This document shows, in pieces, positions 1 to 64,000 of a stretch of DNA of 64,000 nt (positions are counted from its first letter, which is position 1; the number at the start of each line of letters is the position of its first letter). The translations under genes and the position numbers were made by a program. Origin of the DNA: an uncultured Planctomycetales bacterium. Its GTDB lineage: Bacteria > Omnitrophota > Gorgyraeia > Zapsychrales > Fredricksoniimonadaceae. The stretch covers positions 6,398 to 70,397 of the forward strand of contig CAZFNI010000007.1 in assembly GCA_964520655.1 (NCBI GenBank), in the 5' to 3' direction. Below the pieces are notes generated by a model. It was not told the DNA's origin. It did no database searches and worked only from the letters and a program-made list of their open reading frames with translations.

Positions 1-361
1 ATATTCCACCCGCATGATTATAGGTGAAGAAGAAATCCTGACGGTAGGTCAAAAACCATAAGCCTCCCAGAAAAGCAGCCGCAGGCGAGAACAGGCGCGC
101 AAGGCAAAGGAAGATCCCTAAGCCGGCGCCGATATTCAGGATGATCTGTCCCAAAAGAATGCTGGGGATGTGCACCCCGAAGAGTTTGAACATCAGCCCG
201 TAATAGTAGGGCATGAGCGGTCCATAGACCCACCAGAAATCTTTGTAGGGCATTTCTCCGCGTAAGACAGCCGCGGCCGCATACAGGTCCCGGCCATGGT
301 CCCCCTGGGCAATGAAACTTTGGAAATTATGGTATGGCCAGCAGATGATGACGCCGGCCAT
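1..361 (-). CDS. Partial CDS (N-terminal ~120 aa; continues beyond window start) of a Family-A-like polytopic membrane protein, a putative GT-C glycosyltransferase. Start codon is the complement of 359..361.
   Basis: Manual minus-strand translation: MAGVIICWPYHNFQSFIAQGDHGRDLYAAAAVLRGEMPYKDFWWVYGPLMPYYYGLMFKLFGVHIPSILLGQIILNIGAGLG... This shares the D-x-G-R-[ED]-[LV]-Y ... YKD[LF] ... G-x-L-x-P-Y-[WY]-x-x-L-[LM]-F-K-[IL]-F-G signature of the + strand paralogs at 4930, 6761, 8576 and 12740. It is absent from the ORF track because there is no in-window stop. Confidence 0.55.
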   Translation of the reverse strand, partial: MAGVIICWPYHNFQSFIAQGDHGRDLYAAAAVLRGEMPYKDFWWVYGPLMPYYYGLMFKLFGVHIPSILLGQIILNIGAGLGIFLCLARLFSPAAAFLGGLWFLTYRQDFFFTYNHAGGI

Positions 362-532
362 AAAAGTGAGAGCGCAAAAAAAGATAAAACGGATGTTAGG
401 GGAGCTAAACACGGGGACATTTTAGTGGGAAAAGCCGGGGGCGTCAAGAAAGCGCTTGCAGAAATAATATGATCCAGCACTTGTTTTATTGTTGGACAGT
501 AGTAAACTTTAATTAGCATTTATAAAAAGATT

Positions 533-2980
533 ATGAAAACGCGCGCTGCCTACATAATGATGGTTATGCTGCTTCTGGGTGCGGGTTTCTTTTTTTGCCG
601 GCCGGCGATCGCGGATATTTATTACGCTGATCCTTCCGGCCATTTTGATGCCAATGCCATGGGGGTCGGCAATACCGTCATCGAAACGCCATCGGCAACA
701 TCAGGGGATTGTTCATCTGAAACATATAGTTCGTGCCGGGCCTCCGCTACTCCCGTAAAATTGAATGTTCCCGCTTTCAATATTGCTGTTGGAACGCAGT
801 GCAAATATATCACCGTTAATAATGGAAAAACAGTTTTTATCCCGGCGAGGACATCCAATGAATGGAAGTCGTTCATGGATTGGGCGGGAAATCCGCTCAG
901 GAATGGCGGGCAAGTGGACCTCCATGGATGCAGCGACGGGATGTGGACGGTGTGGAGCGGGTGTTCTCCGGCCTGCGGACCGCTTGCCGGGACGCAGAAC
1001 CGCCTGTGCGTGTACACCTCCAATTGGAAAGGCAATAATTGCAGCGCGCTGGATGCCTGGGGCAGCTCCAGGGCCTGCGCGGATTATTCCACCTGTGTTT
1101 GCGCGGCGAAAGACGCCAATTCGACATTTTGCGCCGGATCCGACAGCGGCTTTACGGCCATGCCGCCGCCCGTCACCTATGTTAATTTAGGTGGCTGCGA
1201 CGGGACAAAGTGCCAGGCGGCCTGTGTGGCGAATTATCACACCATCGCAGGCGGCTGCGCGATCAATACCTGCGCGCCCCTGACGGCTAATGCGACGGCA
1301 TGTAATGCCCTGACGCCTCCTGCGCATAATCAAAGCTATACGCTTGTCGCCGCTTGTTCGGCCAGCCCCTGTTTGGCCACCTGCAACAGCGGATATTTTA
1401 GAGACGGTGCGGTTTGTAATATTACCCCAGTTTGCGGCGCCAGCCCGAATACTTGCAGTGCCGGGGCACCTTCAGGTTATGACGGTCCCAAAGCCTGCGG
1501 CGGCAGTGTAGAGAATTGGACGTGCAGCAGCGGTTCGGCTTCGATCGCTTGTACCAGCACAACAGCGGCCTGTCCGTCTTGCGGCGGTTCTGCTAACACT
1601 TGCGCTGTGGGATCACCGACATCCTATAACGCGGATGTTTGCGGCGGGACATCAACATGGACATGCGTCAGTGGTGCATTTTCACTAGGGTGCAGCAAGG
1701 CCAATGCCGCGTGTCCGACCTGCGGCGGCAGCAATAATACTTGCGGCGTGGGATCACCGGCGGGGTATAGTGCCGGGGTGTGCGGCGGGTCCGCCACTTG
1801 GAATTGTAATAATGGAGGTTATACTCAAGCCTGCAGCAATGGGAATGCTGCCTGTCCGATATGCGGGGCCAGCAATAATACCTGCAACTTGGGAAGTCCG
1901 TCGGGATATAGTGCCGGCGTATGTGATGGCTCTTCCTCCTGGACGTGCAGTAACGGGGGGTATAATACTAGTTGCGGTAACCCGAATCCTGCCAATCCGA
2001 CCTGCGGGGGCAGCAATAATACCTGCGGTATAGGAACGCCGTCGGGATATGCTCTTGGTGCCTGCGGCGGGTCAGCGACATGGACATGTTCCAATGCAAC
2101 GTGTACTCCTAAAGCATGTAGCAATCCCAACCCTGCCGTCCCGACTTGCGGAGGCAGCTCGAATACATGTGGGATTGGAACCCCATCGGGGTATAGTGCA
2201 GGCGGATGCGGCGGGTCAGCTACATGGTCTTGTGATAATTCATGGTGTTCATCGCAGTCTTGCAGTAATCCGAACGCGGCTTGTCCCGTTTGCGGCGGCA
2301 GTGCCAATACCTGTTCGACAGGTTCACCATCGGGGTATGATGGTCCAAAAGCATGCGGAGGACTTACGGAGAATTGGACGTGCACAAACGGCGGTAGTTC
2401 AACGGGCTGTACGAAAGTCACAGGGGCCTGCGCGGGATGCACGTTTAGCGGAACCTGGGGAGGTGGATGCTCGGGTTCAACATCCGCGGCGCATGGTGCG
2501 ACGGGGACTGCGACGGATAGCACCGGATCGGAAACTGGTTGGATCTCGGCAACGTGCAACAATGGGACATGGACCGGAGTCTCTTCCTACTGCCAGGGGC
2601 CCTATACATTGGGGGCGTATGGCAGCTGTTCGCCATGCCGGACACGCAGTCTGGGTGGCGGATCGGAAGGGACACGCTCGCGCTCCGTAACATGCTCTTA
2701 TGACGCGTGCACGGGCGATAATACAAGCATCCAATGCTGTATTGCTTCTGATTGTCCGGTTACGTGCGGCGATGGGTCCTGCAATGGGGAAACGATCGCT
2801 GGTTGCCCAGCAGATTGCGGTTATTATTATTGCGGCGATGGCAGTTGCAATGCCCCGGAGAACCCCGGCAATTGCCTTGGCGATTGTCCGACAAGTTGTG
2901 GTGACGGATATTGCGTGGGTAGTGAAGTTTGTGATGGCTGTATCGCTGATTGCGGAGCATGTCCGCCTCCTCCAGATTAA
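533..2980 (+). CDS. Secreted Cys-rich multi-repeat protein (815 aa). It has an N-terminal signal peptide, a thrombospondin-type-1-like module, about 8 tandem ~45-aa Cys-rich repeats and a C-terminal CGDGxC Cys-rich tail.
   Basis: Hydrophobic N-terminus MMVMLLLGAGFFF. TSR-like segment WTVWSGCSPACGPLAGTQNRLCVY (W-x-x-WS-x-CS-x-x-CG ... R-x-C). Repeats of the form CP-x-CGGS-x-NTC-x-x-GSPSGY-x-x-G-x-CGGS-x-TW-x-C. N-terminal region is paralogous to the next gene (CKYITVNNGKT[VL]FIPA). Confidence 0.8.
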   Translation: MKTRAAYIMMVMLLLGAGFFFCRPAIADIYYADPSGHFDANAMGVGNTVIETPSATSGDCSSETYSSCRASATPVKLNVPAFNIAVGTQCKYITVNNGKTVFIPARTSNEWKSFMDWAGNPLRNGGQVDLHGCSDGMWTVWSGCSPACGPLAGTQNRLCVYTSNWKGNNCSALDAWGSSRACADYSTCVCAAKDANSTFCAGSDSGFTAMPPPVTYVNLGGCDGTKCQAACVANYHTIAGGCAINTCAPLTANATACNALTPPAHNQSYTLVAACSASPCLATCNSGYFRDGAVCNITPVCGASPNTCSAGAPSGYDGPKACGGSVENWTCSSGSASIACTSTTAACPSCGGSANTCAVGSPTSYNADVCGGTSTWTCVSGAFSLGCSKANAACPTCGGSNNTCGVGSPAGYSAGVCGGSATWNCNNGGYTQACSNGNAACPICGASNNTCNLGSPSGYSAGVCDGSSSWTCSNGGYNTSCGNPNPANPTCGGSNNTCGIGTPSGYALGACGGSATWTCSNATCTPKACSNPNPAVPTCGGSSNTCGIGTPSGYSAGGCGGSATWSCDNSWCSSQSCSNPNAACPVCGGSANTCSTGSPSGYDGPKACGGLTENWTCTNGGSSTGCTKVTGACAGCTFSGTWGGGCSGSTSAAHGATGTATDSTGSETGWISATCNNGTWTGVSSYCQGPYTLGAYGSCSPCRTRSLGGGSEGTRSRSVTCSYDACTGDNTSIQCCIASDCPVTCGDGSCNGETIAGCPADCGYYYCGDGSCNAPENPGNCLGDCPTSCGDGYCVGSEVCDGCIADCGACPPPPD
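1424..2453 (+). repeat. About 8 tandem, protein-level-conserved ~135-nt (45-aa) Cys-rich repeat units inside CDS 533..2980.
   Basis: The translated motif C-P-x-C-G-G-S-x-N-T-C-x-x-G-S-P-S-G-Y ... C-G-G-S-x-T-W-x-C recurs 8 times. The DNA copies have diverged, so this is not a recent duplication. Confidence 0.6.
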
Positions 2981-3138
2981 GGATTTTCAGTTATTAGATC
3001 CCATCAATTATTTTTGATAACCATGTTGTTCTGGGTAGAACGAATGTATGTCTCTGCTGTTCTGGTTAAAAAGGCGTGATCAATTTTTAAAGTTTATAAA
3101 AGAAAGCGTTTGCCTAAAAAGTGGATTTGAGCCTTGAT

Positions 3139-3159
3139 TTTAGACTAGGAAGGTCTAAA
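3139..3159 (+). promoter_or_regulatory. Inverted repeat TTTAGAC-N7-GTCTAAA immediately upstream of the RBS of the second Cys-rich gene. Possible operator or promoter-proximal element.
   Basis: Perfect 7-bp inverted repeat read directly from the sequence, in an AT-rich 185-nt intergenic region, 12-20 nt upstream of AGGAG. Confidence 0.3.
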
Positions 3160-3180
3160 CTTTAAGTGCTAGGAGAAAAA

Positions 3181-4887
3181 ATGACAATGCGCACAATCAC
3201 AGTTTTATTAGTCATGCTGTTTTTGAGCGCGGCTGTTTTTTTTGTCAAAGACCTTCAGGCAACAATTATCTACGGCGACGATTCTCTGAATGCCCATACA
3301 GTTGAAGGTGACAGTGAAACCACGAGTACAGCTCCCGGCGCCGATCCTGAGCAAAACCCGACAGGGGACTGCTCACAGAATCCCAATAAATCCTGCAAAG
3401 CTTCAGCGACCCCGACAAAATTAGATTCTTGGGGAACGCCGTGCAAGTACATCACGGTCAATAATGGCAAGACTTTATTTATCCCCGCCAAGAGCATGGG
3501 GGAATGGAATAATTTTCTTTCCTGGGCATCAAGCAATAATGGGGGGACGGTTTCCTTAAATGATTGTGTCGACGGAACATGGTCAGGGTGGGGCGCTTGT
3601 GTGCCTAGTACCTGCGGCTTCGGTACAGAAACGCGGACCTGTGTGTATGCAAGTCCCTATAAAGGGAAAGACTGTAGTTTGCTTGATGGGGGCAACAGCA
3701 CCCGGCCATGCACAGATTATACGCTATGCACCTGCGGTTCAAATGATGCGAATTCATCGTTCTGTGCCGGCCAGGACATTAATTTCACGGCCATGCCTCC
3801 GCCAACGACATATGTGGAAGCTGGCGGTTGCGACGCGTCAACCAAATGCCAGGCGCAGTGCGGGGCGGCATATCATGTGATACCGGGCGGCTGCGCGTTG
3901 ACAACATATACCGGGACATATCCGGCGTGTCCATCCGGATGCGGGTATATGGGAGGCCCTGTGGCACCTTTAACGTGCACTCGCGATCATGATGGGGCCT
4001 CTGTGGCGGGCGCTTTTTGTGGCAATCAAAGTTGTCCGACAACAGCGCCGTGCTGTGCTGGCGTCATTGATTGTTTCGGCGTGTGCAACGGTGGCGCGGT
4101 CACTGATTGTGCGGGGACTTGCGGCGGCAGTGCGGTCACCGATTGCAACGGTGTTTGCGGTGGCGGTGCGCAGATTGATGTTTGCGGTGTCTGCGGCGGT
4201 AGCGGGAATACCTGTCCATGCGTGGGGGCAACGCCGTGCGGCAGCCCGGGGGCGTGTTATGCGGCGGATGCATGCGGCGTGTGCGGCGGTCCAGGGCCGG
4301 GTTGTACACCAAGTGCTCCGGTATGCGGGGCGCCTAATGTCACGGTATGCAGTCAATGTACAGATGGCTGCGGGATCACCTATGTGGATTGTAATGGATG
4401 TCTTGCTGAACCAGAGCCATGTTCAGGAGCAACGCCGTGCGGCAGCCCGGGGGCATGCTATGCGGCTGATGCGTGCGGTGTGTGCGGAGGGGATGGTTCA
4501 TCATGCGCGCCACCGCCTTGTGTCTATGATTGCAATGGCGTTTGCAACGGCGGCGCGGTCGTGGATAACTGTGGAGTTTGTGGTGGACCTGGTGGCTGTG
4601 GGGGCTGCGCGGGGACAGTGGATTGCAATGGTGTGTGCAATGGCGGCGCGGTCGTGGATAACTGCGGAGTTTGCGGTGGACCTGGTGGCTGCGGGGGTTG
4701 CGCGGGTACAGTGGATTGCAATGGTGTTTGTAACGGCGGCGCGGTCGTAGATGCCTGCGGTCAGTGCGGTGGAGACGGCAGCAGCTGTTGTGCCGGAGGA
4801 TCATTTGATTGCAATGGTGTCTGCAACGGTGGGGCGGTCTTAGATAATTGCGGCGTCTGCGGCGGCTCAGGCGGATGTGGGTATTGA
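3181..4887 (+). CDS. Secreted Cys-rich repeat protein. It has a signal peptide, a TSR-like module and ADAMTS-like CGVCGG repeats. The ORF track starts it at a GTG (3166); the ATG at 3181 with an AGGAG RBS is preferred.
   Basis: MTMRTITVLLVMLFLSAAVFF signal peptide. WSGWGACVPSTCGFGTETRTCVY fits the TSR1 consensus. Repeated D-C-N-G-V-C-N-G-G-A-V-x-D-x-C-G-V-C-G-G-[PD]-G units. N-terminal domain is paralogous to gene 533..2980. Confidence 0.8.
   Translation: MTMRTITVLLVMLFLSAAVFFVKDLQATIIYGDDSLNAHTVEGDSETTSTAPGADPEQNPTGDCSQNPNKSCKASATPTKLDSWGTPCKYITVNNGKTLFIPAKSMGEWNNFLSWASSNNGGTVSLNDCVDGTWSGWGACVPSTCGFGTETRTCVYASPYKGKDCSLLDGGNSTRPCTDYTLCTCGSNDANSSFCAGQDINFTAMPPPTTYVEAGGCDASTKCQAQCGAAYHVIPGGCALTTYTGTYPACPSGCGYMGGPVAPLTCTRDHDGASVAGAFCGNQSCPTTAPCCAGVIDCFGVCNGGAVTDCAGTCGGSAVTDCNGVCGGGAQIDVCGVCGGSGNTCPCVGATPCGSPGACYAADACGVCGGPGPGCTPSAPVCGAPNVTVCSQCTDGCGITYVDCNGCLAEPEPCSGATPCGSPGACYAADACGVCGGDGSSCAPPPCVYDCNGVCNGGAVVDNCGVCGGPGGCGGCAGTVDCNGVCNGGAVVDNCGVCGGPGGCGGCAGTVDCNGVCNGGAVVDACGQCGGDGSSCCAGGSFDCNGVCNGGAVLDNCGVCGGSGGCGY
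4528..4881 (+). repeat. Tandem 93-nt in-frame repeats (about 3.8 copies; copies 1 and 2 are ~90% identical) encoding the DCNGVCNGGAVVDNCGVCGGPGGCGGCAGTV units.
   Basis: Units start at 4528, 4621, 4714 and about 4804. Copies 1-2 differ at only a few wobble positions. A separate ~65-nt direct repeat occurs at 4231..4295 and 4429..4493 (ATPCGSPGACYAADACGVCGG). Confidence 0.85.
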
Positions 4888-4929
4888 TATCTATTGAATC
4901 CATTTTAGCATTGATATCGCTTTAAATAT

Positions 4930-6756
4930 GTGCAGAATAAAAGCATGTCCGTGCGCAGAAAAGATGTCCTCATTGACGGCTTTTTCCTGTCGATCTTCCT
5001 TCTAATCTTCGTATCCTTCACCTGGGGCAAATGGATCCATCCGATCGTTGATTTCGGCCGAGAGGTTTATATCCCCTGGGCGATCGATCAGGGGGCCGTT
5101 CTCTACAAAGACCTGGCATTTCTTTTCGGTGCCTTGCCTCCTTACTGGAATGCTCTGCTATTTAAGATCTTTGGCGCGTCTTTGCAGACGATCCATGTTG
5201 TGGATGTGTTGGTAGTTTTTCTTTGCGCCGCATTGATCTATCGTTTTTTCTACTGCACCATGAACCGCTTGACAGCCTTCATGGTCACCCTCTCTTTTCT
5301 TATCCTGTTTGTCATGGATTTTTATTATTATGAATCCAATATGGCGTTTTTATCGCCATTCACGCACAGTTATTTTTACGCGTTCCTTTTTGTATTAGCG
5401 GCGGTCAATATCTGGCAATGTTTTCTCATGCGTCCAAGCAGGGCCTGGATATTTTTTTTAGGGATTTGCGTCGGCGGGGTTGTTGTATCACGGCTGGAGA
5501 TCGCGGCAGCATTCTTCGTGGCATTGTTGATCGGGTTTGCCTTTTATCTCCAGCGGTTAAAACCAGGATCACGGCAAACGCTGTATTATATGGGGTGTTT
5601 TATCGGGGGATTATTGACCCCGATCGCTTTGTTCTGGGCGTATTTCTTAATGTATTTACCGCCCTTACCCGCGTTTCTTTCCATCATTGGGTATAATCCT
5701 CAATGGCGTGAGGTAGGGGATCTGTATTTTTATCAATTCTTGGGAGGGTGGAACAACTGGGAGTTAAATGTGCTCTGGATGATCCGCAATTTGCTGGTTT
5801 ATGCGGCGCTGTATGCTTCATTTCATCTGATGCTGATCGCTCGTTTAAGCTTCAGTAAGAAAGAATGGCTGAAAGGTGTTTTCTCCTTCGCGATCTTTTG
5901 TATGGTCTACGGTGGGGTCGCGTTCTATATCAGTGATATATATGCCCGGGGTGTGTTTCGAGGCGCGATCCCGGTAGTGGCGGCGTTGATCGGGATCAGC
6001 CTGTTCAATATTTGCCAGAACAAAGAATGTGCCTGCCGCGACAGGCATTTGTCAATTGTGGTTTTGGCTGTCTTCGCGTTCTTGCTGATGTTCAAGGTCC
6101 CATTACAGTTGACCTTGCAGGACTATGCGCTGATCTACGGGATGTTTGGGGTGTTGATGTTCGTTGCCGGATGTGTGTATTATCTGCCGGAAAGATATCA
6201 ACAGTATCCAGGCGGGAGGAATTGGGTTGCGTTATTAGTTTGCGCGCTGCTGGTGCTGGTCATGGTGCGCGTCGGGATCGTTTCATGGGGAGGGTTATCC
6301 AGCAAGAAAACACTGGTTGGGAGAGGGGAAAATGTGCTATGGACGTTTGATAGTCCCGCGCCTTTTGGTTCCGGCGGCAGCGTGAAAAGTTTTCTGGACT
6401 GGTCCCGGGAACACTTTGCCCCTGAAGATACGTTTGTTGTTTTGCCGGAAGGAATAATGCTCAACTTTTTGACGGGGCATCGGATCACCGGCCGGCATGT
6501 CACATATATGCCGGCGGAAGTAACGACTTTTGGTGAAGCCAGCATGCTTCAAGAACTAAAAATGTCCCCGCCGGATTATGTGGTGGTTGTCGTCAAGCAG
6601 ACAAATGCCTATGGAGGACTGGACCTGGGCGTGAATTATTTAAATGATGTGTATAGATGGGTAAAGGATAACTATACCGTAGTATGGAGGTCGGGGAGCA
6701 AGAAGAAAGATAGTTTCCTGATGTCAGTGTATCAGAAAAAAGAGCGGAAGAGGTAG
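4930..6756 (+). CDS. Family A-1: polytopic membrane protein, putative GT-C-fold glycosyltransferase (ArnT/PMT-like first-loop motif), with a ~150-aa conserved C-terminal non-membrane domain.
   Basis: 608 aa with many hydrophobic helices. GKWIHPIVDFGREVYIPWAIDQGAVLYKDLAFLFGALPPYWNALLFKIFG resembles ArnT DE-x-RYAE ... YFEKP ... YW. C-terminal motif VVLPEGIMLNFLTGHRITGRHVTYMPAE is shared with the three paralogs. Confidence 0.75.
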   Translation: MQNKSMSVRRKDVLIDGFFLSIFLLIFVSFTWGKWIHPIVDFGREVYIPWAIDQGAVLYKDLAFLFGALPPYWNALLFKIFGASLQTIHVVDVLVVFLCAALIYRFFYCTMNRLTAFMVTLSFLILFVMDFYYYESNMAFLSPFTHSYFYAFLFVLAAVNIWQCFLMRPSRAWIFFLGICVGGVVVSRLEIAAAFFVALLIGFAFYLQRLKPGSRQTLYYMGCFIGGLLTPIALFWAYFLMYLPPLPAFLSIIGYNPQWREVGDLYFYQFLGGWNNWELNVLWMIRNLLVYAALYASFHLMLIARLSFSKKEWLKGVFSFAIFCMVYGGVAFYISDIYARGVFRGAIPVVAALIGISLFNICQNKECACRDRHLSIVVLAVFAFLLMFKVPLQLTLQDYALIYGMFGVLMFVAGCVYYLPERYQQYPGGRNWVALLVCALLVLVMVRVGIVSWGGLSSKKTLVGRGENVLWTFDSPAPFGSGGSVKSFLDWSREHFAPEDTFVVLPEGIMLNFLTGHRITGRHVTYMPAEVTTFGEASMLQELKMSPPDYVVVVVKQTNAYGGLDLGVNYLNDVYRWVKDNYTVVWRSGSKKKDSFLMSVYQKKERKR

Positions 6757-6760
6757 GCCC

Positions 6761-8566
6761 ATGTCGCCGCGAAAAACAGGATTGTTGTGGGATGCCGCGG
6801 TCCTTTTGACCGTAGCCGTTGTGTTTATCATATTGACTGGCGGAAAGTGGACCCATCCGGTCAATGATTTTGGCCGGGAAGTCTACATCCCCTGGGCGAT
6901 CGATCAGGGGGCGGTCCTTTATAAAGACCTGGCTTATCTTTTTGGTGCTTTGCCGCCCTGCTTAAATGCGCTGCTGTTTAAATTCTTTGGAGCTTCCTTA
7001 CAGACGATCCAACAATTTGATCTTTTGGTCGTCGCCCTGATGACCGCGTTGATCTACCGATTTTTCTATCTTGTCTGGTGCCGGTTATCCGCATTAGCTG
7101 CTGCGGCATCATTTTTAGTTCTTTTTGCTTTTGATTATCTGCCGTTTGGTTCAAACATGTATTATTTAAGCCCCTATTCTCACAGTTATTTCTATGCTGG
7201 ATTGTTTACCCTCGCGATCTTTAACACACTGGAGAAGTATTTTAAGGATCAGCGTAAGCGCTGGCTTTTATTGACAGGGGTTCTTTTAGGTGCGGCATTG
7301 TTGTCCCGTCTGGAGTTATTTATCATCATATTCATCGCATCGATGTTCGGGCTGGTGATCGATGCCTGTGCCAAGAACATGGCGCTGCGGGAAAGGTTCC
7401 GGAACTGGATGCTGGTGTTGGCGGGGGTTACGATCGCGGTCCTGCCGTTTTTGATATATTTCTCGATGCATATGCCCGTGTCAAAAGCGTTAATGTCGAT
7501 CGTCGGGTTTAATCCACAGTGGCAGCAGGTGTCTGGCATCTATTTGTATAGAAATCTGGCCGGGCTTATCCATGTTCCGATGAACCTGCAGATGTTGGGC
7601 ATCGTTCTGGGAGCATACGCGGCGTTGTATTTAGGATTGAACGCGCTTGGTCAGGCGTTTTTGCTGCGGCGCGCGGGGAGGGATCATTTTCAGGTATTTG
7701 TTCTGGGGGCGTATTTCTTTACGGTTTATGGGGCTGTGCTGTATGCGGTCAATCACGGCTGGGCGCATGAGATCTTTCGTGGAGCGGCCGTTTGTGTGAT
7801 CTTAGCCGGTATTCTGGCGTATAGAAAAATGCGTCAAGCGCAGGATGCGGATAGCCGCACCAGGGCGCTGCTGATGCTGATGTTCTGTCTTTTTGCCGGG
7901 CTGATGCTGTTTAAAGTGCCGCTGTCGATGAAATTATTCAATTACGCGCTTTTTTACGGCATGCCCGCGGGGCTTGTCACAGTTATCGTCTGGGTCAAGG
8001 TGGTCCCGCAGATCATGCAGGAACGCTATAAGTCGGGCGCTGTCAGTCAGCTGTTTGTCTTATTCTTGCTTGTCAGCGTCGGAATCCAGGTGTTTGGCGC
8101 GTCCATCCATGGGCTTGGGGCGAGACAAAAGAAAGTCGGTCTGGGTCCCAATGCGCTGTGGGCGTTGGACAGGACTTCACCGTGGGGCGCGGGTGATGAT
8201 GTGGATCTATTCCTGAAATGGGCCAAAGAAAATCTTAAGGCCGGCGAGCGCTTCGTGGTCCTGCCGGAAGGCATCATGCTGAACTTTTTAACGGGGCATA
8301 AGATCTCCGGCAGGCATTTAACGTTTATGCCGGCGGAGATGGTCACCTTTGGCGAGAAAAGCATGTTGGGGGCATTGACGGAAGATCCGCCGGAATACAT
8401 GGTGCTTGTCCATAAAAGCAATGCTGAATACGGAGGGATCGTCCTGGGGCAGAATTATGCGCTTGAGATAGTCGGTTGGTTGAAAGAACATTATCAGCGG
8501 GTATGGATCTCCCGGGAAAAAAGGCCGGGGAATTTTTCAATTGAGGTCTATCAACGAAGATCATGA
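6761..8566 (+). CDS. Family A-2 paralog (601 aa), putative GT-C membrane glycosyltransferase.
   Basis: Same N-terminal (GKWTHPVNDFGREVYIPWAIDQGAVLYKDLAYLFGALPP) and C-terminal (VVLPEGIMLNFLTGHKISGRHLTFMPAE) motifs as A-1. Confidence 0.75.
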   Translation: MSPRKTGLLWDAAVLLTVAVVFIILTGGKWTHPVNDFGREVYIPWAIDQGAVLYKDLAYLFGALPPCLNALLFKFFGASLQTIQQFDLLVVALMTALIYRFFYLVWCRLSALAAAASFLVLFAFDYLPFGSNMYYLSPYSHSYFYAGLFTLAIFNTLEKYFKDQRKRWLLLTGVLLGAALLSRLELFIIIFIASMFGLVIDACAKNMALRERFRNWMLVLAGVTIAVLPFLIYFSMHMPVSKALMSIVGFNPQWQQVSGIYLYRNLAGLIHVPMNLQMLGIVLGAYAALYLGLNALGQAFLLRRAGRDHFQVFVLGAYFFTVYGAVLYAVNHGWAHEIFRGAAVCVILAGILAYRKMRQAQDADSRTRALLMLMFCLFAGLMLFKVPLSMKLFNYALFYGMPAGLVTVIVWVKVVPQIMQERYKSGAVSQLFVLFLLVSVGIQVFGASIHGLGARQKKVGLGPNALWALDRTSPWGAGDDVDLFLKWAKENLKAGERFVVLPEGIMLNFLTGHKISGRHLTFMPAEMVTFGEKSMLGALTEDPPEYMVLVHKSNAEYGGIVLGQNYALEIVGWLKEHYQRVWISREKRPGNFSIEVYQRRS

Positions 8567-8575
8567 TAAAACGTA

Positions 8576-10387
8576 ATGGATAAGAATAAACGGGACATAG
8601 CCCTGGATGCGGCATTTATTCTGATGGTCTTGGGTGGATTTGTGGCCGTGACCTGGGGCCGGTGGGCTCATCCGATCATTGATTACGGCCGCGAGGTGTA
8701 TGTCCCCTGGCGTATCACCGCGGGGGAGGTCTTATATAAGGACCTGGCTTATCTGTTCGGTGCTTTTCCGCCCTATTGGAATGCGCTGCTTTTTAAAGTG
8801 TTCGGCCCATCGATCGCCACCTTGACGGGATTCAACACCCTCCTGGCCCTGGCGGATGTGTTCTTGGTGTACCGGTTCCTGCTTCTGTCCGCCGATCGCT
8901 TGACCGCGCTTTTGGGCGCGGCTGGTTTTTTATTGCTGGCGGTCTGCAATCTGCACATGGCCTACAATATGTATTATTTGGCCCCCTATTCGCATAATGC
9001 CGCGTATGCGGTCTTTTTTGTTTTGTGCGCGTTAAATGTGCTGCCGTCGTTGTTGCGGATATTGGAGCACAGGGCATTCTTTTTATTGGGGCTTTTTCTC
9101 GCTGGAGCGTTGTTATCGAGGCTGGAAATATTCCTGGCCGCGGCGCTGGCGATCTTTACGGCTTTAGGGTTGTATTTTTGGAAATATTCAGTACAAAAAA
9201 ATAAAGCGTTCGCTTATATCGGCACGGCGGTGGCAGGCATTTTCTTTCCGGTATTTGTGTTCTGGGTGTATTTTGTGGCACACTTGCCGCCCTTAGAAGC
9301 ACTTTTTTCTATTATAGGCTATAACCCTCAGTGGCGAGAGGTGGCCCAAACAACACTGTATGCCAAGCAATATGCGGCGTGGCGGGAGAATGTCACGCTG
9401 ATGGCCATGGCGTTGGGAGGCAGCATGTTATTGATCGTCGGCATTGAGATATGCTGCCGGGGCATGATGTTATGGCAAAAGAGCAAAGAGCGGTTGAAAG
9501 CACTGTTGATGTGCGGTCTTTCTGTGTTGTTATATACAGGGGTTCTATATGTTTGCACGGGTGAGAATGTGTATGATGTGTTTCGGGGGCAGATCATCCT
9601 TCAGATCGTATTGGTCGTTTTTTGTTATAAAAGATTCCAGTCTTCCACTGGATTGGAAGATAATATCAGAACATTGTGCCTTTGGGTGTTGTGTGCCTGG
9701 GGGCTTTTCATGCTGGGGAAGATCCCCTTAAAATGTGTTGTCCGGGGCAGCGGCTTGATCTACGGGATCCCGGCGATGCTGACAGCGGTCGTTCTTTTCG
9801 CGTATCTTCTGCCGCAGCGGGCGCAAAGGCTTTACGGCCAGGGGCGTATTGCGGCAATAGCGGCAGCGCTGCTGCTGACATTTTTGTTCTGTCGGGTGTT
9901 GGCGTCTTCGTTGAATAACTTGTCGCTGCGTTTGAAGGCTGTCGGTCAGGGAGCCAATGCATTGCGGACCATTGATTACCCATTGCCATTCGGGCTTGGG
10001 ACCGACATTGAGAAATTCCTTTCTTGGTCGCGGGATCATTTGGGGAACAATGACACCTATGTTGTCCTGCCCGAGGGGGTCATGCTCAATTTCCTGACCC
10101 GTCACCGGATAACGGGCCAGCACATCACCTTTATGCCGGCGGAACTGGCAACGTTCACGGAAGAACGTATGCTGGCAGGGTTGAAGGATGTTCCGCCTGA
10201 TTATGTGGTCATTGTGAATAAGGATAATACGGCTTACGGGGATATGGTTTTTGGGAAGAATTACGCGCCGCGTCTTTATCAGTGGGTCATGACGCGGTAT
10301 TCGCCGGTCTGGGATTCCAGGGTTATCCCCAACCGGTATGCAGGCATAACGGTCTTCAAACGTCAGGAAATACAGGGGCATGAATAG
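8576..10387 (+). CDS. Family A-3 paralog (603 aa), putative GT-C membrane glycosyltransferase.
   Basis: GRWAHPIIDYGREVYVPW ... YKDLAYLFGAFPPYWNALLFKVFG. C-terminal VVLPEGVMLNFLTRHRITGQHITFMPAE. Confidence 0.75.
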   Translation: MDKNKRDIALDAAFILMVLGGFVAVTWGRWAHPIIDYGREVYVPWRITAGEVLYKDLAYLFGAFPPYWNALLFKVFGPSIATLTGFNTLLALADVFLVYRFLLLSADRLTALLGAAGFLLLAVCNLHMAYNMYYLAPYSHNAAYAVFFVLCALNVLPSLLRILEHRAFFLLGLFLAGALLSRLEIFLAAALAIFTALGLYFWKYSVQKNKAFAYIGTAVAGIFFPVFVFWVYFVAHLPPLEALFSIIGYNPQWREVAQTTLYAKQYAAWRENVTLMAMALGGSMLLIVGIEICCRGMMLWQKSKERLKALLMCGLSVLLYTGVLYVCTGENVYDVFRGQIILQIVLVVFCYKRFQSSTGLEDNIRTLCLWVLCAWGLFMLGKIPLKCVVRGSGLIYGIPAMLTAVVLFAYLLPQRAQRLYGQGRIAAIAAALLLTFLFCRVLASSLNNLSLRLKAVGQGANALRTIDYPLPFGLGTDIEKFLSWSRDHLGNNDTYVVLPEGVMLNFLTRHRITGQHITFMPAELATFTEERMLAGLKDVPPDYVVIVNKDNTAYGDMVFGKNYAPRLYQWVMTRYSPVWDSRVIPNRYAGITVFKRQEIQGHE

Positions 10388-12743
10388 GAATTTAGTCACC
10401 GTCGGTGTCATTTCGTTTTCGGCCATCTTGTTCCAGATATGCGTCACGCGCATTCTGGCGGTGACCCTGTGGTATCATTTTGCTTTTCTGGTGATCTCGC
10501 TTTCGATGCTGGGGATGACGGCAGCCGCGATCGCCTGTTTTGTTTTTTGGCCGCGTGTCATAGAAACACAAAGCCGGCGGTATTTTATTATTTTTGCAGC
10601 CCTGTTCGCCTTGCTTGCGCCATTATCCGTTGCTGTTCATTTAAATATCAATTTTCAGGAAGTGGCGTTCAACACGGCCGGATTTTATGCGATCGCGATG
10701 CTCCAGCTGGTGTTTTTGGCGGCGGCGTTCTTCGCCGCAGGGATGGCGTTAAATATCATTTTGTTCAAAGAACAGGAACGGATCGGATTTGTCTATTTCT
10801 GTGATCTGATCGGCGCCGCGGCGGCAAGCCTTCTGGTCATGGCGCTGTTATATTGGGTCAGCCCTATCGCTGTTGTGTTTCTCATTTCATTTTTGTCCTT
10901 ATGGGCAGCCTATGTGCAGGCATCGCATCAGGGCTTACGCCTGGCGCTGCTTTTATCAGCGGGAGTGATGCTGGTATTATTCATCAACAATGACGCGTGG
11001 CATATCTTTAAGATCAGGGCCGTGAAAAGTTATGGGGAGAAAGCGTTCCAGGTGGAGGACAAACCTCTTTTGTTCGAGAAATGGTCGCCGTTCGCGCGTA
11101 CGACGGTGTACAGCCCGACCCGCCATGACAGCGGGACATTATCCATTGAGAATAATTCCGGCGCACCGGCGGCAATGTTCAAATATGACCCGATGCTTCC
11201 GCCAACCCAGCTGAGGACCAGGCTTTACGGTCTTCAGGAAATGGCTTTTGTCCTCAAGAAGAGCGATGAAGCCTTGATCATCGGCTCAGGCGGAGGGAGG
11301 AATTTGCTGGCAGCGTTGCTCTCGGGTCAGGGCCATATCACGGCGGTTGAGGTCAATCCGGTGACTGCGGAGATCGTTACAAAGGATTTTTCGGATTATA
11401 TCGGCCGCATCTTTGAGGATTCCCGCGTTACTTTTCATGTGCAGGAGGGGAGGAATTTCATTGCCCGTACCCAACAGTTGTACGATGTGATCAATATCTC
11501 CATGGTTGAGAGCTGGGGGAATCAGGCCGCGGCCAGCAATTCGTATATTTTTACCGAGAACACCTTGTACACCAGAGAAGCGGTCTGGGATTATGTGCGT
11601 CATTTAAACCCGCAGGGGATACTGAGCATCACCCGGTATGATGATTTTGATGAAGGCTTGCGTTTAGTGAACACGATGATCGACACGCTGCAGGAGAGAG
11701 GGGAAAAAGACCTTAAGGACCAGTTCGTCGTTGTGTTGGGCTACAAGTATCGGGGATCGGTGGGGCTAGCCAATGTCATGTACAAACGCGGCGGATTCAC
11801 CAGGGAAGATGTGGCCAGGATCAGGGATTTTACATCCCGTAACGGTTTTAAGATCATTTACGCGCCGTTCTTGCCGGAGGCAGCAATGAGCGCGCTTCCC
11901 CGGTCGGAATTTTACCGCAAGCTTATCCTCGGGAAAGACAGGAGGGATGATCTGGTGGCGCGGTATCCCCGGATCATCAGCCCATCCACGGACGACAAAC
12001 CATTTTTTTTCTACATGGACCGATTTAAGGATTCATTTGTGTTCAATGCCAATGAACATGCGGCCCGAAGACGCGCTATCCCGATATTGTATGGATTGTG
12101 TGCGGGGGTAGCGGTGCTTAGCCTGATCATGGTCTTTCTGCCGTTGTTAGTTTACCGCCGTACACGTTTAAGCACGCTGTTGCAATGCCGGGTGAATTTG
12201 CTTTATTTTGCAGCGCTGGGAACGGGGTTTATGTTCATTGAGTTATCCCTGATACAGCGACTGACTGTTTTTCTGGGGCATCCCATTTACGCCTTGATCG
12301 TGGTGTTGACCGCCTTGCTGTTAAGCAGCGCTATGGGGAGCTTCTTCTCAGGAAGGATCAAGCCTCTAATGAAAGAGAAGGTGCTTAAGGTTGTGCTGCT
12401 GGCGATCGCCCTCTGTGGCGTTCTTGTGGGGGGAATTATGTTCGATCACCTGGCGCGCTGGATGTATTTACAGCAGCCGCTGCGTGTCATCGTTGCTGTC
12501 GCGACCATCGTTCCTTTGGGGGCTATGCTGGGGATGTGTTTCCCGCTGGGTGTTCATTTGCTGCAGGAGAAGGACAGGCAGCTGATCGTATGGGCGTGGG
12601 GTATCAACGGGATATTTTCTGTCTTAGGATCGGTGCTGGCCATGGTGCTGGCACTGCATATGGGATTTAAAGCCGTGTTCTTGATCGGAGCGGCATGTTA
12701 TTGCGGGGCATGGTTGGCGGTCAAACGCATGGGGAATCAATGA
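10380..12743 (+). CDS. Spermidine-synthase-like (aminopropyl/methyl-transferase fold) domain flanked by N- and C-terminal multi-TM domains (787 aa).
   Basis: The central segment IIGSGGGRNLLAALLSGQGHITAVEVNPVTAEIV ... DVINISMVESWGNQAAASNSYIFTENTLYTREAV matches the spermine/spermidine synthase fold. Hydrophobic N- and C-terminal regions are consistent with the known fused spermidine-synthase-like membrane proteins. Confidence 0.65.
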   Translation: MNRNLVTVGVISFSAILFQICVTRILAVTLWYHFAFLVISLSMLGMTAAAIACFVFWPRVIETQSRRYFIIFAALFALLAPLSVAVHLNINFQEVAFNTAGFYAIAMLQLVFLAAAFFAAGMALNIILFKEQERIGFVYFCDLIGAAAASLLVMALLYWVSPIAVVFLISFLSLWAAYVQASHQGLRLALLLSAGVMLVLFINNDAWHIFKIRAVKSYGEKAFQVEDKPLLFEKWSPFARTTVYSPTRHDSGTLSIENNSGAPAAMFKYDPMLPPTQLRTRLYGLQEMAFVLKKSDEALIIGSGGGRNLLAALLSGQGHITAVEVNPVTAEIVTKDFSDYIGRIFEDSRVTFHVQEGRNFIARTQQLYDVINISMVESWGNQAAASNSYIFTENTLYTREAVWDYVRHLNPQGILSITRYDDFDEGLRLVNTMIDTLQERGEKDLKDQFVVVLGYKYRGSVGLANVMYKRGGFTREDVARIRDFTSRNGFKIIYAPFLPEAAMSALPRSEFYRKLILGKDRRDDLVARYPRIISPSTDDKPFFFYMDRFKDSFVFNANEHAARRRAIPILYGLCAGVAVLSLIMVFLPLLVYRRTRLSTLLQCRVNLLYFAALGTGFMFIELSLIQRLTVFLGHPIYALIVVLTALLLSSAMGSFFSGRIKPLMKEKVLKVVLLAIALCGVLVGGIMFDHLARWMYLQQPLRVIVAVATIVPLGAMLGMCFPLGVHLLQEKDRQLIVWAWGINGIFSVLGSVLAMVLALHMGFKAVFLIGAACYCGAWLAVKRMGNQ

Positions 12744-14566
12744 GATTAAACATGGCAAAGATCGACAGACGAGTTGTGCAAGATGTCATTGTGCTGATGA
12801 TCGTCATGATGTATTTCATCGCAAGGACATGGGGGAAATGGGCCCACCCGATCACGGATTTCGGACGGGAATTGTATATCCCTTGGCGCTTAAGCGAAGG
12901 GCAAATATTATACAGGGACATTGCCTATTTGTTTGGTGCATTTCCCCCCTATTGGAACGCGCTGATGTTCAAGCTGTTCTCCCCGTCGCTGGCCATGTTG
13001 ATAACGATCGACCTTGTGGCGGCTTGTTTATACACAGCATTGATCTACCGCTTTTTATATGTCACAACCAACCGGTCAACAGCATTCATGGGAAGTTTGG
13101 GTTTCATGATGGTGTTCGTCTGTAATTTTATGGGGTATAACATGTATTATCTAACCCCCTATTCTCACAGCAATTTTTATGCCGTTCTCTTTTCTTTGGC
13201 CGCAATGAACCTGTTCCATCTTCTTTCGCAACACTTTAAAAAAAGGATGGTATTCGCGATCGGCCTGTTATTAGGCGGGGTGCTCTTATCACGTCTAGAG
13301 ATATTCCTGACGATCATTATCCCTGTTATTGTTGGTATAGCGATGTTGGTGGATCGACGCGGCAGCAAGGCAGTGATCGCACGGAGTTATGCTGTATTTC
13401 TTTTAGGGCTTGTGATCCCCGTTATCTGTGCATGGGGTTATTTCTTGCAGTATTTCCCAGCGGCACAGGCGCTGCAGAACATCGTGGGATATAATCCCCA
13501 TTGGCAGAAAATATCGGGTGTCTATTTGTACGCAAAACAATATCTCGGCTGGGAAAGGAATGCCTCTCTAACGGCAAAGGCAATAGCCGCGGGCTTTATA
13601 TTTTATGGAGCCATTGATCTGTTGTGCCGGGGTATTCGCGGGGGTCTTGACAATAAAGGGGCATATCGGTTTGCGGGGATGATCTTGCCGGGTTTTTGTA
13701 TGTATGCCTTGATCGTTTATCTGTGTGTGACGCCTTATGTGTACGATTCTTTTCGGGGAGCGGCCATGGCGGCTGTCGTGCTGGCTGCAGCTCTTTTCCG
13801 TCGACTGAAAGGTGTTCCGTCCTTGCCGCAGAGTATTCCAGGTCTGATACCGCTGCTGGTGTGTTGTTTCTGGGCAGTCTTGATGTTGTTCAAGGTGCCG
13901 CTGATGATCACCTTCCGGGGATACGGGCTGGTCTATGGGCTGCCGGCATTTCTGATGGGGGTGGTCCTTTTTGTGTATTTTGTCCCACAGCAGATGCAGC
14001 GGAAATATGGTCAGGGACAGTTGTCGCGGCGACTGGTATCCGCGTTGCTGCTGTTGATATGCGTGATGATATATTCTTCTTCATTCAAAAATTTGTCATC
14101 GAGGAACAAGGCTGTTGGTTCTGGGAATAATATTGTTGTTTATCTGGACAAGAAGTCCTCTTACGGACTGGCGGAAGATATTGAGCGTTTTCTCCTCTGG
14201 GCCAAGGATCATTTGGGCCCCAGGGACACGTATGTTGTTCTTCCTGAGGGAGTAATGCTCAATTTTTTCACCAGGCATGCGATCACCGGTCCGCATGTCA
14301 GCTTTATGCCCGCGGAAATGGCCACGTATGGGCAAGAAGAACTGTTATTGTCGTTAGAACGTGATCCGCCGGACTATGTGCTCATTGTCCACAAAGATAA
14401 TCGCGTGTATCCCGGGATGATATTGGGTAGAAATTATGCGGTAAGCATTGTAGACTGGGTCAAAAGAAATTACCGTTCTGTCTGGGATTCGCGCGAGAAT
14501 AAAAAACGTTTTGTCGGGATCGAAGTGTTTCAACGCGAGGGGATAAATGATCAAGATCTTTATTAG
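12740..14566 (+). CDS. Family A-4 paralog, putative GT-C membrane glycosyltransferase. The ORF track starts at 12695; the ATG at 12740, overlapping the upstream stop as ATGA, is preferred.
   Basis: GKWAHPITDFGRELYIPWRLSEGQILYRDIAYLFGAFPPYWNALMFKLF. C-terminal VVLPEGVMLNFFTRHAITGPHVSFMPAE. The distance from the start to the GKW motif matches the paralogs. Confidence 0.7.
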   Translation: MRLNMAKIDRRVVQDVIVLMIVMMYFIARTWGKWAHPITDFGRELYIPWRLSEGQILYRDIAYLFGAFPPYWNALMFKLFSPSLAMLITIDLVAACLYTALIYRFLYVTTNRSTAFMGSLGFMMVFVCNFMGYNMYYLTPYSHSNFYAVLFSLAAMNLFHLLSQHFKKRMVFAIGLLLGGVLLSRLEIFLTIIIPVIVGIAMLVDRRGSKAVIARSYAVFLLGLVIPVICAWGYFLQYFPAAQALQNIVGYNPHWQKISGVYLYAKQYLGWERNASLTAKAIAAGFIFYGAIDLLCRGIRGGLDNKGAYRFAGMILPGFCMYALIVYLCVTPYVYDSFRGAAMAAVVLAAALFRRLKGVPSLPQSIPGLIPLLVCCFWAVLMLFKVPLMITFRGYGLVYGLPAFLMGVVLFVYFVPQQMQRKYGQGQLSRRLVSALLLLICVMIYSSSFKNLSSRNKAVGSGNNIVVYLDKKSSYGLAEDIERFLLWAKDHLGPRDTYVVLPEGVMLNFFTRHAITGPHVSFMPAEMATYGQEELLLSLERDPPDYVLIVHKDNRVYPGMILGRNYAVSIVDWVKRNYRSVWDSRENKKRFVGIEVFQREGINDQDLY

Positions 14567-16529
14567 GAGCATGTTTATCGCGTTGATCGCCGCATGTTTG
14601 ATCGGCATGTCCGACCTGATATTCATTTCTGTTTCCCCTAAAGCGTTTATCAGTTTCAGGAATATCACTGTTCTGGCCGGAGTTCCGGTCCTGGCGATGA
14701 ACTGGCTGCTGGTCTTTTTCGCAACGTTCATCCTTGTGTTCGTATGTTCTTGGCTGGGAGGCTATGTTGTCGCCGGGATCTTTTCTTTATGGACGATCTT
14801 TTATTTGATCAGTTGGGGGACATATTTAGTCGTTGGTGAGTTTCTTGGTTTCGAGGGGATCCGGTTTGTTTGGTATAACCTCAATGATATCCTCTGGATG
14901 ATGGGACAGATCTCTGCCTGGTATTGGGTGGCTTTGACCGTCCTGGTACTAACGCCGGTCGCTGGTTTTCTTTTGACCAACAGGTTTAGTCATTATTTCA
15001 AGAAGATCATCACCGCTCTTGAAGTGAGGCAAAGAGTAGTTGCTGGGATCGGTGTTCTGGTTTTATGCACGTTGATGGCGATCGCGTTTATTCTTTTTGC
15101 GTCGTTGACCCCCAAACAGAAAGCTGACTTAAGATTACGTGTTTCTCCCCAGGCGACATTGTTCTGGGACCGTCCGCAAAAAGAGATCCTTTTGGGACGC
15201 GCGCATGATCAAGAGCACTTAAGAACACATTACTCCCAGGTTATTGGATGGGAGGATTATCAGAAGATGCAGGTCAAGACCGTCAAGCCTGTTCCTGTGA
15301 TCGTCATAGTCATTGAGTCCATGTGCTGGGACGTTTTGAACAATGCGCAGGTGATGCCCAACACGTACGCTTTAAAACAGGATGGAGTGTATTTACGCGC
15401 GTATACGACCAGCAATCAATCCGATTATGCGTGGCCCGCGATATTCTCGTCACAATATCCCCTGCGGACCAGATATCATTATTATTATCCCAGAGAAAGC
15501 CGCTTCCCGCGCGTTACCATCTATGACGTATTAAAGCAACAGGGATTCGACACGGCTATCTATTCTGCCCAGAATGAGACCTGGGGGGGAATGTTCAATT
15601 ATTTGAATACCGGGTCTTTAGACATGTTCTATTATTCCGATGCCTCTCATGGGGAGGATTATATGTCCCACGAAGATTCCGGGTTCGCTGCCTATACGAA
15701 AAAGTTCAGATCCCCGGGGAAGATCGATGATGGAGTGGTGGTCGATGAGGCCATATCGTGGATCAAAGGAAGGCATCAGGATAAGTTCTTTCTTGGTCTT
15801 AATTTTCAGCGTTCGCATTTCCCCTATACCTGGCCCGACTCATTCCATCCCCCTGATCCGGGAGTAAAGCCAAGCGGCTGGGGATATTCACGCACTCTGG
15901 TCAAGGGTGTAAAGGCCAGGTATTTCAGTGCGTTGCGTTATACGGATGAACAGATCGGACGTTTTATTAATTTCTTAAAAGAGCAGGGGATCTATGAAAA
16001 GAGCATTATTGTATTGATGGGCGACCACGGAGAGGCCTTTTATGAACATGCTTCTCCGATCCATGGGAATGAACTCTTCAATGAAACTGCTTTGACCGGG
16101 TTGTTGATCAAGGGATCAAACGAGCGCATAACCGTCAAAAATTATAAGAATCCGGAACTTCTGGATGTTGCTCCGACGCTATCTTCAATGTTGGGATTGA
16201 CGATACATCCGGCTTTTCAGGGGGAATCACTAGTGGCCCCGTCTTCTTTTTCAAAACCAGTCTTCATCACGGTGCAGTCGGCTATCGCTAAACAGGATGC
16301 GATCGTCGCGGGCGGGTGGAAATTGATCCGGGATCTGCGTAATAACAGGACATCTCTTTTTGATCTTCGACGTGATCCTGGGGAAAGCAAGAATGTTTAT
16401 CAATCCAATCAGGTTCAAGGGCTGAAACTGTTGCTCCAGTTGCTGTATTGGCGCAAGAAGCAGTTAGAGTATTATTCAACACCGGACATGGCAAAAAAAT
16501 ATTATGCCCCCAAGTACTCGTCCCCATAA
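14547..16529 (+). CDS. Membrane-anchored sulfatase-family enzyme (alkaline-phosphatase superfamily), LtaS / phosphoglycerol- or phosphoethanolamine-transferase-like.
   Basis: About 5 N-terminal TM helices followed by a soluble domain with VIVIVIESMCWD and the signature LMGDHGEAF. The architecture matches LtaS/MdoB/EptA-type transferases. Confidence 0.65.
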   Translation: MIKIFIRSMFIALIAACLIGMSDLIFISVSPKAFISFRNITVLAGVPVLAMNWLLVFFATFILVFVCSWLGGYVVAGIFSLWTIFYLISWGTYLVVGEFLGFEGIRFVWYNLNDILWMMGQISAWYWVALTVLVLTPVAGFLLTNRFSHYFKKIITALEVRQRVVAGIGVLVLCTLMAIAFILFASLTPKQKADLRLRVSPQATLFWDRPQKEILLGRAHDQEHLRTHYSQVIGWEDYQKMQVKTVKPVPVIVIVIESMCWDVLNNAQVMPNTYALKQDGVYLRAYTTSNQSDYAWPAIFSSQYPLRTRYHYYYPRESRFPRVTIYDVLKQQGFDTAIYSAQNETWGGMFNYLNTGSLDMFYYSDASHGEDYMSHEDSGFAAYTKKFRSPGKIDDGVVVDEAISWIKGRHQDKFFLGLNFQRSHFPYTWPDSFHPPDPGVKPSGWGYSRTLVKGVKARYFSALRYTDEQIGRFINFLKEQGIYEKSIIVLMGDHGEAFYEHASPIHGNELFNETALTGLLIKGSNERITVKNYKNPELLDVAPTLSSMLGLTIHPAFQGESLVAPSSFSKPVFITVQSAIAKQDAIVAGGWKLIRDLRNNRTSLFDLRRDPGESKNVYQSNQVQGLKLLLQLLYWRKKQLEYYSTPDMAKKYYAPKYSSP

Positions 16530-17505
16530 AGGTTTTCCTGTGATGGTGCTGGCCTTTGTTGCGGCGGCCCTAGCCACGGTCATTGTATTGTTGGTCTGGA
16601 TGCTTTTGCCCAAGCAGCGGTTCGTGCATACGCGCTATGACAAGGATCTGGGATGGGTTAATATCCCGAATTTAAATATTTCCGATGCGTTCGGAAAAGG
16701 CGTTTCTATCAGGACGAACGCTCAGGCTTTCCGTAATGACAGGGAATTCTCCATCGCTGTTCCGGCGGGGAAAAAACGGGTCATTTGCCTGGGGGATTCT
16801 TATACCTTTGCCTATGGGGTTGATAATGACCATGCCTGGTGCCAGCAGCTGGCGTTGCTGGACCCGCGCATCGAAAGCGTCAACATGGGGCAGGGGGCCT
16901 ACGGCATTGATCAGGCTTACTTGTGGTACAAACGAGACGGCCTGCCGTTGGACCATCATCTGCAGGTGTTCGCCGTCATTTATGATGACTTTAACAGATT
17001 CGGTAAAAGGTTCCTTGGTTACGAGAAGCCGGTTCTGGAGTTGCACGGAGGGAATTTGACGGTAGGGAATATTCCTGTCCCCAAGCAGTCAGTCTTGCAG
17101 CGGCGGATGGGGCAGATCATGGGAACATTGTATCAGTCCTCTAAGGTTAGCAGATCACAGCAGCGTCGGCTGGCGCTGGCTGTTTTTGAAGATTTGGATA
17201 AGATCAATAAGGGTAAAGGCGGCCGTTTGGCGGTCGTGTATCTACCGACCTATTTCGCGGATATGGGGCATAACAGCAACCGGGAGCTGCGCGCCTTTCT
17301 CAATGATGAACTTTTTAAAAGAGGGATCCCTTTTATCGATCTGACGGACGATTTCGCGCGGCTGCCAAAAGCACAGATCAGGGCGATGTATAATATCAAC
17401 GATCAGAAAGGCGGACATTATACGGAAATGGGGAATGCGTTCGTTGCAAAACTGCTTTTACCGCGATTGTCTGTGCTAATGGAGCAGCAGGGGATAGAGA
17501 GGTAG
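16504..17505 (+). CDS. SGNH/GDSL-family hydrolase (esterase or acyl-group hydrolase) with an N-terminal membrane anchor. The start may be downstream, at about 16540-16543.
   Basis: Block I motif VICLGDSYTFAYGV (GDS). A hydrophobic anchor VMVLAFVAAALATVIVLLVWMLL. It overlaps the upstream gene by 26 nt if the 16504 start is used. Confidence 0.6.
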   Translation: MPPSTRPHKGFPVMVLAFVAAALATVIVLLVWMLLPKQRFVHTRYDKDLGWVNIPNLNISDAFGKGVSIRTNAQAFRNDREFSIAVPAGKKRVICLGDSYTFAYGVDNDHAWCQQLALLDPRIESVNMGQGAYGIDQAYLWYKRDGLPLDHHLQVFAVIYDDFNRFGKRFLGYEKPVLELHGGNLTVGNIPVPKQSVLQRRMGQIMGTLYQSSKVSRSQQRRLALAVFEDLDKINKGKGGRLAVVYLPTYFADMGHNSNRELRAFLNDELFKRGIPFIDLTDDFARLPKAQIRAMYNINDQKGGHYTEMGNAFVAKLLLPRLSVLMEQQGIER

Positions 17506-17515
17506 TTTGGCTGAT

Positions 17516-19570
17516 ATGCGCAATGTCATCAAATTCGGTTGGCCGCTTGTTCTGTGGATGATCCTTTGCCGGGATCTCATCTGTGGAGCCATTCCATTTA
17601 ACATGGACACCAATACCATTTACGGGGTGGCCAAATTTTATTTTAATAATGTTTTTAACGGCGTTGTCCCCTTGTGGGACCCGTTCGTCAGTCTGGGCCA
17701 TCCGTTCTATGCCTTGTCGATCTGCAATTTGTTCAATCCCGTAACGCTGTTGATGCCGCTCTTGAAGCTGTGCGGCTTGTCGTACAATATCGCCTTCGCT
17801 TTGTATATGACCGCGTATTTCTGGGTCGGGGGCATGGGATTCTATTTTCTATTAAAGAGGCTCCTCAACGATAAAAGCTTGGCCTATCTCGGCTACGTGG
17901 CGCTGTTATTCTCCAGCTTTGGTCTTAGCATGTTCACCCAGTTCACATTCCTGGAGATCGTCGTCCCGGCCATTTGGTTCTTTTATTTCCTGGCCGCGTA
18001 TTTCGATCGGCAAACCAGGGGGCATTTGCTTGGTCTGACATGCGCATTGATGGCCGCGCTTTCGTCCTATTTGCCGTTTTATTTTCTAACGGTGCTGTTC
18101 GTGTTCATTGCCGCCGTTATTGTATTGTACCCCAAAGAAACATGGAGCTACTGCATCCGCTCATTCGCATTCAAATTCCAGCATTGGCCGTTGACTTTTC
18201 TTTGTGCGGCAGGCATTGTCTGTGCCGCCGGACCACTGTTGGCCTATAAAATGCTCGATGCTTCAGGCGACGCTGTCTCTCCCGGACGGCACTGTCAATA
18301 TTCGTCCATCGAGGAGTGTTATAACCGCACCATCAATCATCAGGGCGGCATGCTCTATGAAGAGATCGCCCGCAGCGGCGGACTTGGGGAACGTTTGGAT
18401 ATTGGGTATTTATTCACCCATTTGGATAAGTTGACCTATGGCAGTGATTCGCTTTTCTTCGTTCCGGTATTGATCTATATTCTGATTGTTTTATCCATTG
18501 GTTTGAAATGCAGCCGTTTTAATGTGCTGTTAGTCGCCATGATGACCGGCATCGGCCTGATCGGGCTTGGCAGCGCTTGCGGTCTGCACCGTTTTTTATA
18601 CGACCACGTTTTCTTCTTTAAATATTTCCGAAATTTATTCTTCCTGGGGGCATTCTTAATTCCGCTTGCGATCATCTTCGCGCTTAGGCAGTTGAAAGAA
18701 CTGTTGTTATATAAACCGGCAGATGCCAGCCGTAAAAAGTTCGCTATTGTCGCCATTGTGGCAACCCACGCCGGCATGGCGGCGTATTTATGGCATTTAG
18801 GCGGCATTATCCCGTCGATATGGATCACGTTGGTGTTGAGCGCGGCGATGTTCTCTCTGTACTATGCGGGCGGATGGGTCTGGCCGCTTCGATACTGGAT
18901 GTGGGGGATGGTTCTGCTCATGCTCATTGAGCCCTTGGCGCTCATGCATGCCTATGCGCAAAACGCCGTGGAATTCCGCTGCGTATTGCCTAATGCCCAT
19001 GTGGTCCCGCGATTTTCCTGGGTGCGTCCGGATAAGCCGGCCACCAGCGCCTGCCGCATCTATCAATTTGTCCCCTATGAAGACTTCTGGTATGCCATGA
19101 GCATGACCGACGCCCCGGCGGTGGTGGGATACCCACAGGCCGCGGCGCGCTATGTGTTCATGCTCTCCAAACAATTAGGGGACGTGCCGTTATCACAATA
19201 TGCGAAATATAAAGTGTACCTGTTCGATGACCTGACCTCGTCGGGTCAGGTCATCGACGGCACACAGCCGTCGGTGCGTATCGTGCATTTTGACGTCAAC
19301 CGCGTTGTGTTCGATGTCGATCTGCCCAAGAGAAAGCAGCTGGTCTATAATGACGCTTATACCCAGCAATGGCGCGTTCTTGTCGACGGTCGGCATCAGG
19401 AACTTGTGCGGGCCAGTGGCGCCTTCAAAGGGGTTTGGGTAGAGCAGGGGCGTCACCGGGTGGAGTTCTCCTATCACCCGCCCGGGGGACAATGGGTCTA
19501 TCTGTTAACGACGGCGGTCCTTTTGGTATTTTTCATTATTACTGGGATAATGCTATGGAAAAAAATATGA
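17516..19570 (+). CDS. Family B-1: YfhO-like polytopic membrane protein (putative GT-C glycosyltransferase using a polyprenyl-phosphate sugar donor).
   Basis: About 685 aa and multi-TM. The C-terminal region NDAYTQQWRVLVDGRHQELVRASGAFKGVWVEQGRHRVEFSYHPP matches the characteristic YfhO C-terminal block ([WF]-x-[AV]-x-VDG ... G-x-H-x-[IV]-x-[FW]-x-Y). The ORF-track start at 17507 is TTG; the ATG at 17516 is preferred. Confidence 0.6.
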   Translation: MRNVIKFGWPLVLWMILCRDLICGAIPFNMDTNTIYGVAKFYFNNVFNGVVPLWDPFVSLGHPFYALSICNLFNPVTLLMPLLKLCGLSYNIAFALYMTAYFWVGGMGFYFLLKRLLNDKSLAYLGYVALLFSSFGLSMFTQFTFLEIVVPAIWFFYFLAAYFDRQTRGHLLGLTCALMAALSSYLPFYFLTVLFVFIAAVIVLYPKETWSYCIRSFAFKFQHWPLTFLCAAGIVCAAGPLLAYKMLDASGDAVSPGRHCQYSSIEECYNRTINHQGGMLYEEIARSGGLGERLDIGYLFTHLDKLTYGSDSLFFVPVLIYILIVLSIGLKCSRFNVLLVAMMTGIGLIGLGSACGLHRFLYDHVFFFKYFRNLFFLGAFLIPLAIIFALRQLKELLLYKPADASRKKFAIVAIVATHAGMAAYLWHLGGIIPSIWITLVLSAAMFSLYYAGGWVWPLRYWMWGMVLLMLIEPLALMHAYAQNAVEFRCVLPNAHVVPRFSWVRPDKPATSACRIYQFVPYEDFWYAMSMTDAPAVVGYPQAAARYVFMLSKQLGDVPLSQYAKYKVYLFDDLTSSGQVIDGTQPSVRIVHFDVNRVVFDVDLPKRKQLVYNDAYTQQWRVLVDGRHQELVRASGAFKGVWVEQGRHRVEFSYHPPGGQWVYLLTTAVLLVFFIITGIMLWKKI

Positions 19571-19788
19571 TCCTAAAGATATTATTGCGCAATGCGCTGC
19601 TGTTCTTGATCGCGGCAGCCCTGCTCTCAAAAAGCGTTGATCGGCAGGAATGTTTTATCAAGCGCGGAAAATATTTATTAGGGATCGTTTATAACGGTTT
19701 TTTCCAGAATGAGCGCGACAAGATCGTGTACGAGGATTATTTAAAGCGGCATGGCAGCTCCCCTGAGATATTCCAAAAGGGGTTATAA
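19555..19788 (+). CDS. Small hypothetical protein (77 aa) with an N-terminal hydrophobic segment.
   Basis: ATG at 19555 overlaps the end of the upstream gene, and the CDS otherwise fills a 300-nt gap. MEKNMILKILLRNALLFLIAAALL. No recognisable domain. Confidence 0.3.
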   Translation: MEKNMILKILLRNALLFLIAAALLSKSVDRQECFIKRGKYLLGIVYNGFFQNERDKIVYEDYLKRHGSSPEIFQKGL

Positions 19789-19867
19789 GCCATCGCGAAA
19801 GAGTGTTGCCATGGCCTTGTGTTGTCTGCTAGTATGGGGGCCTGTAATTACCCACTAAAGATATATC

Positions 19868-20719
19868 ATGAATCTGAAAAGATCGTTTAGAGATTTTCGC
19901 CGGCAGGTCATCCGCTTGTGGCGCATCAATTCCGCGATACCGCGGCTGCTGCGGTACAATCCGTATACTGGCTTTATCGGACGGAGGCTGTTCCAATATA
20001 TCCCGTTCTTGTTGCCGCATGATAAAAGTTACTACGGCTTCGCGCATCTGGTGCATCAGGGGCCTGGTCTTTTTCTGGATGTGGGAGCCAATGACGGGAT
20101 CTCCGCGATCGGGTTCCGCCACATCCACAGCGACTACGATATCATTTCCATCGAACCCAATTTGTGCCATGAGCGGGCGTTGCGCAAATTAAAACGCCGT
20201 CTGACCCGGTTTGAGTTCAAACTGATCGGGGCGGGCCGCGAGCGTTCCCAGATGACCTTGTATATCCCTATTTATAACGGGGTGCCGATCTACACCGCGG
20301 CTTCCCTGCGGCGGGATTATGTCATGACCACGATGGAAGAGCAGCATTTGCCGGGGCAGAAAGATAAGAGCATTGTCATTGTGGAATACAAAGTGGACAT
20401 TGTCCCTCTGGATGAGCTGGGATTAAAGCCAGACATCATCAAGATCGATACAGAGGGTTTTGACCTGGAGGTGCTGCTGGGACTGCAGCAAACGATCGCC
20501 GTTGCCCGGCCGTCAATATTGATCGAGCATAATCCCGATCTGCTTCCCAAGCTGGAGGTGTTCTTTAAGGAACGCGACTACCTTTTGTTAACCTATGACC
20601 ATCCCTCCGACAGTTTCACTCTTTTTGATAGGAAAAAAGAGCTGGATATTTATCAAAATCAGAAAGTGACGACCAATATTTTCTGCGTCCCTAAAGAAAA
20701 ATCATCGGGCTTATGCTGA
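19868..20719 (+). CDS. FkbM-family SAM-dependent methyltransferase.
   Basis: FLDVGANDGISAIGF glycine-rich motif and IDTEGFDLEVLLG are typical of the FkbM family. 283 aa. Confidence 0.65.
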   Translation: MNLKRSFRDFRRQVIRLWRINSAIPRLLRYNPYTGFIGRRLFQYIPFLLPHDKSYYGFAHLVHQGPGLFLDVGANDGISAIGFRHIHSDYDIISIEPNLCHERALRKLKRRLTRFEFKLIGAGRERSQMTLYIPIYNGVPIYTAASLRRDYVMTTMEEQHLPGQKDKSIVIVEYKVDIVPLDELGLKPDIIKIDTEGFDLEVLLGLQQTIAVARPSILIEHNPDLLPKLEVFFKERDYLLLTYDHPSDSFTLFDRKKELDIYQNQKVTTNIFCVPKEKSSGLC

Positions 20720-23196
20720 CGGTATTAATATCAGTTGGCCTGTCTTTGCTGGCCTCTTTGTTCTTATTCTCGGACCTGTTCTGGTTCCATAACCAGAGCT
20801 TCATGTGGCATCATGATACCGAGATCCCTTTTGAGAATACCTTTAACATCATTTCATTCTTTTCTCAGGGCGGGGTGCAGCTTTTCGACCCTTTCGACGG
20901 TTTTAATTACGCGTATTCCCATTTAAGCAGCGGGTTTTACACTGTAGCCAATGCCATCACCGCATTTATTTATCTATTGTTCTCTCCGTTCTATAGTGAA
21001 CCCGGGCAGGCCTACCATCATTGTTTCAGTGTTGTGTTCCATGCGGTCACGATGCTTTTGCGCACGATCGGCGGGTATTGTCTGCTTAACCGCATGAGAC
21101 TCAACCGTCCGGTCATGGTCATTTCCCTTGTGATCCTCAATACATTTTTGTCGTCGACGATGTATTTTGGATTATTGACGGATAATCTGTATTCCTATTT
21201 CCCGCTCCTGGCGTATTTTATCGTGAGTTATTTCGAGCATTTCCGCGCCAGGGATCTGGCGGCAGCATTCTTGGTGTTTGTCATTTGCGTCGCCAATTCC
21301 CCATTCTTTGCGCTGGGCTATTTTTATGAACCGGTGCATTTTTTGATCTTAAGCGCCGCGTTGATCGGATTGATATTCTATCGGCGCAGCATCAAGTGGC
21401 ATAAGCTTGGCGAACCGATGCTGTGGATCAAGACAGCGGGTGTTCTGCTGCTGGCGGCGCTGATCTTGCTGCCGTCGGGGATGCTGTCAAAGTCCCTGTC
21501 GAAAGATTTTTATGTGGCTAATTCAGGCATTAATGGGACAGAGGGGCGTTTAAAAAGCATATTTAATCCCAAGAAATATTTCTCGCCAAAATCAGAAACA
21601 TTGATCCCCCTTAAGGAGCTTCCGTTCAAGGTCGTCGATACGACCAATGACTGGTGGGAGAAATCGTGGATATTCTGGGGAGCGGGCATCATTGGGTTGG
21701 CGTTCTTTGGTCTGGTTGCCAGTCATCGACGGGAGAAATATATGTTCGGCGCCGCGATGGGGTTGATCGTGCTCTCCAATACCGCGCTTGATCCCTCTTC
21801 TCCGTTGTCGCTGGCGCACTGGATCAATGCCTTAACCAATCCTTTTGCGTTCTTGTTGCGCAGCTATCATATGCCGATCCTGTTGATGCCCTATCTGCTC
21901 TTTGTGCCTGTGGCGTTAGGATTGCAGGCGGTATGGGACCTCTCTGTTCGGATCAAAGGCCATGTGCATTGGTTTAAAAGCATGGTGCTGGTCGTTGGTC
22001 TAGTCCTCTTATTAAAGCTGGCGCTGACTTTCCCGGAACCGGTCAGAAGTTATGCTGCTATTGTTGCCGGTTTGTTCATTGGACTTGCTGTTGTGCTCAT
22101 CGCACCGCTTGCGCCTAAAGCGCGCATGGTCACAGCGGCGGTCTTGATGCTTGTCATCGCCGGTATCGACAGTAACGCATTGTGGAAATATTATGTCCAG
22201 AATCAATACCATGGACGCTATTTCTGTAAGGACGACGGGCGGCACATCAAGCCGCGGATATTCGATGATTTTAAGCAAGAGGTGCCGCTGATCTTGGAAT
22301 ACCAGGACCCGGCCATGATCCCCTGGCGCGAATTCGTGCGTGTTTTCCCCACACAGACCGCGCCGGCCATGCACAGCGAGCAAAATCATTATGGATTGTT
22401 CTACCGGTATCATGCCTTAGAGCGTTTCTTGCTGGAACCCAATATTTACGCGCCGCGGCCTTATGTGTATAAAGATCTCTATCAAGATACGGAGACGATC
22501 CGTCTGCTGGCCCAGGATCCCCGGTCGATATTTCTGGCGTCAGATGTCAATGGCGGTGCCGTGCAGGACCTGGGACGGCATCTCGAGCGTTTTGAACTGG
22601 ATATGCGCCGGGGGAAATTTGTCACAAAAGAGGGTTATTTGCAAGGGCAGTGGAAGCTTCCGGATGGATTTAATCCTTTTGCCGCGACCGGGGTGTTCAC
22701 GTTGGATCAGGACCTGATGAAGGCAGCCGTTGATGGGGAGATCTATACGCCGGTCCAGGGGGCACTGACCGCTTTGCGTCAATTTGATGTGAACAATATC
22801 AGAAAAGGATATCTGACAGCAGCGCTGCCGCGGGGTTTTGTGGTCAAAGATAAACCGTTGCTGTTATTCTATCACCGCAGCAATGAACTGCTGCGGGTGA
22901 GAGAAAATACGCTGGACCGCATGACGTTTGATTTTCTGGCGAGCAGGGCAGGGTATTTAAAGACCAGGATCGCCTTCAATGATCAATGGCGCGTTACTGT
23001 TGACGGCAAAGAAGTTACACCTGTGAAGGTGGACAAATATTTCCTAGGCGTGCCGATCTCCCAAGGACAGCATACGATCACATGGCAGTATGGCGCGGGG
23101 AGCATGTTACGCGTATGGATCATTGTGTCCATGCTGTTGACTTTCCTGGTGTTGGCTGCTGTTTTACGTTTTTCGATCAGAAGTTCTGCCTTTTAG
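20713..23196 (+). CDS. Family B-2: YfhO-like polytopic membrane protein (827 aa).
   Basis: Shares with the B-3/B-4/B-5 paralogs the blocks QGGVQLFDPFDGFNYAYS and HWINALTNPFAFLLRSYHM, plus the C-terminal NDQWRVTVDGKEVTPVKVDKYFLGVPISQGQHTITWQY (YfhO-like). Confidence 0.65.
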   Translation: MLTVLISVGLSLLASLFLFSDLFWFHNQSFMWHHDTEIPFENTFNIISFFSQGGVQLFDPFDGFNYAYSHLSSGFYTVANAITAFIYLLFSPFYSEPGQAYHHCFSVVFHAVTMLLRTIGGYCLLNRMRLNRPVMVISLVILNTFLSSTMYFGLLTDNLYSYFPLLAYFIVSYFEHFRARDLAAAFLVFVICVANSPFFALGYFYEPVHFLILSAALIGLIFYRRSIKWHKLGEPMLWIKTAGVLLLAALILLPSGMLSKSLSKDFYVANSGINGTEGRLKSIFNPKKYFSPKSETLIPLKELPFKVVDTTNDWWEKSWIFWGAGIIGLAFFGLVASHRREKYMFGAAMGLIVLSNTALDPSSPLSLAHWINALTNPFAFLLRSYHMPILLMPYLLFVPVALGLQAVWDLSVRIKGHVHWFKSMVLVVGLVLLLKLALTFPEPVRSYAAIVAGLFIGLAVVLIAPLAPKARMVTAAVLMLVIAGIDSNALWKYYVQNQYHGRYFCKDDGRHIKPRIFDDFKQEVPLILEYQDPAMIPWREFVRVFPTQTAPAMHSEQNHYGLFYRYHALERFLLEPNIYAPRPYVYKDLYQDTETIRLLAQDPRSIFLASDVNGGAVQDLGRHLERFELDMRRGKFVTKEGYLQGQWKLPDGFNPFAATGVFTLDQDLMKAAVDGEIYTPVQGALTALRQFDVNNIRKGYLTAALPRGFVVKDKPLLLFYHRSNELLRVRENTLDRMTFDFLASRAGYLKTRIAFNDQWRVTVDGKEVTPVKVDKYFLGVPISQGQHTITWQYGAGSMLRVWIIVSMLLTFLVLAAVLRFSIRSSAF

Positions 23197-23240
23197 AGAA
23201 AAATTCAAGCAAATTTTTTGAGAATAGGTATAATGCCCCT

Positions 23241-24662
23241 ATGCAACAAACGCATTTTGATTATTGTGTGGTGGGCAGCGGCCCAAGCGGTCTGACCGCG
23301 GCCTATAAGCTTCTTAAAGGGGGCAAAAGCGTCCTGCTCATTGAACGCGATGACCGCATCGGCGGTTTGGCCAAAAGCTATGAATATGACGGCCACATCT
23401 TCGATACCGGCCCCAAACGTTTTCATACTGACGATCCCGTGGTGCTGGACTTCATCCAGGAGATCACTAAAGGCCATATCGCCACCATCGGCCGCTCGAC
23501 CAAAGTTTTTTTCTTAGGCAAATATTTTGAATGGCCCCTGCAGACCAAGGACCTGATCAAAATGCCGGCGGGTGTTTCTTTTAAATGTGCCATCGATTTG
23601 CTGAAAAAACGTCCGATCACCGATAAGGCCTCGTTTCACCAATTCATCAATTCCAAATACGGCGAAACACTCTACGGCGTTTTCTTCAAACCATATACAC
23701 AGAAATTCCTGCGCTGGGATACGGAAGACATCCATTCCGATTGGGCTTCGACAGGCATCAACCGCACGGTCATCGATAAACGCATCAATGCCAATTCACT
23801 ATTGGACCTGTTCCGTTCTTTGCTGCTTCCCGCGAAAGTAGAGACTGAATTCTTATACCCGTTAGAAGGCGGCTTCGGTGGTTTTTATGAACAGATGCTG
23901 GGGCTTTGCCGTCAAATGAAAGGTTTTCACCTGCAGCTATCCGACACGATCGTTCAGCTGAAGGATACTGGAAAGATCTTCGAAGCCCAAACCGCTGCAC
24001 GGCAGAATTTCACGTTCACGGACTTGATATGGACGGGGAATTTAAACGCGTTAAGCGCTGTCGTTGCGCCTAAGAATACGAACGTCAGTTATCTGAATAC
24101 GATCTTTTACAATGTGATCTGTAAAGAAGAGGGCGTCGGCCAGCAGAAAGCACAGTGGATCTACGTCAGCCGTGGGGATAGTTTGATCAGCCGCATCACC
24201 TGCATGAAAGAATTTCTGCCTTATACCTGCCGCGAGGGCTATTACAACATGATCTGTGAGTTGACGGATTCTCAGAAGGTTCCTCATTATTTTAACGACC
24301 CGCAGGCGCATAAAGACGGCATTTTAGATGAGTTGGCAGGGATGAGATTCATCCGCAACAAAAAATATGTAGATGCGGTGCATGTGGAGCCGGTCAAGGA
24401 CACGTATCCGATCTATCACCGCCGCTACAGCCATGATTTTGCCAAAGTCAAGGCGGGCATCGCTCAGTTCTCCAAACGCATCCATTTGCTGGGCCGCTGC
24501 GGTGCGTTCTGGTATAACAATTCCGACCATTCCATCCGTTTTGCCATCGAGACAGCGGACAAACTGCTGGGTGCTCAGAAAAAAGAATTCGATTACCGGG
24601 ATTATTTCGGCGGTCTTTACGGAGCCGGTGCTCATCAGGCGGAAGAAAGCGTCACCACATAA
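23241..24662 (+). CDS. FAD/NAD(P)-binding oxidoreductase (amine-oxidase / UDP-galactopyranose-mutase-like superfamily). The ORF-track upstream extension from 23082 is rejected.
   Basis: Rossmann dinucleotide motif DYCVVGSGPSGLTAAYKLLKGGKSVLLIERDDRIGG at the N-terminus. The ATG at 23241 follows the upstream stop at 23196. Confidence 0.6.
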   Translation: MQQTHFDYCVVGSGPSGLTAAYKLLKGGKSVLLIERDDRIGGLAKSYEYDGHIFDTGPKRFHTDDPVVLDFIQEITKGHIATIGRSTKVFFLGKYFEWPLQTKDLIKMPAGVSFKCAIDLLKKRPITDKASFHQFINSKYGETLYGVFFKPYTQKFLRWDTEDIHSDWASTGINRTVIDKRINANSLLDLFRSLLLPAKVETEFLYPLEGGFGGFYEQMLGLCRQMKGFHLQLSDTIVQLKDTGKIFEAQTAARQNFTFTDLIWTGNLNALSAVVAPKNTNVSYLNTIFYNVICKEEGVGQQKAQWIYVSRGDSLISRITCMKEFLPYTCREGYYNMICELTDSQKVPHYFNDPQAHKDGILDELAGMRFIRNKKYVDAVHVEPVKDTYPIYHRRYSHDFAKVKAGIAQFSKRIHLLGRCGAFWYNNSDHSIRFAIETADKLLGAQKKEFDYRDYFGGLYGAGAHQAEESVTT

Positions 24663-24675
24663 GCCGGAGGTTGTG

Positions 24676-25452
24676 ATGAAGAACATTCTTGTCGTCGGCG
24701 GATCCAGCGGGATCGGCGCGGCGACGGTCCAATTGCTTAAACAGCAGGGTTTCCATGTCCAAATAGGGGATATCCGCAAGCCGGGATCGGATACGGATTT
24801 TGTTACGCTGGACATAAGCAGCCCCTCGGGCTATGCCAATGCCCTGGCGCTTTTTAAATCCTCCCAGAAACGTTTCGACGCGCTTGTCATCACCGCGGCC
24901 ATGCACAGCGCATACCCATCTGAATATGTCAGCGACCAGATAATCGACAAAGTCCTGGCGGTCAATTTGACCGGACACATCAAATTCGTGCGGGACATGA
25001 TACCGCTGCTTAATCCCAACAGTCGCATCATTGCTGTTTCCTCGATCGCGGCCGGCATCGGCATCCCCATGGAGTCCCTTTACAGTGCGTCCAAAGCGGG
25101 TCTGGAAATGTTCTATGAGTCTCTTTCCGTCGAGATCGCATACCGCGATATCAGCTGTACGATCATCCAGCCGGGGAACGTGAATACGGGTTTTAATGAG
25201 ACCCATAATGATTTTCCCGGGACAGGCCAGGCACAAGTGGACGGCCCTTACCAGACGATCCTCAAACGCATTGACAGCAGGCTGGGCATGCCGCCTGCGG
25301 ATGTTGCGAACGTGATCGCTTTGGCCGTCAATGCGGCACGCCCCAGATTTTCCTATATCGTCGGACAGAATGCGCTCAAGGCCCACTGGGCTAAACGGAT
25401 CCTGGGCCGCGACCGGGCGCTGGTCGTCATGAAAAAATTTTTCGGTCTATAA
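24676..25452 (+). CDS. Short-chain dehydrogenase/reductase (SDR).
   Basis: MKNILVVGGSSGIGAATV (TGxxxGxG-type) and the catalytic YSASKAG (YxxxK) motif. The ORF-track upstream extension from 24373 is rejected in favour of the ATG at 24676. Confidence 0.75.
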   Translation: MKNILVVGGSSGIGAATVQLLKQQGFHVQIGDIRKPGSDTDFVTLDISSPSGYANALALFKSSQKRFDALVITAAMHSAYPSEYVSDQIIDKVLAVNLTGHIKFVRDMIPLLNPNSRIIAVSSIAAGIGIPMESLYSASKAGLEMFYESLSVEIAYRDISCTIIQPGNVNTGFNETHNDFPGTGQAQVDGPYQTILKRIDSRLGMPPADVANVIALAVNAARPRFSYIVGQNALKAHWAKRILGRDRALVVMKKFFGL

Positions 25453-25459
25453 TCTTCCT

Positions 25460-27340
25460 ATGTGCGGGATCATCACCCATTTAAGTCTGGACAACAGCAG
25501 CCGTATTTCTCCTGATACATGCCGGCAGTTAAATGATCTGCTGATCCATCGCGGTCCCGATGATTCCGGTATCTTCTTAAGCGGCAATGTGGCCATGGGC
25601 ATGCGCCGGCTGGCCATCGTGGACTTAGAAGGCGGTCGTCAGCCGATCTCATCGAACGATGGGCGCTACACCATCGTTTTTAACGGGGAGATCTACGATC
25701 ATATGCTGCTGCGCCGTGAACTCTCGGCGCGGGGCAGGACATTTAAGCAGCACAGCGACACCGAGACGATCCTCAATGCCTACATCACCTGGGGAGCGGA
25801 TTGCCTGCGACACTTAAACGGCATGTTCGCGTTTAGCATCTGGGACGACACGGATAAGACTTTGTTCATTGCCCGCGACCGCGTCGGGATGAAGCCGCTT
25901 TACTACGCCCAGGATGCGAAACGCATCTTCTTCTCGTCCGAATTGACCCCGATCGTCCGCAGCCGTTTTTTCGACCTTCAATATAATCTCAAGGCGATCA
26001 GCGACTATTTGAGTTACTGGTATATCTGCGAGCCGGACACGATCTTTTTAAATGTGCATCAGCTTCCTCCGGGGCATTATGCCACCATCAAGGATGGGCG
26101 CATGACGGTCACCCGGTACTGGAGTATTCCCGCTAAGCCTGAGGCGGATGTGCCCTATGCCCAAAGCGTGGAACAGCTGCATGGTTTATTGACCGACGCG
26201 GTCAGGTCCCATTTGGTCGCGGATGTGCCCTTGGGCACATTCTTAAGCGGCGGTATTGATTCGGGCGTGGTGACAGCTTTGGCTAAAAGGCAAGCTGCCG
26301 GGCGATTATGTTCTTTCGGCATCGGTTTCAAAGATAGAAGTTACGATGAGACATCGCTGGCCAAAATGACGGCGGAGAAGCACGGGGTTGATCTGAACGT
26401 CCATATCATGGAGGACATATCGCCCGAACTTCTCGAGGAGATCATCGGCGCATTTGATGAACCGCTGGGGAATGCCAGTTATGTGCCGACCTATCTTTTA
26501 GCCAGGGCCGCTCGCGCCAAACTGAAAGTCGTACTGACGGGCGACGGAGGGGATGAGCTTTTCGGCGGTTATCCGACTTATCAGGCGCCTTACTACCAGA
26601 ATATGTGGCAGCGGACGCCGCGCTTCTTCAAGCAGATCATTAAGCAGTATGTCGCCGGGATGCGGGTGTCGCATCAACGCATTTCCCTTGATTATCGTCT
26701 CAAGCAGCTGATGCAGGGGATAGACCAGGATTATCAGCGCGCGCATATTTCCTGGCGTCAGGTAGCATCGATGGCCGTGCAGCAGCGTTTATGGAGATCT
26801 CATGTTTACGAGAAACTGCGGGGCCATGATCCTTTCATTGTCGCAGAGCGTTATTTCAGCCAGGCCAAAGAACTTTCGGTCATCAATCAGCTCATGTATG
26901 TGGACATCAATACGTTCTTGTTAAATGACCATTTGCGCAAAGTGGACCGCATGACCATGGCCCATGGATTGGAAGCCCGCATCCCGTTCTTGGATCACCG
27001 GATCGTGGAACTCGCCATGCGCATGCCGGCTCAGCATAAGATCAACCTCAGAAGCACAAAAAGAGTGCTCAAATCAGTCGCTGCTCAGTACTTGCCGAAA
27101 CAAGTCATCATGGGCAAGAAGAAGGGGCTGACATCGCCCATTGCCGGCTGGATCCATGGCCCGTTAAAAGAATATTTCAGCGATGTATTAACAGGGGGTA
27201 TTGCCAGCGAATTGTTTGAGTCCAAGGAGATCCGGGTACTGGTCACGGAACACATGGAAAGAAAAAAAGATCACAGCCGTATCTTATGGGCATTATTGAC
27301 GTTGCAGGTCTGGCATCGCAGGATCAGTGTTGGCCCATAA
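25460..27340 (+). CDS. asnB: Asparagine synthase (glutamine-hydrolysing) family amidotransferase.
   Basis: The N-terminal MCGI nucleophile and the PP-loop SGGIDSG (LSGGIDSGVVTALA). 626 aa, typical of AsnB/WbpS-like enzymes found in glycan loci. Confidence 0.85.
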   Translation: MCGIITHLSLDNSSRISPDTCRQLNDLLIHRGPDDSGIFLSGNVAMGMRRLAIVDLEGGRQPISSNDGRYTIVFNGEIYDHMLLRRELSARGRTFKQHSDTETILNAYITWGADCLRHLNGMFAFSIWDDTDKTLFIARDRVGMKPLYYAQDAKRIFFSSELTPIVRSRFFDLQYNLKAISDYLSYWYICEPDTIFLNVHQLPPGHYATIKDGRMTVTRYWSIPAKPEADVPYAQSVEQLHGLLTDAVRSHLVADVPLGTFLSGGIDSGVVTALAKRQAAGRLCSFGIGFKDRSYDETSLAKMTAEKHGVDLNVHIMEDISPELLEEIIGAFDEPLGNASYVPTYLLARAARAKLKVVLTGDGGDELFGGYPTYQAPYYQNMWQRTPRFFKQIIKQYVAGMRVSHQRISLDYRLKQLMQGIDQDYQRAHISWRQVASMAVQQRLWRSHVYEKLRGHDPFIVAERYFSQAKELSVINQLMYVDINTFLLNDHLRKVDRMTMAHGLEARIPFLDHRIVELAMRMPAQHKINLRSTKRVLKSVAAQYLPKQVIMGKKKGLTSPIAGWIHGPLKEYFSDVLTGGIASELFESKEIRVLVTEHMERKKDHSRILWALLTLQVWHRRISVGP

Positions 27341-27410
27341 CCATAACGGAATAGGTGAATTTTCTGTTAAATCATGATATTCTGACGTCATTGCATTGAA
27401 AGAACGCGCG

Positions 27411-27752
27411 ATGGAAAAGATCATTCTGGGAATAGTCCAAACGATATTGTGCCCGCAATTCGCGGCTGATGCTAACCATCATCACGTGACGCATACGGCG
27501 GAAGTGCTTTACCGCAAGATCATGGCCATGCCGTTGTTGCTGCGTCTGGCCATGTCCGTGCTGTTATATGTTTTTAACGGATACGGGGTTTTGCTGGGCG
27601 GACATTTGTTTGAGAACCATGTCCCCCAAAACAAAGCTAAACAGTTAAGCCAATGGCAGAACAGCCCGATCGCCCCTTGCCGTGAAGCAATGTCTTTTTT
27701 TTATAAAATGACTTTTTTTATTTATTTCTCCTTATGCCCAAAGATCGATTAA
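27411..27752 (+). CDS. Hypothetical small membrane protein (~113 aa). The ORF-track start at 27396 is TTG.
   Basis: One hydrophobic helix MAMPLLLRLAMSVLLYVFNGYGVLLGG. Its end overlaps the GMC oxidoreductase start by 19 nt. No recognisable domain. Confidence 0.3.
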   Translation: MEKIILGIVQTILCPQFAADANHHHVTHTAEVLYRKIMAMPLLLRLAMSVLLYVFNGYGVLLGGHLFENHVPQNKAKQLSQWQNSPIAPCREAMSFFYKMTFFIYFSLCPKID

Positions 27753-29065
27753 GTTGTGACGTTCTAGTCATTGGTTCCGGCCCCGGCGGCGCTATGACAG
27801 CCATGCTGTTGGCCCAGGCGGGACGGGATGTGATCCTTTTGGAAGAGGGGCAGCATATCCCCATCGACCAGGTTCCTGCGTATTCCCTGGATGAGATGGA
27901 CCTTAAATACCGCCACGGCGGGTTAACGGTCAGCGCGGGAGATCCCAAGGTCACTTACATAGAAGGCCGCTGCGTCGGAGGGGCAAGCGAGATCAATGCC
28001 GGGCTTTATCATCGCCCGCTGCCAAAAACATTGGATGCCTGGGGGGCGGAGCACCGTTTAAAGGGATTTTCTTCCCAGCTGATGGAGCCGTTCTTTTTAG
28101 CCAATGAAGACATGATCAAGGTGGTGCCGTTTCAGGGTGAATTGTCGATCGCTTCGCGTTTGATCCGCGACGGGGCTCAAAAGCTGGGCTGGCAGTCGGG
28201 GGAGGTGCCCAGGTTATGGGATTACGCGAAGGGATGTAAGTGCTCGATGAGCGAAGCGGTGATCCCGCAATTTATCAAAGCCAAAGGACGGCTGATCACG
28301 CAGGCCAGGGCGGGACGTTTGCATGTGTCCAATAGAAAAGCCTTTCAGGTCAATACCCGTTTATTGAATATCCGTTTTAACCATGTGTTTATCTGCGGCG
28401 GCGCGATACAAACGCCGCTCTTGCTGCGGCGAAGCGGCATCAAGAAGAATATCGGCAATAATTTACGTATGCATCCGGCGGTGCGGGCGGTCGTTGAATT
28501 TGACCGCGATATCAATGATCCAAGTGAGGGCGTGCCGGTCTATCAGGTCAGTGAATTCAAACCGGAGATCTCATTAGGGGGTTCTTACAGCGGGCTGCCG
28601 CATTTAGGGCTGTGGCTCTCCGGGCGAAGCGACCTAAAAGCGCATTTAAAGGCCTGGAAGCGACACGCGATCTTTTACGCCCTGATCATGGCTTCTACGC
28701 CTGGGAAGGTGCGTGCTATTCCTTTTGTCGACGAGCCGATTGTCAGCCTGCCCATGGTCAAGGCTGATTGGGAGCTGATGGAGCAGGGGCTTTCGCGTCT
28801 GGAGGAATTATTCAAGGCGGCAGGGGCGGTGCATATCCACCGCAGCATCAAGCCCGAACTATCAACGATACATTTGTTCTGTTCCTGTCCCATGGGGGAG
28901 GACTCACCGACCGCTGCGGTCGATTCTTACGGCCGGCTGCACGGGTATGACAATATTTATTTGAACGACGCCAGCATTCTACCGGCAACGCCCGGGGTCA
29001 ATCCCCAGGCAACCATCATGGCGCTGGCCCGCCGCAACGTGGAGCATTTTATAAAATACTCATGA
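27734..29065 (+). CDS. GMC-family FAD-dependent oxidoreductase.
   Basis: N-terminal CDVLVIGSGPGGAMTAMLLAQAGRDVILLEEG (FAD-binding GxGxxG). C-terminal YLNDASILPATPGVNPQATIMALA is the characteristic GMC C-terminal motif. Confidence 0.75.
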   Translation: MPKDRLSCDVLVIGSGPGGAMTAMLLAQAGRDVILLEEGQHIPIDQVPAYSLDEMDLKYRHGGLTVSAGDPKVTYIEGRCVGGASEINAGLYHRPLPKTLDAWGAEHRLKGFSSQLMEPFFLANEDMIKVVPFQGELSIASRLIRDGAQKLGWQSGEVPRLWDYAKGCKCSMSEAVIPQFIKAKGRLITQARAGRLHVSNRKAFQVNTRLLNIRFNHVFICGGAIQTPLLLRRSGIKKNIGNNLRMHPAVRAVVEFDRDINDPSEGVPVYQVSEFKPEISLGGSYSGLPHLGLWLSGRSDLKAHLKAWKRHAIFYALIMASTPGKVRAIPFVDEPIVSLPMVKADWELMEQGLSRLEELFKAAGAVHIHRSIKPELSTIHLFCSCPMGEDSPTAAVDSYGRLHGYDNIYLNDASILPATPGVNPQATIMALARRNVEHFIKYS

Positions 29066-31116
29066 GCCGATTATCTTTGAGCCCCGCGTACCGCAATGTC
29101 CTGATGCTGGCCGTTCTAAGCTTCCTGCAGGCGCTGCAGCTGCTGATCTGGGCGGCTGCTGCAAGTTCCCTGATCCCCTATGCCAGGACCGATTTTGTCA
29201 CAAAGATCTTTCCGGTCTATTTGCCCGAGGTAAGGCCTGAGCGGGAGATGCTCTTGTTCCGTTTGTTTGTGGTGATGGCCGTCGCTATCATGGCGGCGTG
29301 GATCGTCCGGCACAAGGATGAGGTCGACTCCCGAGAACTTCGACGGGAATATGGCGCTTATACGGTCTTTACGGCAACGGTCATTGTCATACAGCTGATC
29401 TTTATTTTTAAACTTATTGTTTTTGGGGGCCCCCTGTGGGCCAGAGTGATGATGTGGCTTTGCATGGTCGGAGCTTTGTTGGCGCATGTGTTCTGGCCGG
29501 AACTGCGGAAAATATTATCTTCCTGGCAGGGGAAGATCATATCCAGCGATGATGTTGGATCCCCGCATTTGTGGGATGCTTCATTTATCCTTTTGCTGTT
29601 TGTTCTGCTATATCCAAATAATCTAGATAATGTACTGGGCCGCATATTTGTTCATGATCAGTTCTATCATTTAGACAGCATGCTCATGATGCCGGGCTTC
29701 GCGCATCTCAAAGGTCTGCTGTTAAACCGGGATATCACCAGCGAATACAGCGCCGGGTTGCCTGTAATGCTGTCCAATGTGCTGAATTTCTTCCATGGGT
29801 TTGATTATCCGGGGGCGGTAAGGCTGTTGATCATGTTGAACCTGGTTTATTACGCGGCGTTGTACCTGTTCATTGCCCGCTGGCTTAATTCCAGGCCTTT
29901 GGGGGTGTTGGGCACATTGCTTGCGGTCAAATGGCAAATGTTCCATTGGGGGGTGGCGCCATTGGTCTGGCAATTCCCCAGTGCCACCGCTTTAAGGCAT
30001 TTGCCGGACATTGTGTTTTATTTTACTTTCTGGCAGTATTTAAGAACACTTAAGACGCGCTGGTTGATCATTGCGGTGATCTCTGTCGGTGTCACGTTGT
30101 TCTGGATGATGGATGTCGGGGTCTATTTGCTGGCAGCGCTTTGCGCGGGCATGCTTTTATTCAATTGGCGGCAGGCTTTCGCAGCGGCGGCTCTGGCGCT
30201 TGGCACGGCTTTTGTGTTGCTGTGGGCTGGGCAGCCCCAGGCGGTTGTGTCGGCGGATTATTGGAAGAACCAGTTTGAATTCGCCTCATTGTTCCTCAAC
30301 GGGTGGGGGGCATTACCGATGACGGAAGGGTTAAAGGATAAGCAGTTCTTTGCTTTTATCATTGGATTTGTTATTCCCGTCGGTTATGCCGCCAGTTTAG
30401 TCTACAGCGCCCAACGTTTCTGGGCAGATAAAAACCGAAAAGACCATTTGTTCGTCGTTGTGTTGTGCCTGTACGGCCTTGGCCTGTACCATTATTTTAT
30501 CCATCGTTCTGGTGTCACCAGTTATTACGCGGTGTGTGTTCCGCTTGTTTTGCTTGTGTGTTTTTGGGGGCAGCAGCTGTTGTCCCGGCTGCCTGCCGAT
30601 AAGCGGCGGCTGGCGGCGGTCGTGGCCGCAAGCCTGATGCTGCCGATCTTGGCTACGAGCTATCTGTTCACGTATTATCCCAATATCCTTAATCTTGCCG
30701 GCAATGACTGGAAGATCGAGGCCAAATATTATCGCGAACACTTTGACCTGAAAAAAGATGCGCAAATGATCGCGTCATTGTCCGCTCCTGGCGAGAGGGT
30801 GGCCATCATCAGTAGTTTTGAGACCAGGATCCTGATGCAGGCCGACCGTCCGCCGCTGTTTTACTATTCACCCATGGTCGAATCTTCCTTGATGGATGAT
30901 CCGCGATCACGGTTGACCTATCTACACACTCACAAACGGCTGCGGGAGACGATCGCGCAGATCGAGGAACGCAGGCCGTCGTATGTTTTTATCGAGGCAA
31001 AGATGCTCAATGTGCAGGGCCAGGAAGCATTGTCAGGTCTGTTAAGCGCGGTGATGAACAATTACACACCGTTTAAACAAGGGGTTTACTTGATCGCCTT
31101 TAAGAGGACGAAATGA
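29062..31116 (+). CDS. Family C-1: uncharacterised polytopic membrane protein (684 aa) with a conserved C-terminal soluble domain.
   Basis: Shares with five paralogs the blocks FVHDQFYHLD, YGLGLYHYF, YYPNILN and a C-terminal SSFETRILMQADRPPLFYY ... YVFIE. No match to any family I recognise. Confidence 0.7.
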   Translation: MSRLSLSPAYRNVLMLAVLSFLQALQLLIWAAAASSLIPYARTDFVTKIFPVYLPEVRPEREMLLFRLFVVMAVAIMAAWIVRHKDEVDSRELRREYGAYTVFTATVIVIQLIFIFKLIVFGGPLWARVMMWLCMVGALLAHVFWPELRKILSSWQGKIISSDDVGSPHLWDASFILLLFVLLYPNNLDNVLGRIFVHDQFYHLDSMLMMPGFAHLKGLLLNRDITSEYSAGLPVMLSNVLNFFHGFDYPGAVRLLIMLNLVYYAALYLFIARWLNSRPLGVLGTLLAVKWQMFHWGVAPLVWQFPSATALRHLPDIVFYFTFWQYLRTLKTRWLIIAVISVGVTLFWMMDVGVYLLAALCAGMLLFNWRQAFAAAALALGTAFVLLWAGQPQAVVSADYWKNQFEFASLFLNGWGALPMTEGLKDKQFFAFIIGFVIPVGYAASLVYSAQRFWADKNRKDHLFVVVLCLYGLGLYHYFIHRSGVTSYYAVCVPLVLLVCFWGQQLLSRLPADKRRLAAVVAASLMLPILATSYLFTYYPNILNLAGNDWKIEAKYYREHFDLKKDAQMIASLSAPGERVAIISSFETRILMQADRPPLFYYSPMVESSLMDDPRSRLTYLHTHKRLRETIAQIEERRPSYVFIEAKMLNVQGQEALSGLLSAVMNNYTPFKQGVYLIAFKRTK

Positions 31117-33701
31117 AGAACCAGTGCGCAAGACGTGATATTGGCATCGCCTTTATCCTGACCATGGCGGCTTATGCGCTGCTTTATCCTGATCAGTTCG
31201 TGTTCGGCAGCCGCCGTTTTTTGCAAGGGCAGGATACGGAGATACATTTAGAGAGCCTATTTACGCTGGTATCCCATGTTTTCCAGGGCGGGGTGCAGCT
31301 GTACGACCGTTTCGACGGGTTCAATAATGTATACACCCTCATGACCGCTGGCTTATATTCAGTTCTGGATATGATCTTAGCCGGCATATATGTATTGTTA
31401 AGCCCTTTAAGCGATCATTCCGGAAGTTTCCTGCACCAGGTCTATTCCGTCGGGTATTACGCCGGAGCTGCGGTGATACGCATCATGGGGGGCTATTTAT
31501 TGCTGGGCAAGTTCACGCGAAACAGGGCGGCCCGCGTCATCGCGCTGGTGCTGGCGAATCTGTTCCTCTCGTCGTTTTTGATCAACCGCGGCATGCAGGT
31601 CAATAACTTGTATAGTTATTTGCCGCTGCTTTTATATTTTGTCCTTAATTTTTTTGAGAACTTTGATCTAAAAGATGCGTGTCTCGCCGCGCTGGTCATG
31701 GCATTGGCGGTGAGCAATTCGCCATTCTTGGGCTTAAGTTATTTTTATTTGATCGTCCATTTTTTTATGATCAGCTGTGCAGCCGTCTATGCGTATTTTG
31801 CGTTAAAAGATGGCATCAAAGAAAGAACGCTAAGCTGGGAACCAGCTCAATGGGGATATGCCGCCGCTGTTGCAGCGGTCATTGTTATCCTGATCCTGCC
31901 GTACGCGCTGATGCAGTCGGATTTCAAAAATGATTTCTTCATCGCTAATTCAGGTGTTAACGGCACCGTTGGCCGTCTAAAGGCGGCGGGGGTGGACGCG
32001 TATTTTTCTTTCCCCGGTCGTTCCTATGTGAACCCTGGTGAGTTCTTGACCAAAAGTGTTGATTTCACGCTGACCCGATGGGGATCGACATGGATGTTCT
32101 TAGGTGTCGGTATGCTCTTTCTGATCTTAAGCGGACTGGTGCTGTCCCGTCAGAGGTTAAAGGGAGTGATCGTTTGCCTGACGGTCTTTGTGCTGAGCTT
32201 AAATATTCCAGCCAGCAAGGACAGTGTGCCCGGCTTTGCCCACTGGATCAATGTGTTGACAAATCCTTTCCATTTTTTGATCCGCAGCGTCCATATGTCG
32301 ACGCTGTTATGGTATCTCACCTTGACGCCGTTAGTTGCGCTGGGGATAGAGGCGTTGACCGCTTTGGCTGCTGGCCGCCGCGAGGCGGTCCATGCCGGTC
32401 GTCTTTATACATTCCTGGGATTCTTTGCCGGATCGTGTGTGCTGACAGCGTGTTTATCGCCGGGGCGGGTGCAGGGATATGTGCTGCTGCAGGGGGCGCT
32501 TATTGTCGCGACCATGCTTTTACTCTCCACACAGAAGAAGAAAATGAAATGGGCGGCCGCGCTGCTGGGGATCATTTTGATCGCCGGAGAGCTGGCAGCT
32601 CTTAAGAATTACGTGGACGAAGACCTGGATGTGCAGGTGCATTTAAAGCCGCAGGTTTACAGCGGCGTGCGTTCTGCTGAACCAATTTTATTAGATCATC
32701 AAAACCCCAAGGTCTTTCCCAACCGGGCGTATTATAAGAATAGCGCGCAACCCGTCTTTCCGCCGGCCTATACCTATCAGAACACTTACGGCGCCTATTA
32801 CAGTCATTATCCATTGATGGAGCGTTTTTTGCGTCCTCCTTCGCTGTATGAACCAAGGCCGCTGGTATTTAAAGGTTTCGCCCAAGATGTCGCGAACGCG
32901 GCGTATTTGCAGAAAGTCGGCCTGATGATGTTCTTTGTGCCGTATGCCATGGATGATTCGCGGGTGCGCATGGAAGACTTGTTGTCCGCGGGGCTTAATG
33001 GGCAGGTGGTGCTATTGCCCGCGGGTTCGCCTGGGATGGTTCCGCCCGATCAGGCGATCGTACCCCAGCCGATGCCAGTGGTCAGGACCCAGGAATTCGC
33101 ATTAGATCCCAAAAAAGCCAAACGTATACAGAAGGGGACTAATATCGAGTGGCATTTGACGCTTCCAGGCGGCTTCCCTTCTTATGTGACATCGACGGTG
33201 TTCACTCAAGATCAAGATGATCTTCAGCTATTGATGGGAGAGAGGGCATTAACACAGGTTCAAGGCGGGTTGGTTGTTCCCTACAGCTTTGATGTACAGA
33301 ATATCAAGGAGGGCAAGGCGGTGGTCCTGCTGCCGCAAGGCATTGATCCAGCATCGTCAGGGCTTAAGCTGGTGTACAAAAGATCAGACGGTATTAAGGA
33401 GATCTGGAAGAATACCCATGATGCCTGGGGTTTGACGATCGAAGCTCCCGTGGATGGATGGGTGGTGTTCCACTATCCGTATGATCCAAAATGGAAGATC
33501 ATTGTCGACGGAAGAACAGAAGCGCTTTACAAGGCGGATCATTATTATTGCGCTGTGCGTGTATCCAAAGGCGAACATCGGCTTTTACTCCAGTATTGGC
33601 CGGGGACGATCATACGGCCGTTGTTATTGTTATCAGCACTGCTTAGCATCGGTGTATTTTTTTATGTATTTAAAGAAGGGTATCGGCGTGAGTGTCCATA
33701 G
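31113..33701 (+). CDS. Family B-3: YfhO-like polytopic membrane protein (862 aa).
   Basis: FQGGVQLYDRFDGFNNVY and HWINVLTNPFHFLIRSVHM. C-terminal DPKWKIIVDGRTEALYKADHYYCAVRVSKGEHRLLLQYWP. Confidence 0.65.
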   Translation: MKNQCARRDIGIAFILTMAAYALLYPDQFVFGSRRFLQGQDTEIHLESLFTLVSHVFQGGVQLYDRFDGFNNVYTLMTAGLYSVLDMILAGIYVLLSPLSDHSGSFLHQVYSVGYYAGAAVIRIMGGYLLLGKFTRNRAARVIALVLANLFLSSFLINRGMQVNNLYSYLPLLLYFVLNFFENFDLKDACLAALVMALAVSNSPFLGLSYFYLIVHFFMISCAAVYAYFALKDGIKERTLSWEPAQWGYAAAVAAVIVILILPYALMQSDFKNDFFIANSGVNGTVGRLKAAGVDAYFSFPGRSYVNPGEFLTKSVDFTLTRWGSTWMFLGVGMLFLILSGLVLSRQRLKGVIVCLTVFVLSLNIPASKDSVPGFAHWINVLTNPFHFLIRSVHMSTLLWYLTLTPLVALGIEALTALAAGRREAVHAGRLYTFLGFFAGSCVLTACLSPGRVQGYVLLQGALIVATMLLLSTQKKKMKWAAALLGIILIAGELAALKNYVDEDLDVQVHLKPQVYSGVRSAEPILLDHQNPKVFPNRAYYKNSAQPVFPPAYTYQNTYGAYYSHYPLMERFLRPPSLYEPRPLVFKGFAQDVANAAYLQKVGLMMFFVPYAMDDSRVRMEDLLSAGLNGQVVLLPAGSPGMVPPDQAIVPQPMPVVRTQEFALDPKKAKRIQKGTNIEWHLTLPGGFPSYVTSTVFTQDQDDLQLLMGERALTQVQGGLVVPYSFDVQNIKEGKAVVLLPQGIDPASSGLKLVYKRSDGIKEIWKNTHDAWGLTIEAPVDGWVVFHYPYDPKWKIIVDGRTEALYKADHYYCAVRVSKGEHRLLLQYWPGTIIRPLLLLSALLSIGVFFYVFKEGYRRECP

Positions 33702-35904
33702 AAAGATCTTTTATTCGTCCCTGTTAGGTATCCTGACAGCCCTTCAGGCGACAGTCCTGTTAGCCAGGCTCTTGTCCTTGAGAGTTCCGTCCTCGGCATT
33801 GACTGCCGATGTGGTCGGCGAGTGGCAATCCCTGCTGCGCCCGGAGTGGGAGACGGTCATTTACCGCGGATTTGTTTTTTTTGCTATTACTGGAGCATTT
33901 CTTTGGGTGAATATCCTTCGATTTATCCCGCGTTTACCCCGCTTTGCGGCCGCGGAGCTGGTCGTGACCGTCGCGATCCTGGGGACATGTTTCAAAGCGG
34001 CGGTCTATGCCGGCCATCCGCAGCTGGCAGGCAATTGGCAGATCATTCTTCTGGCCTCAGCGGTGCTTCTTAAAGTTTTCTGGCCGTGGGTGGATCGTCA
34101 GACAGAGGCGTTGGCGGAATTTGCTCTCAATAAGAGCAACAGGAAATACATCGATCTGCTGCTGACGGTCCTGATGCCCCTGGTGATCGTTTTGATCATC
34201 GATGTCCCCAATGTCCAGGGCGCTGTGGCGCGATTTTTTGTCGGCGAGCAATTCCATCATAACGACAGTTTTATTTATGGGCCGGTCCTCGCTTATGCCA
34301 GCGGCGCGAAGCTTGATGTGGATGTCATCAGCCAGTACGGGGTGGGTGTCGGCGCTATTTTTGGGACTTTGTCCTCGATGATCGGGGGCGTCAGTTATGA
34401 AAATGGGCTGACGCTGATGGTCTGGGGCGCGATCATCTATTATGTGCTGCTCTTCTTCCTGCTAAGGTCCTGGATCAACAATACAGTGCTGGCCTGTGCA
34501 GGGGTTTTTCTGGCGCTTAAATTCCAAATGTTCAATGCGGGCGTTTATCCGTTCGCTTTCACCTATGGCAGCGCGACAGTGCTGCGCGCCTGGTTTGATA
34601 TTGTTGTGCTTTGGTCCTTATGGGCGCACAGCCGCTGTCCCAGGATGCGCTGGCTAATATTGGCCGCCGCCGCATGCGGAGCGCAGTTATTCTATATCCC
34701 CTCCGACGGGGCTTATGTGTCGGCGATGCTGGCGTTCTATATCTTTGTCTGGGCCTGGCTTAACGGGGGGGTCAGAAAACTCTGGATCCTGGTCGTGCTG
34801 CTGGCTGCGCCGGCAATAATGCTGCTGTTGATGGGGATATTCCTGGGACCATCGGTCGGGCAAAAGATCTTTTGGGAGAACCTCAAAGAATTCGTCAGCT
34901 ATTTCCTTAACGGTTTTGGGCTGACGCCGATCGACAGCGGTTTGATCGAGCGCAAGTTCCTGGCATCCCTGATGGGCTTTGTGCTGCCGGTCCTTTATGT
35001 ACTGACGTTGTTGTTCACCGGCGCGCTTTTGCTGCTGCGCAAGATCCATCTGCGCAACCTTTTTGCCTGTACGCTCAGCGTTTACGGGTTATGTCTCTAC
35101 CATTACTACGTGGCCCGATCAGGCCCGTCGAGCTATTATGTGGTTTCTGTTCCTTTTGTGATGCTCTTGATATTTTGGATCAGCAAAGCCGGCGCGCTGT
35201 TCCCGGAAAATCTCCGCCGTATGACAAGTCCGGCGGTTCTTCTGGTCAGCGTGTTGATGCTGCTGCTTAATCAGAATTTTATTGCCTATCCTAATCGCTT
35301 TAACGTCTCGCGAAATCCTTTGACCGATCCCGCTGTTGCCCAGCCGCTGGATTCCGGCCTGCCGTATTTCTATCATTTATATAGAGGCTACAATGATCAA
35401 CTGAAAGTCCCGCTCAATGCTTTAGGTCAGCAGGATGAGGGACTCTATGCCGAATCGGATTTCCGCTCAGATGACCAGCTTTTGTCCTATTATCGCGCGG
35501 AATCGGATTTTTCTGTTGATGCGGCATTGATCGCCCGTTTGACAAAACCTGATGAGCCGGCGGCATTGATCAGCAGTTTTGAGATCAAAATACTCATCGA
35601 TGCCAAACGCCGCCCTTACTTTTATTATTTCCCTCTGGCAATTTCTCATCCGCTGCGTTCCCGGACGCTTGTGCGCAGCAGCATTTACACGAAGGACCAG
35701 CTGACAAAGGTGCTTGAGAAATTAGACCGGGACAAGCCGCCGTATATTTTCGTCGAACGCGTTTTGCTGCAGCGTCCGCTGCCGGAAGTATTTTATTTTT
35801 ATTATTCCAGCATGCTGTATTTAGTCGACCATGTGATGGCCAACTATGAGGTCGCCCAACAGGGGAAATATATTGTTGCCATGCGTTATAAAGGAGCCCG
35901 ATAG
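33688..35904 (+). CDS. Family C-2 paralog. The GTG at 33688 (or the ATG at 33664) is the preferred start; the ORF-track extension to 33454 overlaps the upstream gene by 250 nt and is rejected.
   Basis: FVGEQFHHNDSF, YGLCLYHYY, AYPNRFNVSRNP, ISSFEIKILIDAKRRPYFYYFP ... YIFVERVLL ... GKYIVAMRYK. Confidence 0.65.
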   Translation: MSVHRKIFYSSLLGILTALQATVLLARLLSLRVPSSALTADVVGEWQSLLRPEWETVIYRGFVFFAITGAFLWVNILRFIPRLPRFAAAELVVTVAILGTCFKAAVYAGHPQLAGNWQIILLASAVLLKVFWPWVDRQTEALAEFALNKSNRKYIDLLLTVLMPLVIVLIIDVPNVQGAVARFFVGEQFHHNDSFIYGPVLAYASGAKLDVDVISQYGVGVGAIFGTLSSMIGGVSYENGLTLMVWGAIIYYVLLFFLLRSWINNTVLACAGVFLALKFQMFNAGVYPFAFTYGSATVLRAWFDIVVLWSLWAHSRCPRMRWLILAAAACGAQLFYIPSDGAYVSAMLAFYIFVWAWLNGGVRKLWILVVLLAAPAIMLLLMGIFLGPSVGQKIFWENLKEFVSYFLNGFGLTPIDSGLIERKFLASLMGFVLPVLYVLTLLFTGALLLLRKIHLRNLFACTLSVYGLCLYHYYVARSGPSSYYVVSVPFVMLLIFWISKAGALFPENLRRMTSPAVLLVSVLMLLLNQNFIAYPNRFNVSRNPLTDPAVAQPLDSGLPYFYHLYRGYNDQLKVPLNALGQQDEGLYAESDFRSDDQLLSYYRAESDFSVDAALIARLTKPDEPAALISSFEIKILIDAKRRPYFYYFPLAISHPLRSRTLVRSSIYTKDQLTKVLEKLDRDKPPYIFVERVLLQRPLPEVFYFYYSSMLYLVDHVMANYEVAQQGKYIVAMRYKGAR

Positions 35905-38502
35905 ATGCTGTTCTTAGTCATGGTCCTGAATTTTATCGTGGCAGCGTTGCTGTATCCCGAGATCTTCATCCGCATGGACTATCGCCTGGTGCAGGGGCAT
36001 GAGACTTGCGGGCCGATGCAGTATGTGTTCTTTTTGATCGGCCAGTTCTACCAGGGCGGGGTGCAGCTTTTTGACCGCTATGACCTTTTTAATGGGTCTT
36101 ATACCCAGCTCTCCGTCGGGCTCTATACGCCCATTAATTTCCTGATCGCAGCGGGCTACGCATTATTGTCGCCGTTCGTTAAAGATCCCGCCCAGTTCTT
36201 CCATCACTGGTATCTGATCGCCTATCACGGCCTGGGGCTGATGCTGCGCACCTATGGGGTTTATTTGCTGGCGTCTTATATGACCAAATCCCGGATGACA
36301 GCGCTTGTGTCCACCCTATGGGTCAACTGCTTTTGCGCGATCACCATGATCCATTTGGGCGGGTTGTGTATTTCTCCTGTGTATAATTACCTGCCGCTGC
36401 TGTTATTTTGTCTGGTCTATTACTGGGACACCCGTTCGATCAAAGCTGCGGTTGCCTCGATCTTAGTCTTTCTGCTGGCGGCTAATAATGCGATGTATGT
36501 CGGGTTTGGGTTCTTTTACCAGACAGTGCATTTGTTCTTGTTCGACATGCTGATGATCTGGCTGATCTTTCAGCGCCGCAAAAAACCATTATTTGCCGGT
36601 CGTTTCGAGTTAAAGAGGACGCTTGGCCTAGTACTTATCATCATTTTATTGTTCCTGCCGGTGTTATGGTGGGCGACCAACATCATCAGTGATTTTGATA
36701 TGGCTGGTTCTGGTCTGGGGGGGACACAGGGGCGTTTTAACCGCATCTATAATCCGCACGCCATGATGACAGATCCGTTGCGTTATTTTGTGTCCTTAAA
36801 AGATGTGTTCCACCACGCTTATGATTTCACGACCAGCGGCTGGTATCTAAGCGGCGCGTTCCTCGGGATCACAACGATGTTGCTGGCCTTGATCGGTCTG
36901 GTGCTGGGCAAGCATTCGTATAAAGTGGTCTTTATCACGGCGGCGGTGATGATGGGATTCTTGAACGTACCCTCGACACAAGGCGGATGGATGATGTGGG
37001 CCCATTGGGTCGATGCGATCACCAACCCATTCTGTTTTCTGGTGCGCAGTTTCCATTACGCGGTCTTGCTGTGGTATTTGAGCATCATGGTGCCGGTGAC
37101 GCTTGGCATACAATCCCTGTGGGCCATGGCCTGTGACCAGAAGGATAAGATCTATGCCGGCAGGATCCCGTTTATCACGGGGATTTTGGCGTCGGGATTG
37201 ATCGGGTGTTTCTTCATTCAGGCCCCTGTTATCAAAGCTTATGCCATAAAGATCGTCGCGGCGTTTTTGGTGTTCTTTGCCGTGATGAGCCTTGAGCGTC
37301 TCTCAACAGCGCTGCGCCGCTGGCTGGCCGCCGCCGCGATCGCGGTGATCGTGGTGACGGAATTTATCGTGCTCGTCAGTTATATCAACACCCCCAGCGT
37401 GGACATGAACGGCGCGTATTGGGACGGGTTAAGGGTCAAACCAAGGGTCTATTCCCCCATGCATACGCCGCCGATCCCGATGGTGTTGGATTATCAGAAT
37501 CCCCGCACGCTTCCAGTACGTTTCTTTTACCGAACCGATAAACAGGTGGTGTTCCCGCTGCTCGTTGAATTCCAGGGGATGTTTGGACAGTTCTACCAAT
37601 ATATGCCCCTGGCCTTGAGACTTGAACGGCCGGCGTGTATCTATATCCCAAGGATGAAGATCTTCAACAATATTGATCAGGATAAACAGATCCAGGAATA
37701 TATCGCCCGCGATGGGAGGATCATGTATATCGCTGACGCGGCGATCGCGCCGGACCAGAAAGAGTATGCCCGCATCCTGGATGCCGGCCTTGACCGTCGG
37801 GTGGTGCAGGTTGAAGCGGCGCATGAGGATAAGGTCCAGAAATTAGCGGACATGGCGTTGCCTTTGGCCGCAACGGAGCTTTTTAAGAACAATGAGTATG
37901 TGTTCCCCTCGATCGATGCCAGGGTCGTCGACAAGAAGGATACGATACAGTATCAGTGGCGCCTGCCCGCGGATTTTCCGCGCTATCTTTCCACAGGGGT
38001 CTTCACAGCGGACGCGCAGTTGTGGCGTCTTCTTGTCGGCAATGATCCGCTGACCATCGCACAAGGAGCCTTGGTCTATCCGGGGACGTTCGATGTGAAC
38101 AATGTCCGCGACGGATATTTGACCGTCCTGATGTCAAAGTCCAGGCCTGTGGGTAGAGGCAATGTCACGTTGACGGTAGCAACGCCGGCCGCATTAATGG
38201 ATGTTTGGCGCAACACCCAAGACCAGTTCGGTTTCACCTACAATAATCCCCGAAGCGGCTGGTGGGTCATGCACATGCCTTATGATCCAAAGTGGCAGCT
38301 TTTTATCGACGGGAAGAAGACACCGATCGCGCGCGTTAACCGCTATTTTATCGGCGCCCCGTTATCTGCGGGCGAACATCAGATCTTATTGACCTATTGG
38401 CCCGACAGTCCGCTTCGACCGCTGATCATTGTGTCGCTGATCACGGCGCTCTTGATCATGATCTGGGTCTTTCGAACGACCTATCGATGGAGCAAGACAT
38501 GA
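35905..38502 (+). CDS. Family B-4: YfhO-like polytopic membrane protein (865 aa).
   Basis: YQGGVQLFDRYDLFNGSY and HWVDAITNPFCFLVRSFHY. C-terminal DPKWQLFIDGKKTPIARVNRYFIGAPLSAGEHQILLTYWP. Confidence 0.65.
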   Translation: MLFLVMVLNFIVAALLYPEIFIRMDYRLVQGHETCGPMQYVFFLIGQFYQGGVQLFDRYDLFNGSYTQLSVGLYTPINFLIAAGYALLSPFVKDPAQFFHHWYLIAYHGLGLMLRTYGVYLLASYMTKSRMTALVSTLWVNCFCAITMIHLGGLCISPVYNYLPLLLFCLVYYWDTRSIKAAVASILVFLLAANNAMYVGFGFFYQTVHLFLFDMLMIWLIFQRRKKPLFAGRFELKRTLGLVLIIILLFLPVLWWATNIISDFDMAGSGLGGTQGRFNRIYNPHAMMTDPLRYFVSLKDVFHHAYDFTTSGWYLSGAFLGITTMLLALIGLVLGKHSYKVVFITAAVMMGFLNVPSTQGGWMMWAHWVDAITNPFCFLVRSFHYAVLLWYLSIMVPVTLGIQSLWAMACDQKDKIYAGRIPFITGILASGLIGCFFIQAPVIKAYAIKIVAAFLVFFAVMSLERLSTALRRWLAAAAIAVIVVTEFIVLVSYINTPSVDMNGAYWDGLRVKPRVYSPMHTPPIPMVLDYQNPRTLPVRFFYRTDKQVVFPLLVEFQGMFGQFYQYMPLALRLERPACIYIPRMKIFNNIDQDKQIQEYIARDGRIMYIADAAIAPDQKEYARILDAGLDRRVVQVEAAHEDKVQKLADMALPLAATELFKNNEYVFPSIDARVVDKKDTIQYQWRLPADFPRYLSTGVFTADAQLWRLLVGNDPLTIAQGALVYPGTFDVNNVRDGYLTVLMSKSRPVGRGNVTLTVATPAALMDVWRNTQDQFGFTYNNPRSGWWVMHMPYDPKWQLFIDGKKTPIARVNRYFIGAPLSAGEHQILLTYWPDSPLRPLIIVSLITALLIMIWVFRTTYRWSKT

Positions 38503-39902
38503 GGAACGTATCCGTAGTTGCTGCGGCACTGTTCCAGGATCCCGACGAGATATTGGCAGTAGATCTGGTTGCTGCGGCGCGTGATGGCGTGATGGATGAG
38601 CTGGTGCTGGTGCTCTGTGCGCAGGCCCTTGAACCGTCGTGGGTCAAGTCGCTGCCCGATGCTGTGCGCGTGATCATTGTCCGCAGCCCGGCCCAGGCGG
38701 GGAAAGAGGGAGCGGTTAAACGCGGGCTTTTTGCCGCAACGGGGGACTGGGTTATTACCTGGGAAGATATGCGCGTTTCATTCAAGGAAGTCTTGTCTTA
38801 TGCGTTTAAACACAAGGATTCAGGGATCGTTTTAGGGATGTTCTATGCGCATGGGGAGAGACGGGTGCATCAGCATTTGACCCGTTGGTTGCTTGGAGAA
38901 GGCATTGTCGAGGGAGATTGCGCGTTTCGCTGTGTCCCTGGAAAATATTTAACGCCTGTGCTGGGCCGCATTTATCTGGAGCGCGACGGGTTTAATACGG
39001 AGTGGTGTTATGTGGCGCATCAGCTGGGATTTCCGCTGACAGTTGTGCCTGTGATCGTGCCGTGGCGCTTTGACCGGATGGACATCATGGCCTATGTGAA
39101 TCTCTGGCGCATCCGTCTCTGGCATCACACGCCTGTTAATACCAGCGATGAACATATGTCCGACCATGATGTGGCTCAGATGTATGCCCAGGAAAGTCGT
39201 CATTGGTGGTTTACGGCCAAGGCCGCTTTTATGGAGAAGATCTTAACACAATGGGTGCCTATCCAAGATCCATTTGTTCTCGATGCGGGCTGCGGCACGG
39301 GGCATAATATGCTGTATTTGGCTAAACAGGGCAGCTATGTTGGCGTGGATGTTTCCGGCAAAGCCTTGAGTTTCTGTCAGACGAACGGGCACACGCGTCT
39401 GGTACAAGCCGATCTTTTAGGCTTGCCGTTTAAGCCTGAAAGTGTGGATGTGATCCTTTCTTTGGATGTGGTCGAACATGTCGGCAATCCCTGGGGCTTG
39501 ATCCGTCAATACAAGCGTGTGCTGAAAAAGGATGGCTATTGCGTCATTGCTGTCCCGGCATACGGCTTCTTATTCGGCCCTCACGACGAAGCCTTGTCCC
39601 ATTATAAACGTTACAGTTCTGGGATGATACGTTCATTGATCGAAGAAGCAGGTTTTGAGGTGCTGCATGAGAACTATTTGTATTGCATCCCATTTTTCCC
39701 GGCAGCCACCGTCAGGCTTTTTCGTAAAATATGCTGCCGTGATCAAAAGCCCAGCACGGACATGTATTTAATGCCCCTGCCGTTCGTTAATGAGCTGATG
39801 CAAAAACTCATGGCATTGGAAGTCTGGCTGTTAGGCAAAGTGCCGATGCCTTTTGGTACATCGATCGTCGTAGTGGCGAAAAAAAGCGGGGCACATGGGT
39901 AA
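38499..39902 (+). CDS. Two-domain enzyme: an N-terminal GT2-like (polyprenyl-phosphate glycosyltransferase-like) domain fused to a C-terminal class I SAM-dependent methyltransferase.
   Basis: The C-terminal half carries the canonical MT motif I LDAGCGTGHNMLYLA and VLKKDGYCVIAVP. The N-terminal half (AGKEGAVKRGLFAATGDWVITWED) resembles GT2 DPM-synthase-like folds. The start ATG at 38499 overlaps the upstream stop as ATGA. Confidence 0.6.
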   Translation: MRNVSVVAAALFQDPDEILAVDLVAAARDGVMDELVLVLCAQALEPSWVKSLPDAVRVIIVRSPAQAGKEGAVKRGLFAATGDWVITWEDMRVSFKEVLSYAFKHKDSGIVLGMFYAHGERRVHQHLTRWLLGEGIVEGDCAFRCVPGKYLTPVLGRIYLERDGFNTEWCYVAHQLGFPLTVVPVIVPWRFDRMDIMAYVNLWRIRLWHHTPVNTSDEHMSDHDVAQMYAQESRHWWFTAKAAFMEKILTQWVPIQDPFVLDAGCGTGHNMLYLAKQGSYVGVDVSGKALSFCQTNGHTRLVQADLLGLPFKPESVDVILSLDVVEHVGNPWGLIRQYKRVLKKDGYCVIAVPAYGFLFGPHDEALSHYKRYSSGMIRSLIEEAGFEVLHENYLYCIPFFPAATVRLFRKICCRDQKPSTDMYLMPLPFVNELMQKLMALEVWLLGKVPMPFGTSIVVVAKKSGAHG

Positions 39903-42372
39903 TCCCGGGCAAAAGAACTCACAGACATTATTGTTGATCGCCGCGATCGTGCTGGCCGGCATGGAGCTGGCATTGATCACGGGCGCGCTGTTGTCTTTTG
40001 TCCCGATCGACCAGCGGGCATTATTGGCGGATGTTTTTGCCAAAGATGTGCACATCATCAAAAAAGACTGGAAGATGCTTGTCTATCATGGCGTGATCGC
40101 GGCCATCGCGTTTTTGGGGTGGCTGGCCCTGACCCGGTTTAAGCAATATTGTTTTGAGCAGGACAAGCGGCGGGAATTGGCTCTGTTGTGCAAAAGCAGC
40201 GCGGCCTGGATCACGCTGATGGTCTACGCATTATTTTTTGTGATCAATGATCCTCGTCCCACATGGGCCTGGCAGACCTTCGGCCTGGCCGCGATCGGCG
40301 CCGTGTTAACGAAATTATTCTTTCCTGAATTAAATAATTTATTCCAGGGTCCAGCTGTTTTTAAAAAAGCGGCGATATTTGGCGGCTTTCTTTTTACCGG
40401 AGTTTTTGTTCTGTATAACGGAGGCGCTCGGGCGGCTGGGACATTGGCCTTGTGGTCCGTATTCCTAGGCGGGGCCATTGGCGCGGGATGGTTATTAGGC
40501 CGAACGGATCTAAGTCCAATTGCCAGGAAGTTGACGCGGCTTTCCCCGTTGGCGGATGTGTTGATATGGCTTTGCAGCAAAAGTGTTCTGGCCAACACTG
40601 CTTTTGCCGCAGGCGGTATTTTCCTTGTGTCGCTTTTGGCTATCGTCGACCCTGTCGCAGTCCTGGCACAGACGGCCTTTGGCGAGCACTATTACCATTT
40701 TGACCTGATGCTCATGGCCGGTGCCTATGCGTTTGGCAGCGGCAACACGCTGGGCGTCGATCAGATCGCGTATTACGGCATTGGTCTGCCTGCTTTAGTC
40801 GGGGGTTTGTCCAAAGCATTCTTTGGGCAGGTCACTTATGAGGGTGTCTTTGCCATCTATTGGGGATTGACGATCGTTTATTACGCGGCTTTCTATGCCG
40901 TCATGCGCTACTGGCTTGGCAGCGTTCTGTTAGCATTTGCCGCCGTGATGCTCGCGGTCAAATGGCAGGTTTTTTATTCCTTGTCTTATCCGGTCTCTGC
41001 CATTTATCCCAATAGCTCTCCACTGCGCTGTTTTTTAGACATTCCGACATTTATATTGCTGTGGATGTTCATCAAAAGCGGGAAGACAAGATACCTGTGG
41101 TCTGCCGCTGCCCTGACAGGAGTGGCAATGGTTTTCATGCCAACGACTGGCGTCGATCTGTATCTGGCCCTGGTGGCATTCGCGGGGATGTTTTTTATTC
41201 TTCGAAAGATCCAAAAGATAACGATCGATCGCCTTCGCGTTGCCACGGCGCTGCTGATCCCGTTGGCCTGTGCATTGATCGGATTCTTCTTTCTGTGCGG
41301 CAAGGCCGTGTTCGCTGGCCAATTCTGGAAAGACCTGATGTTCTATCCGCATTTGTTCACCAACGGGTTTTATGACATCTGGTTCTGGGATAATTTAATG
41401 CACGGCCATTATGTCGATTTTGCCGTCGGCGTGCTTTTTCCGGTCCTGTATCTATTCACGATGCTGTGGATAGGGTTTCGTTTGTACCGCCGGGAGGGAT
41501 CGCTTGAGGAAATGATCACCTTTGCCGTTTGCGCATATGGCTTAAGTCTGTATCATCACTACCTGGTGTTGTCGCTGCAGAATAATTATTTCATGCGCGC
41601 GGTCGTTTTTATCTGGGTGATCTTCTATTGGGTCAAAGGCGCGATGAATGCGTGTTCATCATCAAAGGCCAGGGCGCTGTGGGCGTGGGGTTTAGCTGCT
41701 GGATGCTTGTTCTTCCTGTTAACCGATAAGCTTTATCAGGCGTTCCCGAATTATTGGAATTCATTGAACGTGCGTAATCCCATCGTCGATAAACGCACTG
41801 CCCGGGGTTTACCTGAGGACGGGCGGCCTTACTTTTTCCATCAAGAGGCGTGGACCGCAGAAAAAGATAAGCTCGCGGCAAATTCTGTGGGAACAACACA
41901 GGAGCGTATCTTTTTTGAATGGCAGGTGCCTGACCATGAAACGTTAAAAGCGCTTTATGCCCAGGAGTTTGATTTTAAGGAGGATGTGGCCCTGATCAGG
42001 GCCTTGACCACGCCGTCAGAAAAGACCGCGCTGCTCTCAAGCTTCGAGATCGAGATATTGCGTCAGGCCGGGCGCCGTCCGTACTTTTTTTATTTCCCTG
42101 TCATTTCTTCGCGCGGCATGGATGTGCGCACCTTCCCGCACACCAACATTTACACCAAGGGCATGCAGGCGCGGATGATCCAGGAGATCGAGAGCTCAAT
42201 GCCGGAATATATTTTTATGGAACGGATATTTTTAAGCGATGCGCTTCCGGCTTCCTACGCGGTCGACCACGAGGAGCTCTTGGGTGTCATCGCGCATATC
42301 CGCAAACATTATCAACCCTTCGCCCAGGGCAAGTACTTGACGGCCATGAAGAGGGTCCATGTCCAGGATTAA
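39895..42372 (+). CDS. Family C-3 paralog (825 aa).
   Basis: FGEHYYHFDLMLMAG, YGLSLYHHY, AFPNYWNSLNVRNP, LSSFEIEILRQAGRRPYFFYFP ... YIFMERIFL ... GKYLTAMKRV. Confidence 0.7.
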   Translation: MGNPGQKNSQTLLLIAAIVLAGMELALITGALLSFVPIDQRALLADVFAKDVHIIKKDWKMLVYHGVIAAIAFLGWLALTRFKQYCFEQDKRRELALLCKSSAAWITLMVYALFFVINDPRPTWAWQTFGLAAIGAVLTKLFFPELNNLFQGPAVFKKAAIFGGFLFTGVFVLYNGGARAAGTLALWSVFLGGAIGAGWLLGRTDLSPIARKLTRLSPLADVLIWLCSKSVLANTAFAAGGIFLVSLLAIVDPVAVLAQTAFGEHYYHFDLMLMAGAYAFGSGNTLGVDQIAYYGIGLPALVGGLSKAFFGQVTYEGVFAIYWGLTIVYYAAFYAVMRYWLGSVLLAFAAVMLAVKWQVFYSLSYPVSAIYPNSSPLRCFLDIPTFILLWMFIKSGKTRYLWSAAALTGVAMVFMPTTGVDLYLALVAFAGMFFILRKIQKITIDRLRVATALLIPLACALIGFFFLCGKAVFAGQFWKDLMFYPHLFTNGFYDIWFWDNLMHGHYVDFAVGVLFPVLYLFTMLWIGFRLYRREGSLEEMITFAVCAYGLSLYHHYLVLSLQNNYFMRAVVFIWVIFYWVKGAMNACSSSKARALWAWGLAAGCLFFLLTDKLYQAFPNYWNSLNVRNPIVDKRTARGLPEDGRPYFFHQEAWTAEKDKLAANSVGTTQERIFFEWQVPDHETLKALYAQEFDFKEDVALIRALTTPSEKTALLSSFEIEILRQAGRRPYFFYFPVISSRGMDVRTFPHTNIYTKGMQARMIQEIESSMPEYIFMERIFLSDALPASYAVDHEELLGVIAHIRKHYQPFAQGKYLTAMKRVHVQD

Positions 42373-44860
42373 AACCATCACATGGGGACCGGCGCAATGG
42401 ATGTTCGCCTGTATTATGGGGGCTTTTGTTCTTTTGGCGCTATTCTTCCCGACGCTGTTGATCACGCGGAAAGTCAGTTTCATCTACATGCAGGACTATC
42501 TCAATGATTACAAAGCTGTCCATCTGCTTATTCAATTCTTTTATCAGAAAGGCATACAGCTGTGGGATTTTTTCAGCCAGATGCCGCACACCTATTTCTT
42601 TGCGACATTCGGGACATTCAAGGTCGCCAATTTATTGACCGCTTTGGCCTATGTAGGCACATCAGGCTTCTTTTATGATCAAGCCAAATTGCTGCACGAT
42701 GTCTTCGCCTGGGTCTATGTTCCGGCGCTGCTGACCTTAAGGGCGTGCGGCATGGTGATCGTTTTGAGGCTGCTTGGATTTGGCAAAGTTTTCGCGGCGG
42801 CCTTTGGGCTGGCTGGTGCATTATTGTGGGCAAAGCCGGCGATCGTGATCGGCACGTTCTATCAAAGCTATACACCATTGATCATGCTGCTTATTTTGGC
42901 GTGGGTGACATTTCAACAGGGCCGTTATCTGCTGCTCTTGGCATTGATGCTGGCGCACGCCTTCACGCAAGGCATGGTGCATGCGTGCTATTTGTATTTA
43001 GGGATACACGGGTTGCTATTGTCGGCAGTCATCTATCAGTGTTTCCTTGGGAAGAAGGAGGCGTGGCGATTTTCATTCAAAGAAGCGGCGATCGCGATCG
43101 TTCTGATCGGTTTGATGCTCTGGCCGTACGCGGCCATGATCAAATTATCTTTTGCTGACATCATGTTCGCGCCGGGGGAGAGCCGGCTTAATGGATTTTT
43201 CGATCTGAAGTATTATTTCAATGCCATGAAGATCGACCAGGTGCGCGTGGGGACATTTGTCGCAGACAGCCTGAGGTTCGATGATATCAGCGGGATCAAA
43301 TATTTCTTTGGTCTTGGTTTCTTCTGGTGCGCGCTCACCGGATGGGTCATGGCGGCGGACAGGCGTAAATGGATCTTTGCCGGCGGTCTGATATTGTTAT
43401 GGGCTGTCAACACGCCGCGTTTCGGGTTTAACCCGGGGATGATCGGCCATTGGATCAATGTGCTGACCAATCCCATGAGCACCATGGTCCGTTCCTATGA
43501 AATGGCTGCCTGCGCGGCCGTGGGCTATATGCTCCTGCCGTTGTGCGCCTGGGGGATGATCTGGTTGTGGGAACACGACGGAGTGAAGGTCAGTGCGTAT
43601 AAAATGAAAATATGGTGGCTGTTGACGGCATGTCTGCTGGCGTTAGCGTTTGGGATCAATGTGCCGGTTCAGGTGCGTTTATATACGATCATTCTGAGCG
43701 TATTGATCGCGGGAGCGCTTTGGATCAAGACATACACGATGTTTAAAGTCGGCCGTAAAAAATATTCTGGCTGGTCATTCAGGGGATTGCTGATCATCAT
43801 GATCGCGTTAGACGCGTTCTTGAGCATCGTGCAGATCAACCGGTTCTTTGCCGCGGGAGAGGTCGCAACACCGCCGCTGGCGGGATCGGCAAGACATTAT
43901 GGTCTTAACCTTGATCATCAAAACCCGAGAGTGATGGGCTTTCCCTATAATGCGGATATGATCGATACAGGCGCGACGTCGCATGTGTGGAGTTTGCGGG
44001 ATATCTCGCCGGGCTACAGCCGTGTGATCAACCGCTTTATCGCTTTTGAAAAGCCAGGTGACCATTTCCCCCGTCATCAGGCTTATGCGGGATGGTATCA
44101 GAATGAACGCGTGATGGAATATGTTAAGCGTTATCCGGCATTGGCTTATTTTGTCCCGTCAGATGGAAAAAATGAGGCGTTGATCATCTCAGGGGAGCGG
44201 CCGGGAGATCTTGGCGGGCAATTTGTACAAGAGAGCCTGTTGCAAAGTCCGATCGTGGTAAATTCACAGGCCCATGGTTATTGGAGCATGTCATTTGCGC
44301 TTAGCGATCCATTTGCCCATATTGTAAGCAATCAAGTGTCCGCGTTCCCGGCGGCCAGAGTTTTTGTTGAGACAGATGGCCAACAGCATGAATTGGAAGC
44401 CTCCCAGGGACGATTATTGGGGTCTGGGATGTTTGATATCAATAATATCTATCAGGGCAAGATGCTGGTATCATTGCCCAGAGGAGTTTTGCCACAGGCG
44501 GTTAAGGTGCATGTATGGCGCTACCAGCAGGAGACTGGGATCGTCGGAGTTGATTCCTTCACACATGACCGTTTGAGCGCGGCATTCGCCGCGCCGCACA
44601 ATGGATGGGCGGTATGGCACATCCCGTATGATACGAAATTTGTGATCATGGAAGATGGACGCAAGGTCGATTACAGACGCACGACTGCCGGCTTTATCCG
44701 CTGGCCGATCAAAGCCGGACGGCACAAGGTGGTGATCGATTATTGGCCACAGGGCTGGTGGCTGAGATGGGGGCTTGTGTGCTCGACGGTGGTGTCCATG
44801 GGGTGTTTGGTGTACATCCTTAACCTGTTATGGGTAAGATCGTTCCGATATGAAAAATAA
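42359..44860 (+). CDS. Family B-5: YfhO-like polytopic membrane protein (833 aa), the most divergent copy.
   Basis: YQKGIQLWDFF and HWINVLTNPMSTMVRSYEM. C-terminal DTKFVIMEDGRKVDYRRTTAGFIRWPIKAGRHKVVIDYWP. Confidence 0.6.
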   Translation: MSRIKTITWGPAQWMFACIMGAFVLLALFFPTLLITRKVSFIYMQDYLNDYKAVHLLIQFFYQKGIQLWDFFSQMPHTYFFATFGTFKVANLLTALAYVGTSGFFYDQAKLLHDVFAWVYVPALLTLRACGMVIVLRLLGFGKVFAAAFGLAGALLWAKPAIVIGTFYQSYTPLIMLLILAWVTFQQGRYLLLLALMLAHAFTQGMVHACYLYLGIHGLLLSAVIYQCFLGKKEAWRFSFKEAAIAIVLIGLMLWPYAAMIKLSFADIMFAPGESRLNGFFDLKYYFNAMKIDQVRVGTFVADSLRFDDISGIKYFFGLGFFWCALTGWVMAADRRKWIFAGGLILLWAVNTPRFGFNPGMIGHWINVLTNPMSTMVRSYEMAACAAVGYMLLPLCAWGMIWLWEHDGVKVSAYKMKIWWLLTACLLALAFGINVPVQVRLYTIILSVLIAGALWIKTYTMFKVGRKKYSGWSFRGLLIIMIALDAFLSIVQINRFFAAGEVATPPLAGSARHYGLNLDHQNPRVMGFPYNADMIDTGATSHVWSLRDISPGYSRVINRFIAFEKPGDHFPRHQAYAGWYQNERVMEYVKRYPALAYFVPSDGKNEALIISGERPGDLGGQFVQESLLQSPIVVNSQAHGYWSMSFALSDPFAHIVSNQVSAFPAARVFVETDGQQHELEASQGRLLGSGMFDINNIYQGKMLVSLPRGVLPQAVKVHVWRYQQETGIVGVDSFTHDRLSAAFAAPHNGWAVWHIPYDTKFVIMEDGRKVDYRRTTAGFIRWPIKAGRHKVVIDYWPQGWWLRWGLVCSTVVSMGCLVYILNLLWVRSFRYEK

Positions 44861-45323
44861 ATCTTTTGATGTCTTTGATCCGGTCTTTACCGGTTTATTA
44901 GCTGCCGCGGCGATCCTGTGCGCGATGGAAATGCTCATTATCGCCGGTGTTGTTTTGTTCTATATCCCCTTTACGCCTGACCCATCCCTGCAGGATATAT
45001 TCTTCCATTACCGCAAAGGATATGTTCCCGAGCAGGAATTATTATTGTACGGCGTTGGGATCGCGATGGCGGTGGTCTTCTTTGTCGGCGCTGCGATCGT
45101 TTTTGCGCGGCGCGTTTCGGATGTTTTGTTTCAAAGGTCATTGATACGTTATGCGGTGGTGCATACGGCCGTTGTGATTTCGATGACGGCATGTGTTTTT
45201 AAATTGATCGTCACACCGTCGGATGGCATCGCGTGGGCATGTCTTTATACAATGTTGGGCGTTTCTTTGGGACTTAACATATTTTGGAGCGAGATCGATC
45301 AATGGTTTGGGCGGACCTTTTAG
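44850..45323 (+). CDS. Family C-4, N-terminal fragment (157 aa, 4 TM), ending just after the family's FW-x-EI motif.
   Basis: ...NIFWSEIDQWFGRTF* aligns with FWPELRK, FFPELNN and IFWAEIVRFW of the paralogs. Either a split gene or an independent short ORF. Confidence 0.5.
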   Translation: MKNKSFDVFDPVFTGLLAAAAILCAMEMLIIAGVVLFYIPFTPDPSLQDIFFHYRKGYVPEQELLLYGVGIAMAVVFFVGAAIVFARRVSDVLFQRSLIRYAVVHTAVVISMTACVFKLIVTPSDGIAWACLYTMLGVSLGLNIFWSEIDQWFGRTF

Positions 45324-47068
45324 CGGTTCTCGGGATCTTTCTGGTGCTGTTCATCCCTGACCCGTCGTCGACGGTGGCGCAGCTGTTCTTGGGCGACTAT
45401 TTCCATGACTGGGATGTGGTCTTCATGGGGCCGGTCTACGGATTGTTCTGCGATCTTGTTCCCAACATCGATGTCAATACGACCTATGGGTTTGGATTAA
45501 GTCTGCTCATCAAGTGGGGGATGCAGCTTTTGGGCGGATTTGATTATACGCATGCGCTTGTCGTATTAGTCTGGCTGGGAATTATTTATTTTGTCGCCTG
45601 GTATTTTTTGCTGCGCCGGCTGTTTGAGCATCGGCTGCTGGCCTTTATCGCCATTTTGCTTGGCATGCGTTTTCAGATGTTTGTTTCGATCCTGATCCCC
45701 ATCGTCTGGAACGATATCCAATGCTCAGTGCTGCGTTTTTATTTTGACGCGGCCTTTTTCTGGAGTTTATACCTGCATCAGAACAAAGGTGGTCAGCGTT
45801 ATCTTTGGCTCATGGGGTTATCTGCGGCGCTGGGGATCTTCCATATGCCGACCATGGGGATATTTTTAGCGATGACCATGGTCGTTTATCTGGCCTTCTT
45901 GACCCTTGATGGATATTTTAAGGAAGGGATGAAATCCTTGGGCTCAGCGGCCTCCAATGCCCGGCCTTTGATCTTTATCCCGGTCGTCGTCTTCATCTTG
46001 TATTATGCCATTGTTAGGGACCATATTTTCACCGGAACATTCTGGGCCAACACCGCCGGATTCGCGTCCTATTTTGCTAAAGGATTTTTCTATAGCCCGA
46101 TGCTTGACCCGCTTAAACGGGGCAATTATCTGATGGTCATCGGCGGGATCTTGATCCCGCTGTGGTATCTGTTCTGCCTGTTCTTTTTCGGCTGGCGCTA
46201 TCTTACCCCTGCCAGAAGATCCAGGGATATATGGATCGTTCTGCTGTCCGTGTATGGTCTGGGGATATTCACGTATTTTGTCGGGATGTCCCATAAATAT
46301 TCGACGGTGTCTCTGCCGGCGACATTTGTTTCCTTTCTTGTCCTTGATGAGATCTTGGCCCGCGCCTCGCGGCACTGGAAATTCCGGATCACGTGGACTT
46401 TGCTTGCGGTGAGTATTTATGCTCTTGCGGTCGAGCCTATGTTCAAGGCCTACCCCAACTGGCTTAATATTTCCCGCGATCCGGTCGTTGACGAGCGCGT
46501 GACCATGAAAACTCCCAATGGAAAACCGTATTTTCAGCAGCTGGCCATCGATTTCCCAGAGTGGATCAAGGTCCCCTTCAATTCGCTGGGGGAGACGGAT
46601 GAGAAGTTCAAATATGAGAAAGATTTCGTCAACAGCGACGCGTTAAAGTCCTATTACCGTCTGGAGACCGCGTTTGTCGAGGACGCGGGCTTGATCCGTC
46701 GTTTGACCAGCCCCGGCGACAGGGTGGCCTTATTATCCAGTTTTGAGGTGATGATCCTTTCTAAAGCACAGCGTAAACCACTGTTCTATTATTTCCCATT
46801 GCTTAATTCCCATCCCATGCGCATGCGAAATTTCGTGGTCACGACCATATTTAGCTACCCGCAATTGCGCCAGAGCATTGACCAGTTAAACGCGGCCATG
46901 CCGCCCTATATTTTTATGGAGAAGGTGTTCTTGACGGAGCAGGTCCACCCCTGGTATTTTGAACAATTCGAGGATTTGATCGCGCTGATCCGCTGGATCA
47001 AATATTATTATACGCCGGTCGAACAGGGCAAATACTTGGTGGCCATGAAAAGGAAGACCGATGGTTGA
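45302..47068 (+). CDS. Family C-4, C-terminal fragment (ATG at 45302, -1 frame relative to the upstream fragment; the ORF track shows a TTG start at 45284).
   Basis: FLGDYFHDWD, YGLGIFTYF, AYPNWLNISRDP, LSSFEVMILSKAQRKPLFYYFP ... YIFMEKVFL ... GKYLVAMKRK. Confidence 0.6.
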   Translation: MVWADLLAVLGIFLVLFIPDPSSTVAQLFLGDYFHDWDVVFMGPVYGLFCDLVPNIDVNTTYGFGLSLLIKWGMQLLGGFDYTHALVVLVWLGIIYFVAWYFLLRRLFEHRLLAFIAILLGMRFQMFVSILIPIVWNDIQCSVLRFYFDAAFFWSLYLHQNKGGQRYLWLMGLSAALGIFHMPTMGIFLAMTMVVYLAFLTLDGYFKEGMKSLGSAASNARPLIFIPVVVFILYYAIVRDHIFTGTFWANTAGFASYFAKGFFYSPMLDPLKRGNYLMVIGGILIPLWYLFCLFFFGWRYLTPARRSRDIWIVLLSVYGLGIFTYFVGMSHKYSTVSLPATFVSFLVLDEILARASRHWKFRITWTLLAVSIYALAVEPMFKAYPNWLNISRDPVVDERVTMKTPNGKPYFQQLAIDFPEWIKVPFNSLGETDEKFKYEKDFVNSDALKSYYRLETAFVEDAGLIRRLTSPGDRVALLSSFEVMILSKAQRKPLFYYFPLLNSHPMRMRNFVVTTIFSYPQLRQSIDQLNAAMPPYIFMEKVFLTEQVHPWYFEQFEDLIALIRWIKYYYTPVEQGKYLVAMKRKTDG

Positions 47069-48308
47069 ACGAAAGATCATCAGCATCATTACAGCCTTGG
47101 TACTCGTCGAGTCCTTGCAGGCGCTTGCGTTGATCGCGCATATTTATAGTTTTATCCCCATCTCCCTCAAAGGCCCGATCCTGCCAGGGCTTGAGCCGGA
47201 AAGGGAGAGTTTTCTCTACATCATTTTCCTGGCCATGGTTTTTGTGCTGACGATCGTGCTGACGGCGCTGTTATATAAGCCGCTTAAGTCCGCTGCTTTT
47301 CAACAGAGAGCATTGAAGTTCGTATATTTGGAAACGCTCTGGATGGGACTGATGCTGTTTGCCTTCTTTAAATGGGTAAGCTACCAGCATCCTTTCTATA
47401 ATATTCTGCCGCTGGAGAACGGACGATGGGTATATCCGTTCTTTTACGCAGTTGCCTTTTTAAGCTTTTTGACAAAGATATTCTGGGCGGAGATCGTCAG
47501 GTTTTGGGAGAGCTGGGAACAGGGGCGGGGCCGCAGACTGGTGACAAAAGAAAAACCATTGGCTGTTTATGCCGCCGGGATAATGTTTGCGGCCGCATTG
47601 TTGTACCCCAATGTGCCGCTTGCCTCGCAGGTCATTGCCTCCTGGAGCCGTTTTGCGCCATGGCAGAATTTCTGGCTGACGCGTTTTTTTCTTGAACGGG
47701 GATTCTCTCCTGAGGCGATCATTGCGTGTTTATACGGTCTTAATATGATCGTCCTGGGCGTGATCTTTGTCGGAGCGCATCGCTACTTGAAGAATTCCTG
47801 GCTGGCCTTTGGTGTCCTCATGCTGACGATCCAAATGACGTTTTTCCATTACGGCACATCACCGGTGTGCTGGAATGCTCCGCAGAATACGCTCATCAAT
47901 TTCGGCTGGGACTTTGGCTTTATGAAAGACGCCGCGCATTTGCCCATGTTCGCTGCCTTGCGTGTGCGCCAGTTTCTTTCATTCTTTATGGGATATGCCA
48001 TCGCGGTGTTGTATGTCTTCTCTATATTATATTGCTGGGGCAAAGATAGAATGGCGGTGATCTTAAGTGGCCTTGGCTTACTCTTATATACCCGCTATAT
48101 CGCCCATGCCGATGTATTTGCTTTTGGGGCGGCATCCTTCCCGGCAATGATCTTGTCTGCGCACTGGTTGAGAATTGTAATAAGGCGATTTTTTCCCAAA
48201 CAGGAAAATGCTGTTTATATCGCGCTTGCCGCAACGTCAGTTTTCATGCTGTTAACCAACCGGGTATTTGTGACCTACCCGCATTTTTGGATGAACAATG
48301 TTCCATAA
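47061..48308 (+). CDS. Family C-5: truncated paralog (415 aa). Membrane domain only, ending at the YP-x-[FW]-x-N boundary motif and lacking the C-terminal soluble domain.
   Basis: IFWAEIVRFW and LMLTIQMTFFHYGTSPVCWNAP (compare LVCFRLQMFHYGVSPLCWIYP in C-6). Ends ...TYPHFWMNNVP*. Confidence 0.55.
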   Translation: MVERKIISIITALVLVESLQALALIAHIYSFIPISLKGPILPGLEPERESFLYIIFLAMVFVLTIVLTALLYKPLKSAAFQQRALKFVYLETLWMGLMLFAFFKWVSYQHPFYNILPLENGRWVYPFFYAVAFLSFLTKIFWAEIVRFWESWEQGRGRRLVTKEKPLAVYAAGIMFAAALLYPNVPLASQVIASWSRFAPWQNFWLTRFFLERGFSPEAIIACLYGLNMIVLGVIFVGAHRYLKNSWLAFGVLMLTIQMTFFHYGTSPVCWNAPQNTLINFGWDFGFMKDAAHLPMFAALRVRQFLSFFMGYAIAVLYVFSILYCWGKDRMAVILSGLGLLLYTRYIAHADVFAFGAASFPAMILSAHWLRIVIRRFFPKQENAVYIALAATSVFMLLTNRVFVTYPHFWMNNVP

Positions 48309-50445
48309 AGAAGATCTTAAGATCAGCGTATTGAGTATCTGCAGCGCGATGCAAGTGGCCGTGCTCGTGGCCCAGGCACTGTCAGCGTTGAATGCGGCCT
48401 CTGGGGTTTATGACGGCATTGTCTATGTCGCTTTTTTGGTCAGTAGTGTCTTTGTGTTCGCTCTGTTAAAAAAGCAGCGGGACTTAGCTTGGAATGTGTG
48501 GATGGAAATGCTGGTGACGTTTCTGTTGCTAAGCGCTGTCTTTAAAAGCACCATCTATGACAATAGTCCGTTTCTGGCCAATGCCGCTGTGCTTTCGCTG
48601 CTTACGATCGCGGCTGCGATAAAAGTATTCTCGCTTGAGATATCGTCGGGATTGTTAAGGCTATCCGCGAAAGCGCGTGTAATGTCGTCATTTGGGCCGA
48701 TCGCTTCCTGTGCCGCCATCGCCGCATTGGTCTATGTGCCCAATCTAAATGCGGTGCTGGCGGAGGTCTTTATCGGCGAGCAGGCGCATCATTTGGACTT
48801 TTTTGTGATGTCTCCGGGATGGTCATGTTTTAACGGCGGTAAGCCCTACGTGGATGTGATCTCTCAATACGGGGTGGGCATACCGGTTATTTTTGCTAAC
48901 TTAAGCCGCATTCTTGGCGGGTTTGATTATTTGACCTTCCTTCAGGTGAACATGGCTTTCGGTATCTTGTATTTTATATTGTTCTTTTGGGTGACGCGCG
49001 CATGGCTTGGCAGCACGATGCTTGGGTTTGCCGCATTCCTGGTGTGTTTTCGTCTGCAAATGTTCCATTACGGGGTCAGCCCCCTGTGCTGGATCTATCC
49101 ATCCTCAACACCTATCCGTTTTGGGCTGGACATCCTCTGGTTGTGGCTGTTGTGGCGCCATCTGCAGACCGGCAGGGGGATCTTTCTGATCTTAGCCGCT
49201 TTGTACAGCGGGTTTGCTGTTTATTTCATGACATCGACGGGTATTTTTATCATGGTCACGTTCTACGCATATTTAGCAGGGCTGCTGGTACTGCAAGGAC
49301 TCCGCAAAGAAAAAATATTATCGCCCAGGCTTATGGCAGCGGCTGCTATCATCCCCGTGGTATCGGCCTTTGTATTCTTTTGGATCACCCTGGGTGGACA
49401 TGTTGTCAGTCAAACGTTCTGGCGGAATGTCGTCGAGTATATGTCATATTTCTCCAACGGACGCGGCGCTTTGCCTATCTTTGAAAGTTTGAAATACCGC
49501 AACTATTGGGTCGCGCTGATGGCTCTGGCTGTTCCTTTATTGTATGTGGCGACCGCCGTCAGCGTCGGGATCGCGTTATGGAAAGAAAAAGTCGATCGCA
49601 AATATTTGTTTGTTGTCACGATCGCGGTCTATGGGTTGGTCAATTATCAATATTTCGTTGTGCGTTCGGCGATGACCAGTTATTACAGCAATGCGGTGCC
49701 TTTCGTGCTACTGTGCGCGTTCTGGGCTGACATTGCCGTCAAACATTACATGCCGGCGAAAAAGGGGAAGATCTACGGACTGTGCGCCATTCTGGCCTTC
49801 TATGCACTGGCCACCAATCACAATTACATCAGCTATCCCAATCTGTTCAATTTCAGCCGTAACCCTTTGGTTGACATCACCGTGGCCCAGCGTTTCCCTG
49901 ACCGGCAGGGCTATTTCCATCATTTGGTCAAACATATCAAGGAAGAGGATAAGGTCGCCTTTAATGCGGCGGGCGACGGGGACGAGCATTTGATGACGGA
50001 GGATAGCTTTAAGACGGATAAGGAGTTGATCGATTTTGTTAAAAGCGAGAATGATTTCAGCCTCGATGCCGCGCTGATCGATTCTCTTGTGTCTTCCAAA
50101 GAACCCACGGCGGTCTTAAGCAGTTTTGAAACGAAGATCCTGATCCAGGCCAAGCGGGCGCCGTTCTTTTACCATACACCGCTTATCACCTCCCAGCCGA
50201 TGCGGGTGCGCTACTTTCCGGCGGATGCCGCGCACAGTCCAAGTTTTTTGGCAGACACACTGCGCCAGCTGGAGGATAAGAAACCGGCTTATGTATTTAT
50301 CGAGAATGTCTTTTTGCAGGAGATCATTCCGGCAAGCTACAGGGAGTCAAACGCAAATATATTGACAATCATCGCCTATATCAGGCAGAATTATACCCCT
50401 TTTAAGAGGGGACAGTATTTGACAGCAATGAAGAGACATGAATAA
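48298..50445 (+). CDS. Family C-6 paralog (715 aa), last gene of the long array.
   Basis: FIGEQAHHLDFF, YGLVNYQYF, SYPNLFNFSRNP, LSSFETKILIQAKRAPFFYHTP ... YVFIENVFL ... GQYLTAMKRH. Confidence 0.7.
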   Translation: MFHKEDLKISVLSICSAMQVAVLVAQALSALNAASGVYDGIVYVAFLVSSVFVFALLKKQRDLAWNVWMEMLVTFLLLSAVFKSTIYDNSPFLANAAVLSLLTIAAAIKVFSLEISSGLLRLSAKARVMSSFGPIASCAAIAALVYVPNLNAVLAEVFIGEQAHHLDFFVMSPGWSCFNGGKPYVDVISQYGVGIPVIFANLSRILGGFDYLTFLQVNMAFGILYFILFFWVTRAWLGSTMLGFAAFLVCFRLQMFHYGVSPLCWIYPSSTPIRFGLDILWLWLLWRHLQTGRGIFLILAALYSGFAVYFMTSTGIFIMVTFYAYLAGLLVLQGLRKEKILSPRLMAAAAIIPVVSAFVFFWITLGGHVVSQTFWRNVVEYMSYFSNGRGALPIFESLKYRNYWVALMALAVPLLYVATAVSVGIALWKEKVDRKYLFVVTIAVYGLVNYQYFVVRSAMTSYYSNAVPFVLLCAFWADIAVKHYMPAKKGKIYGLCAILAFYALATNHNYISYPNLFNFSRNPLVDITVAQRFPDRQGYFHHLVKHIKEEDKVAFNAAGDGDEHLMTEDSFKTDKELIDFVKSENDFSLDAALIDSLVSSKEPTAVLSSFETKILIQAKRAPFFYHTPLITSQPMRVRYFPADAAHSPSFLADTLRQLEDKKPAYVFIENVFLQEIIPASYRESNANILTIIAYIRQNYTPFKRGQYLTAMKRHE

Positions 50446-50451
50446 CAGCGA

Positions 50452-50493
50452 CTAAAGATAAGTGATAAGATCGATCTTATCGCTTATCTTTAG
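50452..50493 (+). terminator. Long near-perfect palindrome / hairpin (~19-bp stem, GATC-centred) 7 nt after the last gene of the array. Possible operon-end terminator or protein-binding palindrome, with no U-tract.
   Basis: CTAAAGATAAGTGATAAGATCGATCTTATCGCTTATCTTTAG: the arms are reverse complements with one T/C mismatch. It is followed by TCCACGC rather than a T-run. Confidence 0.4.
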
Positions 50494-50529
50494 TCCACGC
50501 ATTTATGCATAACGCATGAAAGGAAACGT

Positions 50530-50847
50530 ATGACCATTGATGAATTCAAGAAATTCGAATTGATCGTTGCTCAGATCAAGGAAGTCAAGGAACACCCCAA
50601 CGCGGACAGGCTCTACGTGCTGCAGGTCGACACGGGCAAAGATGTGCGCCAGATCGTCGCCGGGATACGCCGCGCCTATACGCCTGAGCAATTGATCGGC
50701 CGACGCATCGTGCTGATCGCTAACCTCGAGCCGGCGGTCATCCGCGGAGAGGCCTCCAACGGCATGCTTTTGGCTGCGTCCGATGAAACACAAATGGGAC
50801 TGCTGATGCCTGACAAAGATATCGCGCTGGGCAGTCCGGTAAAGTAA
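50530..50847 (+). CDS. csaA: tRNA-binding (OB-fold) domain protein, CsaA/Trbp111-like.
   Basis: 105 aa. FELIVAQIKEVKEHPNADRLYVLQVDTGKD ... SNGMLL is the classic MetG-C/CsaA tRNA-binding domain signature. RBS GAAAGGAAACGT precedes the ATG. Confidence 0.7.
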   Translation: MTIDEFKKFELIVAQIKEVKEHPNADRLYVLQVDTGKDVRQIVAGIRRAYTPEQLIGRRIVLIANLEPAVIRGEASNGMLLAASDETQMGLLMPDKDIALGSPVK

Positions 50848-50875
50848 CGTATAAGGGGGCGGTCACCTTTATCTA

Positions 50876-51598
50876 TTAGCTGCGGTATTGACCCTTAATG
50901 AGATTCCATTTGATGCGGACAAGGTCGCGCAGGGATGTCAGGGCGTCGCGCAGGGCTCGGACCTGGGAGCTGTTGTGATGGTTCCAGACAACCGGCAGCT
51001 CTCCAATCCTAAAATTTTTGGCTATGGCAATGCCGATAATTTCCGTGTCATAGGCCCACTGGTCGATCTCCTGACGGGAGAAGATGTCTTTTGAAGCGGC
51101 AGCGGTGAACATTTTAAATCCGCAGGTGAAATCCTGGATGTTACGCCCGACGCAGATCTTGGAAAGCAGCAGGAAGAATTTACCCAAAATTTCCCGGTGC
51201 AGCGGCTGTCGGATCTTTTGCGCATGAAAGTGTGATTTGCGTTCCCCAAGCAGAACGTCGTATTGTCCGGTGCGCATCGCCGCAAGAAAATCATCCACAG
51301 CATCCAGAGAGGTGGAGAGGTCGACGTCCATGAACAGATGGAAACGTCCTCGGGCTTGAAGCATCCCCAAACGTACGGCATGGCCTTTGCCGGCATTGCG
51401 TTCATAGCTTAAGATCTTAAACGTATCCGCCGGCAATTGGCGCATGCATTCTAAAGTATTGTCCCTCGAGCCGTCATTGACCAAAATGATCTCGTGGGTG
51501 ACCTTAAGCGATCTAAGCTTTTGTTGGATCAACAGCGCGTTGCGCTGGATGTCGGCGGCTTCATTGAATGCCGGCAGGATGACAGATAGTTCGATCAT
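50876..51598 (-). CDS. GT2 polyprenyl-phosphate sugar synthase (DPM1/GtrB/CsbB-like).
   Basis: SVILPAFNEA, VNDGSRD, RNAGKGHA, MDVDLS (DxD). 240 aa with no TM tail. This is the enzyme type that makes C55-P-sugar or Dol-P-sugar donors for GT-C transferases. Confidence 0.8.
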   Translation of the reverse strand: MIELSVILPAFNEAADIQRNALLIQQKLRSLKVTHEIILVNDGSRDNTLECMRQLPADTFKILSYERNAGKGHAVRLGMLQARGRFHLFMDVDLSTSLDAVDDFLAAMRTGQYDVLLGERKSHFHAQKIRQPLHREILGKFFLLLSKICVGRNIQDFTCGFKMFTAAASKDIFSRQEIDQWAYDTEIIGIAIAKNFRIGELPVVWNHHNSSQVRALRDALTSLRDLVRIKWNLIKGQYRS

Positions 51599-51617
51599 GG
51601 ATTATTTGGGTTTGTGC

Positions 51618-51646
51618 TGTATAATCAAATATTGACCGATTATACA
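51618..51646. promoter_or_regulatory. Face-to-face divergent extended -10 elements formed by an inverted repeat TGTATAAT-N13-ATTATACA, between the divergent genes 50876..51598 (-) and 51668..52156 (+).
   Basis: TGTATAAT (51618..51625) reads as an extended -10 on the + strand. Its inverted copy (51639..51646) reads TGTATAAT on the minus strand. Spacing to the two start codons is 34-43 nt. Confidence 0.45.
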
Positions 51647-51667
51647 TGAACCATTTCTGGAATACTA

Positions 51668-52156
51668 ATGAAAAGCAACGCAAGTCTTGAATTAAAGCAA
51701 TTTGTCCCATCTTCCGTCTGTTTACAATGCGAGGGTTGCTGCCGCTATGAATCAGCGGATTCCTTGTGGCGGCCTAAATGGGACAAGCGTGAATTCCTTG
51801 ACGACAATGATTACATCACCACCATTCAGGAGTGCGGCAAGCATTTGTGCCGTTTCCTAAATACAAAAGACAATACCTGCCGGGTCTATGCCGAACGCCC
51901 ATTTGAGTGCGCGTTATACCCGTTCGTGCTTTCTTTAAACAAAGGCAAGGTCGAAGTGCATTTGCACTTGGCTTGTCCCTATGTGCAGGACAATCAGGAC
52001 ACAGGGGCTATTGAGGGATATATCGATCATTTGAAACAGTTCTTCCAGAGCCCGGAATGCATCGCTTTTTTAAAACGTCAGCGCCATTTGATCCACGATT
52101 ACGCGCCGGTCGCGCTCGAGCTAAAGTATGTGTTTACAATACAAGCCGCTATTTGA
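51668..52156 (+). CDS. YkgJ-family (UPF0153) putative Fe-S / zinc-binding protein.
   Basis: The C-x-Q-C-x-G-CC-R cluster (CLQCEGCCRY) and a downstream C-x-x-Y ... C motif are typical of PF03692. Confidence 0.6.
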   Translation: MKSNASLELKQFVPSSVCLQCEGCCRYESADSLWRPKWDKREFLDDNDYITTIQECGKHLCRFLNTKDNTCRVYAERPFECALYPFVLSLNKGKVEVHLHLACPYVQDNQDTGAIEGYIDHLKQFFQSPECIAFLKRQRHLIHDYAPVALELKYVFTIQAAI

Positions 52157-53006
52157 CAGCTACGCCGCAAAGACAGCGTGCCCGCTATCGGTATATCATT
52201 TTTCCAGCCTTTATGCCTGGAGTGATCATTTCGATTTTCGTTTTGAGGAGATCCGCGGCCAGCTGTGTGTTTTTGCCTGTCAGGGCAAGGATAGCTTTTT
52301 ATATTTACCGCCGTTGGGAGAAAGCATAGACCCTGAAGTTTACCGAGAGTGTTTTAAGCGCATGGGCCGAAGACCAATCGCCCGTATTGAAAATATTGTC
52401 GATTATCAAATTGCGGCGCTTGAGGGCTCTGGTTATAATGCCTATCAGAAGTCCTATGAATATGTGTACCGCACAAAAGACATAGCGGACCTTTGCGGCA
52501 CGGCTTATAAATCCAAACGGCATGATGTGAATCTTGTTGGAAAGAGTCATCCCCAGGCGCGTTTTCGTGAATTTACGCGCGAGGATATCGCTGGCTGCAG
52601 GGGCCTGTATCAACGCTGGTCGGATAGCCGGAAGGCTAAGAACAGCGACGTCATTTACGTGCAGATGCTGGAAGAGAATGCGCTTGTGCACGCGAAATTG
52701 ATGGATAAAGCCGCCGAGCTGGGATTAGTCGGCCGGGTAGTGGATATTGACGGGAAGATCGCCGGGTACACTTTCGGCTATGTGCTGAATGACGATACGT
52801 TCTGTGTTGTCCTGGAGATCGCGGATAACGAAGTCGCAGGATTAGCCGCGTTCACATTTAACCATTTTTGCCGGGATAAAGCGGTCCGGGATCTTCCCTG
52901 GATCAATGCCATGGATGATTTCGGTATGCCCAATGTCGCCAAAGCCAAAGCATCTTATCATCCCGCGCGCACCATCGCGGTCTATAATATTAAGGAAAAC
53001 ACATGA
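52128..53006 (+). CDS. Hypothetical protein, possibly DUF2156-like (MprF C-terminal domain-like, GNAT-fold). Start uncertain; it overlaps the upstream gene by 29 nt.
   Basis: 292 aa soluble protein. Weak resemblance (FTFGYVLNDDTFCVVLEIAD) to aminoacyl-phosphatidylglycerol synthase C-domain-like proteins. The product call is low confidence. Confidence 0.35.
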   Translation: MCLQYKPLFDSYAAKTACPLSVYHFSSLYAWSDHFDFRFEEIRGQLCVFACQGKDSFLYLPPLGESIDPEVYRECFKRMGRRPIARIENIVDYQIAALEGSGYNAYQKSYEYVYRTKDIADLCGTAYKSKRHDVNLVGKSHPQARFREFTREDIAGCRGLYQRWSDSRKAKNSDVIYVQMLEENALVHAKLMDKAAELGLVGRVVDIDGKIAGYTFGYVLNDDTFCVVLEIADNEVAGLAAFTFNHFCRDKAVRDLPWINAMDDFGMPNVAKAKASYHPARTIAVYNIKENT

Positions 53007-53623
53007 ACATTAATGGATTAGAGATTGTGGTCTTTGACGTGGAAACAACCGGGCTGTCGCCGACAGACGGGGATCGTATCATCGAGATCGCGGCCATGAA
53101 GGTCAAGGATTTCAAGGTCACTGACCAGTTCTACTCCCTGATCAACCCAAAGCGTTTTCTGCCCGCTCAGGCCATGGCGGTCAACGGCATTACCGAGGAA
53201 ATGGTGGCGGACGCGCCGTTCTCCGAGGAGGTTATGCCCAAATTCATTGATTTTATCGGCGGCGCCTGTGTGGCCGGTCATAATGTGAAATTCGACCTGA
53301 ATTTTGTCTGTTTTGAACTCTCGCTGTTAAACCGTAAGTTGAAAGACCAGACCCCGGCGATCGATACGCTTAAAATGGCCCGGGAATTATTCCCCTATTT
53401 AAGTACATACAAACTGACCTATCTGGCGCGCGCGTTAGGGATTAGCGTCGACGGGGCTCACCGCGCCATGACGGACGTGGAAACAACGGTCAAGGTCATG
53501 CTGCGCATGATCGAGAAGGCGCAGACGCAGGACTTGGGGCAGATCCAGAAATTCCTGGCTCAGTTCGGCGTGGAAAAACCGGTGTTCAAAGCTGTCCGCA
53601 CCACGGAATCGTCGCTGTTCTAA
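53003..53623 (+). CDS. DnaQ-like 3'-5' exonuclease (DEDDh family, DNA polymerase III epsilon-like).
   Basis: Exo I motif VVFDVETTGL, plus downstream H-x-A-x-x-D (GAHRAMTDVETT). Confidence 0.75.
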   Translation: MNINGLEIVVFDVETTGLSPTDGDRIIEIAAMKVKDFKVTDQFYSLINPKRFLPAQAMAVNGITEEMVADAPFSEEVMPKFIDFIGGACVAGHNVKFDLNFVCFELSLLNRKLKDQTPAIDTLKMARELFPYLSTYKLTYLARALGISVDGAHRAMTDVETTVKVMLRMIEKAQTQDLGQIQKFLAQFGVEKPVFKAVRTTESSLF

Positions 53624-53627
53624 CGCT

Positions 53628-54848
53628 ATGCAGAAAAAATTATCATTTAACGGGGACGCATTTGCGGTTTTTAGCGCCATGGCCGACCGTCCCGGGGCGT
53701 TTTTTCTGGACTCCAGTTTGTTGTCAAAAGACGGGGCTGTTTCGATCATGGGGTTTGCGCCCAGCCGGATCATCAAAGGCGAAGATCTTGATCGCATGCG
53801 CAGAGTATTTTCCCTCAATCACCGCTTAAAGACCTTGGCCGTTGGATTTATTACTTATGAGGGGGGATTCCATTTCGGAATTTACCGCCAATGGATCACC
53901 ATCGACCATGCCAAGCACAGCATGACCATTCACGCGTCCACGCCAAGAATGCTAGCGGCACTGTGCGCCATGGTACGAATTTCTATGCGTTGTGATAAGG
54001 CTGCCGTTCATCAAGTCTTTATTCCCAAAAGTAATTTTTCAAGAACAGCCTATATGCGCGCGGTGAAAAAAGCGCTGGAGGCGATCAAACGCGGCGACAT
54101 TTACCAGATCAATTTATCCCGCGTGATCTTTGCTAAAATGCGCGTCGATCCTTTGCGGTTGTATGGGGCTTTGCGTAAACATTCTCCGTCGCCGTTTGCG
54201 GCCTATTATGATGCCGGCCGCGAAAAGATATTGAGCTCTTCCCCAGAGAGGTTTTTGAGGTTAACCGGCAGGCAGGTCCAGGTCAGGCCCATGAAAGGGA
54301 CAAGGCCCCGGGGACGTACATTATCAGAGGATAAACGGATGCGCCGCGATCTGGAACAAAGCCCTAAAGAGATCGCTGAGCTGTTGATGGTGACGGATTT
54401 GGAGCGTAATGATTTGGGTCGCGTGTGCAAAACAGGATCGGTCAAGGTTGCCGCGATGCGCACGATCGAAGCTTATGCTTCCGTTTATCAGGCCACAGCG
54501 GCGATCGAAGGGGTTTTGGCTTCTGGTAAAGGAGCGTTTGATCTGATCAAGGCTGCCTTCCCCAGCGGTTCAGTGACCGGCTGCCCCAAGATCGAAGCCA
54601 TGAAGATCATCAAGAAGATCGAAGGGATTCCCCGGGGCTTTTATACCGGCGCATTGGGGTACATTGATCCAAAAGGCAATATGGACTTAAGTGTCTTGAT
54701 CCGTTCGGTGAGTGTCTCACCCGGCGGACTGCGCTATCATGTCGGAGGCGGCATCGTCGCGGATTCTGATCCAAAGCGTGAATATGAGGAAACTGTGTTG
54801 AAAGCCAAAGCCATTGAATCAGCCATACGCGAGGTCAGCCATGCGTAA
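53628..54848 (+). CDS. pabB: Aminodeoxychorismate synthase component I (chorismate-binding enzyme, short form).
   Basis: GDIYQINLS, SSSPERFL, RPMKGTRPRG, LMVTDLERNDLGRVC, GGIVADSDP are canonical chorismate-utilising-enzyme motifs. It is adjacent to a class IV aminotransferase. Confidence 0.75.
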   Translation: MQKKLSFNGDAFAVFSAMADRPGAFFLDSSLLSKDGAVSIMGFAPSRIIKGEDLDRMRRVFSLNHRLKTLAVGFITYEGGFHFGIYRQWITIDHAKHSMTIHASTPRMLAALCAMVRISMRCDKAAVHQVFIPKSNFSRTAYMRAVKKALEAIKRGDIYQINLSRVIFAKMRVDPLRLYGALRKHSPSPFAAYYDAGREKILSSSPERFLRLTGRQVQVRPMKGTRPRGRTLSEDKRMRRDLEQSPKEIAELLMVTDLERNDLGRVCKTGSVKVAAMRTIEAYASVYQATAAIEGVLASGKGAFDLIKAAFPSGSVTGCPKIEAMKIIKKIEGIPRGFYTGALGYIDPKGNMDLSVLIRSVSVSPGGLRYHVGGGIVADSDPKREYEETVLKAKAIESAIREVSHA

Positions 54849-55578
54849 TTTGACGTTCTATTTAGACGGGGTTTATTTAAACAGCAATGAAAAGCTCCTG
54901 TCAGTTTTTACCCCGGGTCAGCAAAGCTATCGGGGGGTGTTTGAGACCATGCGCGTTGTCAACGGCCGTGTGGAATATCTGGATGAGCATCTCTTTAGAC
55001 TGTTAAAGGGATTGAAAACCTTGAAGATCAGCTGCCCGTCATCTTTAGCAGCCATTAAACGCATTGTCAGTACTGTGGTTAGCAAAAATCCATCTATTGC
55101 TTTGGGGCGTTTGCGGCTGATGGTTTTTGGTGAACAAGGACAAACACATACGGCCTGCATGGTCTTGCCGTATAAGCCTTTTAATGGCCGTCAGTATCGA
55201 GAGGGCTTAAATGCGTGTGTGATCAAAACAGCGCGGCCGGCGACCAGCCGTTATGCGTCGGTCAAATCTCTGGATTACGCGGTCTTTTCCAACGCCCTAA
55301 AGCGGGCCGTCTCGCAAGGGTATGACGAGGCAGTGCTGCTTAACGCGAAAGGATATGTTTGTGAAGCCAGCCGGGGGAATATTTTTATTCTCTATCAAGA
55401 TCAATGGCTGACCCCGCCGCTGTCGAGCGGTTGTTTGAACGGGATCATGCGGACGCTGGTGATGGGCCAGATGGATGTCCGGGAAAAGAACATCACACCG
55501 AAGATGCTGCGTTTGGCGGATGTTGTCGTGATGACTAATTCTTTAGCCGGTTTGATCAAGCTGGTTGTGGCCCCTTAA
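54841..55578 (+). CDS. pabC: Aminodeoxychorismate lyase / class IV aminotransferase.
   Basis: Class IV fold motifs (GVFETMRVVNG, EASRGNIFI). The start ATG at 54841 overlaps the pabB stop. The pabB-pabC pairing supports the call. Confidence 0.65.
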   Translation: MRNLTFYLDGVYLNSNEKLLSVFTPGQQSYRGVFETMRVVNGRVEYLDEHLFRLLKGLKTLKISCPSSLAAIKRIVSTVVSKNPSIALGRLRLMVFGEQGQTHTACMVLPYKPFNGRQYREGLNACVIKTARPATSRYASVKSLDYAVFSNALKRAVSQGYDEAVLLNAKGYVCEASRGNIFILYQDQWLTPPLSSGCLNGIMRTLVMGQMDVREKNITPKMLRLADVVVMTNSLAGLIKLVVAP

Positions 55579-55596
55579 AGGCTCTTGAAGGGATGG

Positions 55597-55625
55597 TTGC
55601 TTTATTAACTCGTGAGTGATATAAT
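55597..55625 (+). promoter_or_regulatory. Sigma70-type promoter TTGCTT-N17-TATAAT for the small Cys-rich peptide gene.
   Basis: -35 TTGCTT at 55597..55602, a 17-nt spacer, and a perfect -10 TATAAT at 55620..55625. RBS AAGGAG at 55644..55649, 6 nt before the ATG at 55656. Confidence 0.6.
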
Positions 55626-55655
55626 GCTTATAATTCGACATATAAGGAGAGTGTT

Positions 55656-55919
55656 ATGAAAACAATTTTGATCAGAACGGCCGTGGGTGCGTTGATCTTA
55701 GTGCAAGTCGTATCCATCATGCTGCTCATCGACCAGAAAAAAACAGCAAAGGCACAGTGTATTCCTATCAGTTCAACCATTGCCTGTAATGCGTCTTTTA
55801 ATTTCAATGCGAGCGACGGTTCCTCATGCGGGCCAGTTGCTGTGGCCTGTTCCGGCGGTTTGATGACCGGGATAACCTATACCGGCGGTTCATGCGGCAG
55901 CCCAAGCGGCGGTACATAG
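55656..55919 (+). CDS. Small secreted Cys/Gly/Ser-rich peptide (87 aa precursor with a signal peptide).
   Basis: MKTILIRTAVGALILVQVVSIMLL signal-like N-terminus. The mature region carries 6 Cys in a Gly/Ser/Thr-rich context (CIPISSTIACNASFNFNASDGSSCGPVAVACSGG ... CGSPSGGT). It has its own promoter and terminator. Confidence 0.6.
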   Translation: MKTILIRTAVGALILVQVVSIMLLIDQKKTAKAQCIPISSTIACNASFNFNASDGSSCGPVAVACSGGLMTGITYTGGSCGSPSGGT

Positions 55920-55946
55920 ACATTTGTTCTAAGGAAGTGTTGTTTA

Positions 55947-55992
55947 AAGCCGGTCGTTTTAGTAAGATCAAAATGACCGGCTTTTTCTTTTT
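55947..55992 (+). terminator. Rho-independent terminator (GC-rich stem AGCCGGTC / GACCGGCT followed by a TTTTTCTTTTT tract).
   Basis: The inverted repeat is read directly from the sequence, 28 nt after the stop of the small peptide gene. The T-run ends 12 nt before the next ATG. Confidence 0.75.
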
Positions 55993-56004
55993 GATCCTAT
56001 CGAG

Positions 56005-57462
56005 ATGAAAGTTATGGGTTTTCGCAAGAAATTAGATGATCTATTCGGGATAGACATACGGGCTTTGGCCATTATGCGCATCGCCTTCGCTTTATTATTG
56101 ATCGTGGATCGATTCCGTGATCTACCGTTCGTTAAAGAGTATTATTCGGATGCCGGTCTTTTGCCTCTAGCCTATGGAAAGATGCTGGTGCCACGCGAGT
56201 CGTTTAGTTTATTCTTCTTTAACGGTTCTTTGGAATTCCAGTATTTCTTACTATTCGTGTTGCTTGTGCTAACGGTGGGACTGTTGGTGGGTTATTATAC
56301 GCGCTTTTGCACGGTGATGATGTGGGTCTTGCTGGTCTCGATGCATAACCGCAATTGGCTTATCCTGGGCGCGGAGGATAAACTGTTGGATGTGCTGTTT
56401 CTCTGGTTCATATTCCTGCCGTGGGGGGCATGTTATTCGATCGACAGGCTGCGCCATCCGGAAAGAAGGCCTCCGGCAAGGGTCTTGTCAATGGGGTCCG
56501 CGGCGTTCTTGCTCCAGGTCAGTTTTTTTTACATTTTTGCCGGTTTTCTTAAATCATTCCCGGAATGGACCAGGGATCATAATGCCGGGTATTTGCTCTT
56601 AAGCCTTCATGAATTTGTGAAGCCTTTAGGCACAAGCCTGCTTTCTTATCCCAAATTCTTGGAATGGATGACGGTATTGAGCTTGAACATGGAGCGTTTC
56701 GGCCCGTTCTTCTTTTTTATCCCTTTTCAAACGGTCCCTTTTCGATTTGTCATGGTCATTATCTTTGTGATCTTTCATTTGGTCCTGATGGCCACGTTAG
56801 AGACAGGGATCTTTCAATGGGTGTGTTTGATCATGTTCATCGGGTTCTTACCCACAGCATTTTTTGACAGGATCCTGGGTAAATATGAACCGCACCTCCC
56901 GCATGAGAAGGGAAATGCCCGAGAGAAAAGATCAGATGGAGGGGCGGGATTGCCGTGGTATCTGAACCTGATCGTTGGATTTCTGATCCTTTATGGGTTT
57001 TGTTGGAATTTGCATGATCTCTTAAAGCCTGGCAGCCAGATGCCCAAAAGCGTGAAGTGGATCGGATGCGCGCTTAATCTGCGGCAGCACTGGGGGATGT
57101 TCGCTCCCGGCCCTATGCGTGATGATGGCTGGTTCGTGATCCCAGGGAGATTACGTAATGGGACAGAGGTTGATCTGATGAAGTCAGACGGGGCTCCCGT
57201 CGTTTGGGAAGAGCCTCCTTCTATCATGGATCTAAATCGATCGGATCATTTAACGCTTTATTATATGAATATCCACCGTCCACATTATTCGCATTTTGTC
57301 CACCCCTGGGGGAAATATTTGTGCCGGGAATGGAATGCGACACATTCAGAAGAAGAACAAGTTCTTACATTCAAGATCATATTCATGGAGCGGATGATAC
57401 AAAAAGATCTTCAGCCGCCTAAAATGAGAAAAATCGTTCTGTTCAATCAAAGATGTTTTTGA
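56005..57462 (+). CDS. HTTM-domain (vitamin-K-dependent gamma-carboxylase-like) integral membrane protein.
   Basis: N-terminal FGIDIRALAIMRIAFALLLIVDRFRDLP matches the HTTM-domain opening motif (D-x-R-x-LA-x-[FM]-RI-x-[FL]). Multiple TM helices, 485 aa. Confidence 0.65.
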   Translation: MKVMGFRKKLDDLFGIDIRALAIMRIAFALLLIVDRFRDLPFVKEYYSDAGLLPLAYGKMLVPRESFSLFFFNGSLEFQYFLLFVLLVLTVGLLVGYYTRFCTVMMWVLLVSMHNRNWLILGAEDKLLDVLFLWFIFLPWGACYSIDRLRHPERRPPARVLSMGSAAFLLQVSFFYIFAGFLKSFPEWTRDHNAGYLLLSLHEFVKPLGTSLLSYPKFLEWMTVLSLNMERFGPFFFFIPFQTVPFRFVMVIIFVIFHLVLMATLETGIFQWVCLIMFIGFLPTAFFDRILGKYEPHLPHEKGNAREKRSDGGAGLPWYLNLIVGFLILYGFCWNLHDLLKPGSQMPKSVKWIGCALNLRQHWGMFAPGPMRDDGWFVIPGRLRNGTEVDLMKSDGAPVVWEEPPSIMDLNRSDHLTLYYMNIHRPHYSHFVHPWGKYLCREWNATHSEEEQVLTFKIIFMERMIQKDLQPPKMRKIVLFNQRCF

Positions 57463-57473
57463 CCAATCCGTCA

Positions 57474-57501
57474 TTGCTCTTCGAGAATAAACAGGTATAA
57501 T
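57474..57501 (+). promoter_or_regulatory. Sigma70-type promoter TTGCTC-N16-TATAAT, 7 nt upstream of the ATG. This gives a leaderless or near-leaderless transcript for the coiled-coil gene.
   Basis: -35 at 57474..57479 and -10 TATAAT at 57496..57501. ATG at 57509 with no SD. Confidence 0.5.
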
Positions 57502-57508
57502 ATTATCC

Positions 57509-58477
57509 ATGATTCGGTTATTGGCCGCATTCTTCATATTTTTTCCCGTCGTGGGAGTTCATGCCCAGGAATTGACATCGGCCATGCGTGCTAATGGCCC
57601 GTCGGCAGCAGCTTTGGAGCAATGGAAGAGCGGGGTCGATGCTATCCGGGGGCAAATGGATGTGTTGATACGCCAGAATGACCAGTTGACGCAAGTGTAC
57701 GATCAGGAAAGATCGCAGGAACAGCAATTGCTGCGGGAGATCGAAGAACAGCGTCAGAAAGTGGAGGCGTTAAAGGAATATTTACGGAAACGCGAGGGAA
57801 AAACAGACCAGGACCTGCGCGTGGACGCGTTAAACGGAGAATTACGGATCAAGCGCATGCAGATGGATAAGATTTTGCTCGAGTATAAGACCAGCCATGC
57901 CAAAGCACAGGATGTTCTAGACAGGGTTGAATCCAAACGGATGAAGATCTCCGCGTATGATCTTAAGCCAACAGAGCCAGCCGTTGAAAAAAAGGCCGTA
58001 GAGCCGCGCAAAGACCCGGCCCTGGAGGCTTTGCGCGCGGAATACCAGCGCCAGAAAGCGTCGGAGGCAAGATTAGAAGCCGGTATGGATCCGGCGCGGG
58101 AGAGCAGCGACGCGCTGGAGATCAAGCAGTTAGAGGTCAGGGTTGCGGCGCTGACGGAACAAAAGGCGCAGCTGATGAAAAAACCTTTGGCGGAAGATCA
58201 CAGCGCAGACAAATTGAATTTGATGCAGACTAAGAAGGATGAGTTGGAAAAGAAGATCCGCGCATTTGAGAGCAGGATCGAATCATTGAAGTCAACATCG
58301 GTGGTTTCTGGTTCCTGGGCGGCTGCGCGTAAAGAAATGGTGCGGGCCGTTGTGCAGGGGGATGCGCGTAATAAGAAATTAGCGAATGAGATCAAAGAAC
58401 TAAAAGAGAATATCGCGCTGCTGCGCAGCCAGATAGGCGTTTTGGAAAAACGCGTGCTTTTCAGTAAGAAACGATAA
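57509..58477 (+). CDS. Secreted or periplasmic coiled-coil protein (322 aa).
   Basis: A signal peptide MIRLLAAFFIFFPVVGVHAQ, then ~300 aa of E/K/Q/L/R-rich heptad-like sequence. Confidence 0.65.
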   Translation: MIRLLAAFFIFFPVVGVHAQELTSAMRANGPSAAALEQWKSGVDAIRGQMDVLIRQNDQLTQVYDQERSQEQQLLREIEEQRQKVEALKEYLRKREGKTDQDLRVDALNGELRIKRMQMDKILLEYKTSHAKAQDVLDRVESKRMKISAYDLKPTEPAVEKKAVEPRKDPALEALRAEYQRQKASEARLEAGMDPARESSDALEIKQLEVRVAALTEQKAQLMKKPLAEDHSADKLNLMQTKKDELEKKIRAFESRIESLKSTSVVSGSWAAARKEMVRAVVQGDARNKKLANEIKELKENIALLRSQIGVLEKRVLFSKKR

Positions 58478-58488
58478 GGAGCGATGAA

Positions 58489-58818
58489 ATGGCAAAAGCT
58501 GTCAGCCCGTCCACTGTCAGGGCATTGATCGAGGTGAGCATTACTCCTCAAAAAGACGTGGGTTTTGATCAGATCGCGGAACGCATTTACAGTTATCCGG
58601 AAGTTAAGACGTGTTATCTGTTGTCCGGTGGTTATGATCTATTGGTCGTCGTTGAAGGGGATAATATCCAGACCGTCGCGGATTTTGTGGCGGCAAAACT
58701 ATCGTCCATGGCCAATGTCCGCCAGACCGCAACACATTTCTTGCTGCGGAAATATAAAGAAGAAGGTCAAGTCCTGCATCACAGTAAGAAGGAACGCCGG
58801 CCTAATATTTCGTACTAG
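58489..58818 (+). CDS. Stand-alone Lrp/AsnC C-terminal (RAM) ligand-binding domain protein.
   Basis: 109 aa. IEVSITPQKDVGFDQIAERIYSYPEVKTCYLLSGGYDLLVVVEGDNIQTVADFV matches the AsnC-type regulatory domain pattern. Confidence 0.6.
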   Translation: MAKAVSPSTVRALIEVSITPQKDVGFDQIAERIYSYPEVKTCYLLSGGYDLLVVVEGDNIQTVADFVAAKLSSMANVRQTATHFLLRKYKEEGQVLHHSKKERRPNISY

Positions 58819-58827
58819 GGAACATCT

Positions 58828-59979
58828 ATGCGCATTGCTAAAAAAGTTGAACAATTAGCGCCCTCGGGGATCAGGGCTTTCTTTGATCTTGTGCTGGGCA
58901 TGAAAGACGTTATATCGCTTGGGGTCGGCGAGCCGGATTTTGTCACGCCTTGGCATGTGCGTCAGGCGGCGATCCATTCCCTCGAACAGGGTTTCACGTC
59001 CTATACTTCCAATAAAGGCATGGGTGAGCTGCGCAAGGCCATCACGGTCTTTTTAAAGAGCCGTCATGGGCTTGATTATGATTTTGAAGAAGAGGTTTTG
59101 ATCACCGTCGGTGTTTCTCAAGGCTTTGACCTGGCCATGCGTGCGATCCTTAATCCCGGCGAGAAAGTGCTGATCCCGGATCCCAGTTATGTCGCTTACG
59201 GCCCGGTCGTGGAATTAGCCTACGGCGTACCGGTATTTTTGCCCACGTCGCTTAAAGGCGGGTTTAAGATAACCCCTGAACAGGTCGACCGCGCCTGTAC
59301 CAAGGGGGTCAAGGCCATTTTATTTAATTATCCATGTAACCCGACGGGGGCTTCTTATACGCATAAAGAGCTTTCCGCGTTGGCCAAGGTCTTTAAGAAG
59401 CATGACCTGATCGTTATCAGCGACGAGCTCTACGATGAGCTGACCTATGATTTCGACCATACGGCTTTCCCGACGTTGGCCGGCATGAGGGAACGCACAT
59501 TGTATCTCAATGGTTTTTCTAAGAGCCACGCCATGACGGGGTTTCGCGTTGGCTATGCCTGTGGCCCTAAGGATATCATCGGCGGTATGACCAAGATCCA
59601 TCAATACACCATGCTATGCGCGCCGATCACCTCGCAGATGGCCGCGATCGAAGCATTGAAAGATGGGCTTAAGGATGTGGCCTCCATGAAAAAGGAATAT
59701 CAACGCCGCCGCGATTTTATCGTCGGGGCTTTAAATGAGCTTGGGTTGACGTGCCATACGCCGCAGGGAGCTTTTTACGTATTCCCGTCAGTTAAGTCCA
59801 CCAAACAGACCTCCATGGATTTTGCCAAGCAGCTGCTGCAAGAGCAGAAAGTGGCCTTGGTCCCGGGGGTTGCGTTCGGGACATCGTGTCCGGACTGCGT
59901 GCGTATTTCTTATGCATCGAGTTATGACAATCTCAAAGAGGTTGCCGTGCGTCTGAAGGCATATTTGAAACAGCATTGA
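58828..59979 (+). CDS. PLP-dependent aminotransferase, class I/II (aspartate/aromatic aminotransferase-like).
   Basis: LNGFSKSHAMTGFRVGY (PLP lysine in SKS). 383 aa with typical fold I motifs. Confidence 0.8.
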   Translation: MRIAKKVEQLAPSGIRAFFDLVLGMKDVISLGVGEPDFVTPWHVRQAAIHSLEQGFTSYTSNKGMGELRKAITVFLKSRHGLDYDFEEEVLITVGVSQGFDLAMRAILNPGEKVLIPDPSYVAYGPVVELAYGVPVFLPTSLKGGFKITPEQVDRACTKGVKAILFNYPCNPTGASYTHKELSALAKVFKKHDLIVISDELYDELTYDFDHTAFPTLAGMRERTLYLNGFSKSHAMTGFRVGYACGPKDIIGGMTKIHQYTMLCAPITSQMAAIEALKDGLKDVASMKKEYQRRRDFIVGALNELGLTCHTPQGAFYVFPSVKSTKQTSMDFAKQLLQEQKVALVPGVAFGTSCPDCVRISYASSYDNLKEVAVRLKAYLKQH

Positions 59980-59997
59980 TCCGGAAAGGTTTTAGAC

Positions 59998-60408
59998 GTG
60001 CGCAAGGAACACGCGAAGAAGCTGCCGAAATCCAAAGATGATATCGAATTTGAGATCGCTTTTTATGAGAATGTCCTCAAGGAAGCCCCGAATTTTATTG
60101 AAGCCTTGGTGGTGATGGGGGATCTGTACACCCGCGCCGGTTACTGGCAAAAGGGGCTGGATGTGGATGTGAAGCTCTCCAAGCTTCGCCCCCACGACCC
60201 CAATGTTCTCTATAATCTAGCGTGTTCTTACGCATTATTGAATCAGACCCGCGCGGCGCTTGCGGCGCTCGCCCAGGCCATTGAATACGGCTATGATGAT
60301 TTTGCCTATCTGCGCCAGGACGCGGACTTAAGCAATTTGCTCAAAGATTCCCATGTGCAGGCTTTCCTTAAAGACATGGAAAAGAAAAAGAAGAAGGCGG
60401 CCTCGTGA
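59998..60408 (+). CDS. TPR-like repeat protein (136 aa), GTG start.
   Basis: Helical repeat pattern (W-x-x-G ... [10 protein letters not shown] ... [10 protein letters not shown]). A stretch of five lysines (KKKKK) sits in the C-terminal tail. Confidence 0.5.
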
Positions 60409-60824
60409 AGCATTTCCGCCGTGAATTGTTCTTTCATACGCAGACCCGCCGGGCATATATCAATATCACGCATCAGGTCCAGGAGGCGATCGACCAGAGC
60501 GGAATTCAAGAGGGGCTCTGTCTGGTCAATGCCATGCATATTTCCGCCAGCGTCTATATCAATGATGATGAGTCGGGTTTACTGCATGATTATGACAAAT
60601 GGCTGGAAAAATTGGCCCCGCATGAACCGGTTGGTCAGTATCAGCATAATAATACCGGTGAGGATAATGCCGACGCGCATTTAAAACGCCAGGTCATGGG
60701 GCGAGAGGTTGTGGTGGCTGTGACGAATGGTAAATTGGATTTCGGGCCGTGGGAACAGATCTTTTATGGCGAGTTCGACGGCCGGCGTAAAAAACGTGTG
60801 TTAATTAAAATCATAGGAGAATAA
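60405..60824 (+). CDS. yjbQ: YjbQ-family (UPF0047) protein, a 'secondary thiamine-phosphate synthase'-like enzyme. GTG start overlapping the upstream stop (GTGA).
   Basis: [20 protein letters not shown] ... [10 protein letters not shown] and [15 protein letters not shown] match the YjbQ signature. Confidence 0.7.
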
Positions 60825-60828
60825 CAAG

Positions 60829-61731
60829 ATGAGCCTGGTTGTGTTAGGGACAGTGGCATTAGATCATGTGAAGACCCCTTCCGGCAGCAAAAAGGATATG
60901 TTAGGCGGGTCCGCCGCGCATTTTTCCATGAGCGCGCGCCTGTTCACGCCCGTGCATTTGGTGGCGGTCGTCGGGAAAGATTTCCCGGTCAGGCATCTGG
61001 ACTTCTTAAAGCGCAAAGGGGTTGACCTGACGTCCTTGATGATCGGCAGCGGGAAGACCTTCCGCTGGTCGGGGGAATATAAGAAGGGTGATCTCAACAC
61101 CGCACTTACGCTTGGGACGGAGCTTGGCGTTCTGGAGAATTATGTCCCAACCATCGCCGACCACCAGAAACACATGCCGAACTTATTTTTGGCGAATTTC
61201 GACCCGGATCTGCAGATGAAGCTCATTGGCCAGCTGAGATCTCCGAAGTTGATCGGTTTAGACAGCATGAATCTGTGGATCAATATCAAATTAAAATCGC
61301 TTAAAAAGCTGATCAGGCAGGTGCATTTGTTCGTTGCCAATGACAGCGAGGCCAGAGCCTTGACGGGTGAGCATAATCTGATCATGGCCGCCAAAGCCAT
61401 TGCCGCCATGGGGCCTAAGATGGTCGTGATCAAAAAAGGCGAGCACGGGGTATTGTTTTACAGCAAAAGCTTTATGTTCGCTTTTCCCGCTTATCCGGTC
61501 ACTAAGGTCGTTGATCCGACGGGCGCGGGGGATACCTTTGCCGGCGGGCTGATGGGGTATTTAAGCCGGGTCAATAAGGTCGACGAGAGGTCGTTGCGCA
61601 AAGCGCTCTTATATGCCACCACCGTTGCTTCATTTAACGTGGAAGGTTTTGGTATGGCCAAAACGGCGCCGCTGACGATGAAAGATGTCGAGGAACGCAT
61701 GAAACATTTAGTGAAATTCTTCAGTGTGTGA
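60829..61731 (+). CDS. PfkB-family carbohydrate/nucleoside kinase (ribokinase-like).
   Basis: DPTGAGDTFAGG anion-hole/catalytic motif and an N-terminal GG dipeptide region. RBS ATAGGAGAAT precedes the ATG. Confidence 0.8.
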   Translation: MSLVVLGTVALDHVKTPSGSKKDMLGGSAAHFSMSARLFTPVHLVAVVGKDFPVRHLDFLKRKGVDLTSLMIGSGKTFRWSGEYKKGDLNTALTLGTELGVLENYVPTIADHQKHMPNLFLANFDPDLQMKLIGQLRSPKLIGLDSMNLWINIKLKSLKKLIRQVHLFVANDSEARALTGEHNLIMAAKAIAAMGPKMVVIKKGEHGVLFYSKSFMFAFPAYPVTKVVDPTGAGDTFAGGLMGYLSRVNKVDERSLRKALLYATTVASFNVEGFGMAKTAPLTMKDVEERMKHLVKFFSV

Positions 61732-61741
61732 TATGGAACAT

Positions 61742-62005
61742 ATGACTTTAATCGAAAAGATCGGTATCGCGGGCTCCATCGGCCTGCCGTTATGGAATAT
61801 CCCGCTGATCATCAATATTTGCCGCCGGCGCTCCTCAGCGGACCTCTCCGCCAGCTGGCTGATCGGGGTGTGGGTCTGCTCGCTGTTGATGCTGCCCAAC
61901 GGGCTTTTGTCCAAGGATGTGGTCTTAAAAGTGTTTAGCATCGTTAACATAACTTTATTTTCAGGGGTGGTGATCGTTGCCTTCAAATACCGTCAAAAAA
62001 AGTAA
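61742..62005 (+). CDS. Small hypothetical membrane protein (2 TM). The start could instead be 61724 or 61733.
   Basis: Hydrophobic helices IGIAGSIGLPLWNIPLIINI and WLIGVWVCSLLML. No recognisable domain. Confidence 0.35.
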   Translation: MTLIEKIGIAGSIGLPLWNIPLIINICRRRSSADLSASWLIGVWVCSLLMLPNGLLSKDVVLKVFSIVNITLFSGVVIVAFKYRQKK

Positions 62006-62927
62006 ACTCTTAAAAAGCGGCATTGTCAGTATCGTCGGCCGTCCCAATGTGGGCAAGTCGACGTTGGTCAACGCCATCATTGGCGAGAAGATCTCGATCG
62101 TCTCTGATATACCCCAGACCACCCGCCAGCAGATCAGGGGTATCTATACGGATGAGCGCGGGCAGATCGTGTTCATTGACACGCCGGGTCTCCATTTGGG
62201 GGGCGATAGCCTGGATAAGTTCATGAGCCGTTCCTCCATGGGGGCGCTGCAGGGCGTCGATGTTGTCATCCATTTGGTCGACAGCAGCGAAGGGGTCGGC
62301 AAGGAAGAGAATTTTGTCGTCAATCAATTAAAGAAATTGAAGGTTCCCATTATCGTGGGGATGAATAAAGTTGATTACAAGCAGGGTAAATGCATCCAGG
62401 AATATATCGAATTGTGGGAACAAGCGACGGGCAAATCGATCCATGAATTAAAGAATTTGACGCTCTTGCCGCTTTCCGCGCTTAAAGGCACCAACGTTGA
62501 GAAATTGATCGAGCTTGTGTTCGAGTTATTGCCCGAAGGGCCGATGTTATATCCGGAGGATGTGATCACTGACCTGCCCCAGCGCCTGGCCATGGCGGAC
62601 TTGGTCAGGGAAAAGTTATTTCAGACCATGCGTGAAGAAGTGCCGCATTCGATCGCGGTCAAGATCGAGCATGTCAGCCCCCGCAAAGGCAAGGTTCTGC
62701 TGATCAAAGCGCTGATCATCGTTGAGCGTGAGACGCAGAAAGAGATCGTGATCGGCAAGAAGGGGGAAGTTCTCAAGAACATCGGTACGGCCGCCCGCGC
62801 GGACTTGGAAGAACTGGTTGGACAGAAAGTGTTCCTGGAGCTCTACGTGAAGACCACGAAGAATTGGCGCGATAATCCATCCGTGCTTGAGGACATGGGC
62901 TATATCTTTGAAGGGGCGGCATGCTAG
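61977..62927 (+). CDS. era: GTPase Era (TTG start).
   Basis: G1 IVGRPNVGKST, G2 TTR, G3 DTPG, G4 NKVD, and a C-terminal KH domain (VIGKKGEVLKNIG). Confidence 0.9.
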   Translation: MPSNTVKKSKLLKSGIVSIVGRPNVGKSTLVNAIIGEKISIVSDIPQTTRQQIRGIYTDERGQIVFIDTPGLHLGGDSLDKFMSRSSMGALQGVDVVIHLVDSSEGVGKEENFVVNQLKKLKVPIIVGMNKVDYKQGKCIQEYIELWEQATGKSIHELKNLTLLPLSALKGTNVEKLIELVFELLPEGPMLYPEDVITDLPQRLAMADLVREKLFQTMREEVPHSIAVKIEHVSPRKGKVLLIKALIIVERETQKEIVIGKKGEVLKNIGTAARADLEELVGQKVFLELYVKTTKNWRDNPSVLEDMGYIFEGAAC

Positions 62928-63580
62928 ACAATGCCCGCATGGGCACCGCGATCGGACGTTTAAAGCGGGCCATGCGCGATCTGCCTGATCCTTCTGTCAC
63001 ACTCGTTGGTAAAAAGTTCAAAAGTCCATTCCTTGTCCTGATATCCTGTCTGCTTTCCTTAAGAACAAAAGATACAACGACCCTTCCGGTATGCGAACGT
63101 TTATTCCCACAGGCGGATACGATCGACGCGTTCTTGAAATTGACGCCGGGGCAATTGGAGAAGCTGATCTATCCGGTCGGTTTTTATAAGACAAAAGCCC
63201 GCACCATTTTGGATATTTGCCGTGACCTTAAGGCGCGTTTTGGATCCCAAGTCCCTTCAACCCTCGAGGAGTTATTGACGCTCAAAGGGGTGGGGCGCAA
63301 GACCGCGAATCTGGTGCTGACCGAAGGTTTCGGCAAGCCGGGCATGTGCGTGGACACGCATGTGCACCGCATTTCTAATCGTTTGGGATATGTAGATACG
63401 AGAAGTCCTGAAGAAACAGAATTTGCTTTAAGAAAAAAATTGCCCCGTCAATATTGGATTGAGTATAATGCTTTGTTGGTCACCTGGGGACAGAATGTCT
63501 GCGCCCCGGTCTCGCCAAAGTGCAGTGTGTGTCCGGTATCGGATATCTGTTTACGCAGAGGAGTGACAAAGAGCCGATGA
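62921..63580 (+). CDS. nth: Endonuclease III (HhH-GPD DNA glycosylase with a 4Fe-4S cluster).
   Basis: LVLISCLLSLRTKD, LKGVGRKTANLVL (HhH-GPD), the catalytic Asp region, and the C-terminal C-x6-C-x2-C-x5-C (CAPVSPKCSVCPVSDIC). Confidence 0.9.
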   Translation: MLDNARMGTAIGRLKRAMRDLPDPSVTLVGKKFKSPFLVLISCLLSLRTKDTTTLPVCERLFPQADTIDAFLKLTPGQLEKLIYPVGFYKTKARTILDICRDLKARFGSQVPSTLEELLTLKGVGRKTANLVLTEGFGKPGMCVDTHVHRISNRLGYVDTRSPEETEFALRKKLPRQYWIEYNALLVTWGQNVCAPVSPKCSVCPVSDICLRRGVTKSR

Positions 63581-64000
63581 AGCTTTTTCTATATTTCTCA
63601 CATTTGATCGGGATGGATGTGTTGGACTCCAAAGGCGAGTACTTAGGGGCCCTGCATGACCTGATCATGAACCCTCATGGGGACATTTATCCTCGCGCCA
63701 CCGACCTGATCGTCACCACCCGCCAAATGCGCAAGCAGTACGCGTTGATCAGATGGGAGGATGTTGTTTATATTGAAGATGAGATCCGATTAAAGATCGA
63801 GGGGGATAAGGTTGAATTCCATCCCGAGCCGGTCAAGACGGACTTTACCTTGCGCCGGGACATACTGGACCAGCAGGTCGTGGACACTGATGACCAGCGT
63901 GTTGTGCGTGTCAATGACATTCATTTGCTCAGAGTTGAGAATCAGCTCTATGCCGCCCATGTGGATGTCGGTTTGCGCGCGCTGGTGCGACGTCTGGGAT
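63577..64000 (+). CDS. Partial CDS (N-terminal 141 aa, runs off the window end). A PRC-barrel-like domain protein.
   Basis: MKLFLYFSHLIGMDVLDSKGEYLGALHDLIMNP ... RRDILDQQVVDTDDQRVVRVNDIHLL. The start overlaps the nth stop as ATGA. Not in the ORF track because there is no stop in the window. Confidence 0.4.
   Translation, partial: MKLFLYFSHLIGMDVLDSKGEYLGALHDLIMNPHGDIYPRATDLIVTTRQMRKQYALIRWEDVVYIEDEIRLKIEGDKVEFHPEPVKTDFTLRRDILDQQVVDTDDQRVVRVNDIHLLRVENQLYAAHVDVGLRALVRRLG

Follow-up and report, generated by a model that had tools for sequence, protein, structure and literature searches.

An edge-truncated gene beside a glycan-assembly region probably encodes a GT-C-fold membrane enzyme of an unnamed family found throughout Omnitrophota

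Membrane glycosyltransferases of the GT-C superfamily carry a catalytic acidic residue where the first loop helix begins, and every characterised GT-C enzyme, to our knowledge, uses a polyprenyl-phosphate-linked sugar donor and transfers the sugar on the periplasmic face. Among the bacterial members, ArnT adds L-Ara4N to lipid A, and PglB-type oligosaccharyltransferases N-glycosylate proteins. Enzymes of the ArnT/PMT_2 (GT83-like) type combine ~11-13 transmembrane helices with a small periplasmic C-terminal domain, and their acidic residue opens the first periplasmic loop. The STT3/PglB/AglB enzymes (GT66), of ~640-870 aa, join a membrane domain to a C-terminal globular domain that is periplasmic or lumenal, and oligosaccharyltransferases bear a WWDYG motif in this soluble domain. 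Some GT-C enzymes work in pairs: Pmt1-Pmt2 and EmbA-EmbB act as heteromers.

Here we examine a gene, which we call D1, that lies on the minus strand at the left edge of a 64,000-nucleotide stretch of DNA (hereafter, the window); its homologues are referred to collectively as the D family. Our reading, to which we give a probability of roughly 80%, is that D1 is a polytopic inner-membrane enzyme of the GT-C fold, encoded by the first gene of a two-gene unit and belonging to an Omnitrophota-wide family. The parts of the gene discussed below are these:

1..412, minus strand: 5' end of D1, codons 1-137 of 535, from translation; the remainder lies beyond the left edge of the window.
8273-9829 (from ATG), or to 9880 with GTG, minus strand, in the contig of the sister strain L001: D1 at full length, from translation of that contig.
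422..424, minus strand: in-frame TAA, the upstream bound of the ORF; the frame is open from the ATG at 361 up to it.
410..412, minus strand: GTG, the proposed true start, at a position conserved in orthologues and the fourth codon past the TAA.
359..361, minus strand: ATG used by the initial annotation and by public gene calls, probably the internal Met18; it gives 518 aa.
338..394, minus strand: predicted transmembrane helix 1 (TM1), IRFIFFCALTFMAGVIICW, residues 7-25 in GTG numbering, from hydropathy; it aligns with TM1 of the homologues.
287..304, minus strand: codons of G-D-H-G-R-D, at the start of the predicted first periplasmic-loop helix, from the sequence and the family alignment.

The minus strand of window positions 1-361 translates, on the reverse complement, as MAGVIICWPYHNFQSFIAQGDHGRDLYAAAAVLRGEMPYKDFWWVYGPLMPYYYGLMFKLFG..., a run of 120 stop-free codons, and the peptide given in the initial annotation matches this translation exactly. 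That annotation was also right that the listed minus-strand ORFs 18..233 and 193..519 are in the wrong frames (their translations are unrelated low-complexity peptides) and that the gene was missed because it runs off the window: the frame is open at the left edge, whereas the ORF lister needs both ends of an ORF in order to report it. Base composition in the D1 frame is coding-like, with a GC content of 0.64 at third positions versus 0.40 at second positions.

We read the DNA to the left of window position 1 from L001 (NCBI contig JAYRRC010000016.1, assembly GCA_041910255.1, 578,732 bp), which was found through an identically encoded 533-2980 protein and in which a window position x corresponds to x + 9468. 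Between the two there are 3 base differences in 1-361, none in 362-5066 and, beyond that, mosaic divergence of up to ~7%; L001 therefore represents a sister strain, not the same assembly. There D1 continues uninterrupted to its stop, over 518 codons from the ATG or 535 from the GTG. A 518-aa protein from another NCBI contig, P0001, is 97% identical, and its N-terminal 120 aa equal those of the window exactly, so that by sequence it is probably the window's own allele. An early stop upstream, or an end to the alignment with the proposed paralogs, would have spoken against the gene; no such stop occurs, and D1 can be aligned through to the C-terminus. D1 is thus a real, intact and ordinary gene truncated by the window edge and oriented divergently from its neighbours, as had been proposed.

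The mosaic pattern extends across the whole comparison of window 1-12980 with L001 9469-22448. The 3 mismatches in 1-5066 all fall within 70-92, and divergence is ~5.5% in 5067-6000, <1% in 6001-7000 and ~7% in 7001-12980, which suggests recombination within the region that holds the Family A genes described below.

Comparison with orthologues suggests that the gene does not start at 361. The family consensus has ~17 N-terminal residues more than the product of ATG 361, and orthologues have a start codon exactly 36 codons ahead of GDHGRD, with GTG in L004, L005 and L032 and with ATG in L003, L008, L022 and L024; in L024 this is the only possible start in the ORF. Counting the same distance in the window leads to GTG 412, 17 codons (51 bases) upstream of the ATG. 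In the family alignment the resulting N-terminal extension, MFSSPNIRFIFFCALTF, aligns with MFNSKKSTLICFFLLTV of the homologue P0002, and the GTG start gives MFSSPNIRFIFFCALTFMAGVIICWPY, which is like the MFNSKKSTLICFFLLTVLCGIVIHLPY of P0002 in length and character. It also provides TM1 with a full 19-residue segment (mean of 2.17 in a 19-residue Kyte-Doolittle window), of which a start at ATG 361 leaves ~8 hydrophobic residues. Because the start position is conserved in orthologues, the extension aligns and TM1 is restored, we prefer GTG 412 over ATG 361; from these sequence comparisons D1 most likely starts there and encodes 535 aa. Public gene calls probably begin it 17 codons too late, removing the first transmembrane helix.

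The revised start also shortens the region available for a divergent promoter, which the initial annotation had placed at 362..532:

413..532, between the strands: divergent intergenic region from D1 to the plus-strand gene 533-2980, AT-rich.
419..447, minus strand: sigma-70-like match TTGACG-17-TAAAAT facing D1, with 10/12 consensus matches.

GC content is 0.375 in 413-532 and 0.27 in 470-532, compared with 0.507 for the window. The region, with its span corrected to 413-532, is AT-rich and contains one sigma-70-like site on the minus strand; the number of such sites (2, versus 1.4 expected in shuffles) is not significant taken alone. A divergent promoter in 413-532 is plausible. An Rfam scan of window 1-1200 gave no match.

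Boxes resembling a -10 element are found at 419-424 (TAAAAT), 521-526 (TATAAA) and ~57496-57501 (TATAAT), ending 6 nt before GTG 412, 6 nt before ATG 533 and 7 nt before ATG 57509, respectively, and most gene starts in the window have no Shine-Dalgarno sequence. Leaderless mRNAs of D1, gene 533 and gene 57509 are thus possible. We mention the idea only in passing, as the layout does not recur at orthologous loci and promoter counts do not exceed those in shuffles.

The initial annotation identified the edge gene as a further paralog of four plus-strand proteins of the window, its Family A:

4930-6756, 6761-8566, 8576-10387 and 12695-14566, plus strand: the four Family A members, from paralog grouping by blastp.

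On this view D1 would be a fifth true Family A paralog, with its start at ATG 361, in one glycosyltransferase cluster that a shared divergent promoter at 362-532 would drive. Several observations fit this picture. When compared by blastp with the ORFs of the window, the 120-aa fragment matches exactly the four Family A proteins and no others, at 30-37% identity (E 6e-9 to 1e-6) and N-terminus to N-terminus. In both families the first loop bears the signature D-x-G-R-[DE]-x-Y ... G-x-x-x-Y-[KR]-D ... G-x-x-x-P, with D38, G40, R41, Y44, G52, Y56, G64 and P68 as invariant columns of the joint alignment. They also have the same architecture, in which an N-terminal polytopic domain is followed by a C-terminal alpha/beta domain, predicted to be periplasmic, with an 'ALP..' strand, and the model of Family A (pLDDT 91.1) likewise has the GT-C fold according to AlphaFold and Foldseek. 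The intergenic region is AT-rich, with its promoter-like site. Profile comparison by hhalign extends the homology from end to end, with a probability of 99.1% (E 4e-19) for the D family against the four window proteins and, when the Family A profile comprises 31 members, of 99.84% (E 2.5e-30, 508 columns).

The degree of similarity, however, is not that of a fifth member. The four Family A proteins (601-623 aa) are 37-44% identical to one another over their full length, whereas D1, at 535 aa, shows ~17-18% identity to them in the profile alignments. At full length, blastp aligns D1 with Family A over residues ~21-115 and 358-514 only, at 21-37% identity. D1 is 65-90 residues shorter than Family A and does not have the insertions that Family A carries in the central membrane part; it also probably does not begin at ATG 361, given the conserved start 17 codons upstream. 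The two families also differ in distribution and company. Orthologues of D1 are widespread in genomes with no Family A nearby, whereas a search with Family A gave 49 matches, which makes it rare compared with the D family; L003, the closest relative, has a D gene and no Family A block; and the conserved neighbours of Family A are sulfatase/LtaS-like and GT2 genes, those of the D family being others. We consider a fifth Family A paralog unlikely. On sequence comparison, the family of D1 is instead a distinct, phylum-wide sister family of Family A: the proposed homology and the shared signature are upheld, and membership in Family A is not.

The structural model argues for D1 as a GT-C enzyme. 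Modelled with AlphaFold2 from 32 family members (pLDDT 91.2, pTM 0.91), the protein has a dozen or so membrane helices and, after them, an alpha/beta domain of ~150 residues at the C-terminus; hydropathy indicates ~11-12 hydrophobic segments. Among PDB structures, the 28 best Foldseek matches are all GT-C enzymes, each with a probability of 1.0, and include STT3/PglB, ArnT, ALG12/ALG9, AftA, EmbA/B and PMT. Two features that mark the superfamily are found: in the model, the polytopic domain (~8-13 transmembrane helices in GT-C proteins) superposes on solved GT-C enzymes, and a conserved acidic residue lies in the first extracytoplasmic loop past TM1. All 32 family members carry the same residues G20 D21 H22 G23 R24; the D, G and R of GDHGRD, and then Y...G...Y...G...P, are invariant in Family A too. 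A helix of the model, residues 21-33, begins at the first Asp of this motif. The best-conserved parts of the D family are the first loop and the C-terminal domain predicted to be periplasmic, which contains the motifs ALPYD, PTRQLIFFDH and EPGWAWNHG.

Might D1 be orthologous to a bacterial GT-C enzyme that is already known, either ArnT or a PglB-type oligosaccharyltransferase? ArnT (5ezm) is the best structural match by size and TM-score (0.54/0.53, E 1e-5), the STT3/PglB/AglB enzymes have the lowest Foldseek E-values (4.5e-7 to 4e-5) and the same plan of membrane domain plus C-terminal globular domain, the C-terminal domain of D1 weakly resembles the globular domain of AglB, and some relatives of Family A have been automatically named 'Ara4N transferase-like'. 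D1 is similar to ArnT in size and layout, and residues 48-200 give a weak match to Pfam PMT_2 (PF13231), which scores 24.8 bits for the fragment and 24.4 for the full length, below the gathering score of 26.1, and which is seen at E<=0.1 in 10/32 family members. Against orthology, no NCBIfam model, whether ArnT, PglB or any other named one, matches D1, and a sequence-profile search of the PDB with the D family profile is empty even at E<=10. Relative to ArnT, D1 has no match at the sequence level and distinct motifs in the C-terminal domain; relative to STT3/PglB/AglB, it is much shorter and shows 10-15% identity, a TM-score of ~0.5 and an rmsd of >9 Å. Its sole WW-x-YG string, WWVYG, falls in the first loop at residues 43-47, whereas the C-terminal domain (residues 365-518 of P0001) holds no WWDYG. 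General Pfam scans of the larger window ORFs, together with the labels of genes upstream in L001, revealed no arn- or pgl-like gene. We therefore regard orthology to either system as very unlikely. For solved GT-C enzymes in general, TM-scores of ~0.5 with large rmsd pick out no single subfamily, and the nearest subfamily, and hence the type of donor and acceptor, cannot be called from them. Proteins of the YfhO-like type (Family B of the window, and 17507-19570) share both superfamily and locus with D1, but they are of 687-865 aa, match Pfam YfhO and have no pairwise similarity to it that blastp can detect.

That the membrane-glycosyltransferase cluster continues upstream of the window, another proposal of the initial annotation, is borne out by L001: the cluster extends by two membrane enzymes, D1 among them, and one putative surface protein. 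The second enzyme gene, D2, encodes a 543-aa paralog of D1 on the same strand, 37% identical, and its start overlaps the end of D1 by 8 nt. D2 likewise has no match in an NCBIfam scan. A gene for a 258-aa PEP-CTERM protein (TIGR02595, 18.1 bits, cut-off 16) follows 268 nt past D2, and beyond it come unrelated plus-strand genes. A paralog of the D2 type follows the D gene in roughly 15-20 of 79 related loci.

Tandem pairs of GT-C paralogs sometimes include a less active subunit, and D1 might accordingly have a GT-C-like fold without being a glycosyltransferase, as a non-catalytic partner of D2 or as a membrane protein of polymerase, ligase or scaffold type. We judge this highly improbable: D1 and D2 both retain every invariant residue of the family, DHGRD included, and conservation peaks in the first loop and the C-terminal domain, as it would for an active site. 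The gene overlap and the kept invariant residues are compatible with an enzymatic D1 that forms a heteromer with D2 or acts in sequence with it.

The D family is large and close to confined to one phylum. A search with it lists, at the least, more than 450 matches, all of them unnamed or 'hypothetical' proteins from Omnitrophica MAGs. Species-representative genomes contain 148 relatives, nearly all labelled Omnitrophota, and some relatives are labelled 'uncultured Planctomycetales' in third-party assemblies. Clustering at 50% identity gives 363, 1,314 and 4,890 clusters at E<=1e-30, 1e-10 and 1e-3, respectively, and the 363 at the strictest threshold are nearly all from Omnitrophota. We conclude that this unnamed GT-C family comes close to being part of the Omnitrophota core genome, near-universal in one or two copies. 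A search of the literature on Omnitrophota and glycosyltransferases found nothing on it.

We surveyed gene order at 79 loci related to the D gene, 65 of which have enough upstream DNA for a count of distances. In the window, two further elements are relevant:

51668-55578, plus strand: operon of CxxCxxCC, LPG_synthase_C, RNase T-type exonuclease, PabB-like and PabC-like genes, from Pfam.
533..51598, plus strand: variable block of ~51 kb from D1 to its usual divergent neighbour, from paralog families, Pfam and synteny.

Homologues of the CxxCxxCC operon occur in the same order and divergently from the D gene in 38/79 loci and are its commonest upstream neighbour; in 22/65, the D gene has a CxxCxxCC or LPG_synthase_C gene of the operon no more than 800 nt away. 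In 10-11 loci, the direct divergent neighbour is a homolog of 17507-19570, a membrane protein with a YfhO-C-terminal-like region. This homolog is immediately followed by the CxxCxxCC operon in L029, L033 and L042; in L003, L013, L016, L017, L034 and L072 an FkbM methyltransferase and GT-C genes of Family B or C lie behind it. In L003, the closest relative at 73% identity, the D gene directly adjoins the 17507 homolog, and everything corresponding to 533-17505, all of Family A included, is absent. Since the operon is the usual divergent neighbour elsewhere, the gap between D1 and the operon is a variable site, filled here by ~51 kb of glycan-assembly genes: Cys-rich secreted proteins, four Family A members, four of the YfhO-like Family B, five of Family C and more, with sulfatase-like, methyltransferase and oxidoreductase genes and, at the end, a minus-strand GT2 gene (50876-51598). 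The pairing of D1 with the plus-strand cluster is therefore lineage-specific, and most relatives have another divergent neighbour.

Several features of the block and its surroundings deserve mention in their own right. A sulfatase/LtaS/EptA-type gene (14547-16529, plus strand) directly follows a Family A gene, and the same is seen in the unrelated contig L082 (2802-4799, 44% identity); the pairing of a Family A GT-C protein with a phospho-substituent transferase may be conserved between the two. Genes for an FAD/NAD-binding oxidoreductase, a short-chain dehydrogenase and a GMC oxidoreductase (23082-24662, 24373-25452 and 27734-29065, plus strand) stand among the GT-C genes, a set that we take, by analogy, to resemble polyprenyl-phosphate sugar epimerisation of the DprE1/DprE2 type. 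Further along the plus strand, a 157-aa ORF (44850-45323) matches the N-terminus of Family C, the overlapping 594-aa ORF 45284-47068 matches the rest, and a 415-aa ORF (47061-48308) matches Family C in part; together they look like a split or decayed Family C paralog. HTTM-domain membrane proteins are encoded on both flanks of the region, at 2897-4249 (plus strand) in L001 and 56005-57462 (plus strand) in the window.

The first two genes of the block, 533-2980 and 3166-4887 (plus strand), encode Cys-rich proteins (11-13% Cys) with signal peptides and a common N-terminal region of 250 aa, in which a stretch with a WxxW motif, WSGWGACVPSTCGFGTETRTC, resembles a thrombospondin type 1 repeat; Pfam TSP1_spondin matches it with 17 bits (E 0.006), a score that falls far short of the gathering value of 41. 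The 533-2980 protein also has seven Cys-rich repeats of 47-48 aa. N-x-S/T sequons in these repeats were dropped as evidence of N-glycosylation, being inconsistent between repeats. The Cys-rich genes lie just upstream of Family A, and the top PDB match of the Family A model is the C-mannosyltransferase DPY19.

One could combine these features into a different account, in which D1-D2 is a phylum-specific heteromeric GT-C protein glycosyltransferase (OST/PMT/DPY19-like) that anchors a hypervariable surface-glycosylation island. Its substrates would, speculatively, include the Cys-rich WxxW proteins at 533-4887, with their thrombospondin-repeat-like stretch, along with the PEP-CTERM protein, and the stretch from the D gene to the CxxCxxCC operon would be a hotspot for the gain of GT-C cassettes, with 0 genes in most genomes and ~27 here. 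The account draws on the structural matches of D1 to OST and of Family A to DPY19 and on the weak TSP1 match. The hotspot pattern is indeed observed, but conserved synteny lends protein glycosylation no support: PEP-CTERM genes and the 533-2980 family are found at 0/79 D-family loci, and no homologues of the Cys-rich genes were found beside D-family or Family A genes elsewhere. We rejected the PEP-CTERM protein and the Cys-rich 533-4887 proteins as conserved partners on these counts (0/79 D-family loci, 0/5 Family A loci), and the account as a whole seems improbable.

Returning to D1 as a GT-C-fold enzyme of the inner membrane, we infer its donor and topology by analogy with characterised members: it would take a sugar from a polyprenyl-phosphate-linked membrane donor and pass it on at the periplasmic side. 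Donors of this kind could come from the GT2 enzyme at 50876-51598, which is of a type that makes polyprenyl-phosphate sugars, and from others like it. Within the invariant D-H-G-R-D, the Asp is the presumed catalytic or acceptor-activating residue, and the conserved 150-aa alpha/beta domain at the C-terminus, if periplasmic, may hold the acceptor. Neither the PEP-CTERM gene nor the plus-strand cluster is a conserved neighbour, so that genomic context says little about this acceptor; we favour an envelope glycan or lipid because nearly all of the phylum carries the D family, in one or two copies.

For annotation, the case of D1 shows how a real gene at a window edge can be missed for a purely mechanical reason. 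The gene marks one border of a site that carries anything from none to ~51 kb of membrane-glycosyltransferase genes in related genomes, and it belongs to a family with no representative in Pfam, NCBIfam or the PDB. The substrate of this family, if found, would inform on the cell envelope in a phylum of which almost nothing has been cultured.

Follow-up and report, generated by a model that had tools for sequence, protein, structure and literature searches.

The literature presents thrombospondin type-1 repeats (TSRs) as adhesion modules of animals and apicomplexans, where they are regarded as mediating both protein-protein and protein-carbohydrate adhesion (e.g. PMC3417536). The TSRs of thrombospondin-1, properdin, F-spondin, UNC5, the ADAMTS proteins and TRAP/CSP have a length of ~55 aa, a W-x-x-W motif, C-x3-C-G, a T/Q-x-R-x-C strand and six Cys in register, features that they have in common with two bacterial proteins described here, ORF1 and ORF2. 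Three strands make up the TSR fold, in which Trp and Arg stack in layers and the disulfides follow a pattern of the 1-5, 2-6, 3-4 type; the WxxW tryptophans are structural in every TSR. The Cys-rich region of ADAMTS proteins ('GCDG..GS....D.CGVCGGD.S.C') likewise has a ~24-residue motif in common with ORF2, D-x-C-G-V-C-G-G-x-G/N-S-x-C after C-[DN]-G, and in both cases the motif stands in a protein that also bears a TSR. ORF2, however, is without a metalloprotease, disintegrin or spacer domain, and its element is a sevenfold tandem repeat, whereas the matching ADAMTS5 chain offers a single alignment site.

Two described glycosylation systems also invite comparison with the locus. DPY19 C-mannosyltransferases, which act on unfolded WxxW peptides (PMC10154233), have the GT-C fold in common with one of the enzyme families of the locus (family A) and their WxxW acceptor sequon is present in both bacterial TSRs, but a Pfam search at E<=0.01 brought up no DPY19-family GT-C enzyme in the locus. 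The Pgf cluster of Streptococcus mutans, consisting of PgfS (GT-A), PgfM1/PgfM2 (YfhO-type GT-C) and the adhesin substrates Cnm, CnaB and CbpA (PMC12041528), is similar in that surface proteins are encoded within a YfhO-type GT-C cluster. It differs in having two GT-C enzymes, against ~15 belonging to three families (A, B and C) in the window, that is, the whole stretch of 64,000 nucleotides that was analysed; moreover, Pgf-model scores in the window are far below the equivalog cutoffs, and the long Ser/Thr-rich disordered regions of the Pgf targets are rudimentary in ORF1 and ORF2.

The TSRs of ORF1 and ORF2

ORF1 (533..2980, + strand, from the ORF list) encodes a modular, secreted protein of 815 aa with 11% Cys, and NCBI GCA_041910255.1 contains an identical protein. 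ORF2 (3181..4887, + strand), also modular and secreted and with 13% Cys, is 568 aa long when started at ATG 3181 or 566 aa at ATG 3187, the two starts used in public records; the ORF list instead gives GTG 3166, and an AGGAG at 3171-3175 is located 5' of the ATG starts. On a 117-kb contig of a second assembly ORF2 is 100% identical, which therefore offers no independent comparison. With 50% identity over their first ~250 aa, the two proteins are paralogues. Both genes are present on the strand given in the preliminary description, as are the strings quoted there, WTVWSGCSPACGPLAGTQNRLCVY (aa 138-161) in the TSR of ORF1 and WSGWGACVPSTCGFGTETRTCVY in that of ORF2.

The claim that the proteins are secreted agrees with a cleavable-type signal peptide in each, at aa 1-27 of ORF1 (533..613, + strand; ...RPAIA/DIYY, assigned by eye from a hydrophobic core and A-x-A) and at aa 1-27 of ORF2 (3181..3261, + strand; ...KDLQA/TIIY, by eye). 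The single predicted TM of ORF1, at aa <=27, is its sole hydrophobic segment, and the sole hydrophobic segment of ORF2 is N-terminal as well, with no further predicted TM. No anchoring signal (C-terminal TM, lipobox, PEP-CTERM or similar) was recognisable in either protein, so that a surface, a released and a periplasmic location are all possible. With over 60 cysteines, such a protein requires an oxidising compartment and disulfide machinery.

Profile comparisons indicate that ORF1 and ORF2 each carry one genuine but divergent TSR, located at aa 133-190 of ORF1 (929..1102, + strand; WTVW...) and at aa 129-185 of ORF2 (3565..3735, + strand; WSGW...). There is exactly one WxxW per protein, and both segments have the hallmarks WxxW, CxxxCG, an Arg-containing B strand and six Cys in register. 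Both were recognised by an independent HMM and by profile matches, while Pfam searches with the isolated segments scored them at or below threshold. A profile of ORF1 and ORF2 alone reached Pfam-confirmed multi-TSR proteins with E-values down to 6e-20, and these matches run through positions 73-130, which is exactly the TSR segment. Among solved TSRs, the family profile matched thrombospondin-1 at 1e-20 and also properdin, UNC5, BAI1, ADAMTS13, F-spondin and TRAP. The independent HMM, for which 67 canonical TSRs were used, scored 25.6 bits for ORF1 and 26.4 bits for ORF2, against maxima of 12.4 (ORF1) and 11.9 (ORF2) in 2,000 composition-preserving shuffles per protein (4,000 in total). The original reading of the W-x-x-W segments as TSRs is thus upheld.

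A search with the TSP1 model (PF00090) had been suggested as a check, and it gave a divided answer. At full length, neither protein had a Pfam match at E<=10 or a match in NCBIfam. As an isolated segment, the ORF2 TSR just passed the Pfam TSP_1 gathering cutoff of 21.6 (21.8 bits, E 2e-4), whereas that of ORF1 was below it (15.8 bits); with TSP1_spondin, PF19028, the isolated segments reached 22.8 (ORF2) and 18.4 bits (ORF1) against a cutoff of 41. Since full-length Pfam searches are silent, a naive PF00090 test would lead to the dismissal of a true domain. In comparison to classical TSRs, those of ORF1 and ORF2 are present as one repeat per protein, have a single Arg in the 'RxR' B strand (two in TSR2 of thrombospondin-1, RIRLC), score at or below Pfam gathering cutoffs and occur in a bacterial host next to flanking domains without a Pfam family. 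In the TSR of ORF2, 'CVPSTCGFG' also fits the O-fucose pattern C-x2-3-[ST]-C-x2-G. An AlphaFold model of the core described below, calculated from the alignment of the two paralogues, reached a pLDDT of 33, too low to be of use.

By visual resemblance, a degenerate second TSR-like module with Y/T replacing W may follow in ORF2 ('YTGTYPACPSGCGY...LTCTRDHDGASVAGAFC..SCP'; 3907..4038, + strand). Pfam gave no match to it, and the analogous module of the relative P0072 was below the TSP1_ADAMTS cutoff (17.2 bits, E 0.0065). The possibility that either protein has a second TSR module lacking the W was set aside, as it had no statistical support.

Conserved core, repeat tails and rarity

The TSR forms part of a core of ~190 aa that consists of an N-domain, the TSR and a Cys-rich C-module, and the N-domain and C-module are without a family description. 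The N-domain (ORF1 aa 58-132, 704..928, + strand, 'C.YITVNNGKT.FIPA....EW..F..WA'; ORF2 aa 62-128, 3364..3564, + strand) is conserved between the two proteins and in the relatives P0003, P0074 and P0075; it had no match in Pfam or NCBIfam, and profiles matched Flg_new repeat proteins weakly. The C-module (ORF1 aa 191-246, 1103..1270, + strand, 'FC.G.D..FT..PP..YV..CD..KCQA.C'; ORF2 aa 186-242, 3736..3906, + strand) has invariant columns common to ORF1, ORF2 and ~220-aa relatives from Omnitrophota/PVC, and that of ORF2 had no match in Pfam.

Elsewhere, the complete core was found only in a few of these ~220-aa proteins, encoded in Omnitrophota/PVC-group MAGs (one Omnitrophota MAG and one 'Planctomycetales'-labelled MAG), and all five of the closest family members retain W-x-x-W. 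Full-length relatives amounted to only a handful among 1.84 billion representatives, a scan of a genome collection with a 5-sequence alignment returned only two loci in 185,579 species genomes, a metagenome scan for the TSR-core family returned one locus, and a word-indexed homologue search with the N-terminal 292 aa of ORF2 gave no match. As far as these collections show, the protein family is extremely rare. Small N-domain+TSR proteins (P0019, P0025 and P0052) have a signal peptide and the same 'FIP..T..EW..F' N-domain followed by a TSR, as in ORF1 and ORF2. Other prokaryotic TSRs pass Pfam, their sequence being close to canonical ('CS.SCGGGTQTRTCTNP'), whereas ORF1 and ORF2 represent a deeper, rarer branch and add the C-module and long Cys-rich repeat tails.

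The host is an uncultured bacterium, probably of Gram-negative type, with its nearest family members in Omnitrophota/PVC-group MAGs. A PEP-CTERM protein gene upstream suggests a diderm host. Eukaryotic contamination was considered and rejected, as the genes are tightly packed, overlapping and on one strand of a 579-kb contig; the bacterial neighbours AsnB, Era, Nth and the PEP-CTERM protein also speak against it.

Beyond the core, ORF1 contains seven tandem ~47-aa Cys-rich repeats ('P.CGGS.NTC..G.PSGY.AG.CGGS.TW.C'; 1427..2422, + strand, from repeat parsing), with a DNA tandem array of period 141 at 1714..2050, and three C-terminal Cys-rich units recognised by eye ('CGDG.C...E....C..DC'; 2753..2977, + strand). 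Against Pfam, the ~47-aa repeats gave nothing significant and the C-terminal units no match. In ORF2, motif counts yield seven CGxCGG units ('DC.G.C.GGA..D.CG.CGG' / 'PCGSPGACYAADACGVCGG') in the CGVCGG region (4051..4884, + strand), the last four of which form a DNA tandem array of 93 bp x 3.6 (4528..4862). The repeat tails are a lineage-specific, recent expansion, with duplication ongoing at the DNA level.

These units had been described as ADAMTS-like CGVCGG repeats; they are true tandem repeats, while the likeness to ADAMTS comes down to a short motif with a borderline E=0.029. This was the single PDB match of the CGVCGG region, to a 13-residue element of ADAMTS5, obtained alike with the sequence and with the unit profile and spanning a 24-34-residue motif. 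ADAMTS13 chains in the PDB gave no match at E<=10, and the proposed search with ADAMTS Cys-rich models came back empty, neither the region nor single units matching any Pfam model at E<=10, including ADAMTS_CR_2/ADAMTS_CR_3 and the spacer models. The region also had no match among phage records.

The surrounding GT-C array

The ORF1 and ORF2 genes lie inside an unusually dense GT-C array. That the downstream membrane proteins are GT-C enzymes, as had been proposed, was confirmed by the PMT_2 relatives and GT-C fold model of family A and by the YfhO C-terminus of family B. The first of four family A paralogues, assigned by paralogy (4930/4945..6756, 6761..8566, 8576..10387 and 12695..14566, all + strand), begins 43-58 bp after the end of ORF2 on the same strand, and a spermine-synthase-like fused membrane protein (10380..12743, + strand) is encoded amid them. 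Family A proteins are polytopic, adopt the GT-C fold and have a conserved acidic motif in their first extracytoplasmic loop; their relatives carry PF13231 PMT_2, and an AF2 model (pLDDT 92) matches GT-C folds, the top structural matches including the protein glycosyltransferases Pmt4, AglB, STT3B and PglB. Family B has a Pfam YfhO match at the C-terminus only, where its member o20713 also weakly matches PgfM1/PgfM2 (PgfM1 31 bits, cutoff 1400). Profiles of families A, B and C had no match among PDB sequences.

The placement of the TSR genes at the head of the cluster is not strictly correct: the 5' end of a PMT_2-like GT-C gene (1..361, - strand; 517-518 aa, continuing upstream of the window) diverges just upstream. 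It is the gene at 8273..9829 (- strand) of locus L001, with a PMT_2 score of 24.4 bits against a GA of 26.1. As for the Dol-P-Man-synthase-like GT2 said to be nearby (50876..51598), the enzyme is of the polyprenyl-phosphate-sugar-synthase type, but its gene is located on the other strand, amid housekeeping genes and not within the same-strand array. Its best NCBIfam matches, PgfS (71 bits, cutoff 500), PpgS, AglJ and Dol-P-hexose transferase, came nowhere near the equivalog cutoffs. The cluster also encodes an AsnB-type amidotransferase, oxidoreductases and methyltransferases.

A 207-bp AT-rich gap precedes ORF2, and ORF1 has a separate divergent promoter region. Promoter and terminator scans of the locus were at chance level; terminator-like sites were no commoner than in shuffled sequence, and none was found in the intergenic gaps. 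At other loci, family A is recurrently paired with a sulfatase/LtaS-like membrane enzyme (as in the window; L011, L012 and L019), and at L011 a secreted VWA/Big_7 protein gene is followed by three tandem family A genes. The neighbours of a small TSR relative (L003) are an MGDG-synthase-like GT, a lipid-A-type acyltransferase, a GT2, an APS kinase and a sulfotransferase. At the loci examined, there were no GT-C arrays beside the closest TSR-family relatives and no TSR protein genes beside family A enzymes elsewhere; these gene neighbourhoods do not support a conserved link between TSR and GT-C genes.

Probable binding proteins, possible glycosylation substrates

On balance we lean towards the view that ORF1 and ORF2 are Sec-exported modular binding proteins of the adhesin or matrix type, based on the TSR core and expressed together with the GT-C glycosylation locus; by analogy, surface binding or adhesin proteins would be their most likely role. 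As disulfide-rich, modular products of the Sec pathway, they would act outside the cytoplasmic membrane, with the TSR serving as a ligand-binding module as in eukaryotic TSR proteins. Their genes would be co-transcribed with the surrounding extracytoplasmic glycosylation locus, as suggested by the common strand, the short gap to family A and the lack of terminator-like sites between genes. An adhesive or surface role is also suggested by other prokaryotic TSRs, which in metagenomes are fused to pilin-type N_methyl, cohesin, CARDB or PG_binding_1 domains in surface- or pilus-related contexts. P0019 adjoins PilB/PilC/pseudopilin genes and P0086 is encoded directly 3' of a Shufflon_N PilV-like gene, pilus-associated contexts that belong to distant relatives having only the N-domain and TSR in common with ORF1 and ORF2.

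Alternatively, ORF1 and ORF2 might be acceptor substrates of the GT-C enzymes, receiving periplasmic O- (Ser/Thr) or N-glycosylation from polyprenyl-phosphate sugars in a Pgf-like manner, which we consider unlikely but worth weighing. The idea is an argument from adjacency: GT-C genes flank the pair on either side, family A follows almost directly and has PMT_2-bearing relatives and protein glycosyltransferases among its structural matches, and the YfhO C-terminus of family B, the weak o20713 match and the PgfS-like GT2 recall a cluster that encodes its own adhesin substrates (PMC12041528). The secreted VWA/Big_7 protein of L011 and the glycosyl- and sulfotransferase genes adjoining small relatives are in line with this, as are a Cys-free stretch of 28 aa in ORF1 (aa 647-674, 46% Ser/Thr) and a short S/T-rich N-terminal linker in ORF2. 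On the other hand, the adjacency is unconserved in both directions, the family A and sulfatase/LtaS-like pairing points to an envelope glycolipid or glycan as the target, and ~15 GT-C enzymes alongside amidotransferase, oxidoreductases and methyltransferases resemble polymer assembly more than protein decoration. Furthermore, the S/T-rich regions are short compared with those of Pgf substrates, no long extracytoplasmic Ser/Thr-rich disordered acceptor region was found in either protein, and there is no enrichment of N-x-S/T sequons, ORF1 having 14 where composition predicts ~13. O-glycosylation in the manner of the Streptococcus Pgf system is nevertheless conceivable.

The pairing of family A with LtaS-like enzymes, in suggesting an envelope polymer product, also speaks for ORF1 and ORF2 as non-catalytic partners, lectin-like or scaffold proteins that would have a part in binding, organising or anchoring the product of the array, an envelope glycopolymer or glycolipid. 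Eukaryotic TSRs do mediate protein-carbohydrate adhesion (PMC3417536), and the family is found within glyco-related gene sets in both lineages (the GT-C array here and the set at L003). Glycan binding is, however, a supposition by analogy, and the small relatives sit among housekeeping genes in what may be a lineage-conserved gene order; we hold such a partnership to be quite doubtful.

Far less probable is an incidental adjacency, in which the TSR genes would be an unrelated, recently expanded surface-protein pair next to a glycosylation locus: the arrangement is indeed unconserved in any relative examined, and the AT-rich gap before ORF2 and the promoter region of ORF1 would fit, but GT-C genes are present on either flank and the 43-58 bp before the first family A gene hold no terminator-like site. 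Extremely improbable is C-glycosylation of the first TSR WxxW Trp by a cluster GT-C, as a bacterial counterpart of DPY19 C-mannosylation: W-x-x-W is kept in both TSRs and in the closest members, the neighbourhood encodes GT-C enzymes and a polyprenyl-P-sugar-synthase-like GT2, and a Sec-translocated chain also passes the unfolded state that DPY19 accepts, but no cluster protein matched Pfam Dpy19 at E<=0.01 (structural modelling covered family A), no report of prokaryotic C-mannosylation was found in the literature searched, and conservation of the Trp is not evidence of modification, since its structural role in the TSR fold suffices to explain it. Trp C-mannosylation of ORF1 and ORF2 is unsupported. 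The most far-reaching reading, in which the co-encoded GT-C enzymes glycosylate bacterial TSR proteins in the periplasm, with C-glycosylation of the WxxW Trp as its extreme version, is very improbable.

We regard the domain discovery as solid and the protein family as uncharacterised; the glycosylation idea is a hypothesis, and no new mechanism is demonstrated. The locus adds a deep and very rare bacterial branch to the TSRs, with the TSR placed within a conserved core of three modules for which no family has been described, and the failure of full-length Pfam annotation to detect it illustrates how domains escape annotation in Cys-rich proteins. Were ORF1 and ORF2 indeed glycosylated by the GT-C enzymes, they would represent the first system of this kind for TSRs in prokaryotes, perhaps an evolutionary precursor or analogue of the quality-control modifications that DPY19 and POFUT2 make on eukaryotic TSRs.

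Two paralogues with predicted export and a divergent TSR

ORF1 (533..2980, + strand, 815 aa) and ORF2 (+ strand; GTG 3166 in the ORF list, recorded starts at ATG 3181 for 568 aa and ATG 3187 for 566 aa, with an AGGAG at 3171-3175 ahead of both) carry export signals, each having a hydrophobic, signal-peptide-like N-terminus with an A-x-A end (ORF1 …PAIA/DIYY; ORF2 …DLQA/TIIY) and no further predicted TM segment. The exact proteins are on record in NCBI assembly GCA_041910255.1, where their contig, JAYRRC010000016.1, is 579 kb long; a second assembly and one Logan run also contain them unchanged. The two are Cys-rich (11% and 13%) paralogues, 50% identical across their first ~250 aa and unrelated in the remainder. 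With more than 60 cysteines each, they would depend on oxidoreductases of the DsbA/DsbB/VKOR type for folding. In ORF1, the signal peptide (aa 1-27) and a short linker precede an N-domain (aa 58-132; "C.YITVNNGKT.FIPA....EW..F..WA"), the thrombospondin type-1 repeat (TSR; aa 133-190), a Cys-rich C-module (aa 191-246; "FC.G.D..FT..PP..YV..CD..KCQA.C"), seven ~47-aa repeats (aa 299-630; "P.CGGS.NTC..G.PSGY.AG.CGGS.TW.C"), a Cys-free stretch of 28 aa with 46% Ser/Thr (aa 647-674) and three C-terminal "CGDG.C…C..DC" units. ORF2 has the same core modules (aa 62-242) and seven units of the form "DC.G.C.GGA..D.CG.CGG" or "PCGSPGACYAADACGVCGG" (aa 291-568). Tandem arrays at the DNA level in both repeat regions (141 bp x 2.4 at 1714..2050 in ORF1; 93 bp x 3.6 at 4528..4862 in ORF2) point to recent repeat expansion. 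Neither Pfam nor NCBIfam has a model that matches the N-domain, the C-module or the two kinds of repeat. The N-domain (704..928 and 3364..3564) weakly matches Flg_new (Listeria-Bacteroides) repeat proteins in an exhaustive search (P0039, P0044 and P0048; E 2e-5 to 6e-5), an apparent resemblance that we regard as a lead only.

The preliminary description had noticed a W-x-x-W string matching the TSR consensus in both proteins, and such strings are indeed present, one in each. Pfam scans of the whole proteins return nothing, even at E<=10, so that a direct PF00090 test would have led to a mistaken rejection of the domain. Taken alone, the ~57-aa segment of ORF2 passes the TSP_1 gathering cutoff of 21.6 bits (21.8 bits, E 2e-4; TSP1_spondin 22.8 bits) and that of ORF1 falls below it (15.8 bits; TSP1_spondin 18.4 bits). 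Three stronger tests agree on the TSR assignment. A HMMER profile built from ORF1 and ORF2 only found 73 matches among 1.84 billion representative proteins; those that align solely to the W-segment (profile positions ~73-130) are long proteins with multiple repeats. Ten of these were scanned, and every one proved to be a genuine TSP_1/TSP1_spondin protein, with scores as high as 766 bits. A 15-sequence family profile matches the solved thrombospondin-1 TSR at 1e-20, as well as those of properdin, UNC5, BAI1, ADAMTS13, F-spondin, TRAP and CSP, every match aligning to the W-segment. Finally, an independent HMM of 67 canonical TSRs, from which the members of this family were left out, gives 25.6 bits for ORF1 and 26.4 bits for ORF2; 2,000 composition-preserving shuffles of each segment averaged about -7 and -6, respectively, with an sd of 3-4, and scored no higher than 12.4 and 11.9. 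Furthermore, the six Cys, the C-x3-CG turn and the T/Q-x-R-x-C strand lie in register with thrombospondin-1 TSR2/3. At the level of sequence, these results confirm the TSR identity of both segments. They are divergent members, having a single Arg in the B strand and scores that just reach the Pfam cutoffs or fall short of them.

C-x2-3-[ST]-C-x2-G is the eukaryotic POFUT2 O-fucosylation pattern; the ORF2 TSR (3565..3735) fits it with 'CVPSTCGFG' (aa 140-148 of the 568-aa form), and the ORF1 TSR, where Ala precedes the second Cys, misses it. By eye, W-less stretches of ORF2 (aa 243-286) and ORF1 (aa 690-726) resemble degenerate ADAMTS-type TSRs; no statistical support was found for either, and the analogous module of the relative P0072 is the sole one to score (TSP1_ADAMTS, 17 bits, E 0.0065).

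The likeness of the ORF2 repeats to ADAMTS proteins, also proposed at the outset, holds as a motif, which falls short of establishing homology or membership. There are seven CG.CGG units in ORF2. PDB sequences were searched both with the entire repeat region and with a unit profile, and either search gave a single match, to the ADAMTS5 Cys-rich region at E=0.029, the likeness being a motif of ~24 residues; ADAMTS13 chains were unmatched at E<=10 and none of the ADAMTS_CR Pfam models match the repeats.

A rare family among prokaryotic TSR proteins

The core family is very rare. A word-indexed search of 5.8 billion proteins with the N-terminal 292 aa of ORF2 gave no match, and genome scans located two family loci in 185,579 species genomes and one in JGI metagenomes. 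The few full-length-type core relatives recovered by exhaustive search are mostly of 160-380 aa (P0003, P0005, P0007, P0008, P0011 and P0023), with a larger one of 833 aa (P0072), and a profile search added P0074 and P0075. All three core modules are common to P0003, P0074 and P0075 (215-222 aa), the first from a Candidatus Omnitrophota MAG and the last from a MAG labelled "uncultured Planctomycetales".

TSP1 is treated as an animal/apicomplexan adhesion domain in the literature retrieved (PMC3417536). We found the same N-domain with a near-canonical TSR in small signal-peptide proteins (P0019, P0025, P0047, P0052, P0053, P0059 and P0089), and other prokaryote-type architectures in which a TSR is fused to pilin-type N_methyl, cohesin, CARDB or PG_binding_1 domains. 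Judging from these database sequences, bacterial TSRs are uncommon but not absent.

The glycosyltransferase array and its recurrence elsewhere

ORF1 is divergent from a PMT_2-like GT-C gene (24.4 bits) on the database contig region L001, with another polytopic protein, a PEP-CTERM protein, a radical-SAM enzyme and an HTTM protein farther upstream. The PEP-CTERM sorting signal lies in a 257-aa protein (L001 5604..6380, - strand), 3.6 kb upstream of ORF1, and points to the presence of an exosortase system and of a diderm envelope in this bacterium. Two HTTM-domain proteins, members of the vitamin-K-dependent gamma-carboxylase-like family, occur on either side of the locus (window 56005..57462, + strand; L001 2897..4249, + strand).

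Downstream, a tightly packed same-strand array of ~45 kb (4930..50445, + strand) starts 43-58 bp after ORF2. It holds about 15 polytopic membrane proteins of three paralogous families: A (~600 aa; starts 4930, 6761, 8576 and 12695), B (~830-865 aa, with YfhO C-terminal matches; 20713, 31113, 35905, 42359 and partly 17507) and C (29062, 33454, 39895, 45284, 48298 and partly 47061). Interleaved with these are a sulfatase/LtaS-like membrane enzyme, methyltransferases, an AsnB-type amidotransferase, FAD and GMC oxidoreductases and an SDR, together with a spermine-synthase-like fused membrane protein of 16 TM (10380..12743). A 501-aa protein in the array (38397..39902, + strand) carries a class I SAM methyltransferase domain and, at its N-terminus, a weak GT2 match.

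Family A is of the GT-C class: its relatives carry PF13231 PMT_2, and Foldseek places its AlphaFold model (pLDDT 92, pTM 0.92; 26-sequence alignment) closest to STT3, AglB and PglB, then to ArnT, AftA, ALG3 and Pmt4. Neither family B nor family C has a relative that is solved or covered by Pfam, the YfhO C-terminus excepted. The GT2 at 50876..51598, described initially as resembling a Dol-P-Man synthase, has PgfS, PpgS, AglJ and a Dol-P-hexose transferase as best matches; all score far below cutoffs, and the gene lies on the opposite strand, past the array end, among housekeeping genes. In essence, then, the initial picture of GT-C transferases with a polyprenyl-P-sugar synthase is correct; its DPY19-like colouring is not. 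The array looks like a machine that builds or decorates an extracytoplasmic glycopolymer from polyprenyl-P sugars.

The gene link between TSR protein and GT-C is not conserved. The three closest TSR relatives share a different, conserved neighbourhood (L003 6664..12291, L005 3576..7584, L006 6659..10669), in which an MGDG-synthase-like GT, a lipid-A-type acyltransferase, a 222-aa GT2 and a 221-aa protein with a weak TonB_C match precede the TSR protein, in that order. In L003, genes for APS kinase and for a sulfotransferase come next. The setting is possibly related to (sulfo)glycolipids, and no GT-C array was seen in these three neighbourhoods. Of the more distant N-domain+TSR proteins, P0019 adjoins type IV pilus genes. 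Another, P0086, comes directly after a Shufflon_N/Peptidase_S74 (PilV-like pilus-tip adhesin) gene (L017 4798..6875), and relaxase, T4CP and RepA genes on this conjugative-plasmid-like contig place it on a conjugative element.

Conversely, no TSR protein occurs near family A genes in five other neighbourhoods (L011, L013, L014, L015 and L019). In L011 (1..4677), a secreted VWA/Big_7 protein precedes a tandem run of three family A genes, next to a Tad/Flp pilus locus, and family A adjoins a Flp/Tad locus on a second independent contig (L014 442..9709); L013 has it among nucleotide-sugar genes, L015 by itself and L019 downstream of an Rpe-like gene. What does recur on unrelated contigs is a pair in which a family A gene precedes one for a sulfatase/LtaS-like membrane enzyme (window 12695..16529; L011 11836..15314; L019 415..4211; also L012). 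This pairing is suggestive of a conserved module of two enzymes with an envelope glycolipid or glycan as target.

Possible roles of ORF1 and ORF2

We somewhat favour the view that ORF1 and ORF2 are disulfide-rich modular proteins, exported via their signal peptides, which would act as adhesin- or matrix-type binding proteins with the TSR as ligand-binding element and whose genes would probably be expressed along with the extracytoplasmic glycosylation locus around them. The case for extracellular binding comes from TSR biology and from other prokaryotic TSR proteins, whose contexts are of the pilus and adhesin type; that for co-transcription comes from the short gap and the lack of a terminator.

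That both proteins are instead substrates of the GT-Cs, as first proposed, modified by O- or N-glycosylation, seems rather unlikely. Two observations speak for it: the TSR family lies among glyco-related genes in both lineages, and a bacterial precedent is the S. mutans Pgf cluster, which encodes the GT-A PgfS, the YfhO-type GT-Cs PgfM1/M2 and adhesins O-glycosylated on Ser/Thr-rich disordered regions (PMC12041528). However, such regions are merely rudimentary in ORF1 and ORF2, N-x-S/T sequons are as frequent as expected from composition, the adjacency to GT-C genes is unconserved among relatives, and the family A and LtaS-like pair suggests an envelope target. A role as non-catalytic glycan-binding partners of the machinery is more doubtful still. 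A prokaryotic TSR-glycosylation system is very improbable, and we give hardly any credence to ORF1 and ORF2 being incidental neighbours of the locus and least of all to C-glycosylation of their TSR tryptophans.

Given that the TSR is a known domain with bacterial representatives in databases, ORF1 and ORF2 are not categorically new. What is new is a deep, rare bacterial branch of TSRs. Its core of three modules is undescribed and escapes standard whole-protein Pfam and NCBIfam scans, and its genes are embedded in an exceptional GT-C array.

What the first reader, a model, noticed from the sequence alone, without database searches (positions are those of the whole stretch)
4930..50445. A 45-kb co-directional array with at least 15 paralogous large polytopic membrane-protein genes from three families
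From 4930 to 50445 every gene is on the + strand. Most neighbouring genes overlap by 4-29 nt at their start/stop (ATGA-type), with a few short gaps where the accessory genes sit. The array encodes 4 Family-A (ArnT/PMT-like, putative GT-C), 5 YfhO-like and 6 Family-C proteins of 415-865 aa each. A spermidine-synthase-like membrane protein, an LtaS-like enzyme, an SGNH hydrolase, several oxidoreductases, an AsnB amidotransferase, an FkbM methyltransferase and a GT2-methyltransferase fusion are interspersed. Paralogs are only about 35-50% identical, so these are old duplications that have since diversified. A battery of this size is far beyond the one or two YfhO/ArnT-type enzymes of a typical glycopolymer-decoration locus. 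It suggests a combinatorial set of lipid-linked-sugar-dependent transferases with different acceptor or donor specificities.
Basis: partly seen in the sequence, partly recalled or inferred. Interest (0 to 1): 0.85.

Follow-up and report, generated by a model that had tools for sequence, protein, structure and literature searches.

The report
Fifteen-gene GT-C glycosyltransferase array in Omnitrophota
A 45-kb run of tightly packed genes in an uncultured Omnitrophota bacterium encodes about fifteen old, individually conserved copies of membrane enzymes that attach lipid-carried sugars outside the cell membrane; that is many times more than known bacterial systems of this type, and one of the enzyme families has no curated model.

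The parts
1..361 (-). 5' part of a further Family A-like GT-C gene (518 aa in the sister contig), transcribed divergently from the array
   Evidence: Sister contig L001:3861-5417(-) maps to the window up to position 361. hhalign against the Family A profile gives prob 98.9%, E 1e-17 over the full length. Pfam PMT_2 scores 24.4 bits, just under the cutoff.
533..2980 (+). g00: secreted or anchored Cys-rich (11%), Ser/Thr/Gly-rich repeat protein with a thrombospondin-type-1-repeat-like domain (WTVWSGCSPACG...R.C). Candidate acceptor protein.
   Evidence: Composition and sequence; tandem repeats. The profile of this segment hits thrombospondin-1 TSRs in the PDB at E 1.5e-8.
3181..4887 (+). g01: paralog of g00 (50% identical over the N-terminal 250 aa), Cys-rich (13%) with a TSR-like domain (WSGWGACVPSTCG...R.C)
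4945..6756 (+). Family A GT-C glycosyltransferase, copy 1 (13 TM helices plus a ~150-aa periplasmic C-terminal domain; loop-1 motif HPIVDFGRE)
6761..8566 (+). Family A GT-C, copy 2
   Evidence: 43% identical to copy 1; motif conserved
8576..10387 (+). Family A GT-C, copy 3
   Evidence: 37-44% identical to the other copies; motif conserved
10380..12743 (+). 15-TM membrane protein with a central spermidine-synthase-like (SAM-dependent transferase fold) domain
   Evidence: Pfam PF01564, 23.6 bits against a cutoff of 22.9; NCBIfam speE-type matches are weak; TM scan
12740..14566 (+). Family A GT-C, copy 4
   Evidence: 38-44% identical to the other copies; start taken from the sister gene call
14571..16529 (+). 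LtaS/OpgB/EptA-type membrane-anchored sulfatase-fold phosphotransferase
   Evidence: Pfam Sulfatase, E 1e-32; N-terminal TM helices; weak LtaS and EptB NCBIfam matches
16504..17505 (+). Membrane-anchored putative SGNH/GDSL esterase (weak call)
   Evidence: NCBIfam GDSL match at E 5e-6 over 64 residues; PDB CE2 and GDSL matches at E 0.3
17507..19570 (+). Distant YfhO-type protein (11 TM). Only its C-terminal ~85 aa match YfhO.
   Evidence: Pfam YfhO, 40.2 bits, residues 584-666. hhalign to the other four matches 63 columns only.
19868..20719 (+). FkbM-family methyltransferase
   Evidence: Pfam PF05050; TIGR01444, 60.8 bits against a cutoff of 37.7
20713..23196 (+). YfhO-like GT-C candidate, copy 1
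   Evidence: Pfam YfhO, 40 bits; 30-33% identical to 31113 and 35905
23241..24662 (+). FAD-dependent oxidoreductase (PRK07208 type, UDP-galactopyranose-mutase-like N-terminus)
24676..25452 (+). Short-chain dehydrogenase/reductase
25460..27340 (+). AsnB-type glutamine amidotransferase, closest to the EPS-associated XrtA/PEP-CTERM type
   Evidence: Pfam; TIGR03108 at 543 bits, below its cutoff of 817
27411..27752 (+). Conserved small gene (113 aa) that precedes the GMC oxidoreductase
   Evidence: 55% identical to the gene at the same position in L012 and L013
27734..29065 (+). GMC-family FAD oxidoreductase
   Evidence: ortholog 77% identical in L012
29062..31116 (+). Family C GT-C, copy 1
   Evidence: ortholog 59% identical
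31113..33701 (+). YfhO-like, copy 2
   Evidence: Pfam, 31.6 bits; ortholog 52% identical
33664..35904 (+). Family C GT-C, copy 2
   Evidence: ortholog 60% identical
35905..38502 (+). YfhO-like, copy 3
   Evidence: Pfam, 46 bits. There are 17 orthologs at 48-98% identity; 16 carry PF09586.
38499..39902 (+). Class I SAM methyltransferase with an N-terminal domain of uncertain type (the GT2 signal is weak)
39895..42372 (+). Family C GT-C, copy 3
   Evidence: ortholog 55% identical
42359..44860 (+). YfhO-like, copy 4 (most divergent of the four; absent from the L012 genome)
   Evidence: Pfam, 32.3 bits
44850..45323 (+). Free-standing 4-TM N-terminal module of a Family C protein (split gene, part 1)
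   Evidence: Matches residues 25-158 of 29062-31116. The split is conserved in L003/L012, in a different reading frame. dN/dS is 0.29.
45302..47068 (+). Family C GT-C core plus C-terminal domain (split gene, part 2), copy 4
   Evidence: ortholog 74% identical; dN/dS 0.04
47061..48308 (+). Truncated Family C paralog (415 aa). It lacks both conserved loop-1 aspartates and the C-terminal domain, so it is probably non-catalytic.
   Evidence: Alignment. Conserved upstream of the 48298-type gene in five other loci. dN/dS is 0.23.
48298..50445 (+). Family C GT-C, copy 5 (the most widely conserved member; this is the protein that was modelled)
50876..51598 (-). GT2 (GT-A fold) enzyme resembling polyprenyl-phosphate sugar synthases. 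Candidate maker of the lipid-linked donor.
   Evidence: Pfam GT2, E 1e-21. Best NCBIfam matches are PgfS, PpgS, AglJ, ArnC and Dol-P-hexose transferase, all far below their equivalog cutoffs. The same gene sits at the same place in L012 and L017.

Best explanation
The array is a phylum-conserved envelope glycosylation locus of an Omnitrophota bacterium. It encodes an extracytoplasmic, multi-step glycan assembly or decoration line built almost entirely from GT-C-fold enzymes.

Inferred sequence of events:
1. A GT2 enzyme (50876-51598) loads a sugar onto polyprenyl phosphate at the cytoplasmic face.
2. Oxidoreductases, the AsnB amidotransferase and the methyltransferases tailor the sugar or the product.
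3. The lipid-linked sugar is flipped across the membrane. No flippase was identified.
4. On the periplasmic face, each of about 14 catalytic GT-C paralogs uses the conserved aspartate in its first periplasmic loop to transfer sugar to its own acceptor position. These are 4 Family A, 5 Family C and 4-5 YfhO-type proteins. The acceptor is recognised by each protein's own periplasmic domain.
5. An LtaS-type phosphotransferase and a putative SGNH esterase add or remove non-sugar substituents.

Shown here: the gene layout, the paralogy, the GT-C fold of Families A and C, the A-C homology, Pfam membership of the YfhO group, orthology and purifying selection.

Inferred: the donor type, the topology of catalysis, one specificity per paralog, and the nature of the product. 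The product could be a complex envelope glycopolymer or a glycan on secreted proteins.
For: GT-C fold of Family A and of Family C.

A-C homology extends to the shared C-terminal periplasmic domain.

The loop-1 motif is conserved: D-[FY]-G-R-E in all 4 Family A proteins, H-x-D in 5 Family C proteins, and G-V-x-L-[FWY]-D in all 5 YfhO-like proteins.

The YfhO Pfam gathering threshold is passed. NCBIfam matches to PgfM1 and PgfM2 were seen for the two YfhO-like genes scanned.

The adjacent GT2 is most similar to the polyprenyl-phosphate sugar synthases PgfS, PpgS, AglJ and ArnC, and its position is conserved.

One-to-one orthologs are 45-77% identical, against 22-35% between paralogs, and gene order is the same in a second genome. 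Other Omnitrophota MAGs carry 2-5 Family C genes, some with YfhO-like paralogs, in tandem beside the same housekeeping block.

dN/dS is 0.04-0.29 for every GT-C gene covered by the sister contig.

Known three-component systems pair a GT-A enzyme, a flippase and a YfhO- or PMT_2-type GT-C (PMC8035078).

From established knowledge: the mycobacterial Emb/Aft/Mpt/PimE enzymes and the ER enzymes ALG3/9/12/6/8/10 show that series of GT-C enzymes build complex glycans stepwise.
Against: No donor, acceptor or product is identified.

Only one polyprenyl-phosphate sugar synthase candidate is present for about 14 transferases. It is on the opposite strand and far below every NCBIfam equivalog cutoff.

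No GtrA- or Wzx-type flippase was recognised in the window.

The transmembrane domain of the YfhO-like proteins was not modelled and is not matched by the Pfam profile; only the C-terminal 55-85 residues match.

The window's own Family A sequences do not reach Pfam PMT_2, even at E 0.01.

Confidence: 0.6

Rival explanations
1. Dedicated protein glycosylation. The battery glycosylates secreted cysteine-rich, Ser/Thr-rich proteins that carry thrombospondin-type-1-like repeats. The two encoded immediately upstream (533-2980, 3181-4887) are candidates, and so may be the large surface proteins of this phylum. The chemistry would be O-mannosylation-like (PMT or Pgf type) and possibly DPY19-like tryptophan C-glycosylation at the WxxW motif.
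Against: Pfam TSP_1 does not detect g00 or g01, even at E 10. Per-domain E values are only 0.004-0.03. Scores across different GT-C enzymes are too close to single out PMT or DPY19. The position of the TSR-like gene is not conserved between the two genomes. The LtaS-type, AsnB (EPS-type) and SGNH genes fit a glycopolymer better. Fifteen transferases for two small domains is hard to justify.
Confidence: 0.2
2. Decoration of an existing envelope lipid or polymer for charge and permeability control: ArnT/EptA-like modification of lipid A or LPS core, or OpgB-like modification of periplasmic glucans. On this reading the locus modifies a structure rather than building a new glycan.
Against: Known lipid A modification needs one ArnT and one EptA, not 15 paralogs that are each conserved. 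No arnA/B/C/D-type genes are present. The GT2 is only weakly ArnC-like, at 37 bits against a cutoff of 529.
Confidence: 0.1
3. A variable surface-antigen cassette. The paralogs would be alternative, interchangeable transferases that are switched or exchanged between strains to vary the surface glycan. This is the 'combinatorial' reading.
For: Against the sister strain, nucleotide identity is 100% over 501-5000 and drops abruptly to 90-96% inside the array, in a mosaic pattern. One paralog (42359-44860) and the block 23241-27340 are missing from the related genome. The sister strain has a 31-nt deletion in 31113-33701.
Against: Orthologs are one-to-one and in the same order across genomes about 60% identical. 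dN/dS is 0.04-0.29. DNA repeats between paralogs are only 63-89% identical and short. There are no invertible repeats, recombinases or tRNA genes. The mosaic could be a metagenome-assembly consensus effect.
Confidence: 0.05
4. The proteins keep the GT-C fold but are not glycosyltransferases. They would act as scaffolds, lipid carriers or recyclers, or transporters.
For: The non-catalytic GT-C-fold proteins PIG-U and GAB1 appear among the hits. One paralog lacks the acidic motif. There is no biochemical evidence of any kind.
Against: The loop-1 aspartate and neighbouring motif are invariant in 14 of 15 paralogs and in the family alignments. A donor-synthase-like GT2 is conserved next to the array.
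Confidence: 0.05

Closest known systems
Three-component (GT-A / flippase / GT-C) extracytoplasmic glycosylation systems of Gram-positive bacteria: CsbB-GtcA-YfhO, GtlA-GtlB, Csd of Lactococcus, Pgf of Streptococcus mutans
   Same: They use YfhO-type and PMT_2-type GT-C enzymes together with a polyprenyl-phosphate sugar synthase of GT2 type. Transfer occurs outside the membrane. An LtaS-type enzyme is encoded in the same locus.
   Different: Known organisms have 1-3 such GT-A/GT-C pairs, usually scattered and one GT-A per GT-C (PMC8035078). Here about 15 GT-C genes sit in one array with a single recognisable GT-A and no recognisable GtrA flippase. The host is a member of the PVC-related phylum Omnitrophota, not a Firmicute.
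Mycobacterial arabinogalactan/LAM GT-C set (EmbA/B/C tandem paralogs, AftA-D, MptA/B, PimE) with DprE1/DprE2
   Same: Many GT-C paralogs, partly in tandem, each make one linkage of a complex envelope glycan from polyprenyl-phosphate sugars. A flavoenzyme plus SDR pair lies in the neighbourhood. AftA, AftB, AftD, PimE and EmbA are structural matches.
   Different: There is no sequence-level relationship to the Emb or Aft families. The flavoenzymes here are amine-oxidase-like (UGM-like) and GMC type, not VAO-type like DprE1. All the genes are in one 45-kb array. No role for the oxidoreductases has been shown.
PMT_2 / GT39 / GT83 (ArnT, bacterial and eukaryotic protein O-mannosyltransferases)
   Different: The window's sequences do not reach the Pfam PMT_2 threshold. 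The C-terminal domain is a distinct ~150-aa alpha/beta domain (motif PPDY...EYG) shared only with Family C and two upstream genes. It has no MIR domain.
DPY19 tryptophan C-mannosyltransferases acting on thrombospondin type 1 repeats
   Same: GT-C fold. CeDPY19 is the best Foldseek hit of Family C (E 5.7e-5). TSR-like domains with WxxW are encoded next to the array.

Membership tests
GT-C fold glycosyltransferase superfamily (Family A) | Polytopic membrane domain with the conserved GT-C helix arrangement | tested here: met
GT-C fold glycosyltransferase superfamily (Family A) | Conserved acidic residue(s) in the first extracytoplasmic loop | tested here: met
   D41 is invariant, and R44/E45 are at least 90% conserved, across 33 sequences. 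D-[FY]-G-R-E is present in all four paralogs right after TM1. The periplasmic location is inferred from the positive-inside N-terminus.
GT-C fold glycosyltransferase superfamily (Family C) | GT-C helix arrangement | tested here: met
GT-C fold glycosyltransferase superfamily (Family C) | Conserved acidic residue in loop 1 | tested here: met
   D167 is invariant in 38 sequences. It is present in five paralogs and absent from the truncated 47061-48308.
GT-C superfamily (all) | Uses a polyprenyl-phosphate- or -diphosphate-linked sugar donor | not testable with these tools
   Only indirect: a GT2 resembling polyprenyl-phosphate sugar synthases is adjacent, and its position is conserved.
Pfam PMT_2 (PF13231) / CAZy GT39-GT83 | Score at or above the Pfam gathering threshold | tested here: not met
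   No Pfam family at E <= 0.01 for any of the four Family A proteins. However, 14 of 40 homologues carry PF13231, and the upstream divergent gene scores 24.4 bits against 26.1.
Pfam YfhO (PF09586) | Whole-protein score at or above the gathering threshold (28.5 bits) | tested here: met
   Scores are 40.2, 40.0, 31.6, 46.0 and 32.3 bits. 16 of the 17 homologues of 35905-38502 carry PF09586.
Pfam YfhO (PF09586) | Match along the transmembrane (catalytic) part of the 835-position profile | tested here: not met
   Only profile positions ~750-835 (the C-terminal 55-85 residues) match. 17507-19570 relates to the other four over only 63 columns.
Three-component extracytoplasmic glycosylation system | GT-A polyprenyl-phosphate sugar synthase encoded with the GT-C | tested here: inconclusive
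   The GT2 at 50876-51598 has PgfS (71 bits against a cutoff of 500) and PpgS, AglJ and ArnC as its best matches, all far below the equivalog cutoffs.
Three-component extracytoplasmic glycosylation system | GtrA- or Wzx-type flippase | tested here: not met
   No GtrA or Wzx family hit in any Pfam scan of the array genes. The 4-TM N-terminal modules of Family C give no Pfam hit at E <= 10.
Thrombospondin type 1 repeat (g00, g01) | WxxW...CSxxCG...R.C cysteine pattern detectable by profile | tested here: inconclusive
   A 3-sequence profile against the PDB gives thrombospondin-1 at E 1.5e-8 to 4.8e-7, followed by about 35 further TSR proteins. Pfam TSP_1 finds nothing at E <= 10, and single-sequence phmmer gives E 0.8-2.
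DPY19 C-mannosyltransferase | Specific similarity to DPY19 above other GT-C families | tested here: not met
LtaS / phosphoglycerol- or phosphoethanolamine-transferase | N-terminal multi-TM domain plus an extracytoplasmic sulfatase-fold domain | tested here: met
   Pfam Sulfatase, E 1e-32, residues 251-550; 6-7 N-terminal TM segments. The specific subtype is unresolved.

The most novel reading that the evidence does not exclude
The array, or part of it, is a bacterial machine for heavy glycosylation of secreted thrombospondin-type-1-repeat-like, cysteine-rich proteins. That glycosylation would include DPY19-like C-glycosylation of the WxxW tryptophans. It would be the first prokaryotic counterpart of the eukaryotic TSR C-/O-glycosylation pathway, in a phylum of ultra-small, host-associated bacteria.
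Probability: 0.07. Interest if true: 0.9.

Novelty: new variant of a known kind. Interest (0 to 1): 0.62.

Why it matters
GT-C enzymes build or decorate cell-envelope glycans outside the membrane. Characterised bacterial loci contain one to three of them. Here at least 15 sit in one tight array (17 with the two divergent upstream genes), each with its own conserved ortholog. This implies that Omnitrophota make an unusually elaborate periplasmic or surface glycan, or glycoprotein, by a route dominated by lipid-linked sugar donors. The closest parallels are mycobacterial arabinogalactan/LAM synthesis and the lumenal ER steps, rather than ordinary Gram-negative polysaccharide synthesis.

Omnitrophota are uncultured, ultra-small and often host-attached, so their surface chemistry is probably central to their lifestyle, and it is unknown.

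The analysis also defines a GT-C family with no Pfam or NCBIfam model (Family C). It has about 430 representative clusters at E <= 1e-30. Every member whose source names an organism is from Omnitrophota or from MAGs labelled 'uncultured Planctomycetales'. It further defines a shared C-terminal periplasmic domain, and it flags bacterial TSR-like proteins as candidate substrates.

Tried and rejected
- Direct sequence and profile searches of Families A, C and YfhO-like against PDB sequences found nothing useful. The fold comparison was what settled the question.
- hhalign of the YfhO-like group against A and against C gave no relationship. The YfhO group therefore stays separate at sequence level.
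- The first genome scan with the broad Family C alignment failed for lack of conserved words. It was repeated with the ortholog-only alignment.
- The afdb50 fold library was unavailable.
- Promoter and terminator scans gave counts at or modestly above shuffled expectation (terminator-like hits up to about 3 sd above it), and the hits lie almost entirely inside coding sequence. They say nothing reliable about a single transcript.
- Rfam and tRNA searches were empty, so there is no sign of a mobile element or riboswitch.
- The repeat search found only conserved-motif echoes between paralogs, no long near-identical repeats and no convincing inverted repeats. This rejects a shufflon or recent gene-conversion cassette.
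- I tested whether the extra 4-TM N-terminal module of Family C is a fused GtrA-type flippase. There is no Pfam signal, so the idea is left open and not adopted.
- I considered reading the FAD oxidoreductase plus SDR pair as a DprE1/DprE2-like epimerase of a lipid-linked sugar. No family evidence supports this, so I do not claim it.
- I considered the 44850/45302 split to be a frameshift or sequencing error. I rejected that because the split, in different frames, is conserved in a ~60% identical genome and both parts are under purifying selection.
- A literature search found no description of such arrays in Omnitrophota.

Full report
**Layout**

The window carries a continuous run of + strand genes from 533 to 50847. 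I set start codons by position relative to the upstream stop and by the gene calls on a 96% identical sister contig, GCA_041910255.1 JAYRRC010000016.1.

From 4945 to 50445 there are 26 genes. Fifteen of the 25 junctions overlap by 4-38 nt and seven have gaps of 0-13 nt. Only three are larger, at 44, about 70 and 297 nt. The apparent 393-nt gap after the AsnB gene holds a conserved 113-aa gene (27411-27752).

Co-directionality itself is not special to the array. All but one of the about 40 supported genes in the window are on the + strand, and GC skew is positive throughout. There are no tRNA genes, Rfam families, long repeats or recombinases.

**Paralogy**

All-against-all BLASTP gives three groups.

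- Family A: 4945, 6761, 8576 and 12740. These are 37-44% identical over their full length.
- YfhO-like: 20713, 31113, 35905 and 42359. These are 22-33% identical over their full length. The gene at 17507 joins them only through its last ~60-90 residues.
- Family C: 29062, 33664, 39895, 45302 and 48298. These are 26-35% identical. There is also a 415-aa truncated copy at 47061 and a 157-aa gene at 44850.

The 157-aa gene matches the N-terminal four helices of the full-length members. Together with 45302-47068 it makes one split Family C protein.

All of these proteins are polytopic. Its 35-50% identity range holds only for Family A.

**What the families are**

None of the Family A or Family C proteins hits Pfam or NCBIfam, or PDB sequences, even as profiles.

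Of the 40 database homologues of Family A, 14 carry PF13231 (PMT_2) and several are named GT39- or ArnT-like.

|---|---|---|---|

The Family A model has 13 TM helices, two short helices in the first periplasmic loop, and a ~150-aa C-terminal alpha/beta domain.

Profile-profile comparison shows that Family C is a distant homologue of Family A: prob 96.6%, E 5e-10, 506 columns. The match includes the C-terminal domain. Family C has four extra N-terminal TM helices. An even number of extra helices keeps the topology of the core unchanged.

The motif in the first loop is conserved in every copy except one:

- Family A has H-P-[IV]-x-D-[FY]-G-R-E.
- Family C has H-x-D, followed by a second Asp about 20 residues later.
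- The truncated 47061-48308 lacks both aspartates and the C-terminal domain.

A profile search of 1.84 billion representative proteins finds 1504 Family C relatives at E <= 1e-3, of which 429 are at E <= 1e-30. Ten diverse members have no Pfam domain. Every member or locus whose source names an organism is called Candidatus Omnitrophota or 'uncultured Planctomycetales'. Family C is therefore a GT-C family without a curated model.

The five YfhO-like proteins pass the Pfam YfhO gathering score, but only through the last 55-85 residues. They show no profile similarity to A or C. They share an invariant G-V-x-L-[FWY]-D motif after TM1. Their architecture is about 11 TM helices, a large extracytoplasmic domain and a final TM helix.

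**More members upstream**

On the sister contig, two divergently transcribed genes lie just upstream of the secreted-protein genes.

- A 518-aa protein is homologous to Family A along its whole length (prob 98.9%). Its first 361 nt are the start of this window.
- A 543-aa protein shares the C-terminal domain (prob 98.6%).

The locus therefore holds at least 17 proteins of this kind.

**Accessory genes**

| Gene | Assignment |
|---|---|
| 10380-12743 | 15-TM protein with a spermidine-synthase-like domain, barely above the cutoff |
| 14571-16529 | LtaS/EptA-type sulfatase-fold membrane enzyme |
| 16504-17505 | Weak SGNH candidate |
| 19868-20719 | FkbM methyltransferase |
| 23241-24662 | FAD oxidoreductase |
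| 24676-25452 | SDR |
| 25460-27340 | AsnB amidotransferase, closest to the PEP-CTERM/EPS type |
| 27734-29065 | GMC oxidoreductase |
| 38499-39902 | SAM methyltransferase; the N-terminal 'GT2' signal is below threshold |

Just past the array, on the opposite strand, is a 240-aa GT2. Its best NCBIfam matches are the polyprenyl-phosphate sugar synthases PgfS, PpgS, AglJ and ArnC, all far below their equivalog cutoffs. The same gene occupies the same place in two other genomes. No GtrA- or Wzx-type flippase was recognised.

**Conservation**

Loci fetched with the Family C ortholog profile all come from MAGs titled Candidatus Omnitrophota or 'uncultured Planctomycetales'.

In GCA_964572155.1 the order is the same as here:

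- YfhO
- 113-aa gene
- GMC
- C
- YfhO
- C
- YfhO
- methyltransferase
- C
- 154-aa module
- 588-aa core
- 413-aa truncated copy
- C
- tRNA-binding protein
- GT2 (-)

One-to-one identities to this window are 45-77%, against 22-35% between paralogs. That genome lacks 42359-44860 and the FAD/SDR/AsnB block.

More distant genomes carry 2-5 tandem Family C genes, some together with YfhO-like genes, and in four of them the same downstream housekeeping genes follow. In two of them the split gene is a single 716-738-aa ORF. The duplications are therefore old, and the split is lineage-specific and maintained.

Against the sister strain, dN/dS is 0.04-0.29 for every GT-C gene covered by the sister contig, including the split and truncated ones. 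These are working genes.

**Interpretation**

Three lines of evidence combine here: the fold assignments, the conserved catalytic-loop motif, and a neighbouring donor-synthase-like GT2. The known logic of three-component systems (PMC8035078) and of the multi-GT-C pathways in mycobacteria and the ER (from established knowledge) points the same way.

The best explanation is an extracytoplasmic, multi-step glycan assembly or decoration line in which each paralog makes one linkage. A fixed, conserved set and order argues for sequential or parallel defined steps rather than a combinatorial or switchable repertoire.

The acceptor is unknown. Two candidates stand out:

- an envelope glycopolymer, which fits the LtaS-type, EPS-type AsnB, SGNH and methyltransferase genes;
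- secreted proteins.

**The secreted proteins upstream**

The two genes immediately upstream (533-2980 and 3181-4887) encode signal-anchored proteins with 11-13% Cys. Both are Gly-rich and Thr-rich, and g00 is also Ser-rich. They have tandem Cys repeats.

They contain a segment (WTVWSGCSPACG...R.C and WSGWGACVPSTCG...R.C) that, as a three-sequence profile, retrieves almost exclusively thrombospondin type 1 repeats from the PDB. Thrombospondin-1 scores E 1.5e-8, followed by F-spondin, CSP, TRAP, properdin, C6/C9 and UNC5. Pfam TSP_1 does not detect it.

A homologue with GGWGPWTGC lies about 6 kb downstream of the array in the related genome.

In eukaryotes, TSRs are the classic substrates of DPY19, a GT-C enzyme. 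That makes a protein-glycosylation reading attractive, but so far it rests on adjacency alone.

**Strain variation**

Identity to the sister strain is 100% over 501-5000. It falls abruptly to 90-96% from the first GT-C gene onward, in a mosaic pattern, and returns to 98-100% downstream. This could reflect recombination or elevated diversity at a surface-glycan locus, or a consensus effect of metagenome assembly.

**Verdict**

The GT-C interpretation is supported for two families by structure and for the third by Pfam membership.

The size, tightness and phylum-wide conservation of the array go well beyond anything described for bacterial GT-C systems in the literature I could search. Family C and the shared C-terminal domain are also undescribed.

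The enzymology is of a known kind, so I rate this a new variant of a known kind, with interest 0.62.

Noticed in passing
window 533-2980 and 3181-4887; L003:18264-19511: Cys-rich secreted proteins with a thrombospondin-type-1-repeat-like domain (WxxW...C..CG...R.C). A 3-sequence profile hits thrombospondin-1 TSRs in the PDB at E 1.5e-8, and the rest of the hit list is almost entirely TSR proteins. Pfam TSP_1 does not detect them. These look like bacterial TSR-like domains next to a GT-C battery.
   Followed up: partly
window 501-5000 compared with 5001-50445 (sister contig L001/L016/L017): Nucleotide identity to the sister strain GCA_041910255.1 is 100% over the two secreted-protein genes. It drops abruptly to 90-96%, in a mosaic pattern, exactly where the GT-C array begins, and recovers to 98-100% downstream. 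This could be recombination or high diversity at the locus, or an assembly consensus effect.
   Followed up: partly
window 31165-31195: The sister strain has a 31-nt deletion near the 5' end of the YfhO-like gene 31113-33701. The gene is called there as a shorter, 751-aa product with no Pfam hit. This may be strain-specific inactivation or N-terminal truncation of one paralog.
   Followed up: partly
window 44850-45323 / 45302-47068; L012:16360-18578; L010:5874-8090; L005:7597-9747: One Family C gene is split into a 4-TM module and a GT-C core, encoded in different frames. The split is conserved in a ~60% identical genome, but more distant genomes have a single ORF at that position.
   Followed up: yes
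window 47061-48308: A truncated Family C paralog without the acidic loop motif or the C-terminal domain is conserved directly upstream of the 48298-type gene in five other loci. It may be a non-catalytic partner subunit.
   Followed up: partly
window 27411-27752: A conserved 113-aa gene overlaps the start of the GMC oxidoreductase gene. It has no family assignment and may be a small subunit of the oxidoreductase.
   Followed up: partly
L001:1192-1968 (-), upstream of the window in the sister contig: A PEP-CTERM-motif protein is encoded about 4 kb upstream. The AsnB in the array is closest to the XrtA/PEP-CTERM-system amidotransferase. This hints at a link to exosortase-type EPS or protein sorting.
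   Followed up: no
window 56005-57462: A 485-aa membrane protein with an HTTM (vitamin-K-dependent gamma-carboxylase-like) domain. In the related genome L003, the TSR-like Cys-rich protein gene occupies the corresponding position.
   Followed up: no
window 51668-53006: A CxxCxxCC zinc/iron-chelating-domain protein is followed by a protein with the C-terminal domain of phosphatidylglycerol lysyltransferase (LPG_synthase_C) but no membrane part. The pair is conserved downstream of the array in four other Omnitrophota loci.
   Followed up: no
L014:2532-7482: In another genome (GCA_964438075.1), a 17507-type protein (26% identical), a TPR protein and a single Family A-like gene (27%) are adjacent. 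The distant YfhO-type and Family A types may therefore work together outside the large array.
   Followed up: no
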